Of a stretch of DNA of 64,000 nucleotides, positions 1 through 64,000 are shown piece after piece. Made by a program: the position numbers and the translations under genes. This stretch comes from an uncultured Acidobacteriota bacterium. Lineage in GTDB: Bacteria; Acidobacteriota; UBA6911. Under the pieces are notes generated by a model. The model did no database searches and was not told the origin of the DNA. It saw only the letters and a list, made by a program, of their open reading frames with translations. The first letter of the stretch is position 1. Each line of letters starts with the position of its first letter. Where the stretch lies: NCBI GenBank assembly GCA_963761825.1, contig CAVXIH010000009.1:542632-606631 (forward strand), read 5' to 3'.

Positions 1-65
1 TTGAGGAATTCATCATACTCAGGGCATTCGCCGGGATCAACATCCTAGTCCAATAGTTTTGGGAT

Positions 66-833
66 TTATAGAAATCGCAAGGCTAGCTTGAGTGCAGCGA
101 TCAGCAATATGCCGGCGGCGAAATTTATCAGGACGCGCGTGCGGCTGTGCTTTACCAGTTCGCCAAAGACCGCGTGAATAGCCAGGAATATGAATCCCCC
201 GCCGACATGCGCGATGATCGCATCCATCCAGAGCCCGGAGATCTGAGGAGCAGCCCACAGCCCAATCGCTCCGCCCAGCAGCGTCGTCGCCTCTACGGCG
301 GCAACCCATATCAGCGCAGTCCATCGCCCAAGTCCCGCAGCCAACAGCAAGGCGCACAGGGCGAGCCCTTCGGGCACTTTGTGCACGCAGATTGCGAGGA
401 GCAGAGAGAGATCGAGCCCCCCGGCCAATTCGGCTTCCTTCCCGATGGCGAGCGCCAGGCCGTCCATGGTGCTGTGCAAACCCAAAGCAATAACCATGGC
501 TGTGGCGATTTCGCTGAATCGGTGGGTCGTAGCTTCGTCAAAATGGCTCGCCGCGCATGCGGGACAAACATGAAATACATACCGGCTTATCAGCCAGAAG
601 AGCAGATATCCCGAAGCCAGCCCGAGCGCAAGCTGCCAGATTGGCAGTGCACTATAGCCTTCGGGAATGATGGAGAAGAGCGTAACGCCCAGGAGCGTGC
701 CGGCGGCAAGACTGATGAGGCGGCACAGCTTTTCATGCGTCATGGGCGTCAAAGAACTGATCACGCCTCCGAGCAAAGCTAGAGCAAAAGCCAGAAAAAC
801 CCTGAATGCCACCGCCCATGTGTCCTGCACCAT
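66..833 (-). CDS. ZIP family divalent metal (Zn/Fe) transporter, ZupT-like
   Basis: 255 aa polytopic membrane protein with a His-rich stretch and the HKVPEGLA ZIP signature helix. Confidence 0.75.
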   Translation of the reverse strand: MVQDTWAVAFRVFLAFALALLGGVISSLTPMTHEKLCRLISLAAGTLLGVTLFSIIPEGYSALPIWQLALGLASGYLLFWLISRYVFHVCPACAASHFDEATTHRFSEIATAMVIALGLHSTMDGLALAIGKEAELAGGLDLSLLLAICVHKVPEGLALCALLLAAGLGRWTALIWVAAVEATTLLGGAIGLWAAPQISGLWMDAIIAHVGGGFIFLAIHAVFGELVKHSRTRVLINFAAGILLIAALKLALRFL

Positions 834-951
834 GACTCACTCGCTTCCGTTACTCAGTTTCAGGGCTTTTGCCCGTTATGTCAATTGTGTTGGCATTTTC
901 CACATTCCTGTAGCGTTGTCAAGCCGCCAGAACAGCCGTCAGAACGCCAAC

Positions 952-993
952 GGTCGGAATCGGTATCGCTATCGCTATCGTATCGGTATCGGC
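952..993. repeat. GATACCG-unit intergenic repeat, copy A of 3
   Basis: ggtcggaatcggtatcgctatcgctatcgtatcggtatcggc. The same unit family recurs at 41288-41450 and 63718-63838. Confidence 0.5.
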
Positions 994-1137
994 TTTTAGC
1001 CGTCATTTGCAGCTATCTCCAAAAACCATTCCCGGAAACTCCTTAGTCCCATCCTTTTCGCTTGAGTTTTAGATCATCCGGACGGAAACTTTTAGCCTTT
1101 GGAGCAATCTATTATTTTCATGAAAAGGAGAATTTCG

Positions 1138-1794
1138 ATGCGTTTGAAAACACTGGTCTTGATGGTGATGGTTTCGATGTTTATGGCCGCGGTTGCCGGA
1201 TCGGCCATAGCGCAAGTCAACATGGATAAACTGATGAACCCCGCTCAATTGAACGAGACAGCCCCGGATAAATATAAAGTCAAATTTGACACTTCCAAGG
1301 GCGAATTTATGGTCGAGGTCACACGGGCCTGGGCGCCCAATGGAGCCGATCGCTTCTATAATCTGGTAAAAAATGGATTTTACGACAACTGCAAGTTCTT
1401 TAGGAATATAGAGGGCTTCATGGTGCAGTTCGGGATTAACGGCAATCCGAAGATAAACGCCGGAATGATGAAAGCCCGGATTAAAGACGACCCCGTCACA
1501 CAATCCAACAAGAGAGGATATATCACGTTCGCCATGGCCGGACCGAACACGCGTACGTCCCAGCTGTTTATCAACTTCGGAGACAATTCGAATCTGGACG
1601 CACAGGGATTCTCACCCTTTGGCAAAGTGACCAAGGGCATGAATGTAGTCGAATCGCTGTATAGCCAGTATGGCGGCAAGCCCAGCGATGCCCAGCAGCA
1701 AATCCAGATGGAAGGCAATGCGTTCCTGGAAAAGAATTATCCAAAGCTTGATTTCATCAAGACGGCGACTATCGTTCCTGCCGAAGAAAAATAG
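1138..1794 (+). CDS. peptidyl-prolyl cis-trans isomerase, cyclophilin type, secreted
   Basis: AAGGAG RBS 7 nt upstream of ATG 1138. Signal peptide MRLKTLVLMVMVSMFMAAVAGSAIA. Cyclophilin motifs FFRNIEGFMVQFG and FAMAGPNTRTSQLFINF. Confidence 0.8.
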   Translation: MRLKTLVLMVMVSMFMAAVAGSAIAQVNMDKLMNPAQLNETAPDKYKVKFDTSKGEFMVEVTRAWAPNGADRFYNLVKNGFYDNCKFFRNIEGFMVQFGINGNPKINAGMMKARIKDDPVTQSNKRGYITFAMAGPNTRTSQLFINFGDNSNLDAQGFSPFGKVTKGMNVVESLYSQYGGKPSDAQQQIQMEGNAFLEKNYPKLDFIKTATIVPAEEK

Positions 1795-1902
1795 ATCCAA
1801 CCAACATCCGGGACTTGGAGTCTTAGAGTAAACCGCACTTCTTATAACTCTAAGACTCCAAGCCTCAAACAAACCCGCCCCCAACATACAATGTACAATT
1901 AT

Positions 1903-1929
1903 GGTGACAGTCACCATAACCTCGAAATT
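1903..1929 (+). repeat. REP element, 27-nt family ggtgacagtcaccataacctcgaaatt, copy 1
   Basis: Contains the perfect palindrome GGTGACaGTCACC. Exact copy of the units flanking the RAYT gene at 17805. Confidence 0.7.
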
Positions 1930-1947
1930 TCCGCCTGGTGGTATTTC

Positions 1948-1974
1948 GGTGACAGTCACCATAACCTCGAAATT
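1948..1974 (+). repeat. REP element, same family, copy 2 (tandem with copy 1)
   Basis: Exact 27-nt repeat. The spacer tccgcctggtggtatttc is also found next to the copy at 18493. Confidence 0.7.
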
Positions 1975-2097
1975 CACTCCTATGAAAACAAAGGGTTTAT
2001 AGTGAGTGCCTCTATCCCATATTGGGGGCGTCTATAAACCTGTATTTATGCTAATTTATTCTTTTTATTAAGTTTATGCGAATTCATAGCCTAACGG

Positions 2098-2130
2098 AAT
2101 TTCGAGGTTATGGTGACTGTCACCGAAATT
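2098..2130 (-). repeat. REP element, same family, inverted copy
   Basis: aatttcgaggttatggtgactgtcaccgaaatt is the reverse complement of the REP unit. Together with 1903-1974 it forms an inverted cluster in the 5' region of the E1-alpha gene. Confidence 0.7.
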
Positions 2131-2150
2131 ACTTGCATCCTCCGGTGGCA

Positions 2151-3185
2151 ATGGCCTATAAACCCCACGTTGCCCGGCAGGGCTGCCATAATCTCAATGC
2201 TTTGGATGGGAGGTATCCCTTGGAATTGGATAAAAAGACGCTGATTGATTTATACACCACGATGTTGACCATTCGGCGCTTCGAGGAGCGGGCATACCAC
2301 GAGTTCTATACCGGGAACCTATTCGGCTTCGTCCACTCCTATATCGGCCAGGAAGCGATCGCCACCGGGGTGTGCGCACACTTGACCAAAGAAGACCGCA
2401 TCGTCAGCAATCACCGGGGACACGGTCACTGCATCGCCAAGGGTGCGGATATGAAGAAGATGATGGCCGAGATCTACGGCAAGAAGACCGGCTACTGCAA
2501 GGGCAAGGGCGGCTCCATGCACATCGCGGACTTCAGCATCGGCATGCTGGGAGCGGACGGCATTGTCGGAGCCGGGCTTCCGATCGCCAGCGGCGCGGCG
2601 TTCGCCGCTCAGCTCGAAAAAAAAGGCACCATCGCAGCCGTGTTCTTCGGCGACGGAGCCTGCAATGAAGGGGAATTCCACGAAGCACTCAATCTGGCTG
2701 GAATCTGGAAACTGCCGTTGCTCTTCGTGTGCGAAAATAATCAGTACGGGGTGAATACACCGGCAAGCTACGCAATGTCGGCAAAAGACATCACCCGAAT
2801 ACCGGAAGCGTATCACATCAAGAACAATGTCATTTACGGCAACGACGTCGAGACTGTCTACCAGGCGGCGGAAGAAGCCATCGCCATTCTTAGAAGAGGG
2901 GAGGGCCCTTACTTTCTGGAATGCCAGACCTACCGCTGGCATAAGCATTTCCTTTCCAAGGCGCTTGAAGATCTGCGCCCTGCAGAAGAACTTGAGGCAT
3001 GGAAGAAGAAATGCCCCGTGGCGGCATTCGAAACAAAATTGCTTCGCCAGGGAATTTTGACGCCTCCCGATGTTCAATCCATCAACGAAAAGATTATGGC
3101 GCAGATTGAGGAGGCGTGCAGGTTCGCCGTCGACAGCCCTTACCCTCAACCCCAGGATGCCCTGGAAGACGTGTACTCAGCCTGA
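2151..3185 (+). CDS. TPP-dependent 2-oxoacid (pyruvate/acetoin) dehydrogenase E1 component, alpha subunit
   Basis: MLTIRRFEERAY, YIGQEAIATG, GDGACNEGEFHEALNLA and NNQYG motifs typical of E1-alpha. Start chosen downstream of the REP (ORF track opens at 2076). Confidence 0.75.
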   Translation: MAYKPHVARQGCHNLNALDGRYPLELDKKTLIDLYTTMLTIRRFEERAYHEFYTGNLFGFVHSYIGQEAIATGVCAHLTKEDRIVSNHRGHGHCIAKGADMKKMMAEIYGKKTGYCKGKGGSMHIADFSIGMLGADGIVGAGLPIASGAAFAAQLEKKGTIAAVFFGDGACNEGEFHEALNLAGIWKLPLLFVCENNQYGVNTPASYAMSAKDITRIPEAYHIKNNVIYGNDVETVYQAAEEAIAILRRGEGPYFLECQTYRWHKHFLSKALEDLRPAEELEAWKKKCPVAAFETKLLRQGILTPPDVQSINEKIMAQIEEACRFAVDSPYPQPQDALEDVYSA

Positions 3186-3248
3186 TGGCAAAAGGATTTC
3201 ACCTGGGTGGGCCGTCCCCGAATCGGCCGGCAGGTGCGGGAGATACAG

Positions 3249-4205
3249 ATGAGAGAAATCACATACGAGCAGGCAACTCTGGAAGCGATTCAGGAGGAAT
3301 TCCGCAGAAACCCCAAAACGGTCCACATGTCCACGGATCTTCCGGCCGAGTTGCAGCGGGAGTTCGGTGCGGACAGGATACGCGTCACGCCGATTGCCGA
3401 AAATAATTTTGTTGGCGCATCGATAGGCCTGGCCGGATCAGGCTTCAGAACCGTCGCCAATATTCGCATGGCAACCTTCGGCTTTGTCGCGCTGGACCAG
3501 TTTATGAATCATGCCGCAAAAATCACCTACATGTTCGGCGGCCAGGCGAAGTTTCCAATTTTATACCGGATGACCGTGGGCGCCGGAATCTCCGCGGCTG
3601 CGGAGCATTCGATCAGCCCCTACTCCATGTACATGAACGTGCCGGGACTGAAGATCATTCTGCCGACGACTCCGTACGACGCAAAGGGTTTGCTCAAAAC
3701 CGCCCTAAGAGATAACAATCCTGTGATCTCCTTTGAACACGTGCTGCTGGGGGGGATGAAGGGCGAAGTGCCGGAAGAGGAATATTTCGTCCCTTTCGGC
3801 CAGGCCAAGATACGGAAGGAAGGCACGGATGTGACCGTGGTCGCTTTTGCCAAGATGGTGTATGACGCGCTGGAAGCCGCCGTCGATCTGGCAAAGGAGG
3901 GAATTTCGCTCGAAGTCATCGATCCGAGAACACTCGCCCCGCTGGACCGCGAGACCATTCTTCAATCCACCCGAAAGACCGGTCGCCTGGTAGTCGTGGA
4001 CGAAGCCTGTCAAACCTGCGGCGTTGCGGCCGAAATCATTGCCTCAGTAACTGCCGACAACGATACTTTCAGCAAATTGAAGGCTCATCCGGCGAGGGTC
4101 TGCGGGCTGGACATTCCTATTCCCTTCAGCCCGCCGATGGAAAAATTTGCTATCCCGGACAAAGCCAAAATCGTAAAGGCTGTAAAAGAAGTGATGGGCT
4201 GTTAG
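3249..4205 (+). CDS. 2-oxoacid dehydrogenase E1 component, beta subunit (transketolase-like)
   Basis: MREITYEQATLEAIQEEFRRNPKTVHMSTDL N-terminus and a transketolase C-terminal domain. No E2/E3 genes adjacent. Confidence 0.75.
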   Translation: MREITYEQATLEAIQEEFRRNPKTVHMSTDLPAELQREFGADRIRVTPIAENNFVGASIGLAGSGFRTVANIRMATFGFVALDQFMNHAAKITYMFGGQAKFPILYRMTVGAGISAAAEHSISPYSMYMNVPGLKIILPTTPYDAKGLLKTALRDNNPVISFEHVLLGGMKGEVPEEEYFVPFGQAKIRKEGTDVTVVAFAKMVYDALEAAVDLAKEGISLEVIDPRTLAPLDRETILQSTRKTGRLVVVDEACQTCGVAAEIIASVTADNDTFSKLKAHPARVCGLDIPIPFSPPMEKFAIPDKAKIVKAVKEVMGC

Positions 4206-4290
4206 AAAAGCAATCGGCAAGTTTTTCCTCATGTGAGTCGGGGCTTCAGCCTCGACCCACATGAAGAATTAGAAGAAGAAACTACGCTAC

Positions 4291-4959
4291 TCACACTTTG
4301 TGCTCTTTGCGGACGACTTTGCGGGCGCCGCTGTACCACGCCGAACTCCAGTCCTTGGGAGGGACAACTTCCTCGAGACGATCAAGCTGACCGATGTTTT
4401 TCAGCCTTTCATAGATGAGCTGCCAGGCACATGGCCGGTCTGAATCCACCTCGCACCGGTGCTCCAGCGAACCGCCGCAGGGTCCGTTCAACAGCCGTTT
4501 CGCGCATCGCGTCACGGGGCAAATCCCGCCGAATTGCGCCAGCATGCAGTCCCCGCAACCAAGACACTTTTCCGTCCAGACGGCCTGATCTTCCAGAACT
4601 CCCAGAAATTGCGTGTTCAGTCCGGCATACACCGGCTTGTCCGGAAAACGCTCCGCAATGGCCTGCACGCCCGCGCCGCATCCGAATGAAACAATTGCTT
4701 CGACCTTGGACGCCGGTTCGGCCAGATCCTTCAGGAATTCGTTTTCGCACTGCCGCTCGATAGTGATTTGAGTGATTTCGATGGGATTGCGGTCGAGCTT
4801 GCGCGCCATGCGGACCGCATAGGAGCTGATGCTGACTTCGCGCTCGCCGCCCGCGAGACAGACCGTCACGCACGTGCCGCATCCCACAAAAAGGACCTTT
4901 TTGTGTTGGGTAATTATGGATTTCAGTTCTGTGATGGATTTCGGTGAAGCAACGATCAT
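4291..4959 (-). CDS. metV: MetV, methylenetetrahydrofolate reductase C-terminal-domain zinc-ribbon protein
   Basis: Cys motifs GCGTCV, GCGAG, CLGCGDC and CAKRLLNGPCGG. 55-60% identical paralog at 48367-49038. Confidence 0.7.
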   Translation of the reverse strand: MIVASPKSITELKSIITQHKKVLFVGCGTCVTVCLAGGEREVSISSYAVRMARKLDRNPIEITQITIERQCENEFLKDLAEPASKVEAIVSFGCGAGVQAIAERFPDKPVYAGLNTQFLGVLEDQAVWTEKCLGCGDCMLAQFGGICPVTRCAKRLLNGPCGGSLEHRCEVDSDRPCAWQLIYERLKNIGQLDRLEEVVPPKDWSSAWYSGARKVVRKEHKV

Positions 4960-5456
4960 AATCTGCCTGCGCTTTCTTTCTTTTCAGGTTGTCTGAGCGG
5001 ATTGGGGCCCAGCGTCCCGATTTGGTCCATAATTTCCTGGATATGTTGCACAAATGCCGAGGCCATGGAATCGGAGAGGTTCACCATTTGGAGCCGCTCG
5101 CCACCAAGGCCGATTTCATCGAGGACTTCGCGGATCCGGTCCGTGCGTTTTCGCGCCCGCAGATTGCCCTCCACAAAATGGCAGCCGCCCTCGAGGCAAC
5201 CGACAATAAGAACTCCGTCGACGCCCTTTTCAAATGCTTCCAGGATGTGCTCCATTTCAAGCTTGCCTGTGCATGGGACAGAGATGATCCGCACGCCGAC
5301 AGGATATTGCATCCGTTTGGATCCCGCCAGGGCCGCCGCCGAAAACGCACAATAACTGCAGCAGAAGGCGATTATCTCCGGATCCCAGCTTAATTGCGGC
5401 GCCGGGCTTGCCGCCCCCGCGTTTACTTTTGCCGTTTGCCCGCCGACCTGAATCAT
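4956..5456 (-). CDS. mvhD: MvhD, methyl-viologen-reducing hydrogenase delta-subunit family protein (Hdr-associated)
   Basis: IIAFCCSYCAFSAAALAG...VPCTGK...GVDGVLIVGCLEGGCHF, the MvhD [2Fe-2S] signature. Confidence 0.8.
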   Translation of the reverse strand: MIQVGGQTAKVNAGAASPAPQLSWDPEIIAFCCSYCAFSAAALAGSKRMQYPVGVRIISVPCTGKLEMEHILEAFEKGVDGVLIVGCLEGGCHFVEGNLRARKRTDRIREVLDEIGLGGERLQMVNLSDSMASAFVQHIQEIMDQIGTLGPNPLRQPEKKESAGRL

Positions 5457-8400
5457 ACGGCACCTCCCACGAGCAGCTCATCGAGCATCGCCACCATGGT
5501 TTCGCTTTCCTGATGCTGCAGCGCAATCGTCCTGGCCGGACAGGCCGCCGCGCAACTTCCGCATCCGACACACTTGGTGCTCTGAATCTCCGCTTTCCTG
5601 AGTTCGTTGATCATCGGAGCGCCGTACGGACATATCTTGACGCACGTTGCGCACGCCACGCAGTCCACCTGCTTGATGAACGCGATCCGGCCCATGATTT
5701 CCAGCTGGCTCTTCGAAAGAATCGTGGAAGCGCGCGCAGCCACAGCCTGGGCCTGCGCGATGGTCTCATCCATGAAACGCGGCGAATGCGCCCATCCGCA
5801 CAGGTATTCGCCCTCGTTCGTTAAATCCACCGGGCGTAGTTTGGGATGCGCTTCCTGGAAAAACCCGTCTGCCCCCAGGGCGCTGCGCAGCAGGGTCGAG
5901 AGCGCCGGATTGTTCGCCGCCGGCGAAACACCCACTGAAAGCACCAGCAGATCCGCACCGATAGTTAAGTCCCGGTTGGCCGACGTATCGCAGACCTTCA
6001 CGTTGATCCGGCCGTTCACCTCTGAGACCTCCGGCGCAATCTTTCCGGTATGCCGGATAAACTGCACGCCCTGTTCGAGAGCTTTCTGAAAGAATAGTTC
6101 GCGGAATCCGCTGGTCCGCATATCACGCCCGACAATAATAACTTTGGCTTGCGGTAACCGGCGCTTGATTTCCAGAGCGTTTTTGACCGCCTCCGCACAA
6201 CAGACGCGGCTGCAATAGGGATTCTTTTCGTCACGGCTTTCCACGCATTGGATCATAAGAATGGTAGGCTCTTTTTTGTTTCGCAATCCCGCTGGCAGAT
6301 CACCGCCCGCCAACATGGACTCCAGCCTGCTCTGAGTCACCACGCGCCGGCTTTTCCCATGAAGAAATTGTTCGGTGGTCCGTTCCTGCCCTCCCGTGGC
6401 AACAATCACGACACCGTGTTCTATGGTCGTTTCCTTTCCCGCCACATTCAGAGTGCTCGTGAAATTGCCCGCCTGGCCGGCAATTCCTGCAAGCGCGGAA
6501 TTCAGGTAGACGCTGATCCTCGGGATTGGTCATGGTCCTGTCGATCATTTGCCGCAAGTGATCCTGAACATCGATCTGTTCCAGCGTCGTGTGAATATTT
6601 CGCAGCAGTCCGCCGAGAGAGGATTCCTGCTCCACGAGATGAACCCGGAATCCCTGGTCCGCAATATTTTGAGCAGCCGTCATTCCGGCCAGTCCTCCAC
6701 CCAGAACAAGTGCGGAGGCCGTCACCGGCATCTCGTACAGCGGCTGCGCCTTCAAATGCCTCGCCCGGGCAACGGCCATGGAGACCAGATCGAGGGCCTT
6801 GGCTGTAGCCGCCTTCGGATCGTCCCGATGCACCCAGGAACACTGGTCGCGGATATTCGTCATGGCGAAGAGGAACTGGTTCAGTCCGCTCTCGCGCAGA
6901 GTTTCCTGGAACAGGACTTCGTGCGTCCGCGACGAACAGGAGGCCACGACCAGGCGGTTAAGCCGGTGTTTGCGGATCAATTCCTTGATGTGTTGCTGGT
7001 TGGTATCCGAACACGTATACACGCTGGCTTCCGCATGCACGACATTGGGCATCTTCGCCGCCTTTCCGGCCACCCAATCCACATCGACTACCGACGAAAT
7101 ATTGCGTCCGCACTGGCAAACGAAAACGCCGATGCGCGGCGACTCATCCGTAATATCCCGCTCCCATGGATATTCGTGCTGCTGGATCATCGTCCCGCGC
7201 ACAGAGGTCAGCTGTCCCATGGCGCAGGCGGCCGCAGCAGATCCCTGTGCAACCGACTCCGGAATATCCTTCGGCTCCTGAAATGCCCCGGCCACGTAGA
7301 TGCCCGGACGGGAGGTGGCCAGCGGCTGAAGCCGTTGCGTTTGAGCGAAGCCGAACCGGTTGAGATCGAGGTTCAGCCTGCCGGCCATCTCCTTCACCTC
7401 CGAGGGGACCTGAATGCCCGCGCTCAGCACCACCAGGTCAAATTCCTGCTGCTGCCCTGCGCCGGCCGGGTCGACGTAGCTCAGCTGCAGGTTGTTTCCT
7501 GGAAGCTCCGCAACACGGAAAGAGCCCGCCCGGATGAACTTCACTCCATATTCATCGCCGGCCCGATCGATATAGCCATCGAACTCTTTGCCTGCGGCGC
7601 GCACATCCGAGCAGAAGATGGAAATATCCATGGGTGCGCCCTGGCTGTGTTCGGATGCGACGATCGCTTCCTTGACGGCGGCCATGCAGCAAACAGAGGA
7701 ACAATAGGCGTTGCCGCGGACAGGATCCCTGCTCCCTACGCACTGAAGGAAGGCAATTCTTTTCACCGCACTCCCGTCAGAAAGTCGCTGCAGGCTGCCT
7801 CCGGTCGGCCCCGTCGCCGCCAGCATGCGCTCGAACTGCATGCTGGATAGAACATTTGCGAAACGGCCGTAGCCCAGCTCTTCCCAAAGAGAGGCCTGGA
7901 ATTCCTCGACGCCGGGCGCAAAAATAATGCTGCCGACTTCGATGTCCGTCTCCACTGTCTGCTGATCATGCACAATCGCGCCTGCAGAGCATGCCTTGAC
8001 GCATTCCATGCATTCGCTGCACAGGCTGCAGGACAGACAGCGCTTCGCTTCGAGCATTGCTTGTTCAGAGACTGAATCCCAGGTCGATTTCAGACAGATC
8101 CCGCAGACGTGCTGCGACCTCCGCCTGCGGCATCCGGACACTATTCCGCAGTGCTGCGTCCGGTTTGGGATTGGGGGCAAGAGGCGCGCGCATTCGTTTT
8201 CACCGCAGCGGCATTCTTGGGAGCGTCGGTGCTTCGGATACTGGCAGCGCCGCGGATGAACGCATCGATCGATTCCGCCGCTTTGTGTCCCTGGGCTATC
8301 GCTTCAACAACGGACGCAGGACCCAGCGCCGCATCCCCTCCGGCAAAAATGCCTTTGATGCCGGTGGCAAGAGTATCTTTGTCCGCCAAAATCCTTCCGC

Positions 8401-9972
8401 CGGGACGCGGCTCCATGCCGATCCGGGAGGAGTTCGCTGCACGCCCGACAGCCACGAGGATCGTGTCGGTCTTGATAGAAGAGATTTGGGAATCGTCGAA
8501 CAGGGGATTGTAGCGTTTAAATCCTCTGTACACATCGAACACACTCGTGCAGGCGCGGAAAGTCACCGAAGAAACACGTTCGTGCTCCGCCTCTATTCTG
8601 GTTGGGCTTAAACCATTGTGGATTTCCACGCCTTCTTCAACAGCCTGGGCAACCCGCTCCGGAAGAGCGGACATTTCGGATCGGCTCTCCATGCAGGCGA
8701 GGTGCACGGACTTCACGCCCGGCAATCGCAGCGCTGTGCGCGCGGCATCCAAAGCAGGATCGGAACTGCCGATGCACCAGGACGCTGGGACCGATTTCGG
8801 GGAGCATTGCCGGAATTTGCCTCGCAAAGGAAATTTAATCCGTCCAGCACACCCTGCGCATCCTCGCCGGGAATTCCCAGTTTGCGATTCTCCCAGGCGC
8901 CGGTGGCGACAAAAACCGCATGAAACCCTTCCGCCGTTGCGGAGCTTCCGCTCGATTGCGGGTCGGACCGGAGAAGGTTCTTCGGTGCAGCCACTGTGGT
9001 GCCGGTTTTTACTTCCACTCCCAGGCTGATGATCGCCTGAATTTCCTTGTCGAGGACTTCTTTAGGCAGGCGGTACGCAGGGATGCCGTATCGGAGCATT
9101 CCACCCAGCTGCGGCTTCGCTTCAAACAGCGTCACACTATAGCCCATCAGCGTCAGATCGGTTGCCGCCGTCAATCCGGCAGGACCTCCGCCTATGACGG
9201 CGACTTTTTCTTCCAATGAAACGGGCGCAGGCGAAAACGCCGGGACAGGATTCGAATGAATGAAGTCACCGACAAACCGTTCCAGGTGGCCGAAATATAC
9301 GGCTTCATCGACCGCTGCGCGATTGCAGTGGTTCTGGCAGGGGTGCGGACAGACGCGTCCGCAGGAAGCCGGAATCGGGCAGCGCTGACGGATGAGCTCA
9401 TACGCTTCCGGAATTTTGCCCGCGGAAATAAGGGCTACCGCGCCCGGCACATTGATGCCCGCCGGACAAGCGGCTTTGCACGGGGCAGTCCCGGAGGCTT
9501 TGGAAATACTGTATGCGCTGGGAATCGCCTGAGGATACAGTTGAAAAATCGCCTTGCGCGAACTTAAGCCGCGGTCAAATTCGCTTGGAAGGTTGACAGG
9601 GCAGACGGCGGCGCAATCGCCGCAGGCCTCGCATTTTTTAATATCGACATAGCGCGGATTCTGGCGAATCTTGACTTTGAAACGCCCCGGCTGGCCGGAG
9701 ACATCCTGGATATCCGCCAGCGTGATAATTTCTATGTTCCTGTTCCGGGCGCACTCCACCAATTTGGGCGAGAGAATGCACATCGCGCAGTCGCCGGTTG
9801 GAAAAGTTTTATCGAGCTGCGCCATGCGTCCGCCAATCGCCGCGGCGGCATCCAGCAGGTAGACCTTGAAACCGCTCCCTGCAAGGTCAAGGGAAGCCTG
9901 AACTCCGGCAATCCCTCCTCCGCAAACCAGCACTGCCCCTATATTGTCGTTCTCTATCATTGTCATAACCAA
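5453..9972 (-). CDS. hdrA: HdrA-like megafusion: HdrA N-terminal FAD and ferredoxin, GltD/NfnB-like NAD(P)H-flavin oxidoreductase, then a complete second HdrA module. Disrupted by 3 frameshifts.
   Basis: Pieces are ORFs 8713-9972, 8141-8827, 6300-8180 and 5453-6445, all collinear with the plus-strand paralog at 43223-47717. Motifs GGGIAG, CEACGDC, GltD-type AVIGGGPAG and IFAGGD, HdrA CVGSRD...CSSVCC, FVCQCG...CSWVH, and C-terminal CVACATC...CVGCGSCAAACP. One shift was traced to a single extra G at about 6500. Confidence 0.75.
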
Positions 9973-9973
9973 T

Positions 9974-10004
9974 TTCAGATTCCAGATTCCAAATTCCAGA
10001 TTCG
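9974..10004. repeat. AGATTCC heptamer tandem array (intergenic)
   Basis: tttcagattccagattccaaattccagattcg lies between gltB1-B3 and hdrA. The same unit is repeated at 61131-61160. Confidence 0.5.
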
Positions 10005-10013
10005 CATCTCGAA

Positions 10014-12620
10014 TTATTTCTTCGATGACGCCAGCACAGATAGCTTTACGGCACTGACTTTGCGATACACATCGTGTGGCGCTTTGATTTGTCCATCCAC
10101 AGTCAACAGATCCTGTACGCGAATGCCGAACAGGCGCTCATTCTCGGCCAGGTACGGATGGATCAGCCTCCAGTCCTTGTCGGAGATCTCGGAGAAAACG
10201 CCTCCGTTCAGCTGTCTCTCGACCACCTGGCGATGAGGATCCCGGATGTAAATTGCGCCGCCGCTGGCCAGAGAAAACAGGTTACTGCCCGGATAGGGTT
10301 TCGGCTGGGGAATGATCCGGCCGCACCCGTCAAATTCCATGCCGTTCAACACAACAAATCCTCCGCCTGCCAGCGGGTCGCCGGCCATGAAGGATTCCGC
10401 CAGAAAATCCAGGCAGGTGCCGTTGATAACGACGCGCGGCCGGCCTACGGCGTTGATCAGCGGCCGGCCCGCCGCGTTGCCGCGAACATACACCTCGCCG
10501 CCCTTGGCGCCATACATGAATGTCTGACCGACATCGCCATAGATGACGAGTTTGCCGCTCTTAGCGATCTGAGCGACCTGGTCCTGCGCATTGCCGTGAA
10601 CGTTGATGTGCAGGCCATCCATGCCGCTGGCGGTGTAATCCCCGTCGGACCCATATAAATCGAGGCGAACATCGCCGGTATCGGGACCGAGCCCGGCGCC
10701 GTGGAATCGCTGCCCTCGCAGGCGATAGACAATGAAACGTCTCCAGCCCGCCCGGTAGGCTTTGCGTAAAAGGACTGCATCGCAATCGTCTCCTTCCGGG
10801 GGAAAACCCTGGGCGTCGACTACCAGGATTTCTTCACCGGCGCGCGGCGCGGCGATGCGATCTCGAGTCGCCCAATCGATACGCCGCCAGAAGCGGGTCG
10901 CCGGCTCCCCGAATAGAGGCGCACTGTCAAAAAGAGTGTCGAGCATTTTTTCAAAAACCCAGACTGCCGTCGCACGGCGCTTATCGCCGGTGAAGAAATG
11001 CTGGTCGTGGAGTTTTGTCAGCACTTCGATGGCGGTGGCCCTGGATTTGGTATTGTCCGCGCCCTGGACAACCAGGCGGCAGAAACGCATCAAATCCCCC
11101 GGAGACCAGGACGGCAGATCCAGCACATAGGTGAACAGGGCGTTCACATTTCCTTTTTGCAGCCACTGATTCACCAATTCCCTCAAGGCATCCGGCGCAT
11201 CCTTCTTCGCCATTGCTTCTTCCGGCGCATCGCACCGAACGGAACCGCCGTCCAGCGTCACTTCATGGCCAAACTTGTTCGTGCATGCCAGAGTCTTCTT
11301 GCCATCCTGATCGGAATCGACGGTGAAGATGAAGGCACCGCCGTCTGAACTGGATCCGCCGCGGGCATTCCAATACTTGTCCGCTATGGGGCAGAACCGC
11401 ATATCCTCGCGGGCGAGGCTGCGCAGGGTAGCGTCGATCGCCTGCTTTTCAGAGCAGATCAAACCGATTTGGACATCGCCGTTGTCGGAAAGCGCAAAGA
11501 CCTGCGGCCGGAGCATAGCGGTATCTGTGATGCCCAGCAGCTGAACTCTCTTTTTGTCAGGCTGACTGCGGGCAATGATGAAGAACCATGGTCCGTCGGG
11601 CGATGCGTGAATATGCGTCGCCTGTATCTGACGGTAGATGACCTGCTTCTCCTGCGGCAACTGGTCGAAATCCAGTTCTGTGGTGGGAGCCAGCGCTTCG
11701 ATGATGTACTCCAGGGGATACTTGTAAACACGGTCCCACAGATCGAACAGCTGGACCGAGACCTCGGTGTCGGTCAGGAACTGCTGGCGGATATTTCGCT
11801 GCCGCAGATATTCGCAGACTGAATAGTAGTTTGCAAAATCCCCGTTGTGTACCAGAGCCTCGTTCACTCCCACAAACGGATGCGCACCCCCGGGATGCCA
11901 CACCCGCCCCTTGGTCGGATAGCGCTGATGCGCGATCCAGGCATGAGCTTTAAAATCCTGGAGCTGGTAATACTCGACATTCTGTTCGGCATAGCCGACC
12001 AGTTTAAAGACCAGGAGATCTCTTCCGTGCGAAAGGACGAAGGCGCGCTTATCGCCGAGCGAGGCGTAGTAGGCGTCATTGAGCCGGTAGGAATTTCGAT
12101 AGATGAATTCATCTTCGAGATCCCGGGCAGAAAGGCTTTCAAGTCCGGTCTCTGCGGCAAAGGATTTCAAAACACCGGGTTTTGTGCGCACCACATACCG
12201 GTGCACATCGGGCGGGCGGACCTCGAGTCCGGGGATATCGCGATAGTCGTCAATATGGGACTGACGCGTAGACAGGACCACTTCAAAGTTCGGCAGGATG
12301 TACTGGCGCTCGAGTTCGGCGTGGCAGGAAGAATCCAGCAGAGCGATTTGAAGGAGATAATAATCATCGAGGATCTCGCGCGAAACTCCCATCTGCTCCG
12401 GAGTCAGGCCGACAGCCGCAATGCCGCCCCCTTTGCCGTTTCCGCGATTCTGCATCTGGACTGAGGGTTCGTAGATAAACCTCCCTGCCAGAGGCACGGT
12501 GCAGGCAAAGCCCGTCACGCCGCAGCCACCTTCTTCCGCCGATTTCGACAGGGAGAGCGGCTCCGGCCGGGAATATATCTGGGATCGCGTCGCCAGCAAT
12601 TTTTCAGCAATTTCGTTCAC
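10014..12620 (-). CDS. glutamate-synthase-like GltB1 (class II glutamine amidotransferase) fused to GltB3 (GXGXG beta-helix domain)
   Basis: N-terminal GGCGVTGF places the Ntn Cys right after the leader. C-terminal tandem GXGXG repeats (HINVHGNAQDQVAQIAKSGKLVIYGDVGQTF...YVRGNAGRP...VINGT). 868 aa, intact. Confidence 0.75.
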   Translation of the reverse strand: MNEIAEKLLATRSQIYSRPEPLSLSKSAEEGGCGVTGFACTVPLAGRFIYEPSVQMQNRGNGKGGGIAAVGLTPEQMGVSREILDDYYLLQIALLDSSCHAELERQYILPNFEVVLSTRQSHIDDYRDIPGLEVRPPDVHRYVVRTKPGVLKSFAAETGLESLSARDLEDEFIYRNSYRLNDAYYASLGDKRAFVLSHGRDLLVFKLVGYAEQNVEYYQLQDFKAHAWIAHQRYPTKGRVWHPGGAHPFVGVNEALVHNGDFANYYSVCEYLRQRNIRQQFLTDTEVSVQLFDLWDRVYKYPLEYIIEALAPTTELDFDQLPQEKQVIYRQIQATHIHASPDGPWFFIIARSQPDKKRVQLLGITDTAMLRPQVFALSDNGDVQIGLICSEKQAIDATLRSLAREDMRFCPIADKYWNARGGSSSDGGAFIFTVDSDQDGKKTLACTNKFGHEVTLDGGSVRCDAPEEAMAKKDAPDALRELVNQWLQKGNVNALFTYVLDLPSWSPGDLMRFCRLVVQGADNTKSRATAIEVLTKLHDQHFFTGDKRRATAVWVFEKMLDTLFDSAPLFGEPATRFWRRIDWATRDRIAAPRAGEEILVVDAQGFPPEGDDCDAVLLRKAYRAGWRRFIVYRLRGQRFHGAGLGPDTGDVRLDLYGSDGDYTASGMDGLHINVHGNAQDQVAQIAKSGKLVIYGDVGQTFMYGAKGGEVYVRGNAAGRPLINAVGRPRVVINGTCLDFLAESFMAGDPLAGGGFVVLNGMEFDGCGRIIPQPKPYPGSNLFSLASGGAIYIRDPHRQVVERQLNGGVFSEISDKDWRLIHPYLAENERLFGIRVQDLLTVDGQIKAPHDVYRKVSAVKLSVLASSKK

Positions 12621-12738
12621 TTCCCCAACTCCTTCTATTCATTCTTCCCTGGGAGCACCCTGGGAGCGCCGCCGTCTCGGCGGCAGAGCAGAATGCCGGC
12701 GAGGACGCCGGCGCTCCCAGGAATTCAACCCAAGCCGT

Positions 12739-14325
12739 CTACTTCATGTAGCACAAAACGTCGGTGCGGCCGCGCAGGTCGCGGATCGAAGTCATTCCCA
12801 GCTTCCTCAATACATCAAGCATCTGTTCGTGCCATGCATTCTGGAGATTGATCAGTCTCTGCGTCGCCCAATCCAGGCTCATAAGCTCTATCAATTCGGT
12901 ATCCGTGGAAGCGATTCCTCTCGGGCACCCTCTGCCGCTTTCGCAGGAGGCGCAGCGAACGCAGCCGAGCGCGACCATTTCGGCCGTGCCGATCACGACG
13001 CCATCGGCGCCCAGGGCGATGGCTTTCAGCGCGTCGTAGGCCGTGCGGATCCCGCCCGATGCAATCAGCGTAATTTTGTCGCGAATGCCTTCGGCACATA
13101 GGAACTTGTGAACCTTGGGCACGGCGTACTCGATGGGCATGGCGATGTTCTTCTTGGCGATATCCGGCGCAGCGCCCGTGCCTCCGTAGCTTCCGTCCAG
13201 GTGCACGATGTGCGCGCCGGCGTAATAGCTGCCTACCGCCACCATGTCTACATCCGTCGGCGTCGAAACCTTCACGCTGACGAGGCAGTGCGGATTTACC
13301 TCTTTAATCCAATCGAGGTGCTTCTTGTGGTCTTCCACGCTGTAGACGCTGTGAAACGGGAAAGGGCTGAACAGGGCGTTCCCCGGTACCGCGCCCCGCA
13401 TGCGCGCAACGGCGGGGGTGTTTTTGTCGCCAAGGAGATGCCCGCCCAGGCCGGGTTTCGCACCCTGCGCATACTTAAACTCGACGATTCTCACGCGCTG
13501 GATGGTTTCTTCGCGCACCCCGAACAGACCCGTCGCCACCTGCGTAATCATGTGGTCATCGTAGGGTTTGAGTCGGTCGGGATAGCCTCCCTCGCCCGTG
13601 CAGCTGAAGCTGTTCCAGGCTGCGGCCGCGCGAGCCTTGGCCAGGATCGTGTGGATGCTTACAGAACCAAAACTCATTCCGCCGCCGTATACCGGGATAT
13701 CGATATGGACCTGGGGCCGCCCGTCTGCGCGGCGATTGAGATCCAGGCTCGTGTCGATTTCCACCGGGGTTGCGTTTCTGAGTCCCCTCTTTTTTTCAGC
13801 AACCACGCTCTGCGATGTGGTATCGAACTCAGGCACTTCGAATTTGAACCGGATCCTGTCAAAGCCTCCGCCCGAATCGCCGCGGCGGTATTCCAGGTGC
13901 GGCGGAGGGATATGCCCCGTCTCGGCTTCATGCCAGGTAGAAAGGATCAGATCCCCGGTCCAGCGCGGATCGCCAAGGCACTCCACGTTGGGATTCAGCC
14001 GCAGCACCAGCGCCTTCGTGGGGCACTGGCTGATGCAGTAATGGTCGGTTTTAGCGCACGCAGGCCCGATGCAAAGATGGTCTTGCGGCCGGAGCATATA
14101 GGTGTAGCCTTCCGGCTTGACGTGCACACCCTGAGGGCAAAGTTCGGCGCAGCGCCCGCATGCGATGCAGCTCGCCAGACGGGTGACCTTGTATTTGCCT
14201 ATGGCATTGCGATATCGCTCGGGGACCGGGCGAACTTCCCGGCTGATGGTTTCCTGCGGCTCATCGCTGTGCCCGGGAGTCTTTTGAACCTCGAGGGGAA
14301 CATTCACTTCGGCAATGGTTGTCAT
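12739..14325 (-). CDS. glutamate-synthase domain-2 (GltB2, FMN-binding) family protein with N-terminal Fe-S cluster domain
   Basis: CIACGRCAELCP and CISQCP ferredoxin motifs. GltS FMN/3Fe-4S region signature LDGSYGGTGAAP and ASGGIRT. 528 aa, intact. Confidence 0.75.
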   Translation of the reverse strand: MTTIAEVNVPLEVQKTPGHSDEPQETISREVRPVPERYRNAIGKYKVTRLASCIACGRCAELCPQGVHVKPEGYTYMLRPQDHLCIGPACAKTDHYCISQCPTKALVLRLNPNVECLGDPRWTGDLILSTWHEAETGHIPPPHLEYRRGDSGGGFDRIRFKFEVPEFDTTSQSVVAEKKRGLRNATPVEIDTSLDLNRRADGRPQVHIDIPVYGGGMSFGSVSIHTILAKARAAAAWNSFSCTGEGGYPDRLKPYDDHMITQVATGLFGVREETIQRVRIVEFKYAQGAKPGLGGHLLGDKNTPAVARMRGAVPGNALFSPFPFHSVYSVEDHKKHLDWIKEVNPHCLVSVKVSTPTDVDMVAVGSYYAGAHIVHLDGSYGGTGAAPDIAKKNIAMPIEYAVPKVHKFLCAEGIRDKITLIASGGIRTAYDALKAIALGADGVVIGTAEMVALGCVRCASCESGRGCPRGIASTDTELIELMSLDWATQRLINLQNAWHEQMLDVLRKLGMTSIRDLRGRTDVLCYMK

Positions 14326-15779
14326 GCTATTTCCTGTTTCAATGGCATCGGAGCCAAATCACCGAATGCCTCTTTCTCAATCTCTTCCATGAAAATGGCG
14401 CGTCCCATCTCGCCGCGCAGCCTGCGGACTTCGCGGATGCCCATGGCACCGAGCACTTCAATCAGCTGGCTGTGCCATGCGCCCATAAGATTGACCATGC
14501 GCCGTGCGGCATACGCGCTGTCCTGCAGGCCAATCTCGGCGGGACAGGCGCAGGATGGAGGCTCGGGGTTCCGTGCGCCGCCGTCGATATTCAGCGTGTG
14601 GGCGTTGCGGCAGACGCGACAGCCGAGAGCCACCAGCAACGCGGTATCCACGGCGACCAAGTCGGCGCCGCAAATAATCGCTTTGGCCATGTGCTCGGCC
14701 AGGGCGATGCCTCCGGATATGATCAGCGTAAGTTCATCCCGGCATCCTTCATTCACCAGACGCCCGTGAATGTCGCGCAGTACATCTTTAATGTGCCGGC
14801 CCGGCAATCCGGGCCCTGTCCGCTCACAGCCATGCTGATCCGCGCAGAGGTGAAACACTTTCATTCCCTGCTGCGACAGTTCGAGGATGCGGTCTGCCGT
14901 CGACGGGCTTAGCGTCAGGCGGACCGAAAGGATCGCCTGCGGTTTCCGGGCGCGAATCGTTTTCGCCATTTCCAGCAAATCCGGGCCGTCGACAAGTTGC
15001 GCCATAGTCTGAATCATGTCGCAGAGTGTCCCGTCGCCGCGAAGATCGTCGCCGCTGAAAATGGGCGCAACATGGGGCAGCAGGTCCTGCGGAAGTTTTG
15101 CCGCATCGCGCGCCCACACCATGGCCAGGGTCTTCAATTCTTTGGCCGCGCTTACACGAGCCCGCGCGATCCTGATCTGGCGCACCGGCCAGGCAGGGAC
15201 ATCCAAGATGGCAGGAATCGGGAGTTCCAGGAGGTTGGAGGGCTCCGTGCGCATCTTGCCATCGGCCGTGAAGCTCAAGCGCATCGGCTTGAGGCCTACA
15301 TCCACGGAAGTGGAGATGTACTCGCGCCCGTGGATTCCGTCGCGCGTCGGGCGGACAATTTCCGACATATCCGTCCAGATAGAATCGAAGCCGGGGCCGT
15401 GGAACATGCCGCGATAGCCCGCGCCGGACACGGGGATTTTGCCCGAATCCGCCTGGTTCCATGTGCTGAAGATAATATCCGGCTTCCAGTAATCGTCTCC
15501 CATATCCAGGAACTCCGGATTGGCCGACAGGCTCAGCAATCCTTTCGTGCAGCCCTGGACGCAGGAGAAGCAGGCCTTGCATTCATACAGCGTCTGCATG
15601 GATGCCTGCGGACTGCGGTTATGAGCGGACTCGTGTTGATACACGTCGTAGCAGCAGCGGGGCTTGACGCAATTGGTGCAGCGCGAGCAGTCCTCGCGCC
15701 AGTCGATGCCGCCGAATTTCCCGATTCGGTGAAACTGTCCCGGAGTTGTCGTGGTGTGAATGTGATAACGGTCTGGCAT
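14322..15779 (-). CDS. divergent GltB2-like (glutamate synthase domain-2 family) Fe-S protein, paralog of 12739-14325
   Basis: N-terminal Cys clusters (CSRCTNCVKPRCC, CKACFSCVQGC). C-terminal ISGGIALAEHMAKAIICGADLVAVDTALLVALGC aligns with the paralog, but the GGTGA FMN motif is replaced by QHGCERTG. Confidence 0.6.
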   Translation of the reverse strand: MPDRYHIHTTTTPGQFHRIGKFGGIDWREDCSRCTNCVKPRCCYDVYQHESAHNRSPQASMQTLYECKACFSCVQGCTKGLLSLSANPEFLDMGDDYWKPDIIFSTWNQADSGKIPVSGAGYRGMFHGPGFDSIWTDMSEIVRPTRDGIHGREYISTSVDVGLKPMRLSFTADGKMRTEPSNLLELPIPAILDVPAWPVRQIRIARARVSAAKELKTLAMVWARDAAKLPQDLLPHVAPIFSGDDLRGDGTLCDMIQTMAQLVDGPDLLEMAKTIRARKPQAILSVRLTLSPSTADRILELSQQGMKVFHLCADQHGCERTGPGLPGRHIKDVLRDIHGRLVNEGCRDELTLIISGGIALAEHMAKAIICGADLVAVDTALLVALGCRVCRNAHTLNIDGGARNPEPPSCACPAEIGLQDSAYAARRMVNLMGAWHSQLIEVLGAMGIREVRRLRGEMGRAIFMEEIEKEAFGDLAPMPLKQEIA

Positions 15780-15858
15780 TTTATGTCTCTTCAGATTAGC
15801 TTTTTGCCGCTGATTTCGCAGATTTCACCAAGCGGATTGATGAAATCTGTTTGTGTTC

Positions 15859-16770
15859 TTAACAAAGTTTTGCGCGCTTGATGACCTCGCCGGCCAGCGA
15901 CTCGCAGCCGCCGCAAAGCACATGAATTCCCCGCACCCCGGGCATATCCTTTAAACTGCCGGCGATTTCCGCTGCGATCGCCACTCCCTCGCTGGCAGGG
16001 TCGGCAGCGTTGGCCATGCGATCGACAACGCTGTCGTCGATCGGCCCGTAGGTTGGATACCGCTGCAGTTTTTGGGCCTGCTCCACGCTGCACAAGGGGC
16101 AGGACGCTTGGAATGATGGCCGTACGCTTGTCCAGGCCTGCCGCACGCACGGCATCCAGCCATTCCGAAAAACCGTTCAGGTTAAACACCGCCTGAGTCA
16201 GCAGAAAGTCCGCTCCGACAACAATCTTTTTTCTCAGACGAAGGAGATTCAGTTCCATGGGACGCATGTACGGGTGTGCGGTTGCTCCGATCTGCAGATT
16301 CAGCTTGGGCTCAAGCTCTTTGCCGTTCAGCCCCGAGCCATAGAGCACTATCTTCTTCATGGCCTGAGTGAATTGGACGGAGTCGAAATCGTTGGCAGCG
16401 GAAGCCTGTGGGCAGACGCCGAGCGACTGATGATTTCCGGTCACGCAAAGGATGGCGGCAATATTGAGCGCCGCTGCGCCTAGAGCGTCGCTCATCAGCG
16501 CAATCCGGTTGCGGTCGCGCGTTGCCATCGTCAGGATGACGCTCGCCGTATCGCCTTGCTCAGAAGAATCGCTGCAGAAAAAGCTGAACCGCGAATTCTG
16601 TCGGGATTGTCCGCCACGACTACGGCATCCAGCTCCGGCGGCAGCACGGAGGATAGAGCTCGGATAGCCCCGGCATCGGAACCCAACGGGGGCAGGCATT
16701 CTGCCGTCACAACCAGGCGACCCGAATTTAATGCTTTAGCCAGCTTATTCATCGCAATCGTCCTCGCCAA
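15859..16770 (-). CDS. metF: 5,10-methylenetetrahydrofolate reductase MetF, disrupted by 2 frameshifts
   Basis: N-terminal piece 16531-16770 (LVVTAECLPP), middle piece in the 15791-16699 frame (IALMSDALGAAALNIAAILCVTGNHQ), and C-terminal piece 15859-16155 (GVRGIHVL). All align to the paralog at 49138-50057. Confidence 0.7.
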
Positions 16771-17332
16771 AGGCTGTGTTTTTCCCGGAAAAGCCTCCGG
16801 TCTGCATAGCTGGAAAAGGCAACTGCAAAGGATTTGGGGGATTAGCCCGAAGAGCCTGAATCACCTGATCGCGAATGGCGGCGACCTGGGCTTCCAGCGG
16901 ATCGGAACGATTTTTGCCGGCATCTTCGCCCGTTGCCAGTGCCAGATCTTCCATCGCAGAGCCCGGAAGATAGGAGAGCAGCAAACGCTCGTCACCGAGG
17001 CCGATTTCCTTCAGGATCGACCGAATATAGTCTACGCGCAGCGCGCATCTACGGCTCCCTTCGATATAGTGGCAGTTGTCATCCTGGCATGCGATAACCG
17101 ACACCACGCTGGAGCCGGTTTCAAATGCCTTCAGAACATGTTCAGGCTGCAGCCGCCCTGTGCAGGGAACGATGACTTGCCGGACCGTGCCGGGCAAGTG
17201 CAGGTCCGGGACCACGGGCCGAGCCCGCTTGGCGGAAGTCGTCTCCTTGGGTGGACGCGCGCAATTGGCACATACGAATACCGTAACTCCGGCAGTATTT
17301 TGTGTTGTTTCCACTTCTTGCCCCTCGATCAT
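16745..17332 (-). CDS. MvhD-like iron-sulfur protein (second MvhD-family gene in this operon)
   Basis: VFVCANCA...VPCTGRLQPEHVLKAFETG...VIACQDDNCHYIEG...LKEIGLGDERL. Confidence 0.65.
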   Translation of the reverse strand: MIEGQEVETTQNTAGVTVFVCANCARPPKETTSAKRARPVVPDLHLPGTVRQVIVPCTGRLQPEHVLKAFETGSSVVSVIACQDDNCHYIEGSRRCALRVDYIRSILKEIGLGDERLLLSYLPGSAMEDLALATGEDAGKNRSDPLEAQVAAIRDQVIQALRANPPNPLQLPFPAMQTGGFSGKNTAFGEDDCDE

Positions 17333-17550
17333 TTCTCTCCCCGGCCGATTTCAGTTGGATCCGCAAGGGCGGCATCGGCAGAAACAGCAGAAACGTTGTT
17401 CACGACCGGGTGTGTGCAAAACTCTTCGCACTGAATAACCTCAAGCTGGGGGATTCTTTTCAGTACGCAGGCCTGGTAATGATCGCAGGTCTCGCAAATA
17501 CCGGAATACTTGACCGCATTAGCCATGGCATCCATCCTTTCATCTTGCAT
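17329..17550 (-). CDS. small Cys-rich hypothetical protein (CxxC..C / CxxxC), first gene of the operon
   Basis: GICETCDHYQAC...CEEFC. Probable true start is the internal ATG at about 17535 (MDAMANAV), which has a GAAAGGA RBS. Confidence 0.4.
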   Translation of the reverse strand: MQDERMDAMANAVKYSGICETCDHYQACVLKRIPQLEVIQCEEFCTHPVVNNVSAVSADAALADPTEIGRGEK

Positions 17551-17570
17551 AACTTCCGCAACTTTACCTT

Positions 17571-17588
17571 AGCAAAGGACATGCCAAT
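17571..17588 (-). promoter_or_regulatory. sigma-54 (RpoN) -24/-12 promoter
   Basis: Minus-strand read is TTGGCATGtcctTTGCT. It matches consensus TGGCAC-N5-TTGCW with correct spacing, about 20-45 nt upstream of the first ORF. Confidence 0.65.
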
Positions 17589-17736
17589 ATCAGGGCAGCA
17601 GGAAATTAAATATTCCACCCATTAAATTCAATATCTTGGAATAATCATGAAATCAATTATCGATTAGCCTCACCCCAAACCAAACCCTCCATGGTCTATT
17701 TTATGTACCACTCCGAAAACTTTTTATACCATTTTC

Positions 17737-17763
17737 GGTGACAGTCACCATAACCTCGAAATT
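17737..17763 (+). repeat. REP element, 5' flank of the RAYT gene
   Basis: Exact 27-nt ggtgacagtcaccataacctcgaaatt. Confidence 0.75.
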
Positions 17764-17804
17764 ATTTTTGAAATAAAAAGCGAAGTTGCGAAACATTATA
17801 GATT

Positions 17805-18494
17805 ATGCCGAGACTTCAAAGAGTTGTCATCCCTGGACGCCCGCATCACGTTACTCAGCGCGGCAATCATCGCCAAAGAGTGTTTTTTTCTGATAGGGAC
17901 TATGAAACCTACCTGACCCTTATGCGCAAGTATTTCCGGAAATATGGAGTAGATTTGGCTGGCTACTCGCTGATGCCCAATCATGTCCACCAGGCGGCTA
18001 TACCAGCTCTGGAAAACTCTCTAGCTAAAGGAGTTGGGCTGCTACATAACGATTTCTCGAGGTGGCAGCAGATCCAGCGGGATCAGACTGGGCATCTCTG
18101 GCAAAACAGGTTCTTTTCAAATCCGATGGATGATTCCTATTTTTGGATGGCGCTGCGCTATATTGAGCTCAATCCAGTGCGGGCCGGATTGGTGCGGAAC
18201 GCTTGGGATTGGCCATGGTCCAGCGCCCGCGCCCATGTTACAGGTATGGATGAAACCGGGATGCTGAACATGGAGCTATGGGGAAAGTATTTCGACAAAA
18301 TCCGATGGAAGGAATTCCTCTTGGAGGGATTGAATAAAACTGATGAGATAGATCTTATACGCGTGGCGAACAGAACAGGACGTCCCATTGGCAGTGAGGA
18401 TTTTATTCGGAGCCTGGAAAAGATGACAGGGCGGTCGCTTTTTCCGAAAAAAAGAGGGCCAAAACCCAGATTGGGCAAAAAACTATCCCAGTAA
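17805..18494 (+). mobile_element. REP-associated tyrosine transposase (RAYT; IS200/IS605 TnpA-like Y1 HUH transposase)
   Basis: PRLQRVVIPGRPHHVTQRGNHRQRVFF N-terminus, HUH motif PNHVHQAA, flanked by inverted REP units. 229 aa, intact. Confidence 0.8.
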
Positions 18495-18524
18495 TTTCGA
18501 GGTTATGGCGCCTGTCACCGAAAT
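18493..18524 (-). repeat. REP element, 3' flank of the RAYT gene (inverted)
   Basis: aatttcgaggttatggcgcctgtcaccgaaat followed by accaccaggcgga, the same spacer as at 1930-1947. It is the 1925-1974 module in reverse complement with a gtcac to gcgcc variant. Confidence 0.7.
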
Positions 18525-18560
18525 ACCACCAGGCGGAATTTGAGAGGGGGTTAGAGGAGG

Positions 18561-20369
18561 TTAGAGGAGGTTGTAGTGGCTCAGCTTTTTTCTTAGGGTA
18601 ACGCGACTCATTGCCAGCAGGTCTGCCAGTTCGCGCTGGCTGTATTGGTTGGAATCCAAAAGGTAGCGCAGAAGCGTTTCCTCCACCGATTCCAGCAGCG
18701 CATCACGAATACCGGAAGTATCATTGCGGGAAACCAGGAAGCGGACGACCGCCTGGCGAAGTTCGGACTGTGGGTCCGCAACTTTTTCGGCATCGGGATT
18801 GGTCAGAAAATCTGGTCGGCCTTCCCTTATTTCCTCGGGTATCAGTTCAAGGGACACGGTATTGTCGGGGCTCATGACCACTGCCCTTTCAATGCAGTTT
18901 TCCAGTTCCCGTACATTTCCCGGCCACGAATGCGCCAGCAATGCGTCCAGCACTTCACGCGGCACCTGCGTAACCTGGCGATTTGCCTCGCGATTGTACT
19001 TTTCAAGAAAGTTATCCACCAGAAGCGGAATATCCTCGCGGCGATCGCGGAGCGGAGGCAGATGAATAGGGATGACGTTCAGCCGGTAGAACAGATCCTG
19101 GCGAAATCGTCCGGCCCGTATCTCCGCTCGCAGGTCCCGTCCGGTCGCGGCCACGATTCGGACATCCACCGTTATGGTTTTGCTCGATCCCACAGGTTCC
19201 AATTGATGTTCCTGCAGCACGCGCAGGAGCTTAACCTGAAGGCGCGGACTCATTTCGCTCACTTCATCGAGGAAGAGAGTCCCGCCTTCGGCCGTACGGA
19301 AGCGCCCTTCGTAATCGCGCACAGCCCCGGTAAAAGCGCCCTTCACATGACCGAACAGCTCTGTTTCAAGCAGGGTTTCCGGAAGCGCGCCGCAGTTTAC
19401 CTTAACGAGCGGACCCGCAGCTCGGTCGCTGTTATAATGCACGACATTCGCGATGAGTTCCTTGCCCGTGCCCGTCTCCCCTGTAATAAGGACCGACGAA
19501 CGCGAACGGGCGGCAGTCGCCGCCAATCCCAGCAGGCGCCGGATAGCCGCGCTTCCCCCTACGATGCTGTCGACTCGGTAGGTCCGCCGCAGTTCCTCGC
19601 CTCGCCGTGTCATCCGGTCGAGGTCCCGTTCTTTCCCCGCCTCGCGTTCCTGAACAGCGACTCCCTCATCCAAATCCAGAGCCTGCGGCGTCCCGATCGC
19701 GGCACTGCGCCCGGCGGCTTTGTGTATCGTAAGCGCCCTCTGCCCGTTGGACAGGGACACCTCGATGACAACCTGCGTAATGTGCCGCACTTTCGCCAGG
19801 AAAACTTCCGTGTGTGCTTCGGTTTCGATAAGCCAATACGCAAGGGTGGAAAGGTCATAGAGACGAGGGCACAAGTGCCCGAACAGTCGCGCGACCCGAT
19901 TCTCATCGCCCCAAAGATCCAGCATTCCGGTAAGCGAATCAAAAACATAGTTTGCCGACTGGCCTCCGCGCGTGCCAACTTCGATCAGAGCCTGCTCCAA
20001 CCGTGAGGGATCCGACGGGTCGGCAATATGGACCGGCGCATGCACTGCGTTGCGCGCAGGGTCATCAAAAAATTTGAGAAACATCTCGTCGGAATTTCCT
20101 TTGCCCGAGGAGAAGCAGTCGATAAGCGAAAACCGTCCGGGAGACATGAGCCTGGCGTACTTGGACGCTATGGTTTGAGGCGAACGGTTGAAGCTCACGT
20201 AAACAACCGGAATCCCACCCTGCTCGCAGGATTGAACAAAACTGGAGATGAAATGATCGCCGGCCACGCCGGAGTCGATTTCCCACACCAGATTATCCCC
20301 GGTGATCACTCCGCCAATCGCTTTGTCCACTTCGGGTATGCCCGTAGTGGGCTTATATCGAAATGCCAT
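18561..20369 (-). CDS. sigma-54-dependent transcriptional activator (bEBP) with N-terminal degenerate KaiC/RecA-like domain and C-terminal Fis-type HTH
   Basis: AAA+ sigma-54 interaction domain with GETGTGKE, GAFTGA and the LQVKLLRVLQE arginine-finger region. C-terminal HTH RELADLLAMSRVTLRKKL. N-terminal TGIPEVDKAIGGVITGDNLVWEIDSG resembles KaiC/RadA but has no Walker-A GKT. Confidence 0.8.
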   Translation of the reverse strand: MAFRYKPTTGIPEVDKAIGGVITGDNLVWEIDSGVAGDHFISSFVQSCEQGGIPVVYVSFNRSPQTIASKYARLMSPGRFSLIDCFSSGKGNSDEMFLKFFDDPARNAVHAPVHIADPSDPSRLEQALIEVGTRGGQSANYVFDSLTGMLDLWGDENRVARLFGHLCPRLYDLSTLAYWLIETEAHTEVFLAKVRHITQVVIEVSLSNGQRALTIHKAAGRSAAIGTPQALDLDEGVAVQEREAGKERDLDRMTRRGEELRRTYRVDSIVGGSAAIRRLLGLAATAARSRSSVLITGETGTGKELIANVVHYNSDRAAGPLVKVNCGALPETLLETELFGHVKGAFTGAVRDYEGRFRTAEGGTLFLDEVSEMSPRLQVKLLRVLQEHQLEPVGSSKTITVDVRIVAATGRDLRAEIRAGRFRQDLFYRLNVIPIHLPPLRDRREDIPLLVDNFLEKYNREANRQVTQVPREVLDALLAHSWPGNVRELENCIERAVVMSPDNTVSLELIPEEIREGRPDFLTNPDAEKVADPQSELRQAVVRFLVSRNDTSGIRDALLESVEETLLRYLLDSNQYSQRELADLLAMSRVTLRKKLSHYNLL

Positions 20370-20580
20370 AAAGCCATGTTAGAGCCATGCCCCATCTGCG
20401 TCAAGGCATTGGACAAGGTTCCGCCGACTCTAATCCCTATCACGGTGACATCCCATTCTCGGGATTTCATTTCCTCCGTGATTGCCATAAATGCGAACTA
20501 AATCCAGCTACGGATTGCCGATAGACGCGCTTTCCCTCTCGACCTTGAGTGGAGCTTGGGGATAGAATATCTCGCGGGAG

Positions 20581-22044
20581 TTGCTAAGAGCCTTGAATTC
20601 GCGACCATTGCGGGTACTTACGTCACTTTTTATTCTGGCCGTGCTCACATTCACGGCGCACTCGACCTTTCACGTCAATGCCACCACGGCGGGTTTCATA
20701 TACCTGCTGCTTGTGCTGGTGATCGCAAGCATCTGGGGATTTATTGAAGCGTCCATCCTTTCCATGGCAGCAACACTCGTATTCAATTACTTTTTTTTCC
20801 CCCCGGTTGGAACGTTCAACATCGCCGATCCGCACAATTGGGTTTCCCTGTTCAGTTTCCTCGGCACATCGTTGATTGCCAGCCGTCTTTCGACCAAGGC
20901 GAAGCGAAGAGCTTTAGATGCAATCGAGCGGCAGCAGGACATCGAGAGATTGTACACATTCAGCCGCGCCATTCTTCTAATCGATAATTCAGAGCCGTTT
21001 GGGACGCAGCTTATCCGAAAGCTGGGGGACATTTTCCAGTTGAGCGCTGCATCCCTATATGATCGGCGGACCGGAGATTTTCACCGGGCCGGCTCATCAG
21101 AACTCGATGGCATGGATGACAGGTTGCGCGAAATGGCGTTGCACGGCACCGCATATTCGAACAACCAATCCGGGTGCGTTTTAACCGCTGTCCGTCTGGG
21201 GTCGGAACCTATTGCAAGTCTCGCCATCCAGGGCGCACGGATGCCGGATTCTGTTCTACAGGGGATCGCGAACCTTGTGGCGATTGGTTTGGAAAGGGCA
21301 AGAGCACAGGATCTTGCGCGGCAGGTTGAGGCCGCGCGACAGAGCGAGCAGTTAAGAACGACGCTCATCGACGCCATGGCTCACGAATTCAAGACGCCTC
21401 TCACATCCATAAAGGCTGCAACCACAGCGCTGCTGGCCGATCCCGATCAACTAAAGGAGAATCGCACGGAATTGCTCAATATTGCGGATGAGGAAGCAGA
21501 GCATTTGCGGCAGCTCATCGATGACACGGTAGCCATGGCTCGTCTTGACACCGCACATATAGAGATCAACCCGCAAATTTCGGATATTATTGAAATTGTC
21601 CATGAAGTGGTTTATTCAATGAGAACCGAGCTTGAGGGGCGTCCTCTGGAGATATCCAACGAGGAACCGATCCCGGAGATTGCTTTTGACCGTCGGTTGA
21701 TAAAGCTCGCGATCAAACAACTGATCGACAATGCCGTCAAATATTCGCCCGCAGGAACTCCGCTGGAGATTCAGGTGCGGCGGGGCAATGATGTAATCGA
21801 CGTGGAATTGACGGATCACGGCGAGGGAATACCCGAAAAGGAGCAGCGTCACATTTTCGAAAGGTTTTTCAGAAGCCCTTCTGTGCTGCATCAGATACCG
21901 GGCTCCGGTCTCGGGCTGAGCATCGCCCATGGCATTCTGCGTGCCCATCATGGAGATTTGACGGTACAAAGTCGGCCGGGCAAAACCACATTTCGTTTAA
22001 CCTTGCCTGCAAACTATGGAGGAGAAGCCTTTGAGCGCGGGTAG
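20581..22044 (+). CDS. kdpD: KdpD C-terminal half: membrane (DUF4118-like) domain, GAF, HisKA and HATPase sensor histidine kinase
   Basis: 4 TM helices, HEFKTPLTSI H-box, N/G1/G2 ATPase boxes. It lacks the KdpD N-terminal sensor domain, which is encoded separately at 30439 and 31527. Confidence 0.75.
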   Translation: MLRALNSRPLRVLTSLFILAVLTFTAHSTFHVNATTAGFIYLLLVLVIASIWGFIEASILSMAATLVFNYFFFPPVGTFNIADPHNWVSLFSFLGTSLIASRLSTKAKRRALDAIERQQDIERLYTFSRAILLIDNSEPFGTQLIRKLGDIFQLSAASLYDRRTGDFHRAGSSELDGMDDRLREMALHGTAYSNNQSGCVLTAVRLGSEPIASLAIQGARMPDSVLQGIANLVAIGLERARAQDLARQVEAARQSEQLRTTLIDAMAHEFKTPLTSIKAATTALLADPDQLKENRTELLNIADEEAEHLRQLIDDTVAMARLDTAHIEINPQISDIIEIVHEVVYSMRTELEGRPLEISNEEPIPEIAFDRRLIKLAIKQLIDNAVKYSPAGTPLEIQVRRGNDVIDVELTDHGEGIPEKEQRHIFERFFRSPSVLHQIPGSGLGLSIAHGILRAHHGDLTVQSRPGKTTFRLTLPANYGGEAFERG

Positions 22045-22729
22045 AATTCTCGTAATTGACGATGAGCCTCAAATTCGGCGTCTCATGCGCACAACGCTGA
22101 TCAGCGCCGGATATGAAGTGGACGATGCCAGAACGGGAGAAGAGGGACTTGAAAAAATAGGCGAGTATCATCCGGATCTGGTATTGCTTGATATTAACAT
22201 GCCCGGAATGGGTGGTTTGGCAACCTGCGAAGCTCTCCGGGCAGACAAAAACATAGCCATTATCATGCTCACCGTCCGCGATTCTGAAGCGGATAAGGTT
22301 GCCGCACTGGATGCGGGCGCCGATGATTTCGTCACGAAACCATTCAGCACGCCGGAGCTTTTGGCGCGAATACGTGCAGCCCTCCGGCGAGTGCCGGTCT
22401 CGCAGGCGTCCCCCGCGAGAATTCAGATCGGCAGTCTCGTCATCGACTTCGTAGCCCGGACCGTCTCAAAAGGCGACAAACCGACACACCTGACACCCAA
22501 AGAGCTGGAATTGCTTCGCTACCTTTCCCAGCATGCGAATCAGGTAGTTTCCCACCGCGAATTGCTGCAGGCCATTTGGGGCCCGGATTACGGCAACCAG
22601 GTCGATTACCTTCGAGTATTCATTAAAAACCTGCGCAAGAAAATAGAGTTGAATCCCGATCACCCTGAATACATCACGACCGAGCCTTGGGTCGGATATC
22701 GATTCAACGGCCTTCCGGAATCTTTATGA
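22016..22729 (+). CDS. kdpE: KdpE OmpR-family response regulator
   Basis: Receiver RILVIDDEPQIRRL...LLDINMPGMGG plus winged-helix output domain. Overlaps the kinase stop. Confidence 0.8.
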   Translation: MEEKPLSAGRILVIDDEPQIRRLMRTTLISAGYEVDDARTGEEGLEKIGEYHPDLVLLDINMPGMGGLATCEALRADKNIAIIMLTVRDSEADKVAALDAGADDFVTKPFSTPELLARIRAALRRVPVSQASPARIQIGSLVIDFVARTVSKGDKPTHLTPKELELLRYLSQHANQVVSHRELLQAIWGPDYGNQVDYLRVFIKNLRKKIELNPDHPEYITTEPWVGYRFNGLPESL

Positions 22730-22807
22730 TTTCTTCATTAATTTTCCATCATTTCTTTATGTCATCTCCATGATTTCTTTAGCTCGCCCGGCGTATGCTT
22801 TTACGCC

Positions 22808-25081
22808 ATGAATAGAAACGGGAAAGTCCTGTCAAATCCTGATCGATCTGCCACAACGAAGGTGGTGGTTGCCAGCACCGTAATGCTTTCATTCATATCC
22901 ATGTGGCGCGCTGCGGCCATCGTTCTTAACGACCTTGGTTCCAGTGTGTACTACGCCGGAGGCATTGCAGAGCAGGCGATCGGGCAGAGCGCCCCGTGGT
23001 TCATCATGGGAGTGATGCTGTTCAGCTTTGCTGTCCGATCCGTGTATATGGAAAGCAGCAGCATGTTTGTGCGCGGGGGCGTGTATGTTGTGGTCCGGGA
23101 TGCCATGGGCTCGTTTGTTGCGCGGCTCTCCGTATCCGCTCTGCTGTTCGACTATATTCTCACGGGTCCCATCAGCAGCGTCAGCGCCGGTCAATATCTC
23201 GGGCGGCTTATCAATGAAGCGGCCGCATCCACAAGATTTGGAATACAGGTTTCGCCGGATTTTTTTGCAGTCGTATTCGCGATTGCCGTGACGCTTTATT
23301 TCTGGTGGCAGAACATCAAGGGAATTCCCGAGTCCAGCACTAAAGCGCTGCGCATCATGCAGGTAATGACCGTGATGGTTGTCATGTTTCTTGTGTGGTG
23401 TTCCGTTACCTTGATCGCCCGGGGACCGTCTCAAATGCCGCCGGCGCCCACGCCTGCGAATCTGCAATTCAATCAGGAAAGCCTCGGATGGTTTCACGGG
23501 ACAGTTTGGCCGACGATTCCAATGATAGCGATCATCATCGCATTCGGCCACTCCATGCTTTCCATGAGCGGCTTTGAAACGCTGGCCCAGATATATCGAG
23601 AAATAGCGGCCCCAAAGCTGAAAAACCTGAAGATTACCGGGACGGTTGTCTGCATTTATGCCGCAATGTCCACCGGCCTTATTACTCTCCTGGCGGCGAT
23701 GATCATTCCCGATCAAGCCAGGAAGAACTACGTCGACAACCTACTCGGCGGACTGGCCATGCATCTGGCCGGCCCGGAACTGCTGCGGCTCGCTTTTCAC
23801 TTCTTTGTGGTCGTGGTCGGAGTCCTCATCCTTTCAGGCGCGGTCAACACCTCCATCATCGGCGCGAATGGCGTCATGAACCGCGTAGCCGAAGACAGGG
23901 TCCTCCACAAAGCATTTCAAAAACCGCATCCGCGATTCGGCACGACCTATCGAATCATCAATCTGGTCACGGCGATGCAAATCATCACGATTATCGCGAG
24001 TCGCGGCCATATTTATCTGCTCGGCGAAGCCTACGCCTTCGGGATCGTTTGGAGTTTCTTCCTGAAAACTCTGAGCGTGCTTGTGCTCCGATTTCAGCGG
24101 AACGATCAGGGATACAAGATGCCGCTGAATATCAGAATCGGCCGTCTGGAAATTCCTCTCGGACTCGGGATCACAAGTCTGGTGTTATTTGTGGTGGCTT
24201 TGGCAAATATGTTTTCAAAGAGGATCGCCACCCTTTCGGGCGTTTCGTTCATGATTGTTTTATTCCTCATATTCACAATCTCCGAGCGAATGATGCGCGC
24301 CAAAAAGCAGGACAGCGGATTGGAGCAGTTTAATCTGGATATCCGGAGTGATGTCTCTGCAGAAACGATGCACGTGCGGCCGGGCTGCGTACTGGTGGCG
24401 GTTCGGGATCACAACCGAATGCAGCACCTGCAATCGGTTTTGAATAAAACAAGCGTTCGCAAGCACGACATCGTCGTCATGAGCATGCGCAGAGTCTCTA
24501 AAGCGGGCGCAGGCGAATATGAGTTGAGCAGGAATCAGCTTTTTGCGGAATATGAGCAGGTTTTATTTTCGCATGTTGTCAGCATGGCGGAGAAAGAGGG
24601 CAAACCGGTGGAGCTTGTCGTTGCTCCAGGCTTTAATCCCTTCGATGCAATGGTGCAAACCGCCTCGAGATTGAAGGCCTCGCGCCTGGTCACGGGAGTT
24701 TCGGCCCGGATGGCTTCGGAAGAATTGGCGCGCAGGATCGGGCGTGCATGGGAAAGATTGCCGGAACCCCGACATCCATTTTCTCTGGAAATCATTTCGG
24801 AAGGCCGGCCATCGATTTTTGTCAACCTGGGACCGCATCCGCCGCGACTCTGGCCGGGAGATATTGATCTCGCTCACAGGATGTGGCTCGAGTTAAGCGC
24901 GAAATTTGGCTCGAGGCTGCATCATCGGGATGTCATCGGCGTCGCACTGCGCCGCATGAACAAAGACATGCAATCTCTGCAACGGCAAAATGTGATGTCC
25001 GACATGTCTGAAGAACTATTGCACCACCCCGAACTGCAATCGACCCAAGATCAGAAAAACGAGGATCCCGGCCTTGCATAA
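22808..25081 (+). CDS. APC-superfamily amino-acid/cation permease fused to a C-terminal UspA-like domain
   Basis: About 12 TM helices (residues 1-480), then a cytoplasmic Usp-like alpha/beta domain (VLVAVRDHNRMQHL...LVTGVSAR). 757 aa, intact. Confidence 0.6.
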   Translation: MNRNGKVLSNPDRSATTKVVVASTVMLSFISMWRAAAIVLNDLGSSVYYAGGIAEQAIGQSAPWFIMGVMLFSFAVRSVYMESSSMFVRGGVYVVVRDAMGSFVARLSVSALLFDYILTGPISSVSAGQYLGRLINEAAASTRFGIQVSPDFFAVVFAIAVTLYFWWQNIKGIPESSTKALRIMQVMTVMVVMFLVWCSVTLIARGPSQMPPAPTPANLQFNQESLGWFHGTVWPTIPMIAIIIAFGHSMLSMSGFETLAQIYREIAAPKLKNLKITGTVVCIYAAMSTGLITLLAAMIIPDQARKNYVDNLLGGLAMHLAGPELLRLAFHFFVVVVGVLILSGAVNTSIIGANGVMNRVAEDRVLHKAFQKPHPRFGTTYRIINLVTAMQIITIIASRGHIYLLGEAYAFGIVWSFFLKTLSVLVLRFQRNDQGYKMPLNIRIGRLEIPLGLGITSLVLFVVALANMFSKRIATLSGVSFMIVLFLIFTISERMMRAKKQDSGLEQFNLDIRSDVSAETMHVRPGCVLVAVRDHNRMQHLQSVLNKTSVRKHDIVVMSMRRVSKAGAGEYELSRNQLFAEYEQVLFSHVVSMAEKEGKPVELVVAPGFNPFDAMVQTASRLKASRLVTGVSARMASEELARRIGRAWERLPEPRHPFSLEIISEGRPSIFVNLGPHPPRLWPGDIDLAHRMWLELSAKFGSRLHHRDVIGVALRRMNKDMQSLQRQNVMSDMSEELLHHPELQSTQDQKNEDPGLA

Positions 25082-25692
25082 ATTTTCCATTCATTCCGGG
25101 CAATCGGCTTGCCGATTCCTTAATTAATTCTTCATAACTTCTCCATTGCTTCTTCCCGGCTTTGCTACGAGATCTTCAGGGGTGACGGCGTATGCTTTTT
25201 CCATGAGGAGCGTGCATATGCAAGTTTCTTCTGATTTGAAAATGTTCGTGGGCAAAAAAACTGAGATGAATAAACGGAGTTCTAACATTCCGAATTGTTC
25301 GCGACCGGTGGTCGTTTTATTCACATCTGCGAACCGGACGCTAAAAGCATTAGAGTCGGCACGCAGCCTGGCGAAGACGCTTTGCCGCCCTATCGTGGTT
25401 CTGGCGACACCGGTCATTCCCTACCCTCTACAGCTTGAAGAACCGCAGGTTCCCTTTGATTTCACAATAAGACAGTTCGCTGAAACGGCCGAAAAATTTC
25501 CCGAAAATATTTCGGTTGTCGCCTACCGCTGCCGCGACCGGCTGGAGACGCTGAAACAGGTTCTCCCGCCCGATTCTCCCGATCCTTATCGGCATCAGGA
25601 AAAGATGGTGGCCAACCCGCGATGAGCGATTAGCCAGGAAACTGGGGCGCGCCGGCTATTCGGTGACTGTAGTCGAAACGGAATGAACCACT

Positions 25693-25776
25693 ATGCTCGA
25701 CCTTTTTTATCTCGCAATTGGAACGGCTGTCCTCCTGATTTTTTGGGCCTTCACAAAAGCGTGCGACAAGCTGTAG
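25693..25776 (+). CDS. 27-aa hydrophobic micro-peptide (MLDLFYLAIGTAVLLIFWAFTKACDKL), KdpF-like, unannotated
   Basis: Single TM helix, located 10 nt upstream of kdpF. Not in the ORF track because it is under 60 aa. Confidence 0.35.
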   Translation: MLDLFYLAIGTAVLLIFWAFTKACDKL

Positions 25777-25785
25777 GAGATTGCA

Positions 25786-25869
25786 ATGGAATACATCATC
25801 GCCGGCCTGGTATCCATCGGCCTGTTTGTTTACCTGATTTATGCGCTTCTGAAGCCGGAGCGCTTCTGA
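25786..25869 (+). CDS. kdpF: KdpF, K+-transporting ATPase small subunit
   Basis: MEYIIAGLVSIGLFVYLIYALLKPERF. GGAGA RBS. Immediately upstream of kdpA. Confidence 0.8.
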   Translation: MEYIIAGLVSIGLFVYLIYALLKPERF

Positions 25870-25879
25870 GGAACACACC

Positions 25880-27650
25880 ATGACAAGCCAGGGTATCCTC
25901 CAGATACTTTTTTATTTTGCCGTGCTTCTTGCGCTGACGATGCCTCTCGGTTCGTACATGGCGCGGGTTTATGAAGGGCGAAGGACCTTTCTGCATCCCG
26001 ATCCTCCGTCCACTGGAGCGCCTGTTGTATGCCGCTGGGCGGAGTCAAGGAGGGGGCTGAGCAGCGCTGGACTCAGTATGCAGCTTCGCTTCTGGCCTTC
26101 AGCTTGTTTGTTTTGTTTTCACCTATGCCTTGCAGCGCTTCAGGGAATCCTGCCGCTGAATCCGGCGGGTTTCGGAGCAAAGCAGGCAACGCCGGATCTT
26201 TCCTTCAATACCGCCGTCAGCTTCATGACAAATACGAACTGGCAGGCTTATGGCGGCGAAACGACCCTGAGTTATTTCGTCCAGATGGTCGCGCTGACCG
26301 TGCAAAATTTCGTTTCGGCCGCGGCCGGGATGGCCGTTGCCGATAGCGCTGATCCGGGGATTTGCCCGGCGGCAGCAGAACACGATCGGCAATTTCTGGG
26401 TCGATCTGTGCGGGGAACCGTATACATCCTGTTGCCGCTTGCATTGGTTGGCGCCCTTTTGCTCTGCTCGCAGGGCGTGGTTCAGAACTTCAGATCCTAT
26501 ACGACGGCCACCACGCTTGAGGGTGAAACGCAGACGATCGCGCAAGGTCCGGCGGCGTCCCAGATCTCGATCAAGCAATTGGGCACAAATGGCGGAGGCT
26601 TTTTCAACGCCAATTCCGCGCATCCGCTCGAAAATCCGACGCCGCTTTCCAACTTCCTCGAGAGCTCTGTTCATCCTTCTGATACCCGCCGGCCTGGTTT
26701 ACACATTCGGGAAGATGGTGAAGGACACCCGGCAGGGCTGGGCCGTATTTGCGACGATGAGCCTTCTGTTTTTGGCCGGGGTCTTCATCTGCTATCCGGC
26801 GGAGCAGTCGGGCAATCCCAATCTCGCCCGACTGGGCGTGCAGATGGAAGCAACGGCAGACGCAGCCCGGCGGCAATATGGAAGGGAAGGAAGTCCGTTT
26901 CGGCATTGCGCCGTCTGCTCTATGGGCCGTGGCGACTACCGACGCCAGCAACGGCAGCGTCAACAGCATGCACGACAGCTATACGCCGCTCGGCGGCCTG
27001 GTCCCGCTGTTCAATATACAGACCGGCGAGGTCATCTTCGGCGGCGTCGGCGCCGGCCTCTACGGGATGCTTCTGTTTGCCATCATTGCCGTATTCATCG
27101 CCGGCCTGATGGTTGGACGCACGCCGGAATATCTGGGCAAGAAGATTGAGGGCAAGGAAGTCAAAATGGCGATGCTGGCTCTGATCGCATGCGCCGCCAG
27201 CATTCTGGTCTTCACGCGCGGTCAGCTCCCAAATCAGCTTTGCCCAAGGCAGCTACTGGAATGCGCCGGGAGCCAGCCGCCGCCAATCTGAACAATAGCG
27301 GCCCGCACGGCCTCTCAGAGATTCTCTACGCCTATTCGAGCGGCACCGGCAACAATGGCAGCGCCTTCGCAGGACTGAACGCCAACACTCCCTGGTACAA
27401 CCTGACGATCGGATTGGCAATGCTCATCGGGCGTTTCCTGATCATCATTCCTATGCTGGCGGTGGCCGGAAGCCTGGCAACCAAGAAAGCCGTGCCTGCC
27501 ACAAGCGGCACCCTCCCGACACACGGACTCCTGTTCGTCGGCCTCCTGGCTGGAACTGTAATCATCGTCGGAGCGCTGACATTTTTCCCGGCACTATCGC
27601 TGACACCGATTGTGGAGCATTTTCTGATGAATGGCGGCCGGCTCTTTTAG
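25880..27650 (+). CDS. kdpA: KdpA, K+-transporting ATPase subunit A (disrupted by 3 or more frameshifts)
   Basis: [31 protein letters not shown]-terminus and [10 protein letters not shown]-terminus. Pieces 25880-, 26337-, 26878-, 27189-27650 are collinear with KdpA. Confidence 0.75.
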
Positions 27651-27677
27651 CCTGGTTGCAGTGGAGGGATTAGAACC

Positions 27678-29817
27678 ATGTCGACAATGACTGCGCACCC
27701 GAGCTTCAACACAACTGTCGTTCCAGCAAGACGATCCGCTTCGCTTCTTCCCAAGAAACTCATGCGATCGCGTCCCTTGTTCGATCGCGAAATCGTCAGC
27801 CGTGCGGTTCGTGCATCTTTTGTCAAGCTGAATCCGATTGCGCTGATGAAGAATCCGGTGATGTTTGTTGTCGAAACAGGAGCGGCGCTCACCACGTTGT
27901 TTCTGATCCGCGATATATTTGTCGGTGGAACGCGGCATCGGCTTTTCATTTCAGATCGCGCTGTGGCTTTGGTTCACTGTGCTGTTTGCCAACTTCGCCG
28001 AAGCTATGGCGGAAGCGCGCGGGAAAGCTCAGGCGGATGCGCTCCGAAAGACCCGGACGGAGGCGCTGGCAAAACGGCTGGGATCCGGAGGCAAAATCGA
28101 CCCGCGTGCCCGGTTCGGCGCTGCGCAGTCGGGGATATTGTGCTTTGCGAGCGGGCGATCTGATTCCGGGAGACGGCGAGGTGATTGAGGGCATCGCTAC
28201 GGTCGATGAATCGGTGATTACGGGTGAAAGCGCACCCGTCATTCGCGAATCAGGCGGCGACCGCAGCGCGGTGACCGGCGGCACCAAGGTGCTGTCAGAC
28301 CATATCAAGATCCGCATCACCTCCAATCCGGGCGAGACGTTTCTGGACCGGATGATTGCCCTGGTTGAGGGGGCGGAACGCCAGAAAACTCCGAATGAGA
28401 TTGCCCTGAATATCCTGATCGCCGGTCTGACTCTCATATTTCTGCTTGCGGTGGTTACGCTGCATCCCTATGCGGCATTCAGCGTTGGATCAGGCGGGTT
28501 CGGGAACCGTTCCTTCGGTGGCGGTCTTGGTTTCGTTGCTCGTTTGCCTGATTCCGACAACCATTGGCGGTCTGTTGTCTGCCATCGGCATAGCGGGCAT
28601 GGATCGGGTCATGCAGCACAACGTGCTGGCGCTGAGCGGGAAAGCGGTGGAAGCCGCAGGGGATGTCAATTCGCTGCTGCTGGATAAGACCGGCACGATC
28701 ACGCTCGGGAATCGACAGGCGGTCGAATTTCTGCCGGTCCACGGCGTGAGTCCGGAAGAATTGGCGGACGCAGCCCAATTATCAAGCCTGGCTGACGAAA
28801 CGCCGGAAGGGCCGTTCCATCGTCGTGCTGGCCAAAGAAAAGTATCGGCTGCGGGGACGGCACATTCCCGAAGGCGAGGCTGTCTTCATTCCCTTTTCGG
28901 CCTATACGCGCATGAGCGGCGTCGATTTCGCCGGAACGACGCTTCCGCAAGGGAGCCACGGATGCAATCTGCAAATATCGTGCGCGAGTGTGGCGGCCGG
29001 GTGGCAGACGAGATCCAGGAAATAAGCGATCGCATCGCGCGCAACGGCGGGACGCCTCTTGCCGTGGCCGATGGGGAACGGCTGCTTGGCATCATTCACC
29101 TGAAGGATATCGTGAAGGGCGGCATGAAGGAACGGATCGCACAACTGCGGTGCATGGGGATCCGCACGGTGATGATTACCGGAGATAATCCTCTCACCGC
29201 GGCCGCAATTGCCGGCGAGGCCGGCGTAGATGATTTCATTGCCCAGGCCACTCCCAAGGCAAAGCTCGAATACATTAAGAGGGAGCAGGTCGCCGGCCGC
29301 CTCGTCGCAATGACCGGCGATGGCACCAACGATGCCCCGGCTTTGGCTCAGGCCGACGTCGGGTTGGCAATGAATACCGGAACGATGGCAGCCAAAGAAG
29401 CCGGCAACATGGTGGATCTGGACAGCAATCCGACCAAGCTCATCGAGGTCGTGGCCATAGGAAAGCAGTTGCTGATCACCCGAGGCGCTCTGACCACCTT
29501 CTCCATCGCCAATGACGTGGCCAAATATTTCGCGATCATCCCCGCCATGTTCATGGCGACCTATCCCGCGCTCCGCGCACTGAACATCATGGGACTGCAC
29601 ACGCCCGCAAAGCGCGGTGCTCTCGGCGGTGATCTTCAACGCCCTGATCATCATCGCCCTGGTTCCGCTGGCTCTGCGCGGAGTGCGATATCGGCCTCTC
29701 GATGCCGCCAGCCTGCTGCGGCGGAATCTGCTGATCTACGGGCTCGGCGGTATCATCGCGCCCTTTCCCTGCATCTGGCTCATCGACCAAATGATTTGCG
29801 CGCTTGGCTTGGCATGA
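27678..29817 (+). CDS. kdpB: KdpB, K+-transporting P-type ATPase subunit B (disrupted by several frameshifts)
   Basis: KdpB N-terminus ([19 protein letters not shown]), phosphorylation site DKTGTIT, and [17 protein letters not shown] hinge, spread over 4 or more frames. Confidence 0.75.
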
Positions 29818-29827
29818 GGAGAGAGAA

Positions 29828-30397
29828 ATGCTCAAACAAATTATCCCGGCACTTCGAATCGCCCTGGCAATGACCATACTCACCGGACTTCTCTACTCCG
29901 GAGTCGTCACCGGGCTTTGCCAAATTCTTTTCCGTCAAAAGGCGAACGGAAGCCTGATTTCGAAGGACAATCGGGTTGTGGGGTCCAGTCTCATTGGCCA
30001 GAACTTCACCAGCCCCGGATACTTTCATTCGCGGCCGTCGGCAGCCGGCTATGATGCCTCGGCTTCAAGCGGATCGAATCTGGGACCTACGAGCAGAAAA
30101 TTGATCGATCGCGTGAAAAGGGATATTGAAAGTTTCCGCAAGGAGAATCCAGAGTATCGTGGACCGATCCCCGCGGATCTGACAACATCTTCAGGAAGCG
30201 GCCTGGATCCGCATATCAGCCCTGCTTCAGCCCATGCACAGGCCGCCAGAGTGGCGAACGCCCGAGGCGTAGCAACAGCCCAAATCGAGAAACTCATCGA
30301 GCAGTTCACTGAAGACCCATCGCTTGGATTCATCGGCGAGCCGAGGGTAAATGTTCTTGAGCTCAATCTGGCTTTGAATCGATTTGTCCCTCAATGA
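29828..30397 (+). CDS. kdpC: KdpC, K+-transporting ATPase subunit C
   Basis: [27 protein letters not shown]...[21 protein letters not shown]. Confidence 0.8.
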
Positions 30398-30438
30398 GAC
30401 ATCGAGTCTTCAGGCCCTAAGCGTATACTGGTGATATT

Positions 30439-31524
30439 ATGAGTCGTGAAATCCGCCGCAAAACGCCGGATGAACTCCTGCGCGAAATCCAGGCCGAACA
30501 GGCGGGCTCCAGGGGACATCTCAAGATATTCCTGGGTTATGCGTCCGGTGTGGGCAAATCCTCCCGAATGCTCGATGAGGCGCGCCGGCGCCGTGATCGA
30601 GGACAAGATGTGGTCATCGGCGCAATCCAGCCTGTCGTACCTCCCGAAGTCGCGAGACTACTTCCGGGCATTGAAATTTTTCCCCTGAAGCAATGCCAAT
30701 TCGGCGCCACGGCCATCGATGTCGAGTCCATCCTCCGCCGGCGTCCGGCCGTTTGCATCATCGACGGCCTTGCCTATAGCAACCCCCCGGGATTGCGGAA
30801 TCAGACGCGATGGCAGGATGCCCAGGATCTGGTACGCGCAGGGATGAAGGTGATCGGATCCATCAACATCCAATATATCGAGGAGTTGCGGGAGCAGACA
30901 GAGAGCATTACCGGCAAACATGTAACGGAGACTGTCCCGGTTTCGTTTATTAACAGCGCAGACGAGATTGAAATCGTGGATGCCCCGGAGGAAGAACCGA
31001 TGGAGCGTTCGACAGAACAGCAACTGGATGCCGAAAAACGCCGGGAACGGCTGTCCACGTTGCGCGAGATGGCATTGGTACTGGCGGCCGATGTAGTGGA
31101 CCATCAGTTAAGCAGTTATCTCGAAATGCACGGCATAACGCATCATTTCGGGGCACAGGAAAGAATTCTCGTGTATCTCACGCCCCGCTCCAACTCGCAC
31201 GCGATGATCAAGAGCGCCGCCACGATCGCAGATAGCTTTCACGCACAAATGACAGCTGTCTATGTCAAGAAGCGCGGTCTCTCGGTCGGAGACGAGGCAG
31301 AATTGCAGGACAGCCTGGCATTGGCCCGATCAGCGGGAGCAGTTACCGAAATTCTGGATAGCGAAGATCCGGTGGATACGCTCCTGGACTTTGCGCGGGT
31401 GCACGGCATAACGCAGTTATTCATTGGCCACACTCAGAGATCGAAAGGCTGGAACCGGCATGATCCGGTGCGTCAGCTGATCCGCCGGTCTCAGGGCATG
31501 GACATACGCATCTTCCCTCAATAG
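30439..31524 (+). CDS. stand-alone KdpD N-terminal sensor protein (KdpD domain + Usp domain), paralog 1
   Basis: GHLKIFLGYASGVGKSSRML...QDVVIG...IDGLAY matches the KdpD N-terminal (PF02702-like) region, followed by a Usp-like half. No kinase domain. Confidence 0.7.
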   Translation: MSREIRRKTPDELLREIQAEQAGSRGHLKIFLGYASGVGKSSRMLDEARRRRDRGQDVVIGAIQPVVPPEVARLLPGIEIFPLKQCQFGATAIDVESILRRRPAVCIIDGLAYSNPPGLRNQTRWQDAQDLVRAGMKVIGSINIQYIEELREQTESITGKHVTETVPVSFINSADEIEIVDAPEEEPMERSTEQQLDAEKRRERLSTLREMALVLAADVVDHQLSSYLEMHGITHHFGAQERILVYLTPRSNSHAMIKSAATIADSFHAQMTAVYVKKRGLSVGDEAELQDSLALARSAGAVTEILDSEDPVDTLLDFARVHGITQLFIGHTQRSKGWNRHDPVRQLIRRSQGMDIRIFPQ

Positions 31525-31526
31525 AT

Positions 31527-32648
31527 ATGGCGGAAAAGGCGCGCGGAAAATTGAAGTTGTACATGGGCTATGCCGCCGGTGTCGGCAAGACCTATAAGAT
31601 GCTGGAAGAAGCTCAGACGCTAAAAGCTCAAGGGATGGACATCGCCATCGGCTATTTCGAGCCGCACGGCCGCAAGGATACAATCGAAAAAACAGAAGGC
31701 CTGGAGATGATACCGCGGGCAAAGATCCGGTATCGCGACTTAACGTTTGAGGAAATGGACACAGACGCCATTTTAGCCAGGCATCCTCAGATATGCCTGG
31801 TCGACGAATTCGCACATACCAACGTCCCGGGTTCGCCTCGTGTAAAGCGATGGGAAGACGTCGAGATTCTTCAGAGCGCGGGAATTGATGTTTGCACCAC
31901 TATGAATATCCAGCATTTGGAAAGTCTGAATGATCAGATTTGGCAAATAGCCGGGATTCGAGTGCGAGAAACAGTCCCTGATTGGGTAGCGCAAAAGGCG
32001 GACGAGATTGTCGTCATCGATCTATCCCCACGCTCTCTGATTCACCGTCTCCAACGGGGAGTCATTTACGATCAGGAAAAGATAGAACCGGCGCTCAAAA
32101 ACTTCTTCAGGGAATCTTCGTTGGCGGCGTTGCGGGAACTGGCGTTGCGGGAAACGGCCCGTGAAATAGAGCAGCGGGATGTTCAGAACGAATCCAGACT
32201 TACGGTTGAAGACGGCGAGAGCCGGCGCAGTCGCCACAAAATCCTGATTTTGGCAACGGCCGATCCTGAAACCGCAATGCTTATCCGCCGAGCCAAGCGT
32301 GTCGGAGATTTTCTCGGCGCCGAATGTTTCGCGGCCGCGGTACAGCCTTCGGGCGACTTGAGACGGATGCCTGAAGAAAAGCGGGAAATGATCGAACGGC
32401 ATCTGAATTTTGCGCGTAATATGCGCATCGAAACGCGGATACTCGAGGGAAACGATACGGCACAATCCTTGGTTGAGTTTGCGCGCCGCAATCAGATCAC
32501 CCAGATCTTTCTTGCACGACCCCGCAAGCAGTCGTGGATTCGGCTGGATTCATACCGGCTGCTGCAAAAAATCGTGAGCCTCGCCACAGATATGCAGATC
32601 GTCATAGTATCGGAAAGAACACCGATCCCGGACCCCACGCAACAGTAG
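31527..32648 (+). CDS. stand-alone KdpD N-terminal sensor protein, paralog 2
   Basis: GKLKLYMGYAAGVGKTYKML...MDIAIGYFEPHGR...VDEFAHTN plus Usp-like C-terminal half. Confidence 0.7.
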   Translation: MAEKARGKLKLYMGYAAGVGKTYKMLEEAQTLKAQGMDIAIGYFEPHGRKDTIEKTEGLEMIPRAKIRYRDLTFEEMDTDAILARHPQICLVDEFAHTNVPGSPRVKRWEDVEILQSAGIDVCTTMNIQHLESLNDQIWQIAGIRVRETVPDWVAQKADEIVVIDLSPRSLIHRLQRGVIYDQEKIEPALKNFFRESSLAALRELALRETAREIEQRDVQNESRLTVEDGESRRSRHKILILATADPETAMLIRRAKRVGDFLGAECFAAAVQPSGDLRRMPEEKREMIERHLNFARNMRIETRILEGNDTAQSLVEFARRNQITQIFLARPRKQSWIRLDSYRLLQKIVSLATDMQIVIVSERTPIPDPTQQ

Positions 32649-32751
32649 AAAGCTTTTGATCGAAGCCTGTCGCGATCGAAAACTCTTAAGGAGTTTTGGG
32701 CAATGGGCTATACTGGGCGCACAGCAAGCCAACTCGGGGAGGGAAAGCATC

Positions 32752-33675
32752 ATGAAAAGAGGAATCGTCGCGGCCATAGCACTAATTTCCGTAATGACCG
32801 GCTCGGCTTTCGCGCAAGGCACATGCGACCGGGCATGCCTGCAGGGCTTTGTCGACCAGTACCTCAAGGCGATCGTGGCGCACGATCCGTCCCGCCTGCC
32901 GCTGGCCAGGAATGCGCGCTATACCGAAAACGGCCAGACGCTGAAAATGAACGACGGCATGTGGCGCGTCGCCACGGCCGTCGGCGATAAGAATCTTTAT
33001 TTTGCGGATCCTCGATCAGGCCAGGTGGCGTGGCGCGGAATTATTGAAGAAAATGGCCACAAGCAGATCGTGATGCTGCGGCTCAAAATCGAGAACCGCA
33101 CAATCAGCGAAATGGAAGCCATCATCTGCCGCGAGGGAGGCGCCCTGCACAATCCGAAGGGATTGACGGATCACCCGATTTTTGCCGAAGCGCTGCAGCC
33201 CGACGACCGGCCTTCCCGCCAGGAACTAACCGCAATTGCCAACTCCTACTTCGAGGGCCTGGAACAGGTCACCGGCAAGATCACGCCGTTTGACCCCAAC
33301 TGCACGCGCATGGAAAACGGCACTGTCACCGCCAATAATCCGGAATCGAAAGATCACGGCCGCATGAGCTGCGGGGATCAGTTCAACATACCGGGATTTT
33401 CCGCGGTGATCACAAAAGTGCGCGAACGGCGATTCCCCGTCGTGGATGAAGAACGCGGTCTTGTCTATGCCCTCGTCTTTTTCGATCACGCCGGCATCCC
33501 GGAGGTGAAATTGCCCGACGGCACCGTGCGCAAAATAAACATGCCACCCTTTGATGCGCCGTTTACTTTCATGATCGGGGAACTGTTCAAGATCCGGAAC
33601 AAGAAGATTACACGCGTGGAAGCCGTGCTGCTTTCCGTCCCTTACGGCATGCCCTCCGGCTGGAGCACACGTTAG
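32752..33675 (+). CDS. secreted hypothetical protein
   Basis: Signal peptide MKRGIVAAIALISVMTGSAFAQG. No recognisable motifs. Confidence 0.4.
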   Translation: MKRGIVAAIALISVMTGSAFAQGTCDRACLQGFVDQYLKAIVAHDPSRLPLARNARYTENGQTLKMNDGMWRVATAVGDKNLYFADPRSGQVAWRGIIEENGHKQIVMLRLKIENRTISEMEAIICREGGALHNPKGLTDHPIFAEALQPDDRPSRQELTAIANSYFEGLEQVTGKITPFDPNCTRMENGTVTANNPESKDHGRMSCGDQFNIPGFSAVITKVRERRFPVVDEERGLVYALVFFDHAGIPEVKLPDGTVRKINMPPFDAPFTFMIGELFKIRNKKITRVEAVLLSVPYGMPSGWSTR

Positions 33676-33776
33676 AGCCTCAAGTCTTGGAGTCTTTGAG
33701 TTCATTCAAAGAGCAAACGCCGATAAAAAGTGCTGTTCCCTCTGAAACTCTCCCGAAGCTCATCCGTAGAAACAGC

Positions 33777-34320
33777 ATGAATGCGATGTCGGAACGGCTG
33801 ATGGATACTGAACGGGATTTTGAAGATATCTATCAAGAGCATCACCGAAAGGTATTCAACCTCTGCGCCTATCTGCTGAACTCTCATAATGCGGCCGAGG
33901 ATGCGGCTCACGAGGTCCTTATGCGCGCCCAGCGCAGAATAGGACACCTACGATCCCGCACTCCCTTTTTCAAGCTGGATTCTGAAGGTAGCAAGCAACT
34001 ACTGCGTTGACATTCTGAGACGGCGCGGATTGGAGAAGCGGCTGTTTGGAGTTGACAGTTCAGAATCTCTGGCCCTTTCGTCGGGCAAGCCGGGGCCGCT
34101 GGCCCAGATGCTTTCAGCCGAGCAGGGCAAGACCGTTCGGCAAGCCCTGGGATCTTTGCCGGACAGGTTTCGCGTCCCGCTCGTGCTGGCCTATTACAAC
34201 GAGTATAGCTATGACCAGATTGCCGCTGTCATGCGCATCCCCAGAAATACGGTAGCCACGTTGCTCTTCCGCGGAAAGCAGCATGCTGCGAGAGAAACTC
34301 AGGAAGGAGAAACACTATGA
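33777..34320 (+). CDS. ECF-type RNA polymerase sigma factor (sigma-70 family), one frameshift
   Basis: Region-2-like FEDIYQEHHRKVFNLCAYLL and region-4 PDRFRVPLVLAYYNEYSYDQIAAVMRIPRNTVATLLFRGK, in two frames that join at about 34000. Confidence 0.65.
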
Positions 34321-35953
34321 AATGCCCTAACGAATTTATTCTATCTCAATACGCCGATTGCGAGTTGTCGGAAAGCGAAAACAGGGAATTGGCAGCGCAT
34401 CTGGAAGCTTGCCTCGTTTGCCGAGAACAGGTGGCGGACCTGAAAGCCGAAAACCGGCTGTTGGTTGAGAGCGTGCAGGGCATCGATTTGTGTGATCCGC
34501 ACGAGAGGCCGTCCAACCGCAGCAACCGGAGTTTACAGGCATGGACCGCGTGGCCGCTGTTTCTATCGTCGCAGCGATCTTATTGCGCGTGGGCATCGGA
34601 TTTGTTCGGGATGTGGAGCTTCCTTCAGCACTGCAGTGGCTGCAGCCGTGGAGCTTGTCGGGGCTATTAAATTGGATTGCGAATGGATTGTTTTACATCG
34701 TCGAAGAAGGGGGAAACATCATGACATCTCTTATCGAAACAACGGGCTTTGTTATTCTGGGATTCCTGATCCTGGGGGCCGCGATTGCCGTAACTCGCCG
34801 CGCAATACGAACAAAGGCCGTCCTGGGATTGATTTCCTTAGTGTTTGTTTTCGCAGTACCCGGCTATGCCCTCGATGTCCGAAAAGCGGAAAAGGGAACA
34901 GGTGGTGAGGTATCGGTTGCGGCTAACGAAACAGTAGATGATACGATGGTGGTTTTTGCGGACTCCGTCAGAATAAGCGGAACGATCACAGGCGATCTTA
35001 TTGTCTTTGCACGGAATGTCGACATCCAGGGAACGGTTCAAGGAAATGTGATTGGCTTCGGTCAGAGAATCGAAATCTCCGGAAACGTCGGCGGCGACAT
35101 TTTCGCGTTTGGGCAATCCATCCGGACGGACGGGCAGATAGGACAGAACCTCTGGGGATTCGGTCAGACAGTGACTGTCGGTAAAGATGCCCGACTGAAC
35201 CATGACGCAGCGATCTTCGCAACCAACTCTTATATAAACGGCGATATAAGTCGCGATGGCATGATCCGTTCAGGGACACTGGATGTCGGAGGAAGAATCG
35301 GGCGCGACCTTAGCTATGCGGGCGGCACACTTTTGATTCACGCCCCTTCGGTGATCGGCCGCAATCTGGATAGCATGACGAAGTCCGAAAAAGAGGTGAA
35401 AATCGATCCGGGGGTAACCATCGGAGGCAAAAAAAAGCTGGAATTCTTTAAAACCCAGCCAAGCCAATACCGCACATTCAGCTTCTACACCAAGCAGGCA
35501 CTTCGAATCGGCGCTGCATTTTTCATGGGATTGTTGCTGTGCTGGATAATTCCCGGAATGAGGCGTATTTCACTCTCAACCGGCCGCGCGCTGTTGACTT
35601 CGGGCGGAATCGGTTTTCTGGCTGCAGTCGCGGCTCCCATCGCAGCCATAATACTGGCGATAACGCTGATCGGCATTCCGGTCGCATTGCTTCTTGTCGT
35701 TTTATGGTTACTGGGTCTTTATCTGGCCAAGATTGTCGTCGCAAAATGTATCGGCAGCGCAATCCTGGGATCGAAAAGCAACGGATTATCCTCCACTCTT
35801 CTGCCGCTTCTCCTCGGACTTGTCATCGTCATTATTGCCGTAAATCTGCCGTATATAGGAGGCGTGCTTAATTTTCTTCTGATGATTACAGGCCTGGGTG
35901 CCCTGGTGTTAGCTATTTACCGTATGCGGCCAGCCGCGGCCTCTCAAGATTAG
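34317..35953 (+). CDS. anti-sigma factor (zf-HC2 N-terminus) fused to bactofilin-like beta-helical repeats and C-terminal TM helices; probable frameshift at about 34540-34670
   Basis: CELSESENRELAAHLEACLVC zinc finger. Repeats ISGTITGDLIVFARNVDIQGTVQGNVIGFGQRIEISGNV. 4-5 C-terminal TM helices. Translationally coupled to the ECF sigma gene. Confidence 0.55.
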
Positions 35954-35980
35954 ACTTTTCCTCACGCGCAAGCTGAAAAA

Positions 35981-36033
35981 GCAGCCGCAAATCACACAAG
36001 TTAAAATTCATGTGATTTGCGGCTGTTTTGCGT
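35981..36033. terminator. bidirectional rho-independent terminator
   Basis: 15-bp stem cagccgcaaatcaca/tgtgatttgcggctg with T-runs on both strands, between the convergent anti-sigma and tyrS genes. Confidence 0.6.
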
Positions 36034-36075
36034 TTATGCATTGCGGAAATAGAGGCTGAAAGCTGATAGCAAAAC

Positions 36076-37347
36076 TCAGTGGCCGATGCGTACGAGCCAG
36101 TAATTCTTCCTGCCGCGGCGCAGCACCATGAATTGATTGTCGATCGCGTCTGCCAGCGTGGCCTTGAGCGCAACATCGGAAACGCGGCGGTTGTTCAAAT
36201 AGATGCCGCCGGCCTCAATCGCTCGGCGCGCCTCTCCTTTGGAGGCGAAAACGCTGCACTCAAGCAGCAAATCCCCGATCGGCAGGCCATCACCCTGCAG
36301 CTTTTCCCTTGAAATCTCGCACGAAGGAACGTCGGCAAAAATGTCGTCAACCTCGGCGGCCGACAATCCCGCGATTTCTCCTCCGAACAGAACCTGTGTC
36401 GCCTGTTCGGCCTTCTGCAGCGCCGTCTCATCGTGGACCATGCGCGTCATCTCGTTTGCCAGGCGCCGCTGCGCTTCCCGCTGCTCGGGCCGCTGCGCGA
36501 CGGCCTCCTCCAGTTCACGAACATCCGGCTCGCCAAGCCAGGTGAAAAACTTCAGGTAGTTGACGACATCGCGGTCCTCCGTATTGAGCCAGAACTGGTA
36601 AAAGCGATACGGAGACGTCCGCTGGGGTGCAAGCCATACCGAGCCCGATTCGGTTTTGCCGAACTTCGTGCCGTCGGCCTTGGTGATAAGCGGATACACC
36701 AGGGCTCCGGCGGACTTCCCTCTCACGCGGCGGATCAACTCAACGCCTGCCGTGATATTGCCCCACTGATCGCTCCCGCCCGTCTGAAGCGTGCAGTTGA
36801 AGTGATCGTGCAGATGCAGAAAATCGTACGACTGCAGCAGCATGTAGCAGAACTCGGTGAAGGAGATGCCGTCCTCGCGGTCGAGCCGCATCTTCACCGA
36901 CTCTTTGTTGATCATGTAATTCACCGTGAAGTGCTTGCCGATGTCGCGCAAAAAATCGACCAGGTTCAGAGACAGGAGCCAGTCCGCGTTGTTCACAAGG
37001 CGCGCCGGATTCGTTTTGGTTTCAAAATCGAGAAAATGCGCAAGCTGCTGCTTGACGGTCGCGATGTTGGCTTCTATGGCCTCGCGCGACAGCAGCTGGC
37101 GCTCTGCAGTTTTGCCGCTGGGATCGCCGATCATGCTCGTGCCGCCGCCCGCAACCGCGATGGGAATATGCCCGAATCGCTGCAGGCGGGCCAGCGCCAT
37201 CAACGGGACCATGTGCCCGACATGCAGGCTGTCGGCAGTTGCATCAAAACCGTTGTAAACCGCCACAGGCCCGTCGCACCAGCATCTCCGGCACACTTTC
37301 CGTATTGTCGTAGACCAGCCCTCTCCATTTCAGTTCGTCGTAAGCAT
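36076..37347 (-). CDS. tyrS: tyrosyl-tRNA synthetase (N-terminal frameshift at about 37270)
   Basis: HVGHMVPL (HIGH), KFGKTESG (KMSKS) and C-terminal S4 domain. True N-terminus [21 protein letters not shown] is in another frame from 37347. Confidence 0.8.
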
Positions 37348-37527
37348 TGTTCCCCATCTGTCGCTCCTTGCTCCTTTTTCATGCGAAAACATACCGAATT
37401 TGGATTGCGGCTGCTAGTATAGCAGCTGTCGGCCGTCAGCCGTCAGCTGTCAGCAATATTTTTATGAGGGAAAACAGTCCAAAATATAACGCCGACTAAC
37501 GACTGCCGACCCAAAAGAGAGGTTCTT

Positions 37528-38412
37528 ATGAGACGGACAATCCTGACCATTATCGCATCGATTCTATGCCTGGCTGCGGCACTGCAGGCGCAGCAGCCTC
37601 AAGCCAAATTCACACTCACGCCGGTCGCCGGGCAGATTTACCTGCTTCAGGGCGACGGTGGAAATATCGGCGTCCTGGCGGATCCTGGCGGCGTGCTCAT
37701 GATCGACTCCATGTATCAGCGCTCTGCTCCATCCATCCGCGAGGCGATCAAGTCGCTTCCCGGCGGAGACAAAGTGCGATTTCTGATCAACACCCATTGG
37801 CACAGCGATCATACGGAGGGCAACATCGCTTTTGGCCCGGGAGCAACTATTGTCGCACACGAGAATGTCCGCGCTCTCCTCGCAAAGCCTCAAGCCCTGT
37901 TAGGCCAGCAATCCAATGCCTATCCCGCCGGCGCCTTGCCTTCCGTAACCTATTCCAACACTATGACGCTCTACGTGGGAAACGAACCGGTCCGGCTGGT
38001 GCACTATCCGAATGCCCATTCCAACGGAGACACGGTTGTGTTCTTCGACAAATCAAAAGTCATGCAGACGGGAGACATGTTTTTTCAGGGCATGTTCCCA
38101 TTTATGGATGTGGACAATGGCGGAAACATAGAAAATTGGATTCGGCAACTTGACACGATCATAGCCGGCGTTCCCGCCGATATAAAAATCATTCCGGGGC
38201 ACGGACCGCTGTCGGGCGTCGCGGAACTCAAGGCTTTTCGCCAGATGCTCTTCGACTCCGCCGACATCGTGCGCAAACAGATGAAGGAAGGGAAAACACT
38301 GGAACAGATCAAAGCGGCGGGACTACCCGAAAGATTCGCCCCGTGGACCAAGGGCTTCTTTACCACCCCTCAATGGCTGGAATTGGTCCATCGCAGCCTC
38401 GAGAAAAAATAG
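37528..38412 (+). CDS. MBL-fold metallo-hydrolase, secreted
   Basis: Signal peptide. HWHSDH metal-binding motif. Confidence 0.7.
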   Translation: MRRTILTIIASILCLAAALQAQQPQAKFTLTPVAGQIYLLQGDGGNIGVLADPGGVLMIDSMYQRSAPSIREAIKSLPGGDKVRFLINTHWHSDHTEGNIAFGPGATIVAHENVRALLAKPQALLGQQSNAYPAGALPSVTYSNTMTLYVGNEPVRLVHYPNAHSNGDTVVFFDKSKVMQTGDMFFQGMFPFMDVDNGGNIENWIRQLDTIIAGVPADIKIIPGHGPLSGVAELKAFRQMLFDSADIVRKQMKEGKTLEQIKAAGLPERFAPWTKGFFTTPQWLELVHRSLEKK

Positions 38413-38432
38413 ACCGTAGGCAAACCGGCTAA

Positions 38433-39231
38433 TTAGAGCGCGCCGGACAGGTTGAACATTGAACTTACGGCGGCGGCGATCACGGCATAGATTGCATACC
38501 CGAGCACCAGCCAGGAAGCGGCGGTGCCGGTCTTCAGTTTCTTTGACACAACCGAATAGCCGATCGCGAGAAGGACAATCTTCCAGATTGCAAAAGCGTC
38601 AACAGCGTTAGCCAGACCGATCACAAATTTTGGCAGCGCATCATCTCCCATAATGCTCGTGAGTATCGCGCCCAGGCTCGAAGCCACGACCGACCCCATA
38701 TGCGCGAGATCCACTTCTCCCGGGCCCTTTAGCTGCATGATCAGAATCGTCAATCCGGATTGTATAACCGATATGGCAATCAAAACATAAAGGGTAACCG
38801 ACAGGAGAGGCTTAAACCTGCTCTCGGCGCCGGAAAAAACACTCACAAGCTTGGCATATCCGGCGATAACCAGGGCCAGCAAAAGGGATGAAATCATGCT
38901 CCCCAGAATCAATTGAATCCCGGCGAACTTCGACATCATCGCCAACTGCTGATCCATCTGCTGCTGGGTGATGCTGCCCTGTTGCACCGCGCTTTCCAAT
39001 TGAGATGCCAGCATGGACTCCACATCCAGGTTTTTTGACTAAATAAAAGCCAACCAGCAGGCCAATGATGATCAGAATTACCATCGGCACCAAAACCCTG
39101 GGCGCACGGCCGATTTCCCCGAAAGCGTCGCGGGGGGACGCATACACTCCTCCAATGCGGCTGAAAAAACTTCTCGGCTTGGGCGCTTCTTCCATTTCAG
39201 ACATGGATTCATTTGCGGATTCCGGTTCCAT
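38433..39231 (-). CDS. Yip1-family integral membrane protein (one frameshift)
   Basis: MEPESANE N-terminus in the 38812-39285 frame joins the 5-TM body in the 38433-39023 frame. Confidence 0.5.
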
Positions 39232-39337
39232 GGATCCTCCTCGGTTAAAAAAATGGGGATGAAAATCGATATAAGTATACAGCAAATTATGCTTTGAAGT
39301 TTGTAGTAGTTTGCGTGGCTACAGTCTAAAAAGCATT

Positions 39338-39403
39338 GGCCACAGATTCCACTGATTTCACAGATTATATTTTTTTTCTGTGAAATCAGTGAAATCTGTG
39401 GCC
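39338..39403. terminator. rho-independent terminator hairpin
   Basis: ggccacagattccactgatttcacag / ctgtgaaatcagtgaaatctgtggcc with a T8 run, downstream of typA. Confidence 0.6.
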
Positions 39404-39412
39404 TCCTTTTTA

Positions 39413-41206
39413 TTACCGTTGGTGAACCGAGAGCGCTTTTTTGCGGAGGCGGATGGATTTTGGGGTTACTTCGACCAGTTCATCGTCATTAATGATTTCG
39501 AGCGCCTGTTCGAGAGAAAGATCCCTGAACGGCACGAGCCGGATTGCCTCGTCGGCACTTGAGGCTCGCATATTGGTCTGCTTTTTCTCTTTGGTTACAT
39601 TGACATCCAGATCGACGGCCCGCGCGTTTTCCCCGATAATCATCCCTTCATAGACTTCGGTTCCCGGACGGACAAAGAGCTCTCCGCGTTCCTGAAGATT
39701 GTACAGCGCATAGCTGGTAGTCGATCCCGCTCTGTCCGCTACCATGGCCCCGGTCAACCTGTTGGTTATATCCCCTGCCCAGGCCCCCCAGCGCAAAAAC
39801 ATGGAGTTCAACAATCCCGTCCCTTTTGTGCTGGTCAAAAACTCGGAGCGAAATCCGATCAGGCCTCTCGAAGGAACTTCAAAATCCATCCGAACGCGAC
39901 CCGCGCCATGATCCACAATCCTGGTCATCTTGCCCTTGCGTCGTCCCAAGGCTTCCGTAATAACACCGATGAAATTGTCAGGGCAATCGATGATAACCTG
40001 TTCAATCGGCTCCATGAGGTTTCCGTCAATGGTGCGTGTAATGACGTGCGGCTTGGAAACCTGCATTTCGAAATCCTCGCGGCGCATCATTTCAATCAGG
40101 ATGCCCAGCTGGAGCTCTCCGCGCCCGGAAACCTTGAAGCTGTCCATCTCGTCGGTCTCCTCAATGCGAATTGCCACATTGGCGAGCGCTTCCTTTTCGA
40201 GGCGCGCTCTGAGATGCCGCGAAGTCACATATTTCCCGTCCCGCCCGGACAAGGGAGAAGTATTGGGGTGAAAAATCATCGATATGGTCGGCTCGTCGAC
40301 CTGGATGGTCGGCAGCCGGATGGGATCTTCCTCATCCGCAACGGTTTCTCCTATGTAGATGCCTTCGATGCCGGCCAGGGCGATGATTTCGCCGGCGCTT
40401 GCTTCGGGGACGGGCTGCTGCTTCAATCCTTCAAACGTAAACAGCTTGGTAATCCGTGTCTTTTCGATGGAGCCGTCCAGTTTGCATACGGATACATTTT
40501 GTCCGACTGCCACTTTGCCGGAAAAAATCCTGCCAATCGCGATTCGCCCGACATAGTCGTTGTATTCGAGCGTGGTGACCAGGACCTGAAGCTTGTCGGG
40601 AAGGATCGGCTCCGGCGCCGGAATGGTTTCCAGGATCTGCTCGAACAGGGGCCGCAGGTCTTCTGAGCCATCGTTGAGTTCCTTTTTGGCAATCCCAAAT
40701 TTGCTGACCGCATACAGGATCGGGAAATTGATGAGGTCTTCGCCCGCATCCAGATCTATAAAGAGATCGTAGATCTCATTCACGACCTCCTGAGGCCGCG
40801 CGTCGGACCGGTCGATTTTGTTGACGACGACGATCGCAGGGAGCTTCTGCTCCAGCGCTTTTCGGAGCACGAACCGGGTCTGAGGCAGCGGGCCTTCCGA
40901 AGCATCCACCAGGAGCATCACGCCGTCGACCATTTTCAGCACGCGCTCGACTTCACCTCCGAAATCGGAATGACCCGGCGTATCCACGATATTGATTTTG
41001 ACCGACTTATAGTGGATGGCGGTGTTCTTTGCCATGATGGTGATGCCGCGCTCCCGCTCGAGGTCCATGTTGTCCATAACCCGTTCCGTCAATCGTTCGT
41101 TCTCGCGAAAGGTGCCGCTCTGTCTAAGCATGGCATCCACCAGCGTCGTCTTCCCGTGGTCGACGTGCGCGATGATGGCAATATTCCGAATATCTTCTCT
41201 TTTCAT
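39413..41206 (-). CDS. typA: TypA/BipA translational GTPase
   Basis: [28 protein letters not shown], and full EF-G-like domain order. 597 aa, intact. Confidence 0.9.
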
Positions 41207-41287
41207 GAATCCTCGTCAAAATGGAGTATAAACATACGCCCAATATGCCAATACTCCAAGGATGAAGGTGTATTTGCGGATGAGCGC

Positions 41288-41450
41288 CGACGTCAAGCCC
41301 ATCGGAATCGGTATCGGAATCGGTATCGGAATCGGGTATCGGGTATCGGTTTTGGTTTTCGGCCATCGAAAAGAAAAGCCGATTGCGATTGCGATTATCG
41401 ATACCGATTCCGATAGCGATAGCGATTCCGAAGCGATAAGGCACAGCCAT
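41288..41450. repeat. GATACCG-unit long imperfect hairpin repeat, copy B
   Basis: Left arm ggaatcggtatcggaatcggtatcggaatcgggtatcgggtatcgg, centre ttttggttttcggccatcgaaaagaaaagcc, right arm cgataccgattccgatagcgatagcgattccgaagcgat. Lies in the typA / hdrC divergent intergenic region. Confidence 0.55.
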
Positions 41451-41710
41451 CTCTATGTGTCAAGATTGCATGGGAGCAGGCACTCTCCGCGCTCTATAAA
41501 CAGCTTGCCAATCGGGCCCTTTCCGTTTAAATTTAGGGTGGTATTAATAGCGGTTTTTGGGGTTAAGTTACGTAGGATGTGTGGCTTTATGAGTACGGTA
41601 GTGCCGCAAAGAAGTCGGGGTTGGTGAACAACATTGAATTTTCCGCCGCAACCAATACCCCTGCGGACTATCTCTGGAAAATCCTCCCGACCAAGAATTG
41701 GAGCAAAGGA

Positions 41711-42268
41711 ATGGACCTAAGCGGGCAGGCAACTAATAAAGATGTGTCCCTGCAATCTGAAATTTTTCGGATTAGCGGAGAAAAAATACAGAACTGTTTT
41801 CAATGCCAGAAGTGTTCGGCAGGATGTCCTTTGAATTTTGCGATGGATATCCTGCCCAACCAGATATTCCGCCATATCCAGTATGGCCATCAGGATAAGG
41901 TACTGGCCGCAAACAGCATATGGCTCTGCGCTTCCTGCCACACCTGCAGCGTCCGGTGCCCCAACAGCATTGATATCGCTAAGGTTATGGATACTTTGAG
42001 GAGCATCTCGAATAAATCCCGCGCTGTTCCCGGGGACAAAAATATCTCGTTGTTTCACAGGATCTTTTTGGGGCTTACGAAATACACCGGCCGGACCTAT
42101 GAACCCGGGATGGGAATTTATGTGATGCAGACCGGAGGTTTGGGCGGAATGATGGGATGGACGATGAAAATGTTTCTGAGAGGGAAAATCGGCATTATCC
42201 CGACATTCAAAGGCGGGAGACAATTCAGGAAGCTTTTCAGTACGCTGGGAAAGGGAGGCGCAAAATGA
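41711..42268 (+). CDS. hdrC: HdrC, heterodisulfide reductase subunit C (2x[4Fe-4S])
   Basis: CFQCQKCSAGCP and CASCHTCSVRCP. RBS GGAGCAAAGGA before ATG 41711. Confidence 0.75.
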   Translation: MDLSGQATNKDVSLQSEIFRISGEKIQNCFQCQKCSAGCPLNFAMDILPNQIFRHIQYGHQDKVLAANSIWLCASCHTCSVRCPNSIDIAKVMDTLRSISNKSRAVPGDKNISLFHRIFLGLTKYTGRTYEPGMGIYVMQTGGLGGMMGWTMKMFLRGKIGIIPTFKGGRQFRKLFSTLGKGGAK

Positions 42269-43117
42269 AGGAATTCTCCTATTTCCCCGGATGCTCTCTT
42301 CATGGCACATCCAGAGAGTTTGATGAGTCAATCAAGGGCGTCATGGATCTTCTCAATATCAGGCTCCATGAACTTGAAGACTGGACTTGCTGCGGATCCA
42401 CTTCCGCCCACTGCCTGGACGAAAATCTGGCCACCGAAATGTCTGCCCGGAATCTGGCGATCGCCGAAAAGAGCGATCGGGACTTGCTGGTTCCCTGCGC
42501 CAGCTGCTACAGCCGGTTTAAGGCAGCCGAATATGAGGTCAAGGAGCACGGGAAAAAGGTCAGTTTCCCGTACCAAGGAAAAGTGCCAATCCGGTTTGCG
42601 ATGGATTATCTGTGCGACAAACCGGTCATGGAAGAAGTGAAGAAAAAGATGGTGAAGCCGCTCGCGGGGCTTAAGGCGGTCTGTTACTACGGATGCCTTC
42701 CCGTCCGGCCACCGAAGCTTACCGGGATCAAGGACTACGAGAATCCCATGCACATGGACCGGCTTCTGAAGCAACTTGGCGTCGAGCCGATTCAGTGGTC
42801 CTACAAAACCGACTGTTGCGGCGCCAGCCTGATGGTTACGCGCATGGATCTTTTCAGGCAACTGATCGGCAAGATCCTGGTCCACGCGAAGGAAACTGGA
42901 GCAGACTGCGTTGTTGTCGGCTGCTCGATGTGCCAGATGAACCTGGACACGCGCCAGGAACTCGTGGAAGAGCGACCTCGGCAGAAAAATCGATTTACCG
43001 ATCCTGTTCTTTTCGGAACTGATGGGATTGGCGATGGGACACAAGGATGTCGGCAAATGGTTCAAGCGGCATTTCAAGGATCCCATCCCGATGTTGAGTG
43101 CGAAAGGATTGATGTAG
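42265..43117 (+). CDS. hdrB: HdrB, heterodisulfide reductase subunit B (two CCG domains), C-terminal frameshift at about 42970
   Basis: FPGCSL...WTCCGS and CYYGC...TDCCGAS...VVGCSMCQMNL. The true C-terminus RKIDLPILFFSELMGLAMGH...KGLM is in the +1 frame. Confidence 0.8.
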
Positions 43118-43124
43118 ATTAGTA

Positions 43125-43207
43125 AGAGTTCCAGTTCCCAGGAGTTCCAGGTTAAACCGGTTGAGCTAATCCTGAATTCTGACTGAACCTGAATTCTGAC
43201 TCCTGAG
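43125..43207. repeat. short tandem repeats between hdrB and hdrA
   Basis: gttccag x3-like array, then a 14-mer gaacctgaattctgact x2. Confidence 0.35.
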
Positions 43208-43222
43208 ATTGAGAGGAAATGT

Positions 43223-46200
43223 ATGACTGATAAGGTTGGGGCCGTAATGGTTGTAGGCGGAGGGATTGCCGGGATCCAGGCGTCCATTGACTTGGCGGAA
43301 TCGGGTTATTACGTCTACATGGTGGAAACTTCACCCGCCATCGGCGGAGTGATGGCTCAGCTGGATAAGACCTTCCCCACCAACGATTGCTCCATGTGCG
43401 TGATTTCTCCGAAATTGGTGGAAGCAGGCTGCAATCTGAACATCAATATATTGACGGCCACCGATGTGGAAGCGCATTTCGGGTGAGCCTGGGAATTTCA
43501 CCGTTCGCGTTCGCAAACGCGCTCGTTTCGTGGATATCGACAAATGCACCGCCTGCGGAGACTGTGCTACCGCTTGCCCAATATCCCGCCCCAATGAATT
43601 CAATGCTCTGATCAACAACCGCAAGGCCATCTACAAGAGATATCCCCAGGCGATTCCGAATGCCTTCGCCATTGAAAAACGCGGCGAAGCGCCCTGCCGC
43701 AATGCCTGCCCGATTGAGCAGCGCGCCATGGGTTATGTGGCGCTGATTCGCGAGAAGCGGTTTGCCGAAGCCTATCGGACCATTAAGGAAGACAATCCCT
43801 TCCCCTCTGTTTGCGGCCGCGTCTGTAATCATAAGTGCGAGGAGGCCTGCACCCGCGGCGAAAACGGACACGAAGCGGTCAACATCATGCACTTGAAGCG
43901 CTTTGTGACCGACTGGGCATTTGCTCATCCCGAAGAGGTCCAGAAAGCGTATGCAGCCGGCATCCAGATAAGCCCCGGACACCACCGGATTGGGCAAGAA
44001 GGTAGCCATCATCGGCGCCGGCCCGGCCGGATTGACGGCAGCAAACGATCTGATCGCCAAGAATTACGCCGTCACGGTGTTCGAAGCGCTGCCCGCAGCC
44101 GGCGGGATGATGCGCGTGGGCATTCCCGAATATCGCATGCCGTACGATCTGGTCCAGAAAGAAGTCGATGAAATAGTCTCCAAAGGCGTCGAGCTGAAGC
44201 TGAACAGCCGCGTGGACGATGCCGCCGGATTGCTGGGTGAATATCAGGCGGTATTTGTTGCGACCGGCGCTCATGTCGGCCTCAAGACCGGCATCCCCGG
44301 AAACGATCTGCCGGAGGTCCATGTTGCGACCGATTTCCTGCGGGCGGTAAGCCTCAGAGACGCGTCCGCCAACCTACCGATTGTCAAGGGCAAGCGCGTG
44401 CTGGTGCTGGGCGGCGGCAATGTCGCGGTCGATGCGGCCATGTCCTCGGTACGGCTTGGCGCGAGCTGGGTCGGGATGACCTGCCTCGAGGGCGAAGGCA
44501 AAATGCTTGCCCACGACTGGGAAGTCCGCGATTGCCGCGATGAAGGAATCGATGTGATGCCCGGCAGGAACTTCCTGGAAATCACGAACAAGGACGGCAA
44601 GGTCACCGGAGTGCGGACCGTCAATGTGAATTTCCGCGGCTTCGTCGACGGGAAGATCGACATGGACGTAGATCCCGGGAACGGAGACTGTCGTTCCCTG
44701 CGATATCGTTATTTATGCCATCAGCCAGAGGCCCGACTAACCCTTTTGAAAGACAAGGTCGAAACGGCGCGCGGCCGCAGTGGCGGTGGACAAAAACACG
44801 CTCGCGACCAACGTTCCGGGCATTTTCGCCGGCGGCGATGCGGTCACAGGCACAACGTGGGTCGTCGAAGCCATCGATGCGGGACACAAGGCAGCCCGCG
44901 CGATCGAAGCGTATCTGAAGGAAGAAACCGCCAAGGCATGGCCTCCTGCCGTAACCGTTCTCGAGAGATTGCCTGAAGCCACGATCGATCCGGAACAGAA
45001 GGAGCAGTTAATGGAAGATCTACTCGCCAGGCTTCCCGTTTTGAACCCGCGAAGCGCGACGCCGCCGAGCGCAAGCACGACTTCAATGAAGTGGAAGCCG
45101 CGCTCAGCGAAGAGGAAGTGGTCGAGGCCGCCAAGCGGTGCCTGGAATGCGGCATCTGCTCCGAATGCAACCAGTGCGTCTATGCCTGCCGCGCCGGCGC
45201 CATCAATCATGACGACCGCGATGAGGTCGTGGACCTGAAAGTGGGCGCGGTAATTCTCACGCCGGGATTCAAGACGGTGGACGGCAATATCCGGCCCGAG
45301 TTGGGCTACGGACAGTATGCCAATGTGGTGACCAGCCTGGAATTCGAACGAATCCTGAGCGCCAGCGGCCCGTTTGCCGGCGTCGTCCAGCGCCGCTCCG
45401 ACGGCAAGCATCCGAAAAAGATCGCCTTCATCCAGTGCGTGGGAAGCCGCGACACTTCGTGCGGCAATGATTATTGTTCTTCCGTCTGCTGCATGTACGC
45501 CACCAAGGAAGCCATCATCGCCAGAGAGCATGACAACAATATTCGAGCCCACGATCTTCTACATGGATATCCGGGCTTACGGCAAAAACTTCGAAACCTA
45601 CTATGAAAGGGCCAAGACCGAATCCGGCGTCCGTTACGTCAAATGCGCGGTTTCAAGAGTCCGGGAAGAGTTCAACACCAAGAACCTGCTGATCACCTAC
45701 ATCGACGAAGCCGGAAAGATCGTCGAAGAGGAATTCGAGATGGTGGTCCTCTCCGTGGGCCTCGAGCCGGCCAAGCATACGGTTGCGATGGCCAAGCGGC
45801 TCGGCGTCGAAGTGGACAAATACGGATTTGCCAGCACGAAGCCCTTTACCCCTCATTCGACATCAAAAGACGGCATCTATGTCTGCGGCGTCTATCAGGG
45901 CCCGAAGGATATTCCCGAGACTGTTGCGCAGGCCAGCGGGGCGGCGGCCGATGCCATGGCGCCTCTCGCTATTGGCGCGCGGAACGATGATCGTCAAGAG
46001 AGAATATCCGCCTGAAATGGATGTCAAAGGCGAGGAACCCCGGATCGGAGTGTTCGTCTGCAACTGCGGCATCAACATCGGCGGCGTCGTCAATGTTCCC
46101 AAGGTGAGGGAATATGCAAGAACGCTCGAAAATGTCGTCCATGTCGAAGACAACCTTTATACCTGCTCGCAGGACACCCAGGCGAAGATCAAGGATGCGA

Positions 46201-47717
46201 TCAAGGAGCACAAGCTGAACCGGGTCATCGTGGCCTCCTGTTCTCCCAGAACCCATGAACCGATGTTCCGGGAAACCGTGCGGCAGGCCGGATTGAACAA
46301 GTACCTGTTCGAGATGGCGAACATTCGCGACCAGTGCTCCTGGGTTCACATGAAGCAGAAGGGAGAAGCGACGGACAAGGCGGAGGACCTTGTCCGGATG
46401 GCGGTCGCCAACGCGCGGTTGATCCAGCCCCTCGGTGAATCCGCGTTGCCGGTGATTCACAAAGCGATCGTCATCGGAGGCGGCATCGCCGGCATGACGT
46501 CTGCTCTGAAGATCGCCGACCAGGGCTATGAGGTCTTCCTGCTCGAAAAGGAGGACAAGCTGGGAGGCAACCTGTGGAATCTCCACTACACCCTCGACGG
46601 GCAGGATGTCCAGGCTCTGCTCGAAAGCACCATCAACCGGGTCAAAAACCATCCGATGATCCACGTCCTGATGAATGCCAGCGTCGTGGATTCCAGCGGA
46701 TCCAAGGGCAACTTCACTACCGGCGTAAAAGTCGGGCCGAACGGTGACTATCAGAAAATCCAGCACGGCGTCGTCATCCTGGCGACCGGCGCTCAGGAAG
46801 CGAAGCCGACCGAATTCCTCTACGGTGAAGATCCGCGGATCGTCACGCAGCTCGAATTGGAAAGCAAGATCGTCAGCAAATCCGCCGATGTCGCGAAAGC
46901 GAAAAAGATCGTGATGATTCAGTGCGTGGGATCCAGAAATGCGGAACGGCCGAACTGCAGCCGAACCTGTTGTGCCACGGCCGTCAAGAACGCTTTGAAA
47001 CTCAAAGAACTGAATCCCGAGGCGGAAATCACGGTCCTCTACAGGGATGTGCGGACCTATGGGCTGGCGGAACCCTATTATGCCAAGGCGCGCGAAAAGG
47101 GAGTCCTGTTCGTCCGCTACGAGCCGGAAGAGAAGCCTGAAGTGAAGAAGGATGGGCAGAAGCTCACGGTTTCCTTCATGGACAAGATCATCCGGGAACG
47201 GATGGATATAACGCCGGATCTCCTGGTTCTTTCGGCGGCAACGCATGCGAGGGATAACGAGGAAATCGCTTCCGTTCTGAAGATTCCGCGCACGCTGGAA
47301 GGCTTCTTCCTGGAAGCGCACATGAAGCTGCGGCCGGTGGATTTCGCCACGGACGGCATGTATCTCGCCGGCGGCGCGCATGGGCCGAAACTGATCACCG
47401 AAACGATCTCCCAGGCAAGCGCCGCAGCAGCCCGCGCGTGCACCATCCTTTCGAAAGAAAAGATGATGGTGGGCGGGGTTGTGGCGGTCGTCGATGGGGA
47501 ACGCTGTGCAGCCTGCCTGACGTGTGTGCGAGTATGTCCCTATGAAGTGCCCGTCATCAATATCGAGGGGGCGGCTGAAATCGATCTGGCAAAATGCAAA
47601 GGCTGCGGCAGCTGCGCGGCCGAATGTCCGGCCATGGCCATCGAGTTGATGCACTTCAGGGAATCTCAACTATGGGCGAAGGCCAAGCGCTCTGACAGCT
47701 GGCGGTCAGCCGAATAG
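43223..47717 (+). CDS. hdrA: HdrA-like megafusion (HdrA N-terminus, GltD/NfnB-like NAD(P)H oxidoreductase, full second HdrA), disrupted by 6 or more frameshifts
   Basis: Seven collinear ORF pieces from 43223 to 47717. VMVVGGGIAGIQASIDLAESGYYV, CTACGDCATACP, GltD-type KKVAIIGAGPAGLTAAND...GIFAGGDAVTG, IAFIQCVGSRD...CSSVCCMYATKEA, VFVCNCGIN...CSWVHMK, IVIGGGIAGMTSAL, and C-terminal CAACLTCVRVCP...CKGCGSCAAECPA. Shifts were traced to G-run or GC-run indels at about 43475 and 45990. Confidence 0.8.
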
Positions 47718-47800
47718 AGTGTATGTGAGAATGGCTCTGAAGAGCCGTCCGATGCAAAGGCCGGACGGTCCGGCAGAGCCGTCCTCACAAGGAGTAAAGG

Positions 47801-48353
47801 ATGGAAGCGATACAACAATCGGTACAGGAAAACGTGCAACCGGCGGGCTTTGAACCGGAAATCGTGGCTTTCTGTTGCGAGTTTTGAGCGTACAGCGCTG
47901 CGGACCTGGCAGGTTCGATGAGGCTCAATTACCCGACATTCATTAAAGATCGTTAAAGTGCCCTGTACGGGAAGAGTGGATGTACTAACCATCCTCAAGG
48001 CTTTTGAATCCGGAGTGGATGGGGTATATCTCGCGGGATGCCTGGAAGGAGAATGCCATTTCCTAAAAGGCAATCTCAGGGCCAGGAAAAGAGTGAATTA
48101 TGCCAAGACGCTATTGAAGGAAGTGGGGATAGAACCGGAGCGGCTGGAAATGTACAACATGAGTTCCGCTCAGGGACAGCGATTTGCCGCTATCGCCAAT
48201 GAAATGACGGAAAAGATCCGCGCTCTGGGGCCAAGCCCCATAAAAAAGGCAAAGGAACATTCAAAGCATAAGAGCGAGTTTCCCGTTTCCCGTTCCCCAT
48301 TATCCGGGGCTTTCAACGGGAAACCGGAAACGGGAAACGGGAACACAAGGTAA
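47801..48353 (+). CDS. mvhD: MvhD family protein with in-frame TGA (candidate selenocysteine) at 47885-47887 and one +1 frameshift at about 47948
   Basis: MEAIQQSVQENVQPAGFEPEIVAFCCEF-TGA-AYSAADLAGSMRLNYPTFIK / IVKVPCTGRVD...GCLEGECHF. Aligns residue for residue with MvhD at 4956-5456, where the TGA position is Cys (FCCSYCAFSAAALAG). Confidence 0.7.
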
Positions 48354-48366
48354 TTAGGAGGACGCA

Positions 48367-49038
48367 ATGATAGTAGGGAACAGGAAGTCGCTGGAAGAAA
48401 TCCTGCAAATGATAAAGCCCTATAAGAAGATATTGCTTCTGGGTTGCAGAGAATGTATTACCGTCTGCGCGGCAGGGGGAGAGCGGGAAGTCGGCGTTTT
48501 GGCTTCGGAGTTGAAGATGTCCCGGGCAAAAGACGGCCAGGAGATCGAAATCAAGGAATTTACGCTGGAGCGCCAGTGCGATTTTGAGTACATCGACCAG
48601 ATAAAGCCTTTTGTGGACGAATACGAAGTGATCGTTTCGATGGCCTGCGGAGCGGGAATCCAGTACACGGCCGAGAGATTTCCGAAAAAAATCGTGCTTC
48701 CTGCAATCAACACTACTTTCCTCGGCGTGACGCTGGAGCAGGGAGTGTGGAGCGAGCGGTGCCAGGGATGCGGCGAGTGCATCCTGCATCTGACCGGCGG
48801 CGTATGCCCGGTTGCCCGCTGCGCCAAGAGCCTGTTCAACGGTCCTTGCGGGGGATCTTCGACCGGCAAGTGCGAAGTGAACAAGGAAACGGATTGTGCC
48901 TGGCAATTGATCGTGGACCGTTTGAAAGAGCTCGGTCAATTGGAAAAGTACGAAGAGATCATCCCGGTAAAGGATTGGACGACATCGAGAGACGGCGGAC
49001 CCCGCACAAGAGTGAGGGAAGATTTGAGATTAGGCTAA
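48367..49038 (+). CDS. metV: MetV, MTHFR C-terminal-domain zinc-ribbon protein
   Basis: Paralog of 4291-4959 with the same Cys spacing. Intact. Confidence 0.7.
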   Translation: MIVGNRKSLEEILQMIKPYKKILLLGCRECITVCAAGGEREVGVLASELKMSRAKDGQEIEIKEFTLERQCDFEYIDQIKPFVDEYEVIVSMACGAGIQYTAERFPKKIVLPAINTTFLGVTLEQGVWSERCQGCGECILHLTGGVCPVARCAKSLFNGPCGGSSTGKCEVNKETDCAWQLIVDRLKELGQLEKYEEIIPVKDWTTSRDGGPRTRVREDLRLG

Positions 49039-49137
49039 GAAGCATTTATACGATTGACGATTGACGATTGACGATTGCCGTGAGATCGTCAATCGTAAAT
49101 CGTCAATCGTCAATTTCTTAATGGAGGATTTGAGACG

Positions 49138-50057
49138 GTGAAGACGAAATCGAACATTGAGCGTCTCTTGGAAGAGGGAAAGTTTGTAGTGACATCGGAA
49201 TGCGGTCCGCCGAGAGGGGCGGATCCGGAGGTCATCCGGAAGAAAGGGGAGTTTGCTCAAGGGTGTGGTGGATGCAGTAAACGTCACCGACAATCAGACC
49301 TCCATCGTGAGGATGAGTTCCCTTTCCTCCTGCCTGATTCTCAAGGAAATGGGATTTGACCCGATCTGGCAGATGGTGTGCCGGGACCGCAACCGGATAG
49401 CGATTCAGAGCGACATCCTGGGCGCCGCAGCATTGGGGATCAACAACATCCTCTGTCTGTCGGGCGATCATCAGAGCTTTGGCGACAATCCGAAAGCAAA
49501 GAACGTCTATGACATCGACTCCATCCAATTGATCCAGACCGTCAAGACGCTGCGCGATGAAGGCAAGTTCCTCAGCGGAGAAGAAGTAAAAGGAAAGCCG
49601 AATCTGTTCATCGGCGCCGCGGAAAATCCCTTCGGCGATCCTTTTGAAATCCGCGCCATGCGGCTGGGCAAAAAGGTGAAGGCGGGCTGCGACTTCATCC
49701 AGACCCAGGGCATCTACAACCTGGAAAAGTTCGCGAAGTGGATGGAGATGGTGCGGGAACGCGGATTGCATGAAAAATGCGCGATTCTGGCCGGCGTGAT
49801 TCCGCTTGAAGTCCGCGGGGATGGCGAAACATATGAAGAAGAATGTGCCCGGCATGGATGTGCCGGATGCGCTGATTGAACGGCTGAGCGGCGTGCCCAA
49901 GGAAAAGCAGGCGGAAGAAGGGATCAAGATCTGCGTGGAGATGATCCAGCAGCTGAAGGAGATCAAGGGCGTGCGCGGCGTGCACATCATGGCGATCGAG
50001 TGGGAACAGAAGGTGGCCGAGATTGCGAAGGCCGCCGGATTGCTCCCCAGGCCATAA
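49138..50057 (+). CDS. metF: 5,10-methylenetetrahydrofolate reductase MetF (2 frameshifts)
   Basis: Pieces 49138-49359, 49253-49879 and 49806-50057. KFVVTSECGPP, CLSGDHQSFGDNP, GVRGVHIMAIEWEQ. Confidence 0.75.
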
Positions 50058-50083
50058 AACGGAGAAACAAGTCAGGAATCCAG

Positions 50084-50146
50084 AGCCACAAATTACGCGA
50101 ATTGCCAAAATGGTCAATTTCGTGTAGTTTGTGGCTGTTTTTTTAT
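50084..50146 (+). terminator. rho-independent terminator after metF
   Basis: agccacaaattacg...cgtgtagtttgtggct followed by T8. Confidence 0.55.
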
Positions 50147-50546
50147 GGCGCGAATTCTTGTTATTGATGATGACTTGCACATGAGGACCGCCTGCGCGCG
50201 CGTGCTCGCAAAGGCCGGGCATACGGTCACATGCGCCGAAACCGGCAATGAGGGACTCAAGATGCTCGGCAGCAGCGCAGCCGGGTTCGAGGTGGTTCTG
50301 CTGGACCAGCTGATGCCCGGCATGAGCGGCATGGAAACGCTGGCAGGGATCAAGGTCATGGCGCCGGACCTTCCGGTCATCATTATCACAGGTTCGGTCT
50401 CCGACGAAACCTCGGCAGAGCTCGTTGACCGGGGTGCCTGTGATTGCCTGCCCAAGCCCTTCAACCCCGAACAACTCCGCACGGCCGTCGAAAAAGCCCG
50501 AAAAGGGAGTCGTCTAGTAAAATACGCCACGGATTCCACGGATTAA
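50145..50546 (+). CDS. single-domain CheY-like response regulator receiver protein
   Basis: ILVIDDD...VLLDQLMPGMSG...LPKPF. ATG abuts the terminator T-run with no SD. Confidence 0.65.
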   Translation: MARILVIDDDLHMRTACARVLAKAGHTVTCAETGNEGLKMLGSSAAGFEVVLLDQLMPGMSGMETLAGIKVMAPDLPVIIITGSVSDETSAELVDRGACDCLPKPFNPEQLRTAVEKARKGSRLVKYATDSTD

Positions 50547-50598
50547 CACAGATTGAAAATTTCGGAGATCTGTAAAATCCGTGGAATCCGTGGCGTAT
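50521..50598 (+). terminator. perfect 24-bp inverted repeat with T-rich tail, overlapping the receiver gene stop
   Basis: aatacgccacggattccacggatt ... aatccgtggaatccgtggcgtatt, then ttgtttggg. Confidence 0.55.
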
Positions 50599-50666
50599 TT
50601 TGTTTGGGAATTCGATGACTGTGCGCGGGTTTTGTATTAGTCTTTGGTGACATTTATGGAGATTGA

Positions 50667-52440
50667 ATGGTAGCACTCATAAGACTTTTCCGTTTTCTGC
50701 AGGGATCCGTCGGCCCGCTGACCATTTCGCTGATTCTGCTGCTGGCGTCCACCGGCATCCTACTGGTGCAGCCGCGGCTCATCGAATATGCGATCGACAG
50801 CGGGATCAAGACCGGCAGCGTCACCGCAATCATCTGGGGCGCGGCCGGCATCATCCTTACCGCAATCCTGGCGGCGGCGCTCAACCTGGCTTCCGGTTAC
50901 ACGCTTGATCAAGTCCTCGCAGCTGATGGGCTACGAGATGCGCAACGCTCTGTACCGGAAGGTCATGAGCTTTTCATTCGAAAACCTGGATCGCTGGCGC
51001 ACCGGCGAGCTGATGGTGCGGCTGAACTCCGATGTCAACACGATACGCATGTTCGTGCGCATGGGCATGTTCATGATCGTCCAATCGATCATCATGATTA
51101 TCGGCACGGTCATCGCCATGTACCTCAAAGATCCCGGGCTGGCACACATCATGGCGATCTTCATGCCACTGACCCTGGTCCTGTTTTTTGCCGTCGCCAT
51201 GCTTATCCGTCCGCTGTTCATGAAAGTCCAGGACCGCGCTGGATCGAATTGAACAACACGCTCCAGGAAAATCTCGCGGGCGCCAAGATCGTGCGCGCAT
51301 TCGCCCGTCAAAAACAGGAACTGGACAAGTTCCGGATCCGAAACAAAAACGTGTATGACATCAGCCAGAACGTGGGTTACAAGCTTTCTCTCTTTTTCCC
51401 CTTGTTCTTCCTGATCGCTCAGCTGGCTACGGTGATCGTCCTGTGGTCGGGAGGATCAACGCTTGTCCACAATGCGTCTACGGGCATCTCCGGCGGCCTG
51501 ACGCTGGGCAAGCTGATTGCATTCAACAACTATGCGACGATGGCGATGTTCCCGCTTATTGATGCTGGGCATGGTGCTGAATTTCATCAGCATGGCGATG
51601 GCATCGGCCGTGCGGCTGGACGCCCTGTTCCGAGAAAAGCCCTGCATCGAGGAAAAGCCCGGCGCTCGCAGCCTGCTTCCCTGAAGGGGAAGATCGAATT
51701 CCGCGGCGTTTCTTTTCGCTATGGGCAGGGCGAGAAGGCCCTGAACAACATTGACCTGGTCATCCAGCCCGGAGAAAAAGCTGGGCATTATCGGCACGAC
51801 CGGAGCCGGCAAATCCAGCCTGGTGCACCTGATTCCGCGATTTTATGACCCGGAAGAAGGCAGTGTGCTCATCGACGATATCGACGTGCGCGATCTCTCC
51901 TTCGACACCCTGCGCACGCGCGTCGCGATGGTCCTTCAGGAGACCGTGCTCTTCAGCGGAACAATCCGCGACAATATGGCTTTTGGCGCGCCCGACGCCA
52001 GCCAGCCCGATCTGGAACGGGCCGCGGAAATCGCCTGCGCCGATGGAATTCATCAATGAAAGACCGGAGCGGCTGGGATGCCTCCGTAGGAGAGCGCGGC
52101 GCAGGGCTCTCCGGAGGACAGCGGCAGCGCGTCGCCATCGCGCGCGCCATTGCGGCAGAGCCGGACATCATAATTCTGGATGACGTGACTTCCTCCCTGG
52201 ATGCAACAACAGAACGGCGGATTGTCGAAGCGCTGTATCGTGAATTCAAGGACCGCACCGCCATCATCATCAGCCAGAAAATCAACACGATCCGCCATGC
52301 AGACCGAATCGTGGTCATGGAAGACGGCCGCATTATCGCGACGGGAACGCACGAGGAACTGCTGCAATCCGACGCAACCTACCGCACGATTTTCGAAACC
52401 CAATCCGGGTCTCGCAGCGCCCTATGGGAGGATTCCGGCA
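50667..52440 (+). CDS. ABC exporter (MsbA/MdlB-like fused permease-ATPase), subunit 1, multiple frameshifts; 3' end approximate
   Basis: TMD pieces 50667-, 50788-51252, 51253-51590. NBD with GTTGAGKSSL Walker A, LSGGQRQRVAIARA signature, and IIILDDVTSSLD Walker B, in 3 or more frames. Confidence 0.65.
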
Positions 52441-54373
52441 TGAGCGCTGGCAAAACCTCCCGCACAAACGCCCCAACGCCTCCGCCGCCGGGGCGAGCCA
52501 GGACACGGCCGCGCGGCCCGATGATGTTCGGCTCCGCACATCGAAGCGCCCAGGGATTACCGCAAGATCCCTGCAGCGCCTGATGCGCTACTTCGGCGGC
52601 AACAGAGCTCTGATGATGCGTCGACTGTTTTCATCGCCGCCGGAACCCTGCTGCAGAGCGCTGGGCCCGGCACTGATCGGCGAGGCGATCAAGAATGATC
52701 TGGAGCTGTCGCAAGAACCTCCCCGATTTCGTCTACCAGAATGGAAATCGTGCTGGCGACCGTTCTCGGCGCCTGGGTGGCCGATGCAGCATCCGGCATC
52801 ATGCTGACGCGCCTCTCCAACAAAATCGTCTACCGCCTCCGCGAAGACTCCTTTGCGCACGTCCAAACGCTCTCGATGGGATCCTTCGACAAGCGCGGGA
52901 TCGGCGATTTCATCAGCCGCATGACCAACGACATCGAAATGGTCTTCAATGCGATGAACAACGGCTTCTCCAGCCTGGTCGGCGGCCTGCTTTCCATGAT
53001 CACCGTCCTGGTCGCGATGTTTGTGCTCTCCGTTCCGCTTTCGTTCGTAGTCCTCGCCGTCGTGCCGGTGATGGCGGTTCTGACCGGAATTATCGGGAAG
53101 AAAATCCGGGGAGCTTTCCGCAAAAACCAGGAATGGGTCGGCCGGTTGACTTCCAGCATCGAAGAGTCCGTTTCGGGAGTCAAAGTCATCAAAACATTCC
53201 GCCGCGAAGAAGCGGAGTTCGCAAAATTTGAAAAAGTGAACGATGAAAGCCAGCGCGTGGGCGTGGAAGCGGAACTGATTTCCTACGCATTCATGCCGCT
53301 GATGAATATCATGACGTCGCTGACGCTTGGACTGATTGTCGGCGTGGGCGGTTACATGGCGCTCAAATCCGCTGCCGCCTCAGCCGCCGGACGGCACAGC
53401 AGCCGGCGGGAGGCGTCTCCATCGGGCTTTTGACGGCCTTCATCCTGTATTCTCAGCGCTTCTTCGAACCCGCTGCGCCAGATCACGCAGGTGTACAGCA
53501 TGATTCAATCGGCCCTGGCGGGAGCGGAACGCCTGTTCGAAATGATGGATATGAAGCAGGAGGTCGTTGAAAAACCGGACGCGCTTCCTTTGAATGACAT
53601 TCAAGGAGTCGTCGAGTTCAACGGTGTCGGCTTTGCATATGAGGAAAGCAAGACCGTCCTTGAAGACATTCAATTCCAGACCCAGCCCGGCCAGGTCGTC
53701 GCCATCGTCGGGCCCGACCGGCGCAGGCAAAACGACGATCATCAACCTGCTGAGCCGCTTTTACGATGTGCGCAGCGGCAGTATTGCAATCGACGGCATC
53801 GATATCCGCGGTATCAAGCTGGACGATCTGCGCACCCGGATGGGCGTGGTGTTGCAGGAGCCCTTCTTCTTCGCCACCACGATCCGGGAGAACCTGCTGT
53901 ATGCGCGCCCGGACGCAACGGAAGAACAGATGATATCCGCGGCGAAAACAGCGAACGCCCATTATTTCATATCACGCCTGCCGCACGGCTACGACACGAT
54001 GCTGTCCGAGCGCGGCAACAACCTGTCGCAGGGAGAGCGTCAACTGCTGGGCATCGCGCGCGCCATCCTGGCGGACCCGCGCATACTGATCCTGGACGAA
54101 GCCACCTCCAGCGTGGACAGCCTGACGGAAGCGCACATACAGGAAGGGTTGATCCGGCTGATGAAGGGCCGAACCAGCTTTATCATCGCCCATCGCCTTT
54201 CGACGATCCGCAATGCAGACCAAGTCCTGGTCCTGCACAATCACCGCATCATCGAGTCCGGCACGCACGAACAGCTCATGAGCAAACCCGGTGGCTTTTA
54301 TGCAAAGCTCTACGGCATGCAGGATCAGAAGCCGGAAATACTGGAATCCGATTTTACGGGAGAGCAGGCGTAG
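52440..54373 (+). CDS. ABC exporter subunit 2 (heterodimer partner), 5 or more frameshifts; 5' end approximate
   Basis: SLQRLMRYFGG N-terminus, TMD 52741-53433, NBD with GPTGAGKTTIINLL, LSQGERQLLGIARA and ILILDEATSSVD (53594-54373). Confidence 0.65.
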
Positions 54374-54396
54374 CCATCAGGCAGAAAACGTGGAAA

Positions 54397-54446
54397 ACGT
54401 GGACACCCACTATTTACATAGAAAGAAACGTGGACACCCACTATTT
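54397..54446. repeat. REP-like doublet, family 2 (aacgtggacacccactattt x2)
   Basis: Two direct copies 30 bp apart. Inverted relative to the doublet at 55855-55913 on the other side of the Y1 transposase gene. Confidence 0.55.
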
Positions 54447-54583
54447 CTATGTTTGATTTTTGTTGACTAAATCCGGGTCTCTGCGAGGAAGGGCTATTAG
54501 GGATAGAGGAAACGGATGCGCCCAGTGAATAAGACAAATCGACAGAGTGGCGGACTTTAGCTCAGTCTCCGGCATGGAGATAG

Positions 54584-55790
54584 TCAAATGATGCAGGAAA
54601 CGATCGATGGGATCAGAGGATCTCGCGGGAGTTGCAGAGGAAGGACTGATGGAGGGATAGGGTTCAGGCCGATTGCGGTGGCGAGACTGCAAAGGAGGCT
54701 CGAGCCGCGGCAACGCCGGTAAGCCAGCGTCTGGCCGAGCTGATCTGCAAAACTGCGCAGACTGGAAACCAGACCGGCTGCGAGGCGGAATTTGGATGCG
54801 AAGAGGGAAACGGTGTCAATCCACGCTTCGGGATTGGCCCCGATCCGCAGGAGGATCGGGGCAAGACCGGCATCGATGGCTCCGCGCTTGTCGGACCGCA
54901 GTATGCGCCCTGATTTATCCACCAGATCGAAATACTCGGTTGCCGTCATCGGGAGGATGCCGCGGCGTTGGGAATCCGATTGGATAGGACACAGCCAGCA
55001 AGAGGAAGGGGCACGAAGGGAATTGAAAGGAAGGCATTCGGGGATAGCGTTGGAACTGTCGGCCCTATCTTCCAGTGTCTGCAGGTCTTGGCTGAAAGAG
55101 CCAGACGGACAGTTTTGATTGGGCTCACCGGGAACGGAGCCTGCGGCCATCATTTCGCTTATGCCATGCGCGGATTCGTTCCTGGATGCTGGTGAAGTTG
55201 CTTTCTTCAGGAGTGGCAGCGAGAGCGGCGCGGATAGGATTGAGATCGACATAAACCATGCAAGCGGCGATGGCCGCATCGTCGAGCAGGTTCTGGCATT
55301 TGAAGCGCGATTCCCAGAACCGGCCTTTGACGCTATCTTCTTTGTTTGCAGCGCGGGCGATGAATTCGTTAAGCCGGCCCATGAACCAGCTCAGGCTACA
55401 CAAACGTTTACGCAGTTGGGCGATACGTTCCGGGCAATCGGCCAGGGCGCGGATTTGCTCGTCGGTAGGGGGCACGGCGGCATCCTTGAGAGGGAAGAGG
55501 GTCAGCCAGCGGATTGCCACGTCCCAATCGGACCAGGTAGCGACGATGTCGGGGCGAGTGCGCAGAATAGAGTGGTAGTGAGTCTCCATGATGGCGTAAG
55601 CGCAGACTTCGATAGCGAAAATAGCGGCGAGATGCCGCAACCTGTCGACCAGCCATGTTTTGCGGTGGGAGAAGTCGCGTTGTGTGAGGGTGTCGTAGCC
55701 GCAAAGAAACGCCCTGCGGACGCACCGGCTGAAGCAGTGATAGACGCCTTCTTTTCCTTCCTTGACATATTTGCTGCGCGGGAGAGCCAT
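54584..55790 (-). mobile_element. Y1 (HUH) IS200/RAYT-like transposase, apparently frameshifted at about 55125-55279, with C-terminal extension
   Basis: N-terminal ORF 55125-55790 carries a HUH motif (METHYHSIL) and a downstream catalytic-Tyr region. A second frame (54584-55279) continues with an alpha-helical extension. Flanked by inverted REP-like doublets. Confidence 0.55.
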
Positions 55791-55854
55791 GGTTCACCTC
55801 GTTTCATATAACTAATGGCGAACTCATGGAATGAGCCAAAATATATTTATAAAT

Positions 55855-55913
55855 AAGTGGGTGTCCAGGGTCTCCTTGGTCTACTGGTCTAATAAAGAAG
55901 TGGGTGTCCAGGG
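55855..55913. repeat. REP-like doublet, family 2 (aagtgggtgtccaggg x2), inverted partner of 54397-54446
   Basis: Core gtgggtgtcca is the reverse complement of tggacacccac. Followed by gttgctg micro-repeats at 55921-55960. Confidence 0.55.
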
Positions 55914-56047
55914 TTACTGTCCAGGGTTGCTGCTGGTGTTGCTGGTTATGTTGCTGCTATATTTCTTTCCCGTGTACGTTAACGGGATGCTATAGTACCT
56001 CGCATTTAGCGGATTACAGGCAAAGCGGTTCATCCCGGAGGTTTATA

Positions 56048-58426
56048 TGAGGACTAGTACCGGAGCACCTATCCGTTCATTCAGGATACTGCTTTTTTCG
56101 CTGATTGGCTGCCTGCCGGCAGTTTCTGCTTTATCGCAGGGAAATCCTCCATACCGCAATCCTAACTCTGCCGATTGAACAGAGGGTCGCCGATCTTCTG
56201 TCCCGCATGACGCTGGAAGAAAAAATCGCGCAGCTGACCAGCGCCATGGAAAGGACCGTGAACTCCTCCGATCCCAAATCCTCGCTGGTCGACGCCAAAG
56301 GATCGTTCCAGCCGGAACGCGCAGCCGTCCTGATCAAAGACGGCATCGGACAGATCTCGCGACCCAGCGGGATGCGCGGACCGCGCCAAATGGCCGAGTT
56401 CACCAACTCCATCCAGAAATGGGCCAAGGAGAATACGCGCCTGGGAATCCCGATTTTATTCCATGAAGAGTGCCTGCACGGCCACGCGGCGGTGAAGGGG
56501 ACGTCCTTTCCACAAGCCATTGCCCTGGCATCGACCTGGGACCCGAAAATTGTGGAGGACGTATTCTCCGCCACTGCAAATGAAGTCCGCGCCCGCGGCT
56601 CGCATCAGTGCCTGACGCCCGTATTGGACGTGGCGCGCGATCCGCGATGGGGACGCACGGAAGAGACCTATGGCGAAGATCCCTATCTCGCATCGCGCAT
56701 CGGAGTCGCAGCCGTCAAAGGGTTCCAGGGCACCGGGCCTAACATCGACAGATCTCACGTGATTGCGACGGCGAAGCATTTCGCAGTGCACGGCCAGCCC
56801 GAAGGCGGCGCCAACGTGGGGCCGGGCAATTATTCGGAGCGAATCATTCGCGAATTTTTCCTGAAACCGTTCGAAGCGGCTGTAAGGGAAGGCTCCATCC
56901 AGAGCGTGATGGCATCCTACAACGAAATCGACGGCGTCCCGTCGCATGGCAACAAGTTTCTGCTCGACAACATTCTGCGGCAGGAATGGGGATTTAATGG
57001 AATCGTGGTTTCGGATTATTTCGGCATCCGGCAATTGAGGTCCAAGCATTTCGTTGTGGGCACCGGCGAAGAAGCCGCCAAGCTGGCTTTGGAATCCGGC
57101 GTGGACATCGAGCTTCCCTACATCGAGGTCAATCATCTGCTCCTGGACCAGGTGAAGCAGGGCAAGGTTTCGGAAGCGTATATCGACCGCGCTGCAGCCC
57201 GCATCCTGCGATCGAAATTCATCACGGGCCTTTTCGACGATCCTTTCGTGGATCCTGACATTGCCGAAAAAGTAACCAACAACGGCGAACACCGGCAGCT
57301 TGCGCTCGAGGCCGCGCGCAAATCCATCATCCTTCTCAAAAACGAAGGGGGTTTGCTGCCGCTTCATAAGGCCAACTACAAGCGGATCGCAGTGATCGGC
57401 CCTAATGCGAAGGAAGTGCACCTCGGCGGCTACAGCGGCACCCCGGGACGCGGCGTCAGCATCCTGGACGGGATTAAAGCGAAGGTCGGCACCGGAATCG
57501 ACATTCAGTATGCCGTGGGAGTGAAAATCACGGAGACGCGCGGCGACTCGGAGACGATGCCGACGTTTGAAGACAAGCTCACGCTCGGCGACCCGGTTCT
57601 GAATGCAAAGCGCATCCGGGAAGCAGTGGGTGTCGCAGAAAAATCCGACCTTATCATTCTCGCGCTGGGAGGAAACGAACAGACATGCCGCGAGGCCTGG
57701 GCCAATCATCTTGGCGACCGCAACGATCTCGACCTGCTCGGCAACCAGGACGACCTCGTCAAAGCCATGCTTGAGCTGGGCAAGCCCGTCGTGGTGTTCC
57801 TGATTCACGGCCGCCCGAACTCCATCAACTATATCGCCCAAACTGTTCCCGCAATCCTCGAAGGGTGGTACCTGGGACAGGAAACAGGGACGGCAGTCGC
57901 GGACGTGCTGTTTGGCGACTATAATCCGGGCGGCAAACTGCCCATTACGGTGCCTCGTTCGGTCGGCCAATTGCCAATTTACTATTATCAAAAACCTTCC
58001 GCCCGACTCGAATACGTCGATTCGGCCTCGTCGCCGCTGTATCCCTTCGGCTGGGGACTGAGCTACACCACGTTTAAATATGGAAAGATCACTCTATTGC
58101 CGGATACGATCGGTCTCGAAGGCAAAACAAGAGTTTCGGTGGACGTCACCAATGCCGGTACCACCAGCGGGGACGAAGTTGTGCAGCTGTACATTCGGGA
58201 CGAAGTCAGTTCCATAACACGACCGGTCAAGGAACTCCGCGGATTCCGCCGCATCACGCTCGATCCCGGAAAAACGCAGACCGTTGAATTCACCCTGGGA
58301 CCCGAGGAGCTTTCATTCCTCAACCGGGACATGCGGCGGGTCGTGGAACCCGGAACATTCAAGATCATGATTGGCGGTAATTCCGTGGATCTGATCGAAA
58401 CAACACTCAACGTAATCGCCAAATGA
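56048..58426 (+). CDS. glycoside hydrolase family 3 beta-glucosidase (BglX-like), secreted; one frameshift at about 56150
   Basis: Signal peptide MRTSTGAPIRSFRILLFSLIGCLPAVSA in the frame from 56048. GH3 N- and C-terminal domains and fibronectin-like tail (773-aa ORF from 56105). Confidence 0.8.
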
Positions 58427-59535
58427 AACGTGCCGGGATTCACCAGATTGCCGAGCTGGCCGGAGTTTCGATCGGCACCGTCGATAGAGCACTGCACGGC
58501 CGCCCTGGTATCCGCGAGACCACCAGGAAGCGAGTACTTCGCATCGCGAAGAAGCTTTCCTACACGCCGCACCTGGCAGCCCGCATCCTCTCCGCGCGCC
58601 GCGCGGACTTGCGCATCGGCGTCTGCATTCCCGAAGAAATTCATTTTTTCTATGACCAGATCCGCGCCGGGATCTACGACGAGGCGCAGCGATCCGATGG
58701 ACTGGGCGTCAGGATTACGTATCGCGCCGTTCCGGGCCTGGGCGAAGGGGAGCGCGAGCGGATTTCCGATCTACTGGCCGAAGGTGTTCATGCGCTGATC
58801 GTCACCCCGGGAAACCCGAAATCGGTTACACCGCTGATCGACAAGGCAGAGGAACGCAATGTGCGCGTCGTCTGCATCACAACGGATGCGCCGCAAAGCC
58901 GCCGCACGTCTTTCGTTGGAGTGAACCCGGAACTCAGCGGCAGGCTCGCGGCCGAACTCATGTCCAAGTTTGTGCCGCACGGATCTGAGGTGGCCGTCAT
59001 CACTGGCATGCTGACAACTGAGGAACACCGTCGAAAAAGCGAAGGATTCCAATCCGGCTTCCGGAAAGACTGCCGCGGCGGCAAAATCGCCGCAGTCCTC
59101 GAAGCGCACGAATCCGAAGAGGAGAGCTACCGGAAGACCTGCCGGCTCATCGCCGACCATCCGGATTTGCAGGGCATTTACGTGAGCACTGTCAACTGTC
59201 TGCCCGTTTGCCGCGCGCTGAAGGACAACAAAAGAGCGGGCCACATACAGCTCATCACCACGGATCTTTTTCCCGAGATGGCGCCCTATTTCAAGCGCGG
59301 AACGATTCGGGCCTCGATTTATCAGGACCCCTATCTTCAGGGCAAGACCGCCGTGCGGGCACTCACGGATTTTCTATTGAATAGGACGGAGATCCCCAGG
59401 ATACAGTTCCTGAACCCGGGGATCGTATTGCGTACGAATCTCGCACTATTTCGCGAATCGTCGAAACAAAGGATCAAAGGATATCAAAGGGGTAAAGGAG
59501 TAAAGGGGCAAAGGGAAAGAGGGAAAGGCGGATAG
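58423..59535 (+). CDS. LacI-family transcriptional regulator (true stop probably about 59460; ORF tail runs into the AAAGGAT repeat)
   Basis: HTH IAELAGVSIGTVDRALHGRPGIRETTRKRV and periplasmic-binding-fold effector domain. Last ~25 codons (KGYQRGKGVKGQRERGKGG) are repeat-encoded. Confidence 0.7.
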   Translation: MKRAGIHQIAELAGVSIGTVDRALHGRPGIRETTRKRVLRIAKKLSYTPHLAARILSARRADLRIGVCIPEEIHFFYDQIRAGIYDEAQRSDGLGVRITYRAVPGLGEGERERISDLLAEGVHALIVTPGNPKSVTPLIDKAEERNVRVVCITTDAPQSRRTSFVGVNPELSGRLAAELMSKFVPHGSEVAVITGMLTTEEHRRKSEGFQSGFRKDCRGGKIAAVLEAHESEEESYRKTCRLIADHPDLQGIYVSTVNCLPVCRALKDNKRAGHIQLITTDLFPEMAPYFKRGTIRASIYQDPYLQGKTAVRALTDFLLNRTEIPRIQFLNPGIVLRTNLALFRESSKQRIKGYQRGKGVKGQRERGKGG

Positions 59536-59627
59536 AGGATAGTGGGATGAAGAGGAACGGGGATAGCGGTTCTTTCCCCTTTAATCCTTTAATCCTTTAA
59601 TCCTTTAATCCTTGATTCCTTTGGTCC
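59464..59627. repeat. AAAGGAT / TAATCCT heptamer arrays forming a long imperfect hairpin
   Basis: caaaggatcaaaggatatcaaagggg... opposite cccctttaatcctttaatcctttaatcctttaatccttgattcctttgg, immediately upstream of uxaC. Confidence 0.55.
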
Positions 59628-59639
59628 TGAGGAGCAAAC

Positions 59640-61056
59640 ATGAACCGAAAACTCAACCTACATCAAGACCGTCTCTTCCCGGCAGATGCGACGCAACGGG
59701 CGATTGCACGGCGGCTCTATGAGGAAGTGCGCGGGCTGCCGATTATCAGCCCGCACGGGCATACGGATCCGCAATGGTTTGCGGACAACAAACCATTCCC
59801 TGACCCGGCGACGCTGCTGGTCATTCCGGATCACTATGTCTATCGGATGCTGTACAGCCAGGGAGTTTCACTGGAATCGCTGGGTATCCCGAGGATGGAT
59901 GAAGGGCCGGTTGAGAAGGATTCCCGCAAGATCTGGCGGCTTGTTTGCGCAGCACTGGTATCTCTTTCGCGGCACACCCACACAGATGTGGTTCCAACAT
60001 GTGCTGCACGAAGTGTTCGGGATCCGGGAACGGTTGACTCCGGAATCTGCCGAAAGAATCTATGACGCTATCGCGGACTGTCTCTCGCGGCCGGAGTTTC
60101 TGCCGCGGGCTTTGTACGAGCGCTTCAACATCGAGGTGCTGTCTACGACCGAGTCGCCGCTCGATCCGCTGGTGCATCATCAGAAACTGCGCGCGTCAGG
60201 ATGGAAAGGACGTATCGTTCCGACATATCGCCCCGACCCGGTGGTGGATCCGGAATTCGCCGGCTTTGCGAACAATGTTCTGAAACTCGGCGAGATGACG
60301 GGAGAGGACACGGCTACGTGGTCCGGATATCTGCGGGCCTTATCGAATCGCCGCCGGTTTTTCGCTGCGCAGGGCGCGACTGCAACCGATCACGGCCACT
60401 CTTCCGCAATTACCTATGACCTGCCGCGTTCGCGATGCGAGGCTTTGCTGGCCAAAGCTTGCGCGGGAAACATCACTTCCATGGAGGCTCAGGAATTTCG
60501 CGGGCAGATGCTGAGCGAAATGGCGCAGATGAGCCTCGAGGATGGCCTGGTGATGCAGATCCATCCCGGGGCTTATCGCAACCATAATCCTTCCGTCTTC
60601 GGCGCGTTCGGTCTCGATAAGGGCTGCGACATTCCGATGCGCACGGATTATGTGCATGATCTCAAACCGCTGCTCGATCGCTTCGGGAACGAAAAGCGGC
60701 TAACCATCATTCTTTTTACGCTGGATGAATCGACGTACTCGCGCGAACTTGCTCCGCTGGCCGGCCACTATCCGGCTCTGAAGCTGGGTCCGGCATGGTG
60801 GTTTTACGATAGTCCTGAAGGCATGCGGTTTTACCGCGAGCGGGTGACTGAAACGGCCGGATTTTACAACACGGTCGGGTTTAACGACGACACGCGGGCA
60901 TTCCCGTCTATTCCTGCGCGGCACGACGTCGCGCGGCGCGTGGACTGCGCTTTCCTCGCGCGGCTGGTGGCCGAACATCGCCTCGATGAAGATGAAGCGC
61001 GCGAAGTGGCAATCGATCTCGCATACAGGCTGGCCAAACAGGCATACCGGATCTGA
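59640..61056 (+). CDS. uxaC: glucuronate isomerase UxaC (one frameshift at about 59940)
   Basis: IISPHGHTDPQWFADN N-terminus in the 59640 frame. Remainder in the 59686-61056 frame (WYLFRGTPTQMWF, LTIILFTLDE, GFNDDTRAF). Confidence 0.8.
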
Positions 61057-61130
61057 TGGCAAGCATGGTCCGCACTTCTCGCGGCATTTTTAGCGAAGCG
61101 GCGCAGATGGGCGTGGATATAATTGATACT

Positions 61131-61207
61131 GGATTCCAGATTCCAGATTCCAGATATCAGGTTGCAGGACGCTAGCTGTCGTTAATCCGGAATTTGGAAT
61201 CTGAATT
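61131..61207. repeat. AGATTCC heptamer tandem array with downstream inverted partner
   Basis: ggattccagattccagattccagatatcag ... ccggaatttggaatctgaatt. Same unit as at 9974-10004. Confidence 0.5.
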
Positions 61208-61225
61208 AACCTGCAAGGAAGACAT

Positions 61226-62506
61226 ATGTCTGATGCTTTTAAAATAAAAAATTTGCGATGGTGGATCGCAATCCTGCTCATGGGCATCACCACCATCAAT
61301 TATCTTGACCGCATCACGCTCTCGGTCGCGGCGCCAGAATTCAAGAAGAGCCTGGGCATTGGCGAGGTGGATTATTCCCAATCGTCATGGCGTTCCAGTT
61401 GGCTTATCTGATCATGATGCCGGTTGTAGGACGATTCATCGATTGGCTGGGATTAAGAGCTGGGATTCACACTCTCGATAATTACGTGGTCCATCGCTCA
61501 GATGATTACCGCACTCGCCACTGGATGGCGCTCGTTTGCCGTATTTCGTTCACTGCTTGGCATCACCGAGGCCGGCAATTTCCCGGGCGGTGCGAAAGCA
61601 GTCGCTGAATGGTTCCGGCCAAAAGAAAGGACTCTCGCCACAGGGATCTTCAATATGGGCGCAGGGATTGGGGCACTTATCGCTCCGCCGCTGGTTGCCT
61701 TCCTGATCCTGAAGTACAACTGGCAGACTGCCTTTGTTGTAACCGGTGCTTTCGGCCTGTTCTGGGCGATCCTGTGGGCGTGGCTGTATCGGTCTCCTGA
61801 AAAGCATCCGTGGCTTTCAAAAGAAGAGCTGTCGCATATCAGGGAAGGAGAGCAAGAGCTCGCCACAGTAAAAGCGCCCAAAGGGAAAGGTGTTTGGAAA
61901 ATTGTTTTGCCGCAGAGAAACTTCTGGGCTCTGGGAATCGCGCGATTTTTTTCCGAACCGGCCTGGCAGTTTTTCAGCTACTGGATCCCGCTCTATCTGG
62001 CCACCGAGCGGAATATGAATCTGAAGCAGATCGGATATTTTGCATGGCTTCCTTTCCTGGCAGCGGACCTCGGCTCCATGTTCGGAGGTGTGCTGTCGCC
62101 GTTTTTCATTAATAAAATGCGCATGTCCGTTCTGACGGCGCGCAAGTGCGCCGCCACCGTGAGCGCTTTCTTGATGGTATTTGCGGTTTTCATCGGCAGA
62201 GCGCCTTCGCCTGGATGGGCCATATTCTTTTTCTGCATAGGCACATTTGCCCACCAGTCCATGTCCGCCACGCTGATGACTTTGCCGGCGGACCTCTTCC
62301 CGAAAACGACGGTCGCCACAGCGAACGGCTTGTCAGGCACTACAGCCGTGCTCGGTGGAATGATATTTACAGCGATTGTGGGGATTGTTGCCCAGACCAT
62401 CGGCTATGGTCCATTGTTTACGGCTATCGCTTTTCTTGACATTATCGGCGTCGCATTTCTGTGGTCGTTGCTGCGCGAGCCCAAACATTTCGCTGAGGGG
62501 AAGTAA
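61226..62506 (+). CDS. MFS transporter, hexuronate/anion:cation symporter (ExuT-like), 2-3 frameshifts
   Basis: LRWWIAILLMGITTINYLDRITLSVAAPE N-terminus, then 61387-61608 and 61502-62506 frames carry GITEAGNFPGGAKAVAEWF and the C-terminal 6 TM helices. Confidence 0.65.
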
Positions 62507-62546
62507 CTCAAGATTTCGAATCTCGAATCCCGAAGGAGCATGTTAG

Positions 62547-63702
62547 ATGCGGTTCAAGACACTGCCGATTTTCCTGGCCTTTTTTCTCATGGGGCTCGCC
62601 GATGCAATGGGACCCATGTCGGATGGGGTGAAAAAGCAGTATGAGCTGAGCAACCTGGTGGCGACGCTACTGCCGTTTTTCGTCTTCATCGCTTTCGCCA
62701 TTTTCAGCATCCCCGGAGGGCTTCTGGCGGCGCGCATCGGCAAGAAGAAACTGCTGCTCCTGGGGCTTGGGCTCAACGCGGCTGCACTGCTGGTGCCATC
62801 GCTTCAAATGCCGAGTTTTGCGCTTCTGCTTGCGTGCATCTTTCTCCTCGGCGTCGGCACGACGCTTCCTTCAGGTAGCCGGCAATCCCATCATGCGCGA
62901 TGTGAGTCCGGAGGGCGCCTATAGCCGGAATCTCAGCTTTGCCCAGGGCATCAAAGGTATCGGCAGCACGCTGTCAACCTATCTGATCAGTGCGCTGGCC
63001 GGCCTTGCTGTTTTCCAGGGCTTGGGATGGCGCGGCGCATTCCCGCTGTTTTTCGTGCTCATGGCTCTGGCCTTCCTGTCGGTTGCATCGTTGAAGATTG
63101 AGGAGACCAAGGCGGACAAGCCTCCCAGCCTCGCATCCAGTCTCAGGCTGCTAAAAGAGCCCATTTTCCTTCTCGCCGTGGTCGGCATTTTCCTTTATGT
63201 CGGCGCCGAGTCCTGCATGTCGCGTTTTCTCAATCCCACGCTGCAGGCTTTTGGCATGGATGCTCAAGCTGCCAACAAATGGGGACCGACTCTCTTCTTT
63301 TTAATGCTCACTATCGGCCGGCTTTTGGGTGGTGCAATTCTCACCATCATGAGCCCGCGCAACTGTTTTCGTCTCTCGGCACTGCTGGGAGTCTTGGGCG
63401 CGGGCTCTCTCATGACGGGAGCAGCCGGCGTGGCGATTCCGGCTATCATTGCCGCGGGTCTGGGTTTTGCCAATATCTGGCCCATGCTCTTTTCAATCAC
63501 AATCGAAAATAAACCGGAATGCGCAAACGAGCTCAGCGGCCTGATGTGCATGGCCATCTCCGGCGGTGCGCTTGTGCCTTTGCTCATGGGGTGGCTGGTG
63601 GATATGGATTGGAAGGCAACAGCCTTCATCGTGCCCTTGGCTTGCTTTGTGTATCTGCTGCTGCTTTCGCTAAAGGGAGAGCAGCGGCCTACAATGGTTT
63701 AA
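62547..63702 (+). CDS. MFS transporter (sugar permease-like), one frameshift at about 62900
   Basis: Two frames (62547-62924, 62767-63702). 12 predicted TM helices. Confidence 0.55.
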
Positions 63703-63717
63703 TAAAAAAGAGTGTGG

Positions 63718-63838
63718 TTTAGGCCTGACAAGTCGGCATCGGAATCGCTATCGGGATCGGTATCGGCTTTTCAGATCGAGGATCGATTTCCGAGATTCGA
63801 TACCGATAGCGATAGCGATTCCGATACCGACCTTATTG
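63718..63838. repeat. GATACCG-unit hairpin repeat, copy C
   Basis: gtcggcatcggaatcgctatcgggatcggtatcggc ... tcgataccgatagcgatagcgattccgataccgacc (arms are reverse complements). Confidence 0.55.
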
Positions 63839-63877
63839 GATTGCGGCTATACCGATGCGATTCAAAGGAGAATCAGC

Positions 63878-64000
63878 ATGGACCTGAAAAGCGACAAACG
63901 AATTGTCATGACGCTCGATGCCGGGGGGACTAGTTTCCGTTTCTCGGCGATGAGCGGCGGCAAATCCGTGACCGAAAACGTCACAATGCCCTCCAGCGGC
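63878..64000 (+). CDS. glucokinase-like sugar kinase, 5' partial (runs off window)
   Basis: AAAGGAG RBS. MTLDAGGTSFRFSAM resembles the Glk/ROK phosphate-1 motif (DVGGTNARFAL). Confidence 0.45.
   Translation, partial: MDLKSDKRIVMTLDAGGTSFRFSAMSGGKSVTENVTMPSSG

Follow-up and report, generated by a model that had tools for sequence, protein, structure and literature searches.

Three intergenic sites (A, B and C) in 64,000 nucleotides of an Acidobacteriota MAG, the stretch referred to here as the window, are microsatellites with a 6-base unit that consists of ATCG and two variable bases. Their identity as hexamer microsatellites, set out as inverted pairs at B and C, is well supported. The explanation that we favour, which has about an even chance of being correct, is that the sites represent a palindromic microsatellite whose evolution proceeds by slippage and which, where it is active, provides a REP-like stem-loop in transcripts. 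It draws on the anatomy and folding of the sites, their persistence and changing unit number at orthologous loci, their spread across phyla and the absence of the hallmarks of MITEs and terminators. The function of the hexamer elements is inferred.

Anatomy and folding of the hexamer sites

The sites consist of the following parts.

953..992, plus strand: site A array, TCGGAA TCGGTA TCGCTA TCGCTA TCGTA TCGGTA TCGG; single, without an inverted partner
947..1025, plus strand: site A segment of 79 nt, which takes in array A, GGCTTTTAGCC and roughly 33 nt of non-repeated DNA
41301..41350, plus strand: site B 5' arm, (ATCGGA/ATCGGT)x6, then ATCGGGT x2 (7-nt units); from TRF, inverted repeat and fold
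41351..41379, plus strand: site B centre, with its own small stem (ttttcggccatcgaaaa); from fold
41380..41431, plus strand: site B 3' arm, CGATTG x2, CGATTAT, CGATAC CGATTC CGATAG CGATAG CGATTC CGA; from TRF, inverted repeat and fold
63732..63765, plus strand: site C 5' arm, GTCGGC ATCGGA ATCGCT ATCGGG ATCGGT ATCG; from inverted repeat and fold
63766..63797, plus strand: site C centre, 32 nt
63798..63831, plus strand: site C 3' arm, CGATAC CGATAG CGATAG CGATTC CGATAC CGAC; from inverted repeat and fold

TRF counted 6.7 unit copies at A (954-992, period 6), about 8 and 8.5 in the two arms of B, and 5.7 and 5.5 in those of C. The pattern ATCGGNATCGGNATCG with at most one mismatch has 15 matches in the window, every one within A, B or C; dinucleotide-preserving shuffles give 0.14 matches, and none of 100 shuffles gets to 15. 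TRF, inverted repeats and pattern counts agree with a preliminary description of this DNA, which had placed three intergenic sites related by unit type at these positions.

The inverted repeat at B has 40-nt arms with 80% complementarity, and that at C has 34-nt arms with 91%. Both sites carry two nearby arrays on opposite strands with the G-rich array first, a convergent layout. RNA folding, which had been suggested earlier as a check, gave long and strong hairpins for B and C on either strand (z -6.4 to -9.9). The RNA fold energies for the two strands are -72.2/-60.8 kcal/mol at B and -64.4/-68.5 at C, and the DNA fold energies are -44.2 (z -7.5) and -36.8 (z -6.8), respectively. Site A folds no better than shuffles (z -0.8 and +0.4), and its array is followed by a small GGCTTTTAGCC hairpin. 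The earlier term "palindromic" is appropriate for B and C, whose arms are mutually complementary as had been claimed, and inappropriate for A, a single array. The variable bases are non-random: GG, CT, GT and AA prevail, a C right before ATCG is rare, and so is a T right after it.

Gene context

Pfam assignments confirm that two of the copies lie between divergent genes. Site A is flanked by a ZIP gene (minus strand) and a cyclophilin gene (plus strand), and site B by typA (minus strand) and an hdrC-like gene (plus strand). Site C lies 30 nt past the stop codon of an MFS permease gene (Pfam) and 49 nt ahead of a gene whose orthologue in related contigs has a ROK domain. A promoter-like sequence, TTGACA-16-GAAAAT (922-895, minus strand), faces the ZIP gene, with array A about 30 nt upstream. 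Because the flanking genes are divergent and the promoter-like sites near A and B fall outside both elements, these two elements are perhaps untranscribed. Site A may be functionless, as possibly may B. The clearest candidate for a role at the RNA level appears to be site C, which separates the permease and ROK genes.

Four ORFs (667..999, 40970..41416, 41124..41450 and 41262..41627) cross the arrays and are spurious, as had been supposed. A coding repeat was rejected: the elements are intergenic, the two arms cannot both code, and the ORFs across them are short and spurious. In annotation, such arrays make false ORFs and can distort genuine ones. The FlpD reading frame in the window passes through a repeat hairpin.

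The earlier view that the sites are not simple terminators stands. A terminator scan gave no match at C and none inside the element at B. The stems span 34-40 bp around centres of about 30 nt and a T-tract is absent, so the sites are not canonical intrinsic terminators. Among 128 elements, a T-rich tail occurs in 1.6%, versus 1.5% of controls. A known RNA family was likewise rejected: Rfam at gathering thresholds gave no match in the window, and in its E-value mode the sole matches were to models of eukaryotic miRNA precursors, generic for long hairpins and well under threshold.

A wider class of repeat-armed hairpins

The window also contains at least six hairpins armed with 7-, 8- or 9-base tandem repeats. 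These, and one single array, are the following.

39338..39403, minus strand: 9-mer-armed hairpin (CACAGATTT type), just past the typA stop, between a leading A-tract and a trailing T-tract
48278..48343, plus strand: 7-mer-armed hairpin (GTTTCCC / GGGAAAC), in the spacer from the FlpD gene to the DUF5981 gene
49050..49114, plus strand: 7-mer-armed hairpin (ACGATTG / CAATCGT), 3' of the DUF5981 gene
50519..50601, plus strand: 9-mer-armed hairpin (CCACGGATT x2), with 26-nt arms and 100% complementarity
59467..59622, plus strand: imperfect 8-mer array pair (AAAGGGGT-type, then CCTTTAAT x5.6), upstream of uxaC
61132..61203, plus strand: 7-mer-armed hairpin (GATTCCA x3.4 / TGGAATC), in the spacer from uxaC to the first MFS gene
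9972..10003, plus strand: single array ATTCCAG x4.6 without a partner arm; unit as at 61132-61155

A separate family, as in the preliminary description, is not supported for the hexamer sites; they are one unit type inside a larger class of hairpins with repeat arms that this Acidobacteriota lineage carries. The hairpin after typA, which belongs to the class, is clearly a bidirectional intrinsic terminator. It is kept at the equivalent place in the related loci L240, L239 and L243, and in L239 the sense-strand fold is -26.9 kcal/mol versus -7.9 for the antisense strand. The slots next to FlpD and DUF5981 retain 7-mer hairpins across four genomes: the first slot recurs with its unit family in L239 and L244/L245, and the second carries a hairpin in L239, L243 and L244/L245 as well. 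Upstream of uxaC, L373 has the same 8-mer family as the window, whereas in the slot from uxaC to the MFS gene the 7-mer hairpin of the window is replaced by an 8-mer (CTCAAAGA) hairpin.

Orthologous loci

Comparison of orthologous loci, another check proposed at the outset, gave a different picture at each site. The position of B is held in L240 (TypA 98% identical) and L239 (95%) with different unit counts, in L243 (94%) in an elaborated version, and in L244/L245 (92%) as a remnant only. Among the three closest genomes, the typA-proximal arm is the best-conserved part of the B spacer. The inner expansions of the window B arms (ATCGCA x2 versus CCGATAC x2) have non-complementary variable bases, consistent with each arm slipping independently. 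Near-identical strains differ in whether they have site A. It is shorter, with 4 units, in L367, whose ZIP protein is 99% identical to that of the window, and in L368, which shares its ZIP protein with L367, the entire 79-nt segment is missing, as it is in the more distant L369/L370 (ZIP 87%). At C, the slot between the MFS and ROK genes holds hairpins of other units: a GATTCCT 7-mer hairpin in L371/L372 (MFS 96% identical) and a CACGAAANA 9-mer hairpin in L373/L374 (MFS 86%). The spacer around this slot is unalignable with that of close relatives. Intergenic slots are thus conserved in this lineage while the repeat unit family changes.

An alternative is a non-autonomous element of the MITE or REPIN type, with the hairpin recognised by a transposase encoded elsewhere and copies inserting into intergenic DNA. 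This is distinctly unlikely. The discrete segment at A, present or absent, would agree with mobility. Its flanks carry a 3-nt direct repeat, CCA (947-949 and 1026-1028), but in this one filled/empty pair a deletion by microhomology fits equally well. Unrelated hairpins in the C slot of close relatives point the same way, as do an IS110-family transposase 3 kb from typA in L240 and a Desulfobacteraceae MAG, S24.Bin080, where a longer palindrome present in multiple copies, GGCATCCTTCAT-N8-GTTTACA-N9-(ATCGNN)n, has the hexamer hairpin as its core. In Geobacter metallireducens, moreover, similar paired arrays have ISGme8 and ISGme9 inserted a constant distance away (PMC2700814). However, within the window the elements have no linked transposase, and B is passed on vertically among relatives whose TypA proteins are 92-98% identical. 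Conserved ends, body and loop are missing both between genomes and among A, B and C, where blastn-short of flanks and loops returned only the 14-mer GGTATCGGCTTTTn (A and C); copies without common termini or body bear no mark of MITEs. A MITE is not supported on these grounds: the three copies share no termini or body outside the repeat, B is kept in place while its unit number changes, and loops and flanks are unrelated across genomes. The original label MITE/REP-like survives loosely in its second half, as these are intergenic palindromes, and not in its first, with only GGTATCGGCTTTT shared and B inherited in place.

Spread across phyla and class-wide properties

Hairpins of the form (ATCGNN)n...(NNCGAT)n were found in more than 10 phyla. 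Carriers include Desulfobacterales, Chromatiaceae, Verrucomicrobiota, Planctomycetota, Lentisphaerota, Acidobacteriota, Nitrospirota, Myxococcota, Cyanobacteria and others. The hairpin condition is essential to the search, since coding repeats make matches to the five-unit pattern alone too frequent. All paired arrays in 0.92 Mb of loci have the polarity 5'-(ATCGNN)...(NNCGAT)-3'. This fixed polarity prompted the idea of a "head-to-head telomere" or break-repair origin, which was rejected since the opposite polarity also exists: about 35 genuine hairpins among at least 120 matches in metagenomes, and one case in a viral contig. The first polarity still seems commoner in these biased samples.

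Complementarity at the variable bases is 0.444 within elements and 0.309 when arms are re-paired between elements (n=109), a gap of about 7 sd; the arms of one element have unit types in common. Shuffling the order within arms leaves complementarity at 0.440 (109 elements, many genomes), so unit order is not mirrored, and any selection for exact pairing can only be weak. Tandem, convergent and divergent placement follows the share of intergenic bases, with no context preference among 80 elements of other genomes (chi-square p = 0.18), which fits neutral filler as well as function. Sense and antisense fold energies show no consistent bias across the class, and the loops and flanks of elements from different genomes show no relation to each other.

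A neutral origin would accommodate much of this. Microsatellites would arise and expand by replication slippage in tolerant non-coding DNA, with no function in RNA or DNA, and inverted pairs would survive merely through being hard to lose. Placement by intergenic share and unmirrored arms agree with such an origin, as do the gain or loss of site A between strains with near-identical ZIP proteins, the reduction of B to a remnant in L244/L245 and the different unit number of each B orthologue. However, the short intercistronic slots hold a hairpin in all relatives examined, even with another unit family, which speaks against pure drift, since drift would leave some slots empty or hairpin-free. 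The class member after typA is a terminator of the working type, and outer core variants are matched between arms (GTCGG with CCGAC, at site C and in L240). We judge a purely neutral origin unlikely.

A protein that binds DNA, ssDNA or RNA, for instance a global regulator or nucleoid protein, could instead recognise the periodic ATCG core as a reiterated half-site, and the inverted layout would join two such arrays. A fixed core with free and unmirrored variable bases is expected of motif recognition rather than pairing, and the prevalence of GG, CT, GT and AA is also consistent with it. So are the distance of array A from the -35 element of the promoter-like site of the ZIP gene, the location of B between divergent genes, the conservation of its typA-proximal arm, and the IHF/HU-type binding that Aklujkar et al. 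proposed for analogous arrays (PMC2700814). Against this, a 6-bp period places consecutive sites on different helix faces, promoter regions are not preferred and a candidate protein is lacking. Unit numbers vary freely, the element is absent in a strain with a 99% identical ZIP protein, hairpins of unrelated units fill the slots, and a spread over more than 10 phyla would need a near-universal factor. We give a protein-binding array, an idea raised in the preliminary description, a low probability.

Highly improbable, in our estimate, is a broader version in which the (ATCGNN)n palindromes and the wider class form a cross-phylum sequence-specific system whose periodic core is recognised by a conserved factor. 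If it were true, the factor would be a protein that binds RNA or ssDNA, or else an enzyme able to build or copy arrays, and hairpins would be installed or renewed at operon boundaries. Such a system would explain both the changing unit families per slot in sister genomes and the recurrence of units in unrelated phyla.

A palindromic microsatellite with a possible RNA-level role

In the explanation that we favour, the sites are palindromic microsatellites, and at B and C a tandem array is set against its own reverse complement: 5'-(ATCGNN)n-centre-(NNCGAT)n-3'. Because all units have the same core, the arms can pair in any register; unit gain or loss by slipped strands in either arm would therefore alter the length of the stem while the stem survives. 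We infer slippage as the driving process. The elements would not be mobile in this genome; they would be inherited in place with shifting unit numbers, and entire elements would be gained or lost only occasionally. As for the RNA, a purely conjectural role can be sketched, in which a very stable hairpin without a U-tract would block 3' exonucleases, would likely be a substrate of RNase III and might partly insulate adjacent cistrons. Some observations weigh against this explanation. Strains that encode near-identical ZIP proteins can do without site A, the fixed ATCG core might reflect protein recognition instead of pairing, and the class has neither a consistent sense/antisense fold bias nor a detected placement bias (p = 0.18).

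Comparison with known systems

The REP/BIME and REPIN elements of Enterobacteria and Pseudomonas are intergenic imperfect palindromes, often located past stop codons or between cistrons, and their stem-loops in RNA are thought to stabilise upstream mRNA. In REPs the conserved sequence is not periodic; it has a 5' motif of the GTAG type and is paired with a cognate RAYT transposase. The window elements differ in having periodic arms of variable units with no conserved motif but ATCG, and no GTAG-type motif is evident at their ends.

A literature search with the repeat strings returned nothing relevant. The elements had been proposed as undescribed, but inverted pairs of 6-9-nt tandem repeats are known in Xanthomonas (PMC4692102) and in Geobacter metallireducens (PMC2700814), the nearest counterparts among published repeats. 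The GGGNATC heptamer repeats of Xanthomonas and Nostoc form tandem arrays that are mostly intergenic and have no assigned function (Rehm et al. 2015, PLoS One, PMC4692102). Many arrays in Xanthomonas form convergent inverted pairs capable of making stem-loops, 70-75 per genome; the arrays there begin on average 28 nt away from the adjacent 5' ORF, and divergent regions are avoided (PMC4692102). Features in common with the hexamer sites are mostly intergenic short-unit tandem arrays, inverted pairs as at B and C, single arrays as at A, and a position kept with varying unit number as at B. The N-ATC-G string is also common to both, since (GGGAATC)n reads ...ATCGGGA... and B has two ATCGGGT units. 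However, the period is 7 there and 6 here, with two unit positions free, and the hexamer type occurs in Acidobacteriota and more than 10 other phyla. It has no context bias, and divergent genes flank two of the three sites in the window. A G-quadruplex has been proposed for GGGNATC (PMC4692102) and was rejected here: the window copies lack the four or more runs of at least three G that it needs, GGG being present in just two B units and a single C unit, and the window units are GGAATC, GGTATC and GCTATC.

The class 1-3 sequences of Geobacter metallireducens consist of three to five tandem 7-9-nt units at two opposite-strand sites separated by a variable distance (Aklujkar et al. 2009, PMC2700814). 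They are intergenic, with many copies per genome, and were read by the authors as binding sites of a global regulator (IHF/HU); some have an IS at a fixed distance (PMC2700814). Their units are unlike those of the window sites, and a heptamer hairpin of CTTCTGA units in L240 fits the class 3 consensus MTYCTGA. Long simple sequence repeats with 5-11-nt units, as summarised in a later paper, are intergenic, scattered over phyla and ascribed to slippage (Mrazek et al. 2007, via PMC4679880). The hexamer sites resemble them in being short-unit tandem repeats in intergenic DNA of many phyla. The arrays of that kind are mostly direct, whereas inverted pairing is the main feature of the hexamer sites; the TAACTGA arrays of Beggiatoaceae, immediately upstream of start codons, include only one reported inverted case (PMC4679880).

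The hexamer type in more than 10 phyla appears to be previously undescribed. The kind to which it belongs, short tandem repeats in inverted pairs, is already described, is poorly understood and is not a new mobile element. Our finding does not reveal a new mechanism; it broadens a known kind of repeat and adds testable contrasts. Since intergenic slots of this Acidobacteriota lineage keep a hairpin while its unit changes, repeat-armed hairpins are candidates for a general operon punctuation in phyla for which knowledge of terminators and REP-like elements is poor.

Anatomy and folding of the hexamer sites

Arrays of an ATCG-core hexamer occur in the window at three intergenic sites.

Site A, 953-992: single array
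Site B, 41301-41350 and 41380-41431: array facing its reverse complement
Site C, 63732-63765 and 63798-63831: arms of 34 nt each, 91% complementary, with a centre of 32 nt

Read from the sequence, all three are period-6 arrays in which ATCG is invariant and two bases vary. A 16-nt degenerate pattern has 15 matches in the window, all within these sites, against 0.14 expected. Pfam assigns the neighbors of site A to ZIP and cyclophilin, those of site B to TypA and an HdrC-like ferredoxin, and the gene 5' of site C to an MFS permease. The gene 3' of site C is truncated at the window end, and its orthologue in related contigs encodes a ROK domain. ORFs crossing the arrays are spurious, as had been proposed.

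Both as RNA (-61 to -72 kcal/mol, z -6.4 to -9.9) and as DNA, sites B and C form very long hairpins, whereas the RNA fold of site A is no better than that of shuffled sequence. The palindromic form first described thus holds for B and C and not for A. In the inner part of site B, the arms carry two copies of ATCGCA and two of CCGATAC, whose variable bases are not complementary, which suggests that each arm expanded independently. A 13-mer, TTGGATTGCGGCT, adjoins site C at 63836-63848, and a second copy (37400-37412) lies by a CAGCCGT heptamer array (37423-37454); its occurrence at both places may be chance (blastn-short E = 0.1).

The window sites match no Rfam family, and their copies are unable to form a G-quadruplex. 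A canonical terminator is rejected by terminator checks, and T-tracts are not enriched 3' of hexamer hairpins, in agreement with the initial view that these are not simple terminators. A MITE, one of the identities first suggested, is rejected by the usual criteria because the copies have no common ends or body.

Other repeat-armed hairpins in the window

The inverted repeats of the window are mostly hairpins with short tandem-repeat arms made of units other than the hexamer. The hexamer sites belong to this wider class of repeat-armed hairpins in this genome. Other members of the class are listed first, then further short tandem arrays.

39338-39403: 9-mer-armed hairpin
50519-50601: 9-mer-armed hairpin
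48278-48343: 7-mer-armed hairpin
49050-49114: 7-mer-armed hairpin
61132-61203: 7-mer-armed hairpin
59467-59622: 8-mer-armed hairpin
9972-10003: single 7-mer array
18543-18572: short tandem array, AGAGGAGGTT x3
22726-22781: short tandem array, 22-mer x2.5
62516-62534: short tandem array, TCGAATC x2.7, in a 40-nt spacer between two MFS genes

The typA stop is followed by the hairpin at 39338-39403, which lies between a preceding A-tract and a following T-tract and is therefore a bidirectional terminator of the ordinary type, with periodic arms. This typA terminator is conserved in three related loci (L240, L239 and L243); in L239, sense pairing reaches -26.9 kcal/mol versus -7.9 for antisense pairing. 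The FlpD frame (47958-48353) crosses the GTTTCCC 7-mer hairpin at 48278-48343 and gains a tail of ~30 aa (...EFPVSRSPLSGAFNGKPETGNGNTR); in relatives, FlpD is a 117-aa protein whose frame closes immediately 5' of the hairpin. The palindrome GGTGACAGTCACC is part of a 33-nt sequence present in three copies (1897-1929, 1943-1975 and 2097-2130), two direct and one inverted, with 100% and 94% complementarity. A gene for a dehydrogenase E1 component (PF00676) has its annotated start at 2076, and the inverted copy lies just past that position. Judged by sequence, these repeats resemble an operator or paired binding site and have no relation to the repeat-armed hairpins.

Persistence and turnover in relatives

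Homologues of TypA assign the window to a MAG of Acidobacteriota. A hexamer hairpin occupies the position of site B in the hdrC-typA spacer of L240 (TypA 98% identical) and L239 (95%); its unit numbers differ from those in the window and its centre is shorter. At this position, L243 (94%) has one 5' arm and then four 3'-type arrays with a repeated mini-hairpin between them. The L243 element (9440-9720, 5' of typA) carries (CCCGAC/CCCGAT)n arrays separated by the 27-nt mini-hairpin tcgaaaagtggacacccacttctttcga, resulting in a tandem module of ~50 nt. Only a remnant of site B is left in L244/L245 (92%), and L246 (89%), where synteny is broken, has no site-B element.

At site A, L367, whose ZIP protein is 99% identical to that of the window, has a version with 4 units. 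The entire 79-nt segment (window 947-1025) is missing from L368, whose ZIP protein is the same as that of L367, and CCA flanks the junction; the segment is also absent from the 87% outgroup, L369/L370. The dispensability of site A, and the location of sites A and B between divergent genes, fit a reading of the hexamer arrays as neutral.

At site C, a hairpin is kept in the slot and its unit family changes. The MFS-to-ROK spacer is 177 nt in the window versus 73-77 nt in relatives, where it holds a GATTCCT 7-mer hairpin (L371/L372, MFS 96% identical) or a CACGAAANA 9-mer hairpin (L373/L374, 86%). The hairpin in the uxaC-to-MFS slot is made of 7-mers in the window and of 8-mers in L373, and the slot 5' of uxaC has one 8-mer family common to both. 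Hairpins with 7-mer arms occupy the slots flanking DUF5981 in the window, L239, L243 and L244/L245. At L239:20262-21613, at least seven hairpins of ~100-130 bp, with arms of 10/11-mer repeats (ACGCAGACGG type), are arranged head to tail adjoining a PDDEXK_3 gene.

Distribution and polarity

A search of one-genome-per-species bacteria for three ATCGNN units, 20-50 nt and three NNCGAT units found at least 118 stretches. The matches listed include Desulfobacterales, Chromatiaceae, Verrucomicrobiota, Planctomycetota, Lentisphaerota, Kiritimatiellia, Acidobacteriota, Nitrospirota, Myxococcota, Cyanobacteria, Streptomyces and others; two cultured carriers are Thiohalocapsa sp. ML1 and Thiorhodococcus mannitoliphagus DSM 18266. 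Among the matches, the hairpins are intergenic with a median length of 84 nt, and any ORF that spans one is short and due to the repeat. Their loops of 0-50 nt have no motif in common across elements. Placement in tandem, convergent and divergent spacers follows the share of intergenic bases (p = 0.18), an even spread that again suits neutrality. The variable dinucleotide is skewed, mostly GG, CT, GT and AA. Arms within an element share unit types (0.444 versus 0.309 after re-pairing), and unit order is not mirrored between them (0.440 with order shuffled). Genomes with hexamer hairpins also carry hairpins of other 6-9-nt units.

In the loci of the matches listed, the ATCG-type array comes first in every pair, including ~12 pairs that the pattern did not select. 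The opposite polarity has at least 120 matches in metagenomes, roughly 35 of those listed being convincing hairpins; it also occurs once in a viral contig, as a terminator-like hairpin. Loci chosen for the opposite polarity contain ~9 secondary elements of the first polarity, and no opposite-polarity secondary elements were seen in loci chosen for the first. The first polarity is probably the commoner one, yet it is no rule.

In the Desulfobacteraceae MAG S24.Bin080 (L124, L135, L138, L141, L155, L196 and L226), a longer palindrome present in multiple copies has the hexamer hairpin at its core, GGCATCCTTCAT-N8-GTTTACA-N9-(ATCGNN)n...(NNCGAT)n followed by the mirror image; L141 alone (8 kb) has three. 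By their sequence, these palindromes are MITE-like in that genome, so in some genomes the elements may spread as a unit. Mobility is a minor alternative for the hexamer elements as a whole. IS110-type elements are known to target palindromic repeats, and the closest relative encodes, 3 kb downstream of typA, a pair of IS110-family transposases (DEDD_Tnp_IS110 and Transposase_20; L240:7462-8623).

Origin and possible role

The sites are well supported as palindromic microsatellites. Slippage would account for the changes in unit number and the independent growth of the arms, and the ATCG core common to all units would keep the arms pairable. A stem-loop role in transcripts has been proposed for REP elements. 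We favor a similar role for at least site C, since short intercistronic slots keep a hairpin despite the change of unit family and one member of the class is a terminator. The neutral reading stays alive beside this putative stem-loop function. The observation made in the preliminary description is real, and its interpretation is right only in part.

Comparison with known repeats

A literature search on the repeat strings themselves gave no relevant match. The kind of element, first taken as possibly undescribed, is already known as inverted or paired tandem arrays: the Xanthomonas heptamer repeats of Rehm et al. (PMC4692102) and, in G. metallireducens, tandem arrays with units of 7-9 nt that are paired across opposite strands (Aklujkar et al. 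2009, PMC2700814). Mrazek's long simple sequence repeats and TAACTGA repeats form a broader background (PMC4679880). Some G. metallireducens arrays occur with IS elements at a fixed distance, and Aklujkar et al. guessed that the arrays bind a global regulator (PMC2700814); putative protein binding is a minor alternative for the hexamer arrays. The ATCG string also occurs inside (GGGAATC)n, and window site B has two ATCGGGT units, so the hexamer type and the Xanthomonas heptamer appear closely related. L240:2-97 is a hairpin whose arms are heptamer repeats (CAGAAGT / TTCTGAC). In the reading CTTCTGA, its unit fits the G. metallireducens class 3 consensus MTYCTGA, placing the same unit in two phyla. 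The hexamer type, widespread across phyla, is a newly added case of a known, unexplained kind of repeat.

What the first reader, a model, noticed from the sequence alone, without database searches (positions are those of the whole stretch)
4291..17588. Sigma-54-driven 9-gene operon coupling split glutamate-synthase modules to an HdrA-GltD megafusion, two MvhD, MetF and MetV, with no HdrBC
Gene order on the minus strand: Cys-rich small protein, MvhD-like, MetF, GltB2-like, GltB2, GltB1-B3 fusion, HdrA-(GltD/NfnB-like)-HdrA megafusion, MvhD, MetV. The paralogous locus at 41.7-50.1 kb has the Moorella-type layout hdrC-hdrB-hdrA-mvhD-metV-metF. Here the disulfide-reductase subunits HdrBC are absent and glutamate-synthase-type amidotransferase, FMN/3Fe-4S and GXGXG modules sit in their place. 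The flavin-based bifurcating core (HdrA FAD plus the MvhD 2Fe-2S relay) and an NAD(P)H-binding GltD-like domain are both fused into a single ~1500-aa polypeptide. I do not know of a characterised complex with this composition. The inference is a ferredoxin/NAD(P)H-linked electron-bifurcating or confurcating enzyme that supplies reductant to glutamate synthesis, or a GltB-like catalytic module using another substrate, co-expressed with methylene-THF reductase under nitrogen-type (RpoN) control.
Basis: partly seen in the sequence, partly recalled or inferred. Interest (0 to 1): 0.85.

Follow-up and report, generated by a model that had tools for sequence, protein, structure and literature searches.

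The report
Split glutamate synthase wired to HdrL
A nitrogen-regulated operon encodes a three-piece glutamate synthase interleaved with electron-transfer proteins otherwise known from heterodisulfide and methylene-folate reductases. The same uncharacterised arrangement recurs in anaerobes of ten or more phyla and may be a new, possibly energy-conserving, way to power nitrogen assimilation.

Summary
The nine minus-strand genes, their order and their domains are real, and so is a sigma-54 promoter (17571-17586) next to a sigma-54 activator.

In this window hdrL and metF are broken by single-base insertions. kdpA and kdpB are also broken, and a 97%-identical contig has all nine genes intact, so I read these as sequence errors.

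The ~1500-aa "megafusion" is the already named but never characterised HdrL.

The three GltB-like genes together look like a complete glutamate synthase alpha subunit. The Ntn Cys is invariant, the FMN/2-oxoglutarate motifs and cluster cysteines are kept, and one paralogue is non-catalytic. In about 20 of 80 related loci they sit beside amtB, glnK, glnA or carAB; L059 also has nadE.

The headline "no HdrBC" describes one lineage only. The commonest form (35+ of 80 loci) carries hdrC-hdrB between gltB13 and hdrL, so the Glt modules do not replace HdrBC.

The cluster's MetF has Asn at catalytic Asp120. That residue is replaced in 18 of 23 HdrL-type clusters, so this MetF is doubtful as a true folate reductase.

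Best reading: a glutamine:2-oxoglutarate amidotransferase fed through MvhD, MetV and MetF' by NAD(P)H-oxidising HdrL. Electron bifurcation is inferred only. I found no paper describing this cluster. Verdict: new variant of known kinds, interest 0.65.

The parts
17571..17586 (-). Sigma-54 type -24/-12 promoter element, TGGCATGTCCTTTGCT
   Evidence: One mismatch to TGGCAC-N5-TTGCW, about 20 nt upstream of the ATG at 17550. The same element is conserved upstream of the operon in 10 Acidobacteriota loci that have the activator and is absent from the other loci.
18561..20369 (-). Sigma-54 enhancer-binding activator (602 aa) with a degenerate KaiC-like N-terminal sensor domain
   Evidence: Pfam Sigma54_activat 2.4e-68, AAA_lid_14 and HTH_8. 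It is conserved next to the operon in L001-L004, L012, L033 and L034. Its N-terminal ~220 aa also occur in XRE-cupin regulators beside the cluster in Desulfobacterales loci L051 and L066.
17329..17550 (-). 73-aa Cys/His-rich small protein, first gene of the operon
   Evidence: No Pfam or NCBIfam match. A 73-aa gene is called at the same place in the 97%-identical contig. A homologous ORF is present in 5 Acidobacteriota loci. It overlaps the next gene by 4 nt.
16745..17332 (-). MvhD-like [2Fe-2S] protein (195 aa)
   Evidence: Pfam FlpD 2.4e-23. The CxxC, PCTG, C and CH cysteines are retained, read directly from the sequence. An MvhD gene is present in nearly all related clusters with a complete upstream flank.
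15859..16752 (-). MetF' (MTHFR-family flavoprotein), broken here by two frameshifts (~16556 and ~16091)
   Evidence: Pfam MTHFR. Segments were mapped. The gene is intact (297/328 aa) in close relatives. In E. coli numbering, Glu28 is kept, Asp120 is Asn and Gln183 is kept.
14322..15779 (-). GltB2-like paralogue (485 aa): two N-terminal [4Fe-4S] motifs plus a TIM barrel lacking the catalytic motifs
   Evidence: Pfam Glu_synthase on the C-terminal part only, 7.6e-14. It is 32% identical to GltB2 over the second half of the barrel and 40% over the linker. QGAKPG and GGTGA are absent in all 54 orthologues. The predicted barrel resembles FMN-dependent TIM barrels, including GltS.
12739..14325 (-). 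GltB2 (528 aa): FMN/Fe-S synthase subunit with an N-terminal 2x[4Fe-4S] domain
   Evidence: Pfam Glu_synthase 1.7e-89. It aligns to A. brasilense GltS alpha residues 857-1169 with E 1e-51. The QGAK Lys, the ARMR Arg, GGTGA and Cys1102/1108/1113 are kept. A fourth Cys gives C-x2-C-x2-C-x5-C, seen in every orthologue examined.
12640..12730 (-). GC-rich stem-loop in the gltB2-gltB13 spacer
   Evidence: RNA fold of -62.5 kcal/mol, z = -4.05 against shuffles. There is no U-tract. It is absent from L001. Its function is unknown.
10014..12620 (-). GltB13 (868 aa): class-II Ntn glutamine amidotransferase, helical linker and GXGXG beta-helix
   Evidence: Pfam GATase_6 and GXGXG. PDB hits are FwdC, GlmS and GltS. 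Cys33 and the Gln-binding and oxyanion motifs are invariant in 71 homologues. The best fold matches are glutamate synthases, on a low-confidence model.
5453..9972 (-). HdrL (~1500 aa): HdrA N-terminal part, NfnB/GltD-like NAD(P)H module, the rest of HdrA, then a second HdrA. Broken here by single-base insertions.
   Evidence: Pfam pieces. The intact L001 orthologue maps as follows: residues 28-170 to HdrA; 176-690 to NfnB/GltD (E 1e-71 to 1e-46); ~690-950 to the rest of the first HdrA module; 956-1516 to a second HdrA.
4956..5456 (-). MvhD [2Fe-2S] protein (166 aa)
   Evidence: Pfam FlpD 8.3e-44; NCBIfam VhuD-like. It overlaps both hdrL and metV by 4 nt.
4291..4959 (-). MetV (222 aa), the Fe-S partner of MetF
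   Evidence: Pfam DUF5981/MTHFR_C 2.4e-37. It is 95% identical to the L001 orthologue.

Best explanation
The operon encodes a nitrogen-regulated glutamate synthase (glutamine + 2-oxoglutarate + 2 e- -> 2 glutamate) built from three separate polypeptides.

- GltB13 hydrolyses glutamine at an Ntn cysteine, which is exposed after removal of a ~32-residue propeptide. It also provides the beta-helix.
- GltB2 carries the FMN, the 2-oxoglutarate site and an Fe-S chain.
- GltB2L is a non-catalytic Fe-S paralogue that pairs with GltB2.

Electrons do not come from a free GltD subunit. They come from HdrL, which oxidises NAD(P)H at its NfnB/GltD-like insert and contains two HdrA-type flavin modules. They then travel through the two MvhD [2Fe-2S] proteins, MetV and the flavoprotein MetF'. 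In this lineage MetF' has lost catalytic Asp120, so it most likely acts as a relay or scaffold rather than as a folate reductase.

Glutamine-dependent reduction of 2-oxoglutarate by NAD(P)H is strongly exergonic (about -49 kJ/mol by my own estimate from standard potentials). The HdrA-type flavin could therefore couple it to ferredoxin reduction, that is, to electron bifurcation.

Shown here: gene content and order, residue conservation, conservation of the cluster across phyla, nitrogen-gene neighbourhoods, the sigma-54 promoter and the activator.

Inferred: that the products form one complex, the electron path, the use of NAD(P)H, and bifurcation.
For: - Catalytic integrity: the GATase Cys33 and the R/N-G/D motifs are invariant in 71 homologues. 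GltB2 aligns to GltS alpha 857-1169 with the 2-oxoglutarate Lys/Arg, the FMN motif and the cluster cysteines.
- Nitrogen link: amtB, glnK, glnA, carAB or nadE adjoin the cluster in about 20 of 80 loci from Actinomycetota, Desulfobacterota, Chloroflexota, Syntrophorhabdaceae and others. L059 reads mvhD-metV-metF-B2L-B2-B13-RR-x-amt-glnK-glnA-nadE-carA-carB on one strand. L039 reads RR-glnA-mvhD-B2L-B2-B13-carAB.
- Regulation: a sigma-54 promoter and activator are conserved in the window's clade.
- Interleaving: metF and metV, an obligate pair in known enzymes, bracket the glt genes and hdrL in 35+ loci from five or more phyla. Genes overlap by 4 nt.
- An MvhD gene, known only as a partner of HdrA, is present in almost every variant.
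- HdrL contains an NfnB/GltD-type NAD(P)H module.
- The cluster MetF is degenerate at Asp120 in 18 of 23 HdrL-type clusters, but intact in all 16 Desulfobacterota/Chloroflexota-type clusters that lack hdrL. The 4 UBA6911-type clusters that also lack hdrL have Asn.
- Giant natural fusions of GlcD-like dehydrogenase + Fer4 + GltB2 + GltB13 show that B2 and B13 work together and that other electron-input modules are used elsewhere.
Against: - No biochemical, transcript or proteomic data exist for any member.
- GltB2 and GltB2L each carry their own ferredoxin-like domain, so the trio could run on ferredoxin alone with no need for HdrL or MetFV.
- The GATase domain is far from canonical GltB1; only PF13522 matches.
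- hdrL and metF' are frameshifted in this window, so in this particular genome they could be inactive.
- Many clusters (Desulfobacterota, Chloroflexota, UBA6911 Acidobacteriota) have no hdrL within 10 kb, so HdrL is not obligatory.
- Most HdrL-type clusters also have hdrCB, and this model gives them no role.
- The structure models are poor (mean pLDDT about 60).
- I could not check whether these genomes lack an ordinary gltBD.
Confidence: 0.5

Rival explanations
1. Two independent enzymes share one locus: a ferredoxin-dependent, archaeal-type split glutamate synthase (GltB13/B2/B2L), and an HdrL-MvhD-MetFV methylene-tetrahydrofolate reductase of the Moorella type. They are co-regulated but not physically or electronically coupled.
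For: Each module is known separately: the MetFV-HdrABC-MvhD complex (PMC6085437, citing Mock 2014) and HdrL-MvhD (PMC2702500). GltB2 and GltB2L have their own 2x[4Fe-4S] entry domains. L039 has only mvhD plus the trio, with no metFV. The window has a strong hairpin in the gltB2-gltB13 spacer that could separate transcripts.
Against: metF and metV are split to opposite ends of the cluster, around the glt genes, in 35+ loci of several phyla. An extra mvhD always accompanies the trio even where hdrL is absent. MetF' has lost Asp120 in most HdrL-type clusters, so the 'second enzyme' would be crippled. The window already holds a complete hdrCB-hdrL-mvhD-metVF set, with intact Glu28/Asp120, 25 kb away.
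Confidence: 0.2
2. Electrons flow between the folate site and the glutamate site. This would be a methyl-tetrahydrofolate-dependent glutamate synthase: CH3-THF + 2-oxoglutarate + Gln -> CH2-THF + 2 Glu. It would use the 'cheap' -200 mV electrons of the methyl-folate couple for nitrogen assimilation.
For: The minimal conserved set in Desulfobacterota, Chloroflexota and Nitrospirota is mvhD-metV-metF-B2L-B2-B13. It has no NAD(P)H module, its MetF keeps Glu28/Asp120/Gln183 in 16 of 16 cases, and it sits inside amt-glnK-glnA-carAB neighbourhoods. By my own estimate from standard potentials, the reaction is thermodynamically feasible.
Against: In the window's architecture Asp120 is Asn (Tyr, Ala, His or Phe in relatives), and HdrL supplies an NAD(P)H site. 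There are no data on folate binding. No precedent is known to me.
Confidence: 0.12
3. The GltB-like trio is not a glutamate synthase. It would be a related amide-transfer reductase using another amide donor or keto acid, for example one resembling N-methylglutamate synthase MgsABC.
For: The GATase domain matches only generic class-II models (PF13522, GlmS, PurF), not GATase_2. No NCBIfam equivalog matches GltB13 or GltB2L. The link with a folate-family enzyme would suit C1/methylamine chemistry.
Against: The Gln-binding Arg and Asp, the oxyanion Asn-Gly, and the 2-oxoglutarate Lys and Arg of GltS are all conserved. The neighbours are glutamine-metabolism genes (glnA, carAB, nadE, amtB, glnK), not methylamine-pathway genes. 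No gmaS or mgd genes were seen in the loci.
Confidence: 0.1
4. In this particular genome the locus is decaying: hdrL and metF' are true pseudogenes.
For: At least seven frame-breaking indels fall in hdrL and metF', while the three glt genes, both mvhD genes and metV stay intact.
Against: All the breaks are 1-2-base insertions that mostly extend short runs. kdpA, kdpB, the second hdrL and mvhD are also broken. Amino-acid identity to L001 is not lowered in the broken genes beyond what their faster evolution predicts. A 97%-identical contig has all genes intact.
Confidence: 0.06

Closest known systems
MetFV-HdrABC-MvhD methylene-tetrahydrofolate reductase complex of Moorella thermoacetica (Mock et al. 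2014, as summarised in PMC6085437 and PMC9012536)
   Same: Both have MetF, MetV, MvhD and an HdrA-type flavoprotein encoded together. Both are presumed to oxidise NAD(P)H and to be electron-bifurcating with an unidentified partner reaction. The window's second locus (41.6-50.1 kb) has exactly this gene order.
   Different: Here three glutamate-synthase genes and a second mvhD lie between metF and hdrL. HdrA is the double, NfnB-containing HdrL. hdrBC are missing in this lineage. MetF' has Asn at Asp120. The neighbours are nitrogen-assimilation genes, not acetyl-CoA pathway genes.
HdrL-MvhD modules of Desulfobacterium autotrophicum and Syntrophobacter fumaroxidans (PMC2702500, PMC5947623), and the HdrA-NfnB fusions of ANME-1 (PMC9012536)
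   Same: Both are large HdrA proteins carrying an NfnB/GltD-like NAD(P)H-binding insert, followed by mvhD. No biochemical characterisation exists for either.
   Different: The described partners are DsrABC, HdrABC with an Fe-S protein, pyruvate:ferredoxin oxidoreductase or formate dehydrogenase. No published case was found with glutamate-synthase modules.
NADPH-dependent glutamate synthase GltBD (Azospirillum brasilense; PDB 1EA0, 2VDC, 6S6S; PMC8097209)
   Same: Both have an Ntn amidotransferase, an FMN/2-oxoglutarate TIM barrel with a Cys3 cluster site, a GXGXG beta-helix, and a GltD-type NAD(P)H/FAD/2x[4Fe-4S] module.
   Different: The alpha subunit is split into three proteins, one of them a non-catalytic paralogue. 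GltB2 has an extra fourth Cys and an N-terminal ferredoxin domain. The GltD-type module is embedded in HdrL rather than being a free beta subunit.
Archaeal-type split glutamate synthase (separate GltB1, GltB2, GltB3) and the F420-dependent glutamate synthases with FrhB-like input modules (PMC9012536)
   Same: Both use separate polypeptides for the amidotransferase, synthase and beta-helix parts, have a ferredoxin domain on the synthase subunit, and show exchangeable electron-input modules.
   Different: Here GltB1 and GltB3 are fused with a ~160-aa helical linker between them, an extra GltB2 paralogue is present, and the input module is of the Hdr/MvhD/MetFV type.
N-methylglutamate synthase MgsABC (PMC6237917 uses the GltB1/2/3 naming)
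   Same: Both are three-part homologues of GltB1, GltB3 and GltB2.
   Different: No methylamine-pathway genes are nearby. The glutamine- and 2-oxoglutarate-binding residues are conserved and the neighbours are glutamine-metabolism genes. Sequence similarity to Mgs could not be measured here.

Membership tests
Glutamate synthase (GltS alpha-type catalytic core) | N-terminal nucleophile Cys of a class-II amidotransferase, with the Gln-binding Arg/Asp and the oxyanion Asn-Gly | tested here: met
   GGC33GVTGF, HQRYPT, VHNGDF and TDTEV are invariant in 71 homologues and align to GlmS residues 62-133. A ~32-aa presequence is implied. Presequences in bacterial GltB are known to me from memory only.
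Glutamate synthase (GltS alpha-type catalytic core) | FMN/2-oxoglutarate synthase barrel with the QGAKPG Lys, the ARxR Arg and the GGTGA motif | tested here: met
   GltB2 residues 216-525 align to A. brasilense GltS 857-1169, E 1e-51, with all motifs kept. GGTGA is present in 61 of 61 orthologues.
Glutamate synthase (GltS alpha-type catalytic core) | [3Fe-4S] cluster ligated by three Cys (Cys1102, 1108 and 1113 in A. brasilense) | tested here: met
   All three Cys align. A conserved fourth Cys (C-x2-C-x2-C-x5-C) suggests a [4Fe-4S] cluster instead. The cluster type cannot be tested with these tools.
Glutamate synthase (GltS alpha-type catalytic core) | C-terminal GXGXG beta-helix domain | tested here: met
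   Pfam GXGXG 1.6e-14. There are FwdC and GltS sequence hits, and GltS is the top fold match.
Glutamate synthase (GltS alpha-type catalytic core) | Central domain between the amidotransferase and FMN domains | tested here: inconclusive
   GltB2L is a degenerate barrel paralogue that could fill this role. The model has mean pLDDT 59, and the fold search returns generic FMN barrels, GltS among them.
Glutamate synthase (GltS alpha-type catalytic core) | Glutamine- and 2-oxoglutarate-dependent glutamate formation | not testable with these tools
   This needs an enzyme assay.
MetFV-type methylene-tetrahydrofolate reductase | MTHFR TIM-barrel flavoprotein together with the MetV Fe-S subunit | tested here: met
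   Pfam MTHFR and DUF5981/MTHFR_C.
MetFV-type methylene-tetrahydrofolate reductase | Catalytic Glu28 and Asp120, plus Gln183 (E. coli numbering) | tested here: not met
   The window's MetF' has Glu, Asn and Gln. Among HdrL-type clusters Asp120 is replaced in 18 of 23 and Glu28 in 4. The window's second-locus MetF has Glu and Asp. The E. coli sequence was recalled from memory; its numbering was checked against the PDB alignment.
HdrABC heterodisulfide reductase | HdrA flavoprotein with Fe-S domains | tested here: met
   HdrL matches M. wolfeii and other HdrA structures in four stretches, E about 1e-162. NCBIfam HdrA2 2.3e-274, which is below the family cut-off.
HdrABC heterodisulfide reductase | HdrB (CCG domains) and HdrC encoded with HdrA | tested here: not met
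   Both are absent between 4291 and 17550. Both are present at 41579-43122 in the window and inside the cluster in most other lineages.
HdrL (Strittmatter et al. 2009) | Large HdrA-type protein with a GltD/NfnB-like NAD(P)H-binding insert, followed by mvhD | tested here: met
   Residues 176-690 of the L001 orthologue match NfnB, GltD and DPD (E 1e-71 to 1e-32). They are flanked by HdrA segments, and a second HdrA follows. mvhD overlaps the 3' end of the gene.
Sigma-54-dependent operon | GG-N10-GC -24/-12 element upstream, with an adjacent enhancer-binding protein | tested here: met
   The presence of rpoN and actual transcription were not tested.
Flavin-based electron-bifurcating enzyme | Demonstrated coupling of an exergonic and an endergonic reduction at one flavin | not testable with these tools
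   Only the HdrA-type and NfnB-type flavin modules are seen. The thermodynamic feasibility is my own estimate.
N-methylglutamate synthase MgsABC | Association with gmaS and mgdABCD methylamine-pathway genes | tested here: not met
   None was seen in the 80 loci. The neighbours are amtB, glnK, glnA, carAB and nadE. Direct sequence comparison to Mgs was not possible.

The most novel reading that the evidence does not exclude
The cluster encodes an electron-bifurcating glutamate synthase. HdrL would oxidise NAD(P)H and split the electron pair. One branch would go downhill through MvhD, MetV and MetF' to the glutamine-dependent reduction of 2-oxoglutarate. The other would go uphill to ferredoxin. 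Anaerobes of anoxic soils, peat and sediments would then recover as reduced ferredoxin the free energy that ordinary GOGAT dissipates. In the hdrL-less variants the same core would instead draw electrons from methyl-tetrahydrofolate. Either case would be a new physiological class of glutamate synthase and the first bifurcating enzyme of nitrogen assimilation. It could also point to a partner reaction for the still unresolved MetFV-Hdr complexes.
Probability: 0.25. Interest if true: 0.85.

Novelty: new variant of a known kind. Interest (0 to 1): 0.65.

Why it matters
Glutamate synthase is the main entry point of nitrogen into biomass. Its known forms take electrons from NADPH, NADH, ferredoxin or F420.

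This cluster suggests a further form, in which the catalytic core is wired to heterodisulfide-reductase-type bifurcation machinery. It is found in more than 7,700 protein clusters, mostly from peat, wetland, sediment and groundwater metagenomes. It occurs in Acidobacteriota, Actinomycetota, Planctomycetota, Verrucomicrobiota, Myxococcota, Desulfobacterota, Chloroflexota, Nitrospirota and other phyla.

If confirmed, it would:
- change how nitrogen assimilation and energy budgets are modelled for abundant uncultured anaerobes;
- give HdrL a first defined physiological partner;
- offer a testable candidate for the missing co-substrate problem of MetFV-Hdr complexes.

If the modules prove independent, the finding reduces to a conserved co-regulated neighbourhood of two known enzyme types.

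Tried and rejected
- **Pseudogene reading of the frameshifts:** rejected as the main explanation. kdpA, kdpB and the second hdrL locus are also broken, all breaks are small insertions, and near-identical contigs are intact.
- **IS200 insertion next to the operon:** the Y1 transposase gene is flanked by inverted REP-like palindromes that recur elsewhere in the window. It is therefore a REP-associated transposase, and it also sits between activator and operon in L001 and the 97%-identical contig; L002-L004 lack it.
- **'HdrBC replaced by Glt modules':** rejected by comparing the 80 loci.
- **N-methylglutamate synthase analogy:** no pathway genes nearby and the Gln/2-oxoglutarate residues are conserved. 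No Mgs sequence was available for a direct comparison.
- **Internal sigma-70 promoters or terminators:** the scans gave no more matches than shuffled sequence.
- **Structure prediction:** GltB2L and GltB13 gave low-confidence models (mean pLDDT 59 and 61), because only relatives at least 68-77% identical to the query (the best 120 hits of each search) could be used for the alignment. The fold searches only confirm a generic FMN barrel and a GltS-like beta-helix.
- **Literature:** eight full-text searches found no description of GltB-like genes with MvhD, MetFV or HdrL.

Full report
**What is in the window.** Nine minus-strand ORFs run from 17550 to 4291. Profile searches identify them in transcription order:

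| Gene | Coordinates | Identification |
|---|---|---|
| small ORF | 17329-17550 | 73-aa Cys/His-rich protein, no family match |
| mvhD' | 16745-17332 | FlpD/MvhD-like [2Fe-2S] protein |
| metF' | 15859-16752 | MTHFR-family protein |
| gltB2L | 14322-15779 | 485 aa; only the C-terminal half matches Glu_synthase |
| gltB2 | 12739-14325 | 528 aa; Glu_synthase E 1.7e-89, N-terminal 2x[4Fe-4S] domain |
| gltB13 | 10014-12620 | 868 aa; class-II amidotransferase + GXGXG beta-helix |
| hdrL | 5453-~9970 | ~1500 aa; HdrA + Fer4_20/Pyr_redox_2 (GltD/NfnB-like) + second HdrA |
| mvhD | 4956-5456 | FlpD/MvhD |
| metV | 4291-4959 | MTHFR_C/DUF5981 |

Four gene junctions overlap by 4 nt and metF' overlaps mvhD' by 8 nt. 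The other gaps are about 79, 118 and about 41 nt. No hdrB or hdrC lies inside the locus.

**Sequence quality.**
- hdrL is split over four reading frames and metF' over three.
- A nucleotide alignment with the closest genome locus (L001, an Acidobacteriota MAG; GltB13 91% identical) shows that the breaks are one- or two-base insertions at about 16556, 16091, 8795, 8773, 8188, 8067 and 6518. Most extend short runs.
- L001 has intact genes of 1516 aa (HdrL) and 328 aa (MetF) in the same order.
- A 97%-identical metagenome contig has intact genes of 73, 195, 297, 485, 528, 868, 1503, 166 and 222 aa, with the same flanking genes.
- kdpA and kdpB (25.9-29.9 kb) and the second hdrL, mvhD and metF locus are also frame-broken.

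I therefore treat the frameshifts as window-wide sequence errors. Real decay in this strain is not excluded.

**Regulation.**
- The best match in the window to TGGCAC-N5-TTGCW lies at 17571-17586 on the minus strand, about 20 nt upstream of the first ATG.
- Window-wide, the number of matches with up to two mismatches is no more than chance, so position and conservation carry the argument.
- The same element (TGGCA[CT]-N5-[CT]TTGC[AT]) lies upstream of the operon in 10 related Acidobacteriota loci, all of which also carry the neighbouring sigma-54 activator. It is absent from the other loci.
- The activator (18561-20369) has a Sigma54_activat AAA+ core and an HTH_8 domain. Instead of a receiver domain it has a degenerate KaiC-like N-terminal domain.
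- That N-terminal domain recurs, fused to an XRE HTH and a cupin, in regulators beside the cluster in Desulfobacterales loci. This suggests a sensor dedicated to this gene set.
- Scans for sigma-70 promoters and intrinsic terminators inside the locus found no more than shuffled sequence gives.
- A strong GC-rich hairpin (-62.5 kcal/mol, z = -4.05) occupies the gltB2-gltB13 spacer. It is absent from L001.

**The megafusion is HdrL.**
- In the intact L001 orthologue, residues 28-170 match the start of the FAD domain of HdrA.
- Residues 176-690 match NfnB, the DPD N-terminal part and GltD (E 1e-71 to 1e-32). The match to NfnB is better than the match to GltD.
- Residues ~690-950 complete the first HdrA, and residues 956-1516 form a second HdrA.
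- This architecture, followed by mvhD, was named HdrL in Desulfobacterium autotrophicum (PMC2702500) and discussed for Syntrophobacter fumaroxidans (PMC5947623). An NfnB insertion into the ferredoxin domain of HdrA was also described in ANME-1 (PMC9012536).
- None of these has been characterised biochemically. So the protein type is known, but its partnership here is not.

**The three Glt proteins look like a complete, active glutamate-synthase core.**
- *GltB13.* In an alignment of 71 homologues, the Cys of GGCGVTGF (Cys33), HQRYPT, VHNGDF and TDTEV are invariant. These are the nucleophile, the Gln alpha-carboxylate Arg, the oxyanion Asn-Gly and the Gln alpha-amino Asp of class-II amidotransferases. 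The ~32 residues before the Cys are not conserved, as expected for a propeptide.
- *GltB2.* Residues 216-525 align to A. brasilense GltS alpha 857-1169 (E 1e-51). The alignment keeps the Lys of QGAKPG and the Arg of ARxR (Lys972 and Arg992 in Synechocystis numbering, recalled from memory), the GGTGA motif, and the three cluster cysteines Cys1102, 1108 and 1113. A fourth Cys gives C-x2-C-x2-C-x5-C, seen in every orthologue examined.
- *GltB2L.* It is a paralogue with the same layout of ferredoxin domain, linker and barrel. It lacks QGAKPG and GGTGA in all 54 orthologues, so it is probably a non-catalytic Fe-S partner.
- *Models.* The structure models are poor (mean pLDDT 59 and 61). Their best matches are FMN barrels including GltS, and GltS itself.
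- *Natural fusions.* An exhaustive search found giant 2500-3150-aa metagenomic proteins that fuse a GlcD-like FAD dehydrogenase, Fe-S domains, GltB2 and GltB13. This shows that B2 and B13 act together and that other electron-input modules are plugged onto the same core.

**Comparative genomics changes the picture.** GltB13 has more than 560 relatives in species-representative genomes and more than 7,700 protein clusters in metagenomes. I analysed 80 loci. All are MAGs or uncultured bins, from Acidobacteriota, Actinomycetota, Myxococcota, Planctomycetota, Verrucomicrobiota, Chloroflexota, Desulfobacterota, Nitrospirota, Latescibacterota, Armatimonadota and Poribacteria.

| Architecture | Where found |
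|---|---|
| mvhD-metF-gltB2L-gltB2-gltB13-hdrC-hdrB-hdrL-mvhD-metV | Commonest: 22 complete loci plus about 13 that are truncated or carry extra flanking genes. hdrB (CCG) and hdrC confirmed by Pfam |
| Same, without hdrC-hdrB | The window and seven close Acidobacteriota relatives only |
| No hdrL | UBA6911-like Acidobacteria |
| mvhD-metV-metF-gltB2L-gltB2-gltB13, or mvhD-gltB2L-gltB2-gltB13-metV-metF, no hdrL within 10 kb | Desulfobacterota, Chloroflexota, Nitrospirota |
| mvhD plus the trio only | L039 and L048 |

The persistent core is therefore mvhD plus the three glt genes, usually with metFV. hdrL and hdrCB are frequent additions. 'No HdrBC' is a lineage-specific loss.

The window itself carries hdrC-hdrB-hdrL-mvhD-metV-metF 25 kb away.

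**Nitrogen context.** About 20 of the 80 loci have amtB, glnK, glnA and/or carAB directly beside the cluster, in both the hdrL-containing and hdrL-less architectures.
- L059 (Dehalococcoidales) reads, on one strand: mvhD-metV-metF-B2L-B2-B13-response regulator-x-amtB-glnK-glnA-glutamine-dependent NAD synthetase-carA-carB.
- L039 reads: response regulator-glnA-mvhD-B2L-B2-B13-carA-carB.

Together with sigma-54 control in the window's clade, this supports glutamine and glutamate chemistry and nitrogen regulation.

**MetF'.** I aligned the cluster MetFs with E. coli MetF. That sequence was recalled from memory, and its numbering was checked against the PDB alignment.
- All 16 MetFs from the Desulfobacterota/Chloroflexota-type hdrL-less clusters keep Glu28, Asp120 and Gln183; the 4 from UBA6911-type clusters, which also lack hdrL, have Asn at Asp120.
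- In hdrL-type clusters Asp120 is replaced in 18 of 23 (Asn, Tyr, Ala, His, Phe), Glu28 in 4 and Gln183 in 9.
- The frame-corrected window protein has Glu, Asn and Gln. The MetF of the second locus has Glu and Asp.
- Asp120 and Glu28 are the folate half-reaction residues of E. coli MTHFR (established knowledge, recalled from memory).

The cluster MetF in this architecture is therefore doubtful as a folate reductase. It may serve as a flavin relay or scaffold.

**Mechanism.** I favour one complex.
- GltB13, GltB2 and GltB2L form the glutamine:2-oxoglutarate amidotransferase.
- HdrL oxidises NAD(P)H at its NfnB-like module.
- The two MvhD proteins, MetV and MetF' connect HdrL to the Fe-S chain of GltB2 and GltB2L.

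Three arguments support physical coupling:
- the interleaved gene order, with metF and metV at opposite ends;
- its conservation across phyla;
- the constant presence of MvhD, which is known only as a partner of HdrA.

By my own estimate from standard potentials (about -320 mV for NAD(P)H, about -140 mV for 2-oxoglutarate + NH4+/glutamate, plus glutamine hydrolysis), the reaction releases about 49 kJ/mol. That is enough to drive ferredoxin reduction by a second NAD(P)H, so bifurcation is plausible. It remains purely inferred.

Rival readings are:
- two independent co-regulated enzymes;
- a methyl-folate-driven glutamate synthase, most attractive for the hdrL-less variants with an intact MetF;
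- a different amide or keto-acid substrate;
- real pseudogenisation in this strain.

This model gives hdrCB no role in the majority architecture.

**Novelty.** Eight full-text searches found HdrL, MetFV-Hdr, F420-dependent glutamate synthases and HdrA-NfnB fusions. None described glutamate-synthase genes embedded among mvhD, metFV and hdrL. NCBIfam has no equivalog model for GltB13, GltB2L or MetV, and sources label the proteins 'glutamate synthase' or 'hypothetical'.

All the modules are known kinds, and the combination appears undescribed. I rate it a new variant of known kinds. Interest is 0.65: the system is widespread, conserved and testable, but every functional statement is inference.

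Noticed in passing
window 17733-17764, 18492-18523, 1897-1975, 2097-2130: REP-like palindromes of 31-33 nt (TTTCGGTGACAGTCACCATAACCTCGAAATT) flank the Y1_Tnp gene (17805-18494) in inverted orientation and recur about 16 kb away. The 'IS200-like' gene therefore looks like a REP-associated tyrosine transposase. It sits between the sigma-54 activator and the operon, and the same gene is at that position in L001 and in the 97%-identical contig.
   Followed up: partly
window 9958-10016, 61119-61163, 41301-41431, 48280-48343, 49050-49114, 50519-50601, 59570-59625, 63732-63831, 954-980: Many intergenic spacers hold short tandem hepta- or octamer repeats, often arranged as palindromes (for example GATTCCA-type repeats between hdrL and gltB13, and ACGATTG repeats between metV and metF of the second locus). 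Their function is unknown.
   Followed up: no
window 12640-12730: A strong GC-rich hairpin (-62.5 kcal/mol, z = -4.05) lies in the gltB2-gltB13 spacer. It arises from a 40 + 11 nt insertion relative to L001 and has no U-tract.
   Followed up: partly
window 25880-29873 and 43265-49900: kdpA and kdpB are each split over several frames, as are the second hdrL, mvhD and metF. The window as a whole carries frequent small indels, so ORF-based annotation of this sequence is unreliable.
   Followed up: partly
window 41579-50100: The second locus reads hdrC-hdrB-HdrL-type (with NfnB insert)-mvhD-metV-metF. Its MetF keeps Glu28/Asp120 and closely resembles the MetFs found next to the glt trio in Desulfobacterota and Nitrospirota loci (for example L057 and L074).
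   Followed up: partly
proteins P0267, P0302, P0316 (metagenome contigs): Giant proteins of 2500-3150 aa fuse a GlcD-like FAD-linked 2-hydroxyacid dehydrogenase, Fe-S domains, GltB2 and a GltB13-like region. This may be a glutamate synthase fed directly by a hydroxyacid dehydrogenase. Each is a single-member cluster, so the gene calls need checking.
   Followed up: partly
window 18561-20369; L066 1104-2405; L051 4675-5343: The ~220-aa degenerate KaiC-like N-terminal domain of the sigma-54 activator also occurs in XRE-HTH + cupin regulators beside the cluster in Desulfobacterales. Different output domains share the same putative sensor.
   Followed up: partly
L059 519-18154: A Dehalococcoidales locus places the cluster in one co-directional string with a response regulator, amtB, glnK, glnA, glutamine-dependent NAD synthetase and carAB, forming a 'glutamine-use' supercluster.
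   Followed up: yes
L075 3983-22012: A Syntrophorhabdaceae locus carries two mvhD-metV-metF sets. One sits directly upstream of the glt trio and the other after hdrB-hdrL. This suggests that the split metF...metV architecture arose by merging two units and losing one copy of each gene.
   Followed up: partly
window 20581-30397: A Kdp potassium-uptake system (a KdpD-like DUF4118 histidine kinase, a response regulator, and kdpA, kdpB, kdpC) lies immediately upstream of the activator gene. It appears unrelated to the finding.
   Followed up: no

Follow-up and report, generated by a model that had tools for sequence, protein, structure and literature searches.

Nitrogen regulation is understood mainly in the Proteobacteria (NtrBC, PII), Firmicutes (TnrA, GlnR), Actinobacteria (GlnR, AmtR), cyanobacteria (NtcA) and methanogens (NrpR). 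The Acidobacteriota, Planctomycetota and Verrucomicrobiota/Kiritimatiellae are abundant in soil, sediment and wastewater, and in the literature we found no nitrogen regulator described for any of these groups, the anammox bacteria among the Planctomycetota included. The sigma-54 activators themselves use varied input modules; RtcR, for example, is a bEBP with a CARF domain, a divergent nucleotide-binding-type alpha/beta domain that is not a REC, GAF or PAS domain, and its regulon is RNA repair. KaiC and its homologues PH0284 and FlaH form rings. In archaea, inactivated KaiC-like (“iKaiC”) domains (DUF835, MEDS) are presented in PMC5847659, citing Makarova et al. (2017), as modules of signal-transduction proteins.

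The locus described here lies in a 64,000-nucleotide stretch of an uncultured Acidobacteriota genome (“the window”; Table 1), in which a GOGAT-like operon would be controlled by a bEBP whose input module is an inactivated KaiC-like domain. The activator belongs to a seemingly undescribed regulator family that adjoins nitrogen-assimilation genes in several little-studied phyla; what is new here is the domain family, its range of fusions and its nitrogen-gene neighborhood. Judged from the DNA, the overall account (a sigma-54 promoter, a KaiC-like bEBP and a UAS, together gating the operon by nitrogen status) is in our view probable.

Table 1. Features of the activator-operon locus, in window positions, from the activator gene to the end of the operon.
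Feature	Position	Strand	Basis
bEBP gene, 602 aa: KaiC-like predicted pseudo-ATPase domain, helical linker, sigma-54 AAA+, putative Fis-type HTH	18561-20369	minus	ORF, translation, Pfam, NCBIfam
Inactivated KaiC-like (RecA-fold) input domain, residues 1 to ~232	19674-20369	minus	family profile, AF2 model, Foldseek
Sigma-54 interaction AAA+ domain and lid, residues 269-519	18813-19565	minus	Walker A GETGTGKE, Walker B LFLDEV, GAFTGA
Putative C-terminal Fis-type helix-turn-helix, residues 559-599	18573-18695	minus	Pfam HTH_8
REP-like 32-nt repeat, one arm of inverted repeat around transposase	18492-18523	plus	repeat analysis
IS200-like Y1 / REP-associated tyrosine transposase (RAYT) gene	17805-18494	plus	Pfam Y1_Tnp E 2.9e-11; NCBIfam REP_Tyr_transpos E 1.9e-20
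REP-like 32-nt repeat, other arm, abutting candidate UAS	17733-17764	minus	repeat analysis
Candidate UAS, two adjacent ~19-bp dyads, consensus TGGTA-N9-TACCA	17692-17731	minus	conserved placement in 17 Acidobacteriota promoters
AT-rich dyad between UAS and promoter, family consensus ATGAAAT-N3/4-ATTTCAT	17644-17664	minus	promoter-anchored motif search
Imperfect palindrome of the first-pass annotation, GGAATATTTAATTTCC	17609-17624	minus	sequence read directly
Putative sigma-54 -24/-12 promoter element, TGGCATGTCCTTTGCT	17571-17586	minus	consensus match and conservation in orthologous loci
First operon gene, conserved 65-aa Cys-rich ORF (C-x2-C-x5-C ... C)	17329-17526	minus	conserved start; ATG 17550 less likely alternative
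MvhD/FlpD	17332-16745	minus	Pfam
MTHFR-like	16699-15791	minus	Pfam
Glu_synthase-like	15779-14322	minus	Pfam
Fer4 and GltB FMN domain	14325-12739	minus	Pfam
Class-II GATase and GXGXG	12620-10014	minus	Pfam
GltD-like/HdrA-like/ferredoxin gene, split into four ORFs	9972-5453	minus	Pfam
MvhD (distal)	5456-4956	minus	Pfam
MetV/DUF5981	4959-4291	minus	Pfam

The domain content of the 602-aa protein supports its assignment as a bona fide bEBP. Pfam detects Sigma54_activat (PF00158) at E 2.4e-68 and AAA_lid_14 at E 1.3e-28, and the protein, with GAFTGA encoded at nt 19340-19323, is the only one in the window to carry that motif. Its HTH_8 match falls just below the cut-off (20.6 bits against 22, E 3.6e-4), while orthologues pass (42.8 bits at locus L069, for example). 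NCBIfam models for NifA, NtrC, RtcR and others match the AAA+ core only, all below their equivalog cut-offs; for NtrC (TIGR01818) the score of 338 bits falls short of the 558.6 cut-off, and only the AAA+ and HTH regions are matched. The first-pass annotation, made from the sequence without database searches, had already taken this gene, upstream of the operon on the same strand, for a bEBP with GAFTGA and a Fis HTH and had argued against two-component control, and we agree on the class of the protein and on the probable lack of two-component control: the activator has no receiver domain (no Response_reg match in Pfam), and the kinase and response regulator encoded nearby form a divergently transcribed Kdp-type pair. 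Among related loci, the linkage of bEBP and operon is kept where the upstream neighbors differ.

The fold of the N-terminal domain is that of KaiC and its relatives. Searched against the PDB, the family profile finds KaiC (E 2.7e-7) and PH0284 (E 3.7e-7), with homology spanning the N-terminal ~70-96 residues, and the AF2 model (pLDDT 91.6) has PH0284 as its best Foldseek match (E 3.7e-12, TM 0.70), followed by FlaH, KaiC and SSO2452; KaiC-like relatives as a group range from E 1e-10 to 1e-12 and TM 0.65-0.72. With the Pfam KaiC model (PF06745) the whole protein scores 23.6 bits and the isolated domain 15.8 bits, both below the gathering threshold of 26.6. A KaiC/RecA-like N-terminus without a Walker-A lysine had been proposed earlier, with a GAF or PAS profile named as the outcome that would speak against it; a Pfam profile search of the isolated domain gives no GAF or PAS signal, and the fold and the missing lysine both stand, the latter throughout the family, while the length must be revised from 170 aa to ~232 aa. 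The isolated domain also has no DUF835 (PF05763) or MEDS (PF14417) match at E <= 0.1.

Walker A (GxxxxGK[ST]) is absent: DSGVAGD aligns to GPGTGKT of PH0284 and sGtGKt of KaiC, and at the corresponding GxxGxGKT position the family has the consensus WE-x-[DE]-[SA]-G, with the P-loop Lys/Thr gone. The catalytic Glu pair after strand 2 is also absent, VSFNRSPQT aligning to vtfEEsPq (KaiC) and ALEEHPVQ (PH0284); the family has N-[RS] in place of EE, and N61 is invariant. A Walker-B-like hhhhDS strand is kept, as is a D-x-F-[TS]-x-G-x-G motif common to PH0284. Since the loss of both the Walker-A Lys/Thr and the Glu pair is invariant across the family, the domain is read as a pseudo-ATPase, predicted to be unable to act as an ATPase or autokinase.

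Members of this domain family occur in 311 species genomes from several phyla. This qualifies the earlier view that such an input module is uncommon, although in the literature we found no description of a KaiC-like input module on a bEBP. One could suppose that the domain has no sensory function and acts as a scaffold, for ring formation or docking, that determines how the AAA+ domain oligomerizes, with control exerted through a partner protein or through the amount of activator. Its fold matches that of ring-assembling homologues, bEBPs work as hexamers, several loci have PII genes close by, and Planctomycetota, Verrucomicrobiota and Kiritimatiellae members carry, between the KaiC-like domain and the AAA+, a GAF domain, which might be what actually senses the ligand. 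In the Acidobacteriota proteins, however, the KaiC-like domain is joined directly to the AAA+ with no other input domain, and elsewhere its fusion partners are XRE-HTH plus cupin, histidine kinases and PPDK_N proteins, none of which has any use for a hexameric AAA+ scaffold. The domain further has 42 invariant positions, including DCF[ST]xGKG, FDSxTGM, CPxLYDL and RHxTQV, at an overall identity of 40-60%, which indicates a conserved site and not a fold alone. We thus regard the scaffold explanation as unlikely and a sensory role for the domain as the better reading. A distant archaeal-type relative (P0219) has PAS and DUF835 domains, the DUF835 being separate from and C-terminal to the KaiC-like domain.

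The operon runs entirely on the minus strand, with proximal genes at 10014-17332 and distal genes at 4291-9972. Its first gene, the Cys-rich ORF, has no Pfam or NCBIfam match, and the four ORFs of its GltD/HdrA/ferredoxin segment correspond to a single 1500-aa gene on the L001 contig. Gene order is kept in Acidobacteriota and many Planctomycetota loci, and a GOGAT-like operon lies beside the bEBP gene in Acidobacteriota, Sedimentisphaerales and Pirellulales. Other bEBP loci have Amt-PII-GSIII, GSIII with GltB, split GOGAT, or Glu_synthase-like with CarA and GuaA genes, and the XRE-cupin forms adjoin GDH and Glu_synthase; altogether, a GOGAT-like, GS, Amt or PII gene is found at 55 of the 62 informative loci. 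In five Acidobacteriota loci, glnK/amtB near the bEBP gene likewise have sigma-54 promoters upstream. The operon is best read as one for nitrogen assimilation, its GOGAT-like activity being predicted from its domains, and the likely signal would therefore be nitrogen status. The combination of split GOGAT with MetF, MetV, HdrA and MvhD modules suggests a flavin-based electron-bifurcating glutamate synthase.

The same modules, with MTHFR-like, MetV, HdrA and MvhD genes among them, raise the question of whether the operon responds physiologically to redox or one-carbon status instead of nitrogen. On this explanation the KaiC-like domain would report redox, energy or cofactor status for the flavin/Fe-S bifurcating part, and the nitrogen genes would be incidental. 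HdrA, MvhD, MTHFR-like and ferredoxin modules do abound in the window operon, a Desulfobacterota relative adjoins NuoE/F-like genes, and an adenylate-charge signal is conceivable for a RecA-fold domain, a class that classically binds nucleotides. Yet canonical nucleotide binding needs the P-loop Lys/Thr, which is missing, the Kiritimatiellae, Verrucomicrobiota and some Planctomycetota have Amt-PII-GSIII or GSIII-GltB downstream without Hdr/Mvh, and what the phyla have in common is GS, GOGAT, Amt and PII. We consider a redox signal distinctly unlikely and continue with nitrogen status.

Upstream of the operon, the near-consensus -24/-12 element TGGCATgtcctTTGCT lies on the minus strand at 17586-17571 (TTGGCATGTCCTTTGCT when read directly from 17587 to 17571). 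Its core, TGGCAT-N5-TTGCT, differs from TGGCAC-N5-TTGCW by one mismatch at a commonly variable position; orientation and placement upstream of a gene fit, and the GG (17585-17584) and GC (17573-17572) doublets have the 10 bp spacing that sigma-54 promoters require. The element is 20 nt from the first possible ATG (17550) and 44 nt from that at 17526, whose position is conserved in orthologues and which is preceded by AAAGGA, so that both the correctly spaced RpoN match and its location 20-45 nt upstream of the first ORF, as originally reported, are confirmed. Within the 64-kb window, two matches with <=1 mismatch were found against 2.36 expected, which is chance level; with window-only statistics this weak, the promoter reading rests on comparative conservation. 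In the alignment of the window with L001 and L002, conservation peaks at the element while the rest of the intergenic region has diverged, and in nearly all Acidobacteriota loci and many PVC loci the element stands 150-300 nt past the stop codon of the bEBP gene. Of 67 related loci, 33 have a comparably strong element on the same strand <=450 nt past the activator stop codon, where 0.016 would be expected per locus/window; this enrichment is not a true probability, since the loci share phylogeny and their independence is overstated. A scan of the intergenic region for sigma-70 promoters gave none that was convincing (three weak matches against 1.9 expected, not above shuffles); one weak sigma-70-like match is at 17830-17802. 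Despite the chance-level count in the window and this sigma-70-like match, it is very improbable that the element is a coincidence, with operon transcription due to a sigma-70 promoter or to read-through and the bEBP having other targets, because the element is conserved inside diverged DNA and recurs downstream of orthologous bEBP genes across phyla, the sigma-70 matches do not exceed the shuffle expectation, and the opposite-strand transposase separating the bEBP gene from the operon makes read-through unlikely. Conservation thus supports the element as the sigma-54 promoter of the GOGAT-like operon; the 64-kb window holds no RpoN-box protein, and an rpoN gene in the genome is assumed.

The transposase gene, overlooked in the first-pass annotation, is absent from L002 and L010-L024. 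With its flanking REP-like repeats, it forms an insertion between the bEBP gene and the candidate UAS that interrupts neither. The palindrome at 17609-17624, first put forward as the UAS, is not retained: only 5 of its 8 pairs are complementary, the inverted-repeat tool did not list it, and neither L001 nor L002 conserves it. A better candidate is the tandem dyad, which 17 Acidobacteriota promoters carry between -150 and -105 relative to the -24 TGG; it contains the only exact TGGTA-N11-CCA of the window, its promoter-proximal site here being TGGTACATAAAATAGACCA (17710-17692) and its distal site half-degenerate. The mean best dyad score is 8.0/10 against 6.14 +/- 0.18 in shuffles, the consensus having been derived from the same sequences that were scored, and upstream of the glnK/amtB promoters the consensus is weak. 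The promoter-anchored motif search places the AT-rich dyad at -78 to -58 in 17 of 17 loci; here the DNA may bend or a second regulator may bind.

Combined, these features suggest the following scheme. The operon (small ORF, MvhD, MTHFR-like, split GOGAT and GltD-HdrA genes) would be transcribed, as conservation indicates, from the sigma-54 promoter, which cannot open without an activator. Domains and synteny point to the 602-aa bEBP encoded just upstream, whose putative Fis-type HTH would bind the tandem dyad ~105-150 bp upstream of the -24 element; the protein would reach the holoenzyme across the AT-rich, probably bent, spacer, and its AAA+ ring would remodel the closed complex by means of ATP and the GAFTGA loop. 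The KaiC/PH0284-like domain, its structure taken from the model, would gate this AAA+ activity. We infer that it reports cellular nitrogen status because the same domain precedes varied outputs and its genes are almost always beside GOGAT-like, GS, Amt or PII genes. Possible inputs are a metabolite (2-oxoglutarate, glutamine) or a docked PII-type protein; the operon would switch on under nitrogen limitation (a putative sign of control), and the protein would be functionally analogous to NtrC but with no two-component partner.

A wider proposal, which we hold tentatively and with somewhat less than even confidence, is that the domain is an unrecognised nitrogen-status sensor (of 2-oxoglutarate, glutamine or PII) and that KaiC-like bEBPs are NtrC-analogous master nitrogen regulators of the Acidobacteriota, Planctomycetota (including the anammox Brocadiaceae), Verrucomicrobiota/Kiritimatiellae and Sumerlaeota, the same sensor being wired elsewhere to XRE-HTH-cupin repressors, histidine kinases and PPDK_N enzymes. 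The KaiC-like one-component bEBP is a concrete, testable candidate for the missing nitrogen regulator of these phyla, and its inactivated domain is a candidate new metabolite- or partner-sensing domain that extends the set of input classes found on bEBPs. The arrangement of candidate UAS, AT-rich spacer and -24/-12 element is conserved and offers ready probes for EMSA and reporter assays, and the operon, with its split GOGAT and MetF/MetV/HdrA/MvhD genes, is interesting in its own right.

Among known systems, NtrBC offers the closest parallel in output: NtrC (GlnG) is likewise a sigma-54 activator with AAA+, GAFTGA and Fis-type HTH (a putative HTH here), it acts from tandem upstream sites ~100-150 bp from a -24/-12 promoter (candidate sites here), and its targets are in nitrogen assimilation (GOGAT-like here; GS, Amt and PII in relatives). 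Unlike NtrC, the window protein has no receiver domain or cognate kinase, takes its input from an inactivated KaiC-like domain, and scores far below the NCBIfam NtrC equivalog cut-offs. It resembles the NifA/NorR/FhlA-type bEBPs (GAF input) in being one-component, with an N-terminal domain that would gate the AAA+, and its PVC-phylum relatives do carry a GAF between the KaiC-like domain and the AAA+; the window protein, however, lacks a GAF, so that the KaiC-like domain represents an additional or alternative input. PH0284, SSO2452, FlaH/ArlH and KaiC CI/CII share the fold of the window domain by Foldseek, but the latter lacks the Walker A Lys/Thr and the Glu-Glu pair and is fused to transcription-factor outputs. 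RtcR differs in having a CARF rather than a RecA/KaiC fold and an RNA-repair regulon rather than nitrogen genes. The archaeal iKaiC domains, as presented in PMC5847659, embody the same concept, a dead KaiC-like domain serving as a signaling module, whereas the domain described here is bacterial, without a DUF835 or MEDS match, joined to a sigma-54 AAA+ and linked to genes of nitrogen assimilation.

The minus-strand core TGGCAT-N5-TTGCT at 17586-17571 differs at one position from the sigma-54 consensus TGGCAC-N5-TTGCW, which confirms in sequence the near-consensus -24/-12 element that the first-pass annotation had placed at the head of the operon. Pattern counts within the window were dropped as support since they are at chance level (2 matches with at most one mismatch in 64 kb, 2.36 expected), and comparative evidence was used instead. 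The second of these matches lies antisense within an ORF (62767-63702), has GTGC in place of TTGC, and is probably a chance match.

We scanned the DNA 3' of orthologous activator genes, using loci found by searching 185,579 species genomes. A strong TGGCAY-N5-TTGCW was present on the same strand, 150-300 nt past the activator stop, in nearly every Acidobacteriota locus and also in many Planctomycetota, Kiritimatiellae, Verrucomicrobiota and Brocadiaceae loci. With a stringent score cut-off (background 0.035 per kb, or 0.016 expected per 450-nt interval), the element lay within 450 nt of the activator stop in 33 of 67 loci; these loci are related, so that the nominal P of ~1e-41 is not a true probability, and despite this kinship the comparative signal for a conserved putative promoter is unambiguous. 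Some loci fail this test because insertions place the element beyond 450 nt; it is farther from the stop in L008 and L009, both transposase carriers, and in L014 (at +507). L002 is a MAG without the intervening transposase whose activator has an N-terminal domain 90% identical to that in the window (tblastn): its intergenic DNA has diverged, yet TTGGCATG-CCTTTGC and the block containing the ribosome-binding site and start stay conserved. The first ATG downstream of the element is at 17550; the start conserved in orthologues corresponds to the ATG at 17526 (MANAVKYSGICETCDH...), with AAAGGA just before it, predicting a leader of ~35 nt if that start is used. A scan of 17450-18620 found no sigma-70 promoter exceeding shuffle expectation and no intrinsic terminator. 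The element at 17586-17571 is very probably a sigma-54 promoter driven by this bEBP, the activator encoded upstream.

Features of the regulatory region, the operon and related sites (window positions; entries of the type L002 are related loci in other genomes)
Feature	Position	Strand	Basis or remark
-24/-12 element, TTGGCATGTCCTTTGCT	17587-17571	minus	sequence
Second -24/-12 match, TGGCACCAGCAGTGCA	62783-62798	minus	
AT-rich dyad	17664-17644	minus	motif search; equivalent position in L002, L009-L024; between UAS and -24/-12
Promoter-proximal candidate dyad, TGGTACATAAAATAGACCA	17710-17692	minus	only exact TGGTA-N11-CCA in 64 kb
Distal candidate dyad	17731-17712	minus	3' half degenerate
IS200-like Y1 / REP-associated tyrosine transposase, 229 aa	17805-18494	plus	Pfam, NCBIfam
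REP-like repeat copies	17733-17764, 18492-18523, 1899-1930, 1944-1975, 2097-2128		
bEBP, 602 aa	20369-18561	minus	ORF
Kdp-type unit: DUF4118-HisKA-HATPase kinase; OmpR-type regulator; 757-aa amino-acid-permease-family protein; KdpA	20581-27109	plus	divergent from bEBP
Operon genes 1-3: 65-aa Cys-rich protein; MvhD/FlpD; MTHFR-like		minus	gene 1 at 17329-17526
Operon genes 4-6: Glu_synthase-like; ferredoxin + GltB FMN-domain; class-II amidotransferase + GXGXG		minus	
Operon genes 7-9: GltD-like/HdrA-like/ferredoxin; second MvhD; MetV (DUF5981)		minus	gene 7 at 5453-9972
Fragments of gene 7	9972-8713, 8827-8141, 8180-6300, 6445-5453	minus	four overlapping ORFs, three frames
glnK/amtB -24/-12 elements	L012:5716, L013:1360, L016:3162, L018:8374, L022:8283		

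Seventeen Acidobacteriota promoter regions were anchored on the -24 element, and a motif search of them returned two conserved upstream elements. The first consists of two adjacent ~19-bp dyads at -150 to -105 (consensus cTGGTAtAaA..T.T.CCA, followed by TG..AAtAaA...Ta.CCA). Over 14 non-redundant promoters the mean best dyad score was 8.0 of 10, against 6.14 +/- 0.18 in dinucleotide shuffles (shuffle maximum 6.71), with the caveat that the consensus was derived from the same sequences it scored. This tandem dyad is a better candidate UAS than the palindrome at 17609-17624 that had been proposed, in which only 5 of 8 pairs are complementary, which the inverted-repeat search did not list, which is not conserved in L001 or L002, and which lies just 23-38 nt upstream of the -24 element. 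The second element, ATGAAAT-N3/4-ATTTCAT at -78 to -58, is found in all 17 promoters, and its position would suit a candidate bending protein or a second regulator. It resembles the sites of bending proteins or of Rex/Fur-type regulators (GAA...TTC core); inspection of the AT-rich spacer by eye gave no exact match to the IHF consensus WATCAANNNNTTR.

Between the activator stop and the candidate UAS lies a transposase gene with a 32-nt inverted repeat on either side (17733-17764 and 18492-18523; 94% complementarity). Inverted REP repeats flanking a RAYT are the classic REP/RAYT arrangement. The REP-like repeat, TAATTTCGAGGTTATGGnGnCTGTCACCGAAA, occurs in five copies in the window, with none expected by chance. 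Three of the copies cluster at 1899-2128, and one overlaps the annotated start of an E1 dehydrogenase ORF (2076-3185), so that this gene probably starts later than annotated. L001, L008 and L009 carry the element, which the remaining Acidobacteriota loci lack; in the window its right repeat ends 1 base from the distal dyad, and both units are intact. Since the bEBP would act in trans on the UAS, the insertion should not break regulation.

The operon itself looks like a split glutamate synthase (GOGAT) combined with Hdr/Mvh/MetFV-type electron-transfer modules. The large subunit of glutamate synthase contains amidotransferase, FMN and GXGXG domains, and all three GltB domain types are present here. 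The gene content at 4291-17332 (minus) is suggestive of a glutamate synthase that is either flavin-based and electron-bifurcating or linked to ferredoxin, a type of enzyme to which no title listed by a literature search pointed, and the gene order is kept from Acidobacteriota to Sedimentisphaerales and Pirellulales. The first gene encodes a 65-aa protein (YxGxCETCDHxxxCxLKRxPQLEVIxCExF) that is 48-95% identical in most Acidobacteriota loci, has no match in Pfam or NCBIfam, and could be either a regulator or a small subunit that binds a metal or an Fe-S cluster. In the fragmented seventh gene, the second ORF holds the C-terminal half of the Pyr_redox_2 domain begun in the first. The near-identical L001 contig has one 1500-aa gene at this place, but its bEBP and GltB genes are split; that the two sequences are split in different genes suggests indel errors from long reads in each assembly, not real pseudogenes.

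The bEBP carries a Sigma54_activat domain at residues 269-436 (Pfam, E 2.4e-68), an AAA_lid_14 match, the motifs GETGTGKE, LFLDEV and GAFTGA, and a C-terminal HTH_8 match at residues 559-599 that stays just under the Pfam cut-off (20.6 bits; cut-off 22). All of its NCBIfam matches (NifA, AtoC, NtrC and others) cover the AAA+ core, alone or with the HTH, and fall under the equivalog cut-off. No receiver, GAF, PAS or V4R domain was found in it. The divergent kinase and OmpR-type regulator adjoin KdpA and so belong to a Kdp-type system; they are not partners of the bEBP. A frameshift has probably cut short the KdpA ORF, which is only 409 aa long and matches profile positions 2-251 of 548; L001 also has a fragmented KdpA.

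Single-sequence searches of the N-terminal domain stayed sub-threshold in Pfam and NCBIfam (KaiC in Pfam: 15.8 bits, E 0.009), and phmmer against the PDB gave PH0284 at only E 0.025, so that the assignment had to come from a family profile and a structure model. Searching for homologues of residues 1-264 gave 473 proteins, and in an alignment of 26 N-terminal domains (A2; identity to the query 38-88%) 42 columns are invariant. Its profile matched KaiC (E 2.7e-7), PH0284 (3.7e-7) and SSO2452 in the PDB, and the AlphaFold model built from it (pLDDT 91.6, pTM 0.90) had PH0284 (E 3.7e-12, TM 0.70), FlaH, KaiC and SSO2452 as its top Foldseek matches. Together, profile, model and Foldseek make the assignment of the modelled domain to the KaiC-like RecA fold secure, bearing out the resemblance to KaiC noted in the first-pass annotation, including the missing Walker-A lysine; the domain spans ~232 residues, not the 170 first given. 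A GAF or PAS identity, the outcome that would have spoken against this assignment, had no match in the profile search.

In the HMMER alignments, DSGVAGD faces the P-loop GPGTGKT / sGtGKt and VSFNRSPQT faces the catalytic vtfEEsPq. The family alignment has WE-x-[DE]-[SA]-G at the P-loop position and N-[RSKAHV], in which N61 never varies, at that of the Glu pair; a Walker-B-like strand, YVFDS, is retained. With both the P-loop and the catalytic Glu pair replaced, the domain is a predicted pseudo-ATPase, and an active ATPase or a clock-like autokinase was rejected as a reading because of the same losses. The strong conservation of DCF[ST]xGKG, FDSxTGM, CPxLYDL, AYWxxE..AHS and RHxTQV points to a retained site or interface. 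A tblastn search of the window and of the L006 PPDK_N gene gave no further KaiC-like domain.

Relatives occur in 311 of the species genomes scanned, and when 1.84 billion cluster representatives were searched exhaustively with the profile, 1143 matched at E <= 1e-3 (95 at E <= 1e-30). Of the best 80 loci, which were kept, 73 have a sigma-54 AAA+ domain behind the KaiC-like one, fused directly in 18 Acidobacteriota loci (~596-614 aa) and separated by a GAF domain in Planctomycetota, Verrucomicrobiota, Kiritimatiellae, Brocadiaceae and Sumerlaeota (mostly ~765-810 aa). Nitrospirota, Desulfobacterota and some Proteobacteria have the domain in front of an XRE HTH and a cupin, and in distant members it precedes PAS/GAF histidine kinases, ~870-aa PPDK_N (PEP-utilising, ATP-grasp) proteins or an archaeal-type PAS-DUF835-wHTH protein. 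These distant fusions are P0199, P0228, P0254, P0190, P0226 and P0219; the archaeal-type relative is without the DCFxxGKG segment. With outputs so varied, the domain behaves, as far as architecture can tell, as a portable input module.

The neighborhoods of these genes are markedly uniform in their nitrogen functions: a GOGAT-like, GS, Amt or PII gene is present in 55 of 62 informative loci, usually on the same strand and directly downstream. Family genes adjoin the MvhD / MTHFR-like / GltB-like operon in Acidobacteriota, Sedimentisphaerales and Pirellulales; elsewhere the neighbors are Amt-PII-GSIII (L032), Amt-PII (L059), GSIII with full-length GltB (L043), a split GOGAT (L065), or Glu_synthase-like, CarA and GuaA genes (L069, an anammox-family MAG). 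The XRE-cupin form is adjoined in Desulfobacterota by Glu_synthase, PPDK_N and glutamate dehydrogenase genes (in L006 such a cluster holds a stand-alone PPDK_N gene), and in Nitrospirota by two or three Glu_synthase genes and an NrpR-like gene. The latter (WHD_RNase_R + NRD1_2; about 13131-14185 in L003-L005) lies inside the Glu_synthase cluster. In methanogens NrpR serves as the nitrogen repressor that responds to 2-oxoglutarate, and the NrpR-like gene adds to the nitrogen-regulation context. In five Acidobacteriota loci, additional strong -24/-12 elements stand ahead of PII (glnK) and/or amtB, 3-10 kb upstream of the bEBP, and these genes together with the bEBP form a putative sigma-54-dependent nitrogen island. 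Upstream of the glnK/amtB promoters the tandem dyad has only weak matches (6-7 of 10), too weak to show a shared regulon. Our inference is that these regulators control nitrogen assimilation, and we lean slightly towards the shared KaiC-like domain transmitting nitrogen status.

The observations of the first-pass annotation are thus confirmed and its interpretation supported, with three corrections, which concern where the UAS lies, the transposase in between and how long the domain is; what is added is a conserved, multi-phylum family of KaiC-like one-component regulators beside nitrogen-assimilation genes. The general idea is not new, since inactivated KaiC-like (iKaiC) domains, including DUF835 and MEDS, are already recognised as archaeal signalling modules (PMC5847659, citing Makarova et al., 2017). 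Within the open-access full-text literature we found no description of a KaiC-like domain on a bEBP or tied to nitrogen control, and no paper bringing together KaiC, sigma-54 and an enhancer-binding protein; a survey of sigma-54 regulons mentions neither KaiC nor Acidobacteria (PMC12316311). The input domain is homologous to the KaiC-like RecA-fold proteins, yet on catalytic grounds it falls outside them. With its probable sigma-54 promoter, its candidate tandem sites upstream and its putative targets in nitrogen assimilation, the system is like NtrC and NifA; the bEBP, with its KaiC-like input domain, belongs to neither family, because it is without REC and, in this protein, without GAF.

Follow-up and report, generated by a model that had tools for sequence, protein, structure and literature searches.

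A TIRYT-class transposase gene at a conserved locus and its dispersed repeat family in uncultured Acidobacteriota

Introduction

A transposase gene that lies between two inverted repeats forms an arrangement called a TIRtron or REPtron. Class 2 (TnpA-REP-like) transposases carry a Y-x3-NP motif, as opposed to the Y-x3-Q motif of class 1 (IS200), and the signature of subclass 2.1 comprises NHVH, W[EQ], YIELNP, an SS proximal tail and a C-terminal extension, with a median length of 238 aa (PMC6006769). Quentin et al. 2018 equated subclass 2.1 with Group 1 of the RAYTs defined by Bertels and with the TIRYTs of Di Nocera, and scored it as 'REP: no', with no REP-like sequences (PMC6006769). Among the RAYT groups, Bertels et al. 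2017 rated Group 1 the most IS-like, and the 16-mers that flank Group 1 RAYT genes have about 12 occurrences per replicon (PMC5581495).

Di Nocera et al. 2013 described TIRYT genes with long flanking inverted repeats that share a GGGGWSAS motif and that form, in some species, moderately abundant families with dimers and clusters; for the related gene of K. versatilis (ORF 2776), no repeated TIR family was reported (PMC3733652). In the REPIN-RAYT concept, a transposase present as one copy and passed on vertically is paired with replicators that take the form of doublets. Here we describe a transposase gene and its flanking and dispersed repeats in a 64-kb stretch of DNA from an uncultured Acidobacteriota bacterium (hereafter, the window), and compare them with these systems.

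Results

Features of the locus and of the window

The features referred to below are listed here by position in the window; types A and B are two sub-types of the repeat.

1897..1929, plus strand: dispersed type A repeat with the 5' variant AATTAT, first of a tandem pair with linker TCCGCCTGGTGGT
1942..2130, no strand assigned: long doublet of about 190 nt, made of a plus-strand repeat (1942-1974), an AT-rich 123-nt spacer and a minus-strand repeat (2098-2130)
17571..17586, minus strand: sigma-54 promoter consensus TGGCATgtcctTTGCT of the FlpD/MTHFR operon (context, outside the element)
17731..17763, plus strand: 5' flanking repeat, type A (ATTTTC followed by GGTGACAGTCACCATAACCTCGAAATT), ending 41 nt before the transposase ATG
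17805..18494, plus strand: Y1/HUH tyrosine transposase gene, 229 aa (Pfam Y1_Tnp, 2.9e-11)
18493..18525, minus strand: 3' flanking repeat, type B (GGTGACAGGCGCC...), its AATT end overlapping the transposase TAA by 2 nt
18526..18547, minus strand: palindromic linker CCGCCTGGTGG and the tail of another, truncated repeat copy, homologous to about 1920-1947
18561..20369, minus strand: sigma-54 activator gene (context; Pfam Sigma54_activat, 2.4e-68), its stop abutting the 3' repeat region

The transposase has the signature of the TIRYT class

The first-pass annotation of this DNA had reported a 229-aa Y1 transposase with a PNHVHQAA motif, bracketed by inverted copies of a repeat, and we confirmed both points. 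The protein matches Pfam Y1_Tnp (PF01797) at 2.9e-11, with 44 bits where the cutoff is 23, and contains H60-V61-H62 (HUH codons at 17982-17990) and Y119 (codon at 18159-18161), and the gene has one repeat copy 41 nt before its ATG and an inverted copy overlapping its TAA. The region that had been read as YxxxQ-like is in fact YIELNP, so that the tyrosine motif, Y119-I-E-L-N123-P124, is the Y-x3-NP of class 2 and not the YxxxQ of the IS200 class. Across 40-41 homologues (96-50% identity), the conserved residues are N59, H60, H62, W99, Q100, Y119, N123, P124, W136, W138, S139 and S140; among them N123 never varies, H60, H62 and Y119 vary rarely or not at all, and P124 is kept in at least 90% of the proteins.

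End-to-end alignment with published TIRYTs, taken from Additional file 5 of Di Nocera et al. (PMC3733652), gave identities of 47% (GSU2396), 45% (BBta_5382), 44% (Acid345_2776) and 42% (Pcar_3049), whereas the RAYTs E. coli b0228 and P. fluorescens PFLU4255 could be aligned in part only, at 24-28% identity. Because of this full-length similarity (42-47%) and of the motif set NHVH, WQ, YIELNP and SS (the last within W138-S139-S140) in a protein of 229 aa, we assign the transposase, as judged from its sequence, to the TIRYT class, equivalent to TnpA-Y1 subclass 2.1 and RAYT Group 1. The match to the NCBIfam family REP_Tyr_transpos (NF047646) aligned all 146 profile positions and reached 73.2 bits, under the curated cutoff of 80. 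Broadly taken, the earlier label 'RAYT' thus holds; the protein is not a RAYT of the canonical GTAG-REP kind, and TIRYT, or subclass 2.1, is its precise class.

An AlphaFold (AF2) model built on the homologue alignment had a pLDDT of 90. Its best match among solved structures was 4ER8, the REP-associated transposase of E. coli in complex with a REP hairpin (E 2.7e-9, TM 0.71 on target), followed by IS200, IS608 and ISDra2 transposases, and 4ER8 was also the only meaningful match when the PDB was searched by sequence (E 3e-4). The model predicts an extra helical C-terminal domain of about 75 residues (helical over approximately residues 150-210) that is absent from 4ER8.

The transposase gene occupies a fixed and old site

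No exact match to the transposase protein turned up in the contig collection. The nearest relative of the window, CAVRAD010000021.1, is 95% identical to it. The gene order FlpD, a 65/73-aa ORF, transposase and sigma-54 activator recurs in five related loci, in which the transposase is 94% (L048), 88% (L057), 85% (L023) and 76% (L058/L059) identical to the window protein. In L048, L057, L023 and L058, the gene is flanked exactly as in the window, with 41 nt between the upstream repeat and the ATG and with an overlap of the downstream repeat and the stop codon. Transposase identity declines in step with that of the neighbouring genes, and dN/dS for the transposase is 0.04-0.12, with dS saturated among the related loci and reaching values above 2. 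The transposase gene is under strong purifying selection. The element had initially been described as inserted between the activator gene and its target operon, which implies a recent event; since the same site and the same repeat offsets are shared by orthologous loci that have diverged down to 76% identity and whose dS is saturated (above 2), we conclude that the unit is not a recent insertion. A more distant homologue of the transposase, with 66% identity, sits at a different genomic place.

The flanking repeat differs from that of the window at 0-2 nt in loci where the protein is 88-94% identical, at 2-4 nt where it is 76-85% identical, and at about 11 of 27 nt in the 66% homologue. From these sequence comparisons the repeat appears to change along with the protein, as expected of co-divergence. 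Even so, genomes that have reached synonymous saturation relative to the window still contain exact copies of the 27-mer.

Loss of the gene was observed as well. At the syntenic site of CAZTHE both repeats are kept and only 46 codons of the gene are left between them, and a second remnant of the gene between repeats occurs in L054; L034 and L054 both hold internally deleted derivatives of the gene. As CAZTHE holds at least 13 repeats despite its reduced gene, either the repeats outlast that copy of the gene or another copy exists. A second gene copy of the same class was found neither within the window nor within the 541 kb of repeat loci. A search of 72,556 plasmid records returned 26 matches, all below 40% identity, and hence no close plasmid relatives.

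The repeat is a 33-nt unit with two sub-types

The first-pass annotation had also noted a 27-nt repeat family with five copies in the window. These are all present: the 27-mer GGTGACAGTCACCATAACCTCGAAATT has four exact copies, at 1903(+), 1948(+), 2098(-) and 17737(+), and the fifth, at 18493(-), differs from it by 2 mismatches (GGTGACAGGCGCC). No chance match was found in 100 dinucleotide-preserving shuffles, as against the 5 observed. Comparison of 95 copies placed the conserved unit at 33 nt (AATTTC followed by the 27-mer), because conservation starts 6 bases upstream of the 27-mer. The unit follows the pattern (A)ATTTC-GGTGACAG[T/G]C[A/G]CCATAACCTCGAAATT, with AATT at either end, and the overall consensus is AATTTCGGTGACAGKCRCCATAACCTCGAAATT. 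The start of the upstream repeat, GGTGACAG, agrees with GGGGWSAS at 7 of 8 positions; the corresponding sequence in the 66% orthologue (L060/61) is GGGGACAG. The linker and truncated copy at the 3' side of the gene belong to an inverted pair (I4) of 55 nt and 91% identity.

Positions 9 and 11 of the repeat are strictly coupled, so that type A, with T..A, accounts for 51 of the 95 copies, type B, with G..G, for 42, and intermediates for 2; the two sub-types show a lineage bias. A palindromic core had been proposed for the repeat; as a conserved requirement it does not hold, given that the 42 type B copies carry GGCGCC, which breaks the palindrome without compensation. The GTAG/GTGG (GT[AG]G) foot of canonical REPs is absent from the consensus. 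No Rfam family was matched anywhere in the 64-kb window, and the repeats are therefore not a known RNA motif.

A single repeat unit folds at -4.7 kcal/mol (z -2.6), and type B folds more weakly. In type B the inner A-T pair is lost and another pair becomes T.G with no compensation. Double changes in the outer stem number only 1-2 among 105 copies, and no covariation was seen in the hairpin stems, which are conserved rather than covarying. The putative hairpin of a single repeat unit is thus weak.

The repeat family is moderately abundant and extragenic

We scanned one genome per species for the 27-mer with K and R at its two variable positions and recovered 56 stretches in 12 MAG assemblies. 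Eleven of the assemblies bear an Acidobacteriota or Terriglobia label and are of the UBA6911, Zodletone and Microflora Danica types. Locus L042 bears the label 'beta proteobacterium'; CAVRAD was obtained from the same sample, and this locus has probably been mis-binned. Counted at up to 4 mismatches, and only in the 8-kb loci around exact matches so that the values are lower bounds, there are at least 27 copies in CAVRAD01, 19 in CAYGWQ01, 14 in JAFGTD01 and 13 in CAZTHE01. The repeat is moderately abundant, with copies in the tens and not the hundreds.

With genes modelled greedily as the longest ORFs, 68% of the copies (66 of 97) are intergenic and 11 lie inside ORFs, compared with 12.8% and 74.5%, respectively, for random positions. 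Fewer than about 10 copies with no intergenic bias had been named beforehand as the sign of an ordinary IS200 remnant; we observed at least 27, 19, 14 and 13 copies per MAG, and 68% intergenic placement against 13%. The repeat is short, many-copied and extragenic, as in the functional definition of a REP/REPIN population.

A profile search found 104 copies in 63 clusters, of which 29 are simple doublets, 29 are singles and a few are arrays. Each of the 34 neighbouring pairs on opposite strands is convergent, with the AAATT ends facing, and no pair is divergent; this is also the orientation of the repeats around the transposase gene. The inner spacers of doublets are typically 25-37 nt, or about 125 nt in a long form, and tandem copies lie 44-45 nt apart, with the palindrome CCRCCWGGYGG as the linker between them.

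Doublets are copied as units

In CAYGWQ01, three doublets (L014, L039 and L040) have homologous spacers of 31-33 nt and unrelated outer flanks, and homologous spacers with unrelated flanks were found also in L021/L027/L047 and in two doublets of L052. Since entire doublets recur at unrelated loci together with homologous spacers, we conclude that copying, as in REPINs, involves the doublet as a unit. The REPIN feature of inverted doublets as the replicating unit is seen here in the convergent orientation (34:0), in the share of simple doublets (29 of 63 clusters) and in the shared spacers.

The long form, in which a repeat is followed by an AT-rich spacer of 123-135 nt and an inverted repeat, is common to the window and to the CAVRAD loci L001, L019 and L049. 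Its spacers are 78% identical between L019 and L049, and the 123-nt spacer of the window is 54-57% identical to the CAVRAD copies, with a shuffled control giving a mean of 44% and a maximum of 61%. The apparent homology of the window spacer is therefore modestly above control and rests mainly on the shared spacer ends. The spacers of related doublets have already diverged (54-78% identity in the long form), so that any recent activity is conjectural. The first-pass annotation had called this an active REP/RAYT pair: the gene and its dispersed repeats are both there, and activity is suggested by doublet copying and by gain and loss at an orthologous site.

At 1903, 1948 and 2098, what had been described as a BIME-like cluster does contain the three copies, and its actual make-up is one long doublet and one extra tandem copy. 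The DNA of 1890-2135 folds into a hairpin of -55.8 kcal/mol (z -11), as any inverted pair would fold strongly.

Repeats are gained or lost upstream of the E1-alpha gene

These three copies had been thought to overlap the 5' end of the E1-alpha ORF. We found this overlap to be an artefact of the longest ORF (ATG at 2076), which runs through the repeat at 2098. The closest E1-alpha homologue has 344 aa and most orthologues have 321 aa, and because of the latter we place the start at the TTG at 2220, which is 6 bases after a GGGAGG ribosome-binding site. The codon at this position is ATG in CAZTHE (L062) and TTG in L063. With the start at 2220, all three upstream copies are intergenic. The closest E1-alpha orthologue (P0121, 96%) has a spacer of 342 nt, compared with 357 nt in the window, measured to the same ATG.

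In the window, the spacer between the PPIase and E1-alpha genes measures 425 nt and holds three repeat copies; in L063 it measures 108 nt, little of which lies outside a compact doublet, and in L062 its 183 nt are free of copies. Repeats have thus been gained or lost at one orthologous site.

Discussion

Comparison with described systems

The locus resembles the described TIRYTs and TIRtrons in its full-length protein identity of 42-47%, its signature motifs and its length (229 aa, against a median of 238), in the inverted repeats that flank the gene in all orthologues, with the 3' repeat overlapping the gene end, and in a repeat family that is moderately abundant and occurs in dimers and clusters. 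It differs from the published descriptions of subclass 2.1 and Group 1 in that the repeat is short (33 nt) and extragenic and forms REPIN-like convergent doublets copied as units, and in that the gene is held at one fixed site under purifying selection across a UBA6911-type clade of Acidobacteriota.

With the canonical REP/BIME-RAYT and REPIN-RAYT systems of E. coli and Pseudomonas (Groups 2 and 3), it shares a vertically inherited gene between inverted copies of its own repeat, extragenic repeats, and inverted doublets as the replicating unit. The A and B sub-types are comparable to the Y and Z REPs of those systems, and the canonical RAYT TnpA-REP (4ER8) provides the closest solved fold. In contrast to canonical RAYTs, to which it has 24-28% partial identity (and 73 bits against the 80 of the REP_Tyr_transpos cutoff), the protein has its additional helical C-terminal domain of about 75 residues, and unlike canonical REPs the repeats lack a GT[AG]G foot, form a weak hairpin and number tens instead of hundreds.

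The similarity to IS200/IS605 elements (IS608 and ISDra2 TnpA) lies in the HUH/Y1 fold, the catalytic residues and a presumed recognition of single-strand hairpins. The differences are the Y-x3-NP motif in place of Y-x3-Q, the symmetric inverted ends and the lack of tnpB; moreover, the gene is not mobile as a unit, with no multicopy occurrence in the window or in the 541 kb of repeat loci.

Proposed mechanism

We consider it probable that the locus encodes a domesticated, single-locus HUH/Y1 transposase of the TIRYT class that, by analogy with better-studied enzymes, acts in trans on a cognate family of dispersed repeats. Such an enzyme would recognise the 33-nt repeat, possibly folded in single-stranded DNA, and cleave next to it; we infer both steps from E. 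coli TnpA-REP and IS608 TnpA. The proposed fold would have an outer AATTTCG/CGAAATT stem, an inner GGTGA/TCACC stem and an 8-nt bulge, and cleavage would perhaps occur at the AATT present at both ends, with Y119 as the predicted catalytic residue and a metal held by H60 and H62, before the strands are rejoined. Doublets might thereby be copied or excised in trans while the gene would stay put and be vertically inherited. We know of no subclass 2.1/TIRYT protein for which biochemical or transposition evidence exists.

At 26 doublet boundaries, the only candidate for a target-site duplication was the self-complementary AATT, which is itself part of the unit; nothing was found outside it. As AATT is self-complementary, it could be either part of the inverted repeat or a cleavage or target tetranucleotide. 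A DDE-type MITE is disfavoured for the same lack of a target-site duplication outside the unit.

Alternative explanations

One alternative is that the unit is an ordinary autonomous IS200/IS605 insertion sequence (or belongs to a DDE-transposon MITE family) that landed recently, with the short copies as its decay products. The protein does match the Pfam 'Transposase IS200 like' family, IS200, IS608 and ISDra2 are the next-best folds after 4ER8, L034 and L054 carry internally deleted derivatives of the gene, and Bertels et al. called Group 1 the most IS-like of the RAYTs. We nevertheless regard this origin as very improbable, and the recent arrival that it requires is largely refuted by synteny: the site and repeat offsets are identical in five diverged loci with saturated dS and a dN/dS of 0.04-0.12, and transposase identity tracks that of the neighbouring genes. 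The tyrosine motif is Y-x3-NP and not Y-x3-Q, the ends are inverted copies of one repeat where those of IS200/IS605 are asymmetric, and there is no target-site duplication beyond the AATT of the unit, no tnpB and, among 72,556 plasmid records, no close relative. The repeats could instead be primarily host elements, such as protein-binding sites, hairpins that end transcripts or stabilise mRNA, or supercoiling sites, to which the transposase is linked only historically and which it no longer moves. This would account for a 33-mer that is nearly invariant across genomes with saturated synonymous sites, for copies that lie after stop codons and between convergent genes (at the transposase stop, at the activator stop and downstream of the PPIase gene), for the persistence of repeats in CAZTHE, where the syntenic gene is destroyed, and for related doublets whose spacers are old and diverged while their repeat ends are perfect. 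Against it, strong purifying selection acts on the transposase gene, which is never without its two repeats, the repeat sequence shifts with the protein in more distant orthologues, whole doublets have been copied to unrelated loci along with their non-conserved spacers, and the exclusively convergent arrangement (34:0) is more readily explained by a transposition unit than by independent binding sites. We therefore judge a purely host-driven family to be unlikely, although a host role for the repeats and their movement by the transposase are not mutually exclusive.

The remaining alternative concerns the sigma-54 context of the locus. The sequence TGGCAY-N5-TTGCW has a single match in the 64-kb window, just upstream of the operon of the 73-aa ORF, FlpD and MTHFR. 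Its distance is 147 nt to the repeat unit and 151 nt to the 27-mer, in agreement with the roughly 150 nt noted in the first-pass annotation. The promoter is kept in six genomes, in all of which the -24 element lies 145-147 nt from the repeat, and this spacing holds also in L034, where the transposase is deleted. No sigma-54-like promoter was found at the other approximately 55 repeat loci (541 kb), which rules out the repeat as a general sigma-54 enhancer. It could still be that the gene-proximal repeat alone has been co-opted into the enhancer architecture, as an activator site or as a bending or looping element, and that this has frozen the locus. In line with this, the spacing is constant despite saturated dS and even where the transposase is gone, a palindrome of 13 bp within the repeat lies as far from the promoter as enhancers usually do, and the activator gene ends at the other flanking repeat. 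Real activator sites between the promoter and the repeat would explain the constant spacing equally well, however, and the repeat would then simply bound an enhancer region of constrained length. Type B copies, among them those next to the promoter in L023 and L034, have a broken palindrome, and the promoter motif accompanies none of the other approximately 55 repeat loci. Co-option as the explanation for the frozen locus is a long shot, and we continue to favour a domesticated transposase acting on its own repeats.

Significance

All elements of this system have been described previously, and the new part is modest, namely its occurrence in a UBA6911-type acidobacterial clade. For subclass 2.1 the case is unusually clear and well bounded; it combines a frozen locus, purifying selection, co-divergence of repeat and protein, and doublet copying. 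It connects TIRYT/subclass 2.1, the largest of the TnpA-REP-like subclasses and a poorly understood one, with a population of REPIN-like repeats. Recognition by these enzymes can be tested on concrete substrates, namely the defined doublets and the 33-mer in both of its sub-types. For genome annotation, it illustrates how longest-ORF calling wrongly stretches genes into such repeats.

A less likely implication, drawn from the 145-147 nt spacing, is that the promoter-proximal repeat was recruited into the sigma-54 enhancer region. The broader claim is that a subclass 2.1/Group 1 TIRYT runs a full REPIN-RAYT-like system in uncultured Acidobacteriota, one that has lasted through synonymous saturation, and we see about an even chance that it is correct. 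If so, the lifestyle of a vertically inherited intragenomic replicator would not be confined to RAYT Groups 2 and 3 or to the Proteobacteria, and neither a GTAG foot nor a strong hairpin would be required for it. The locus adds a data point on the persistence of RAYT-type genes and their repeats, and on their long-term vertical inheritance in an uncultured phylum-level lineage.

Surroundings of the transposase gene

The distance from the sigma-54 -24 element to the 33-nt repeat is constant (145-147 nt) in six genomes, though sequence identity is modest. This comparison used window positions 17586-17733 and the orthologous stretches of transposase loci from related MAGs (L048, L057, L058 and L023) and of L034, the syntenic site in CAZTHE. 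In the same stretches, a conserved block (CCACnCCGnAA...TATACCAwTTTC) is located immediately 5' of the repeat.

The 5' repeat contains a sigma-70-like match (GTGACA-16 nt-AATTAT, 9/12; 17738-17765, plus strand) that is directed into the transposase gene, and from this motif we propose that the repeat could act as the promoter for this gene. Conservation of TTGCGAAACATTA, directly upstream of the transposase ATG, extends to the 66% orthologue (L060/61).

The stop codon of the sigma-54 activator gene is spanned by an 11-nt tandem duplication (GGTTAGAGGAG x2, 18550-18571), which adjoins the truncated repeat remnant. At this stop codon, 11-nt units of the same type number three degenerate copies in L048 and one each in L057 and L023. 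The N-terminus of the activator (18561-20369, minus strand) carries a KaiC/RecA-like domain (Pfam PF06745, 3.9e-5, below cutoff) where a sensor domain of the receiver, GAF or PAS type would be usual.

Other repeats and a second transposase-like gene in the window

A second Y1 transposase-like gene, distinct from the main one, has flanking repeats of another kind:

54395-55914: whole region
54397-54442: flank, doubled 21-23-nt unit (ACGTGGACACCCACT x2)
55125-55790 (-): transposase-like gene, 221 aa
55856-55913: opposite flank, complement of ACGTGGACACCCACT x2

The gene's motifs (THYH / WE / YVDLNP) follow the subclass 2.3 pattern (Table 1, PMC6006769), and its product scored 38 bits against NCBIfam REP_Tyr_transpos, with no match in a Pfam search. 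Because its C-terminal part runs on in a different frame (ORF 54584-55279), the gene is frameshifted or split. The two doubled flanks are mutually inverted around it, and the ACGTGGACACCCACT repeat was found in none of the fetched loci.

We also observed many intergenic hairpins and arrays made of 6-8-nt tandem units:

952-980
9958-10016
39338-39403
41301-41431
48280-48343
49050-49114
50519-50601
59570-59625
61119-61163
63732-63831

Examples are ATTGACG repeats opposite their complement and TCGGAATCGGTATCG-type repeats common to distant sites. These simple palindromic repeats form a family of their own. An Rfam search of window positions 1-64000 returned no family that reached its gathering score.

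Repeat copies in other genomes

Two copies of the 33-nt repeat are present on a contig binned as 'beta proteobacterium' (L042, CAVPDA010000013.1). This contig and the acidobacterial MAG CAVRAD01 come from the same sample. Mis-binning is probably a likelier explanation than horizontal transfer.

Repeat pairs in two related MAGs enclose transposase remnants:

L034 689-910: residues 86-131 (syntenic site, CAZTHE)
L054 1250-1537: residues 167-212 (JAFGTD)

These remnants are natural intermediates and illustrate how internal deletion can yield a gene-less doublet.
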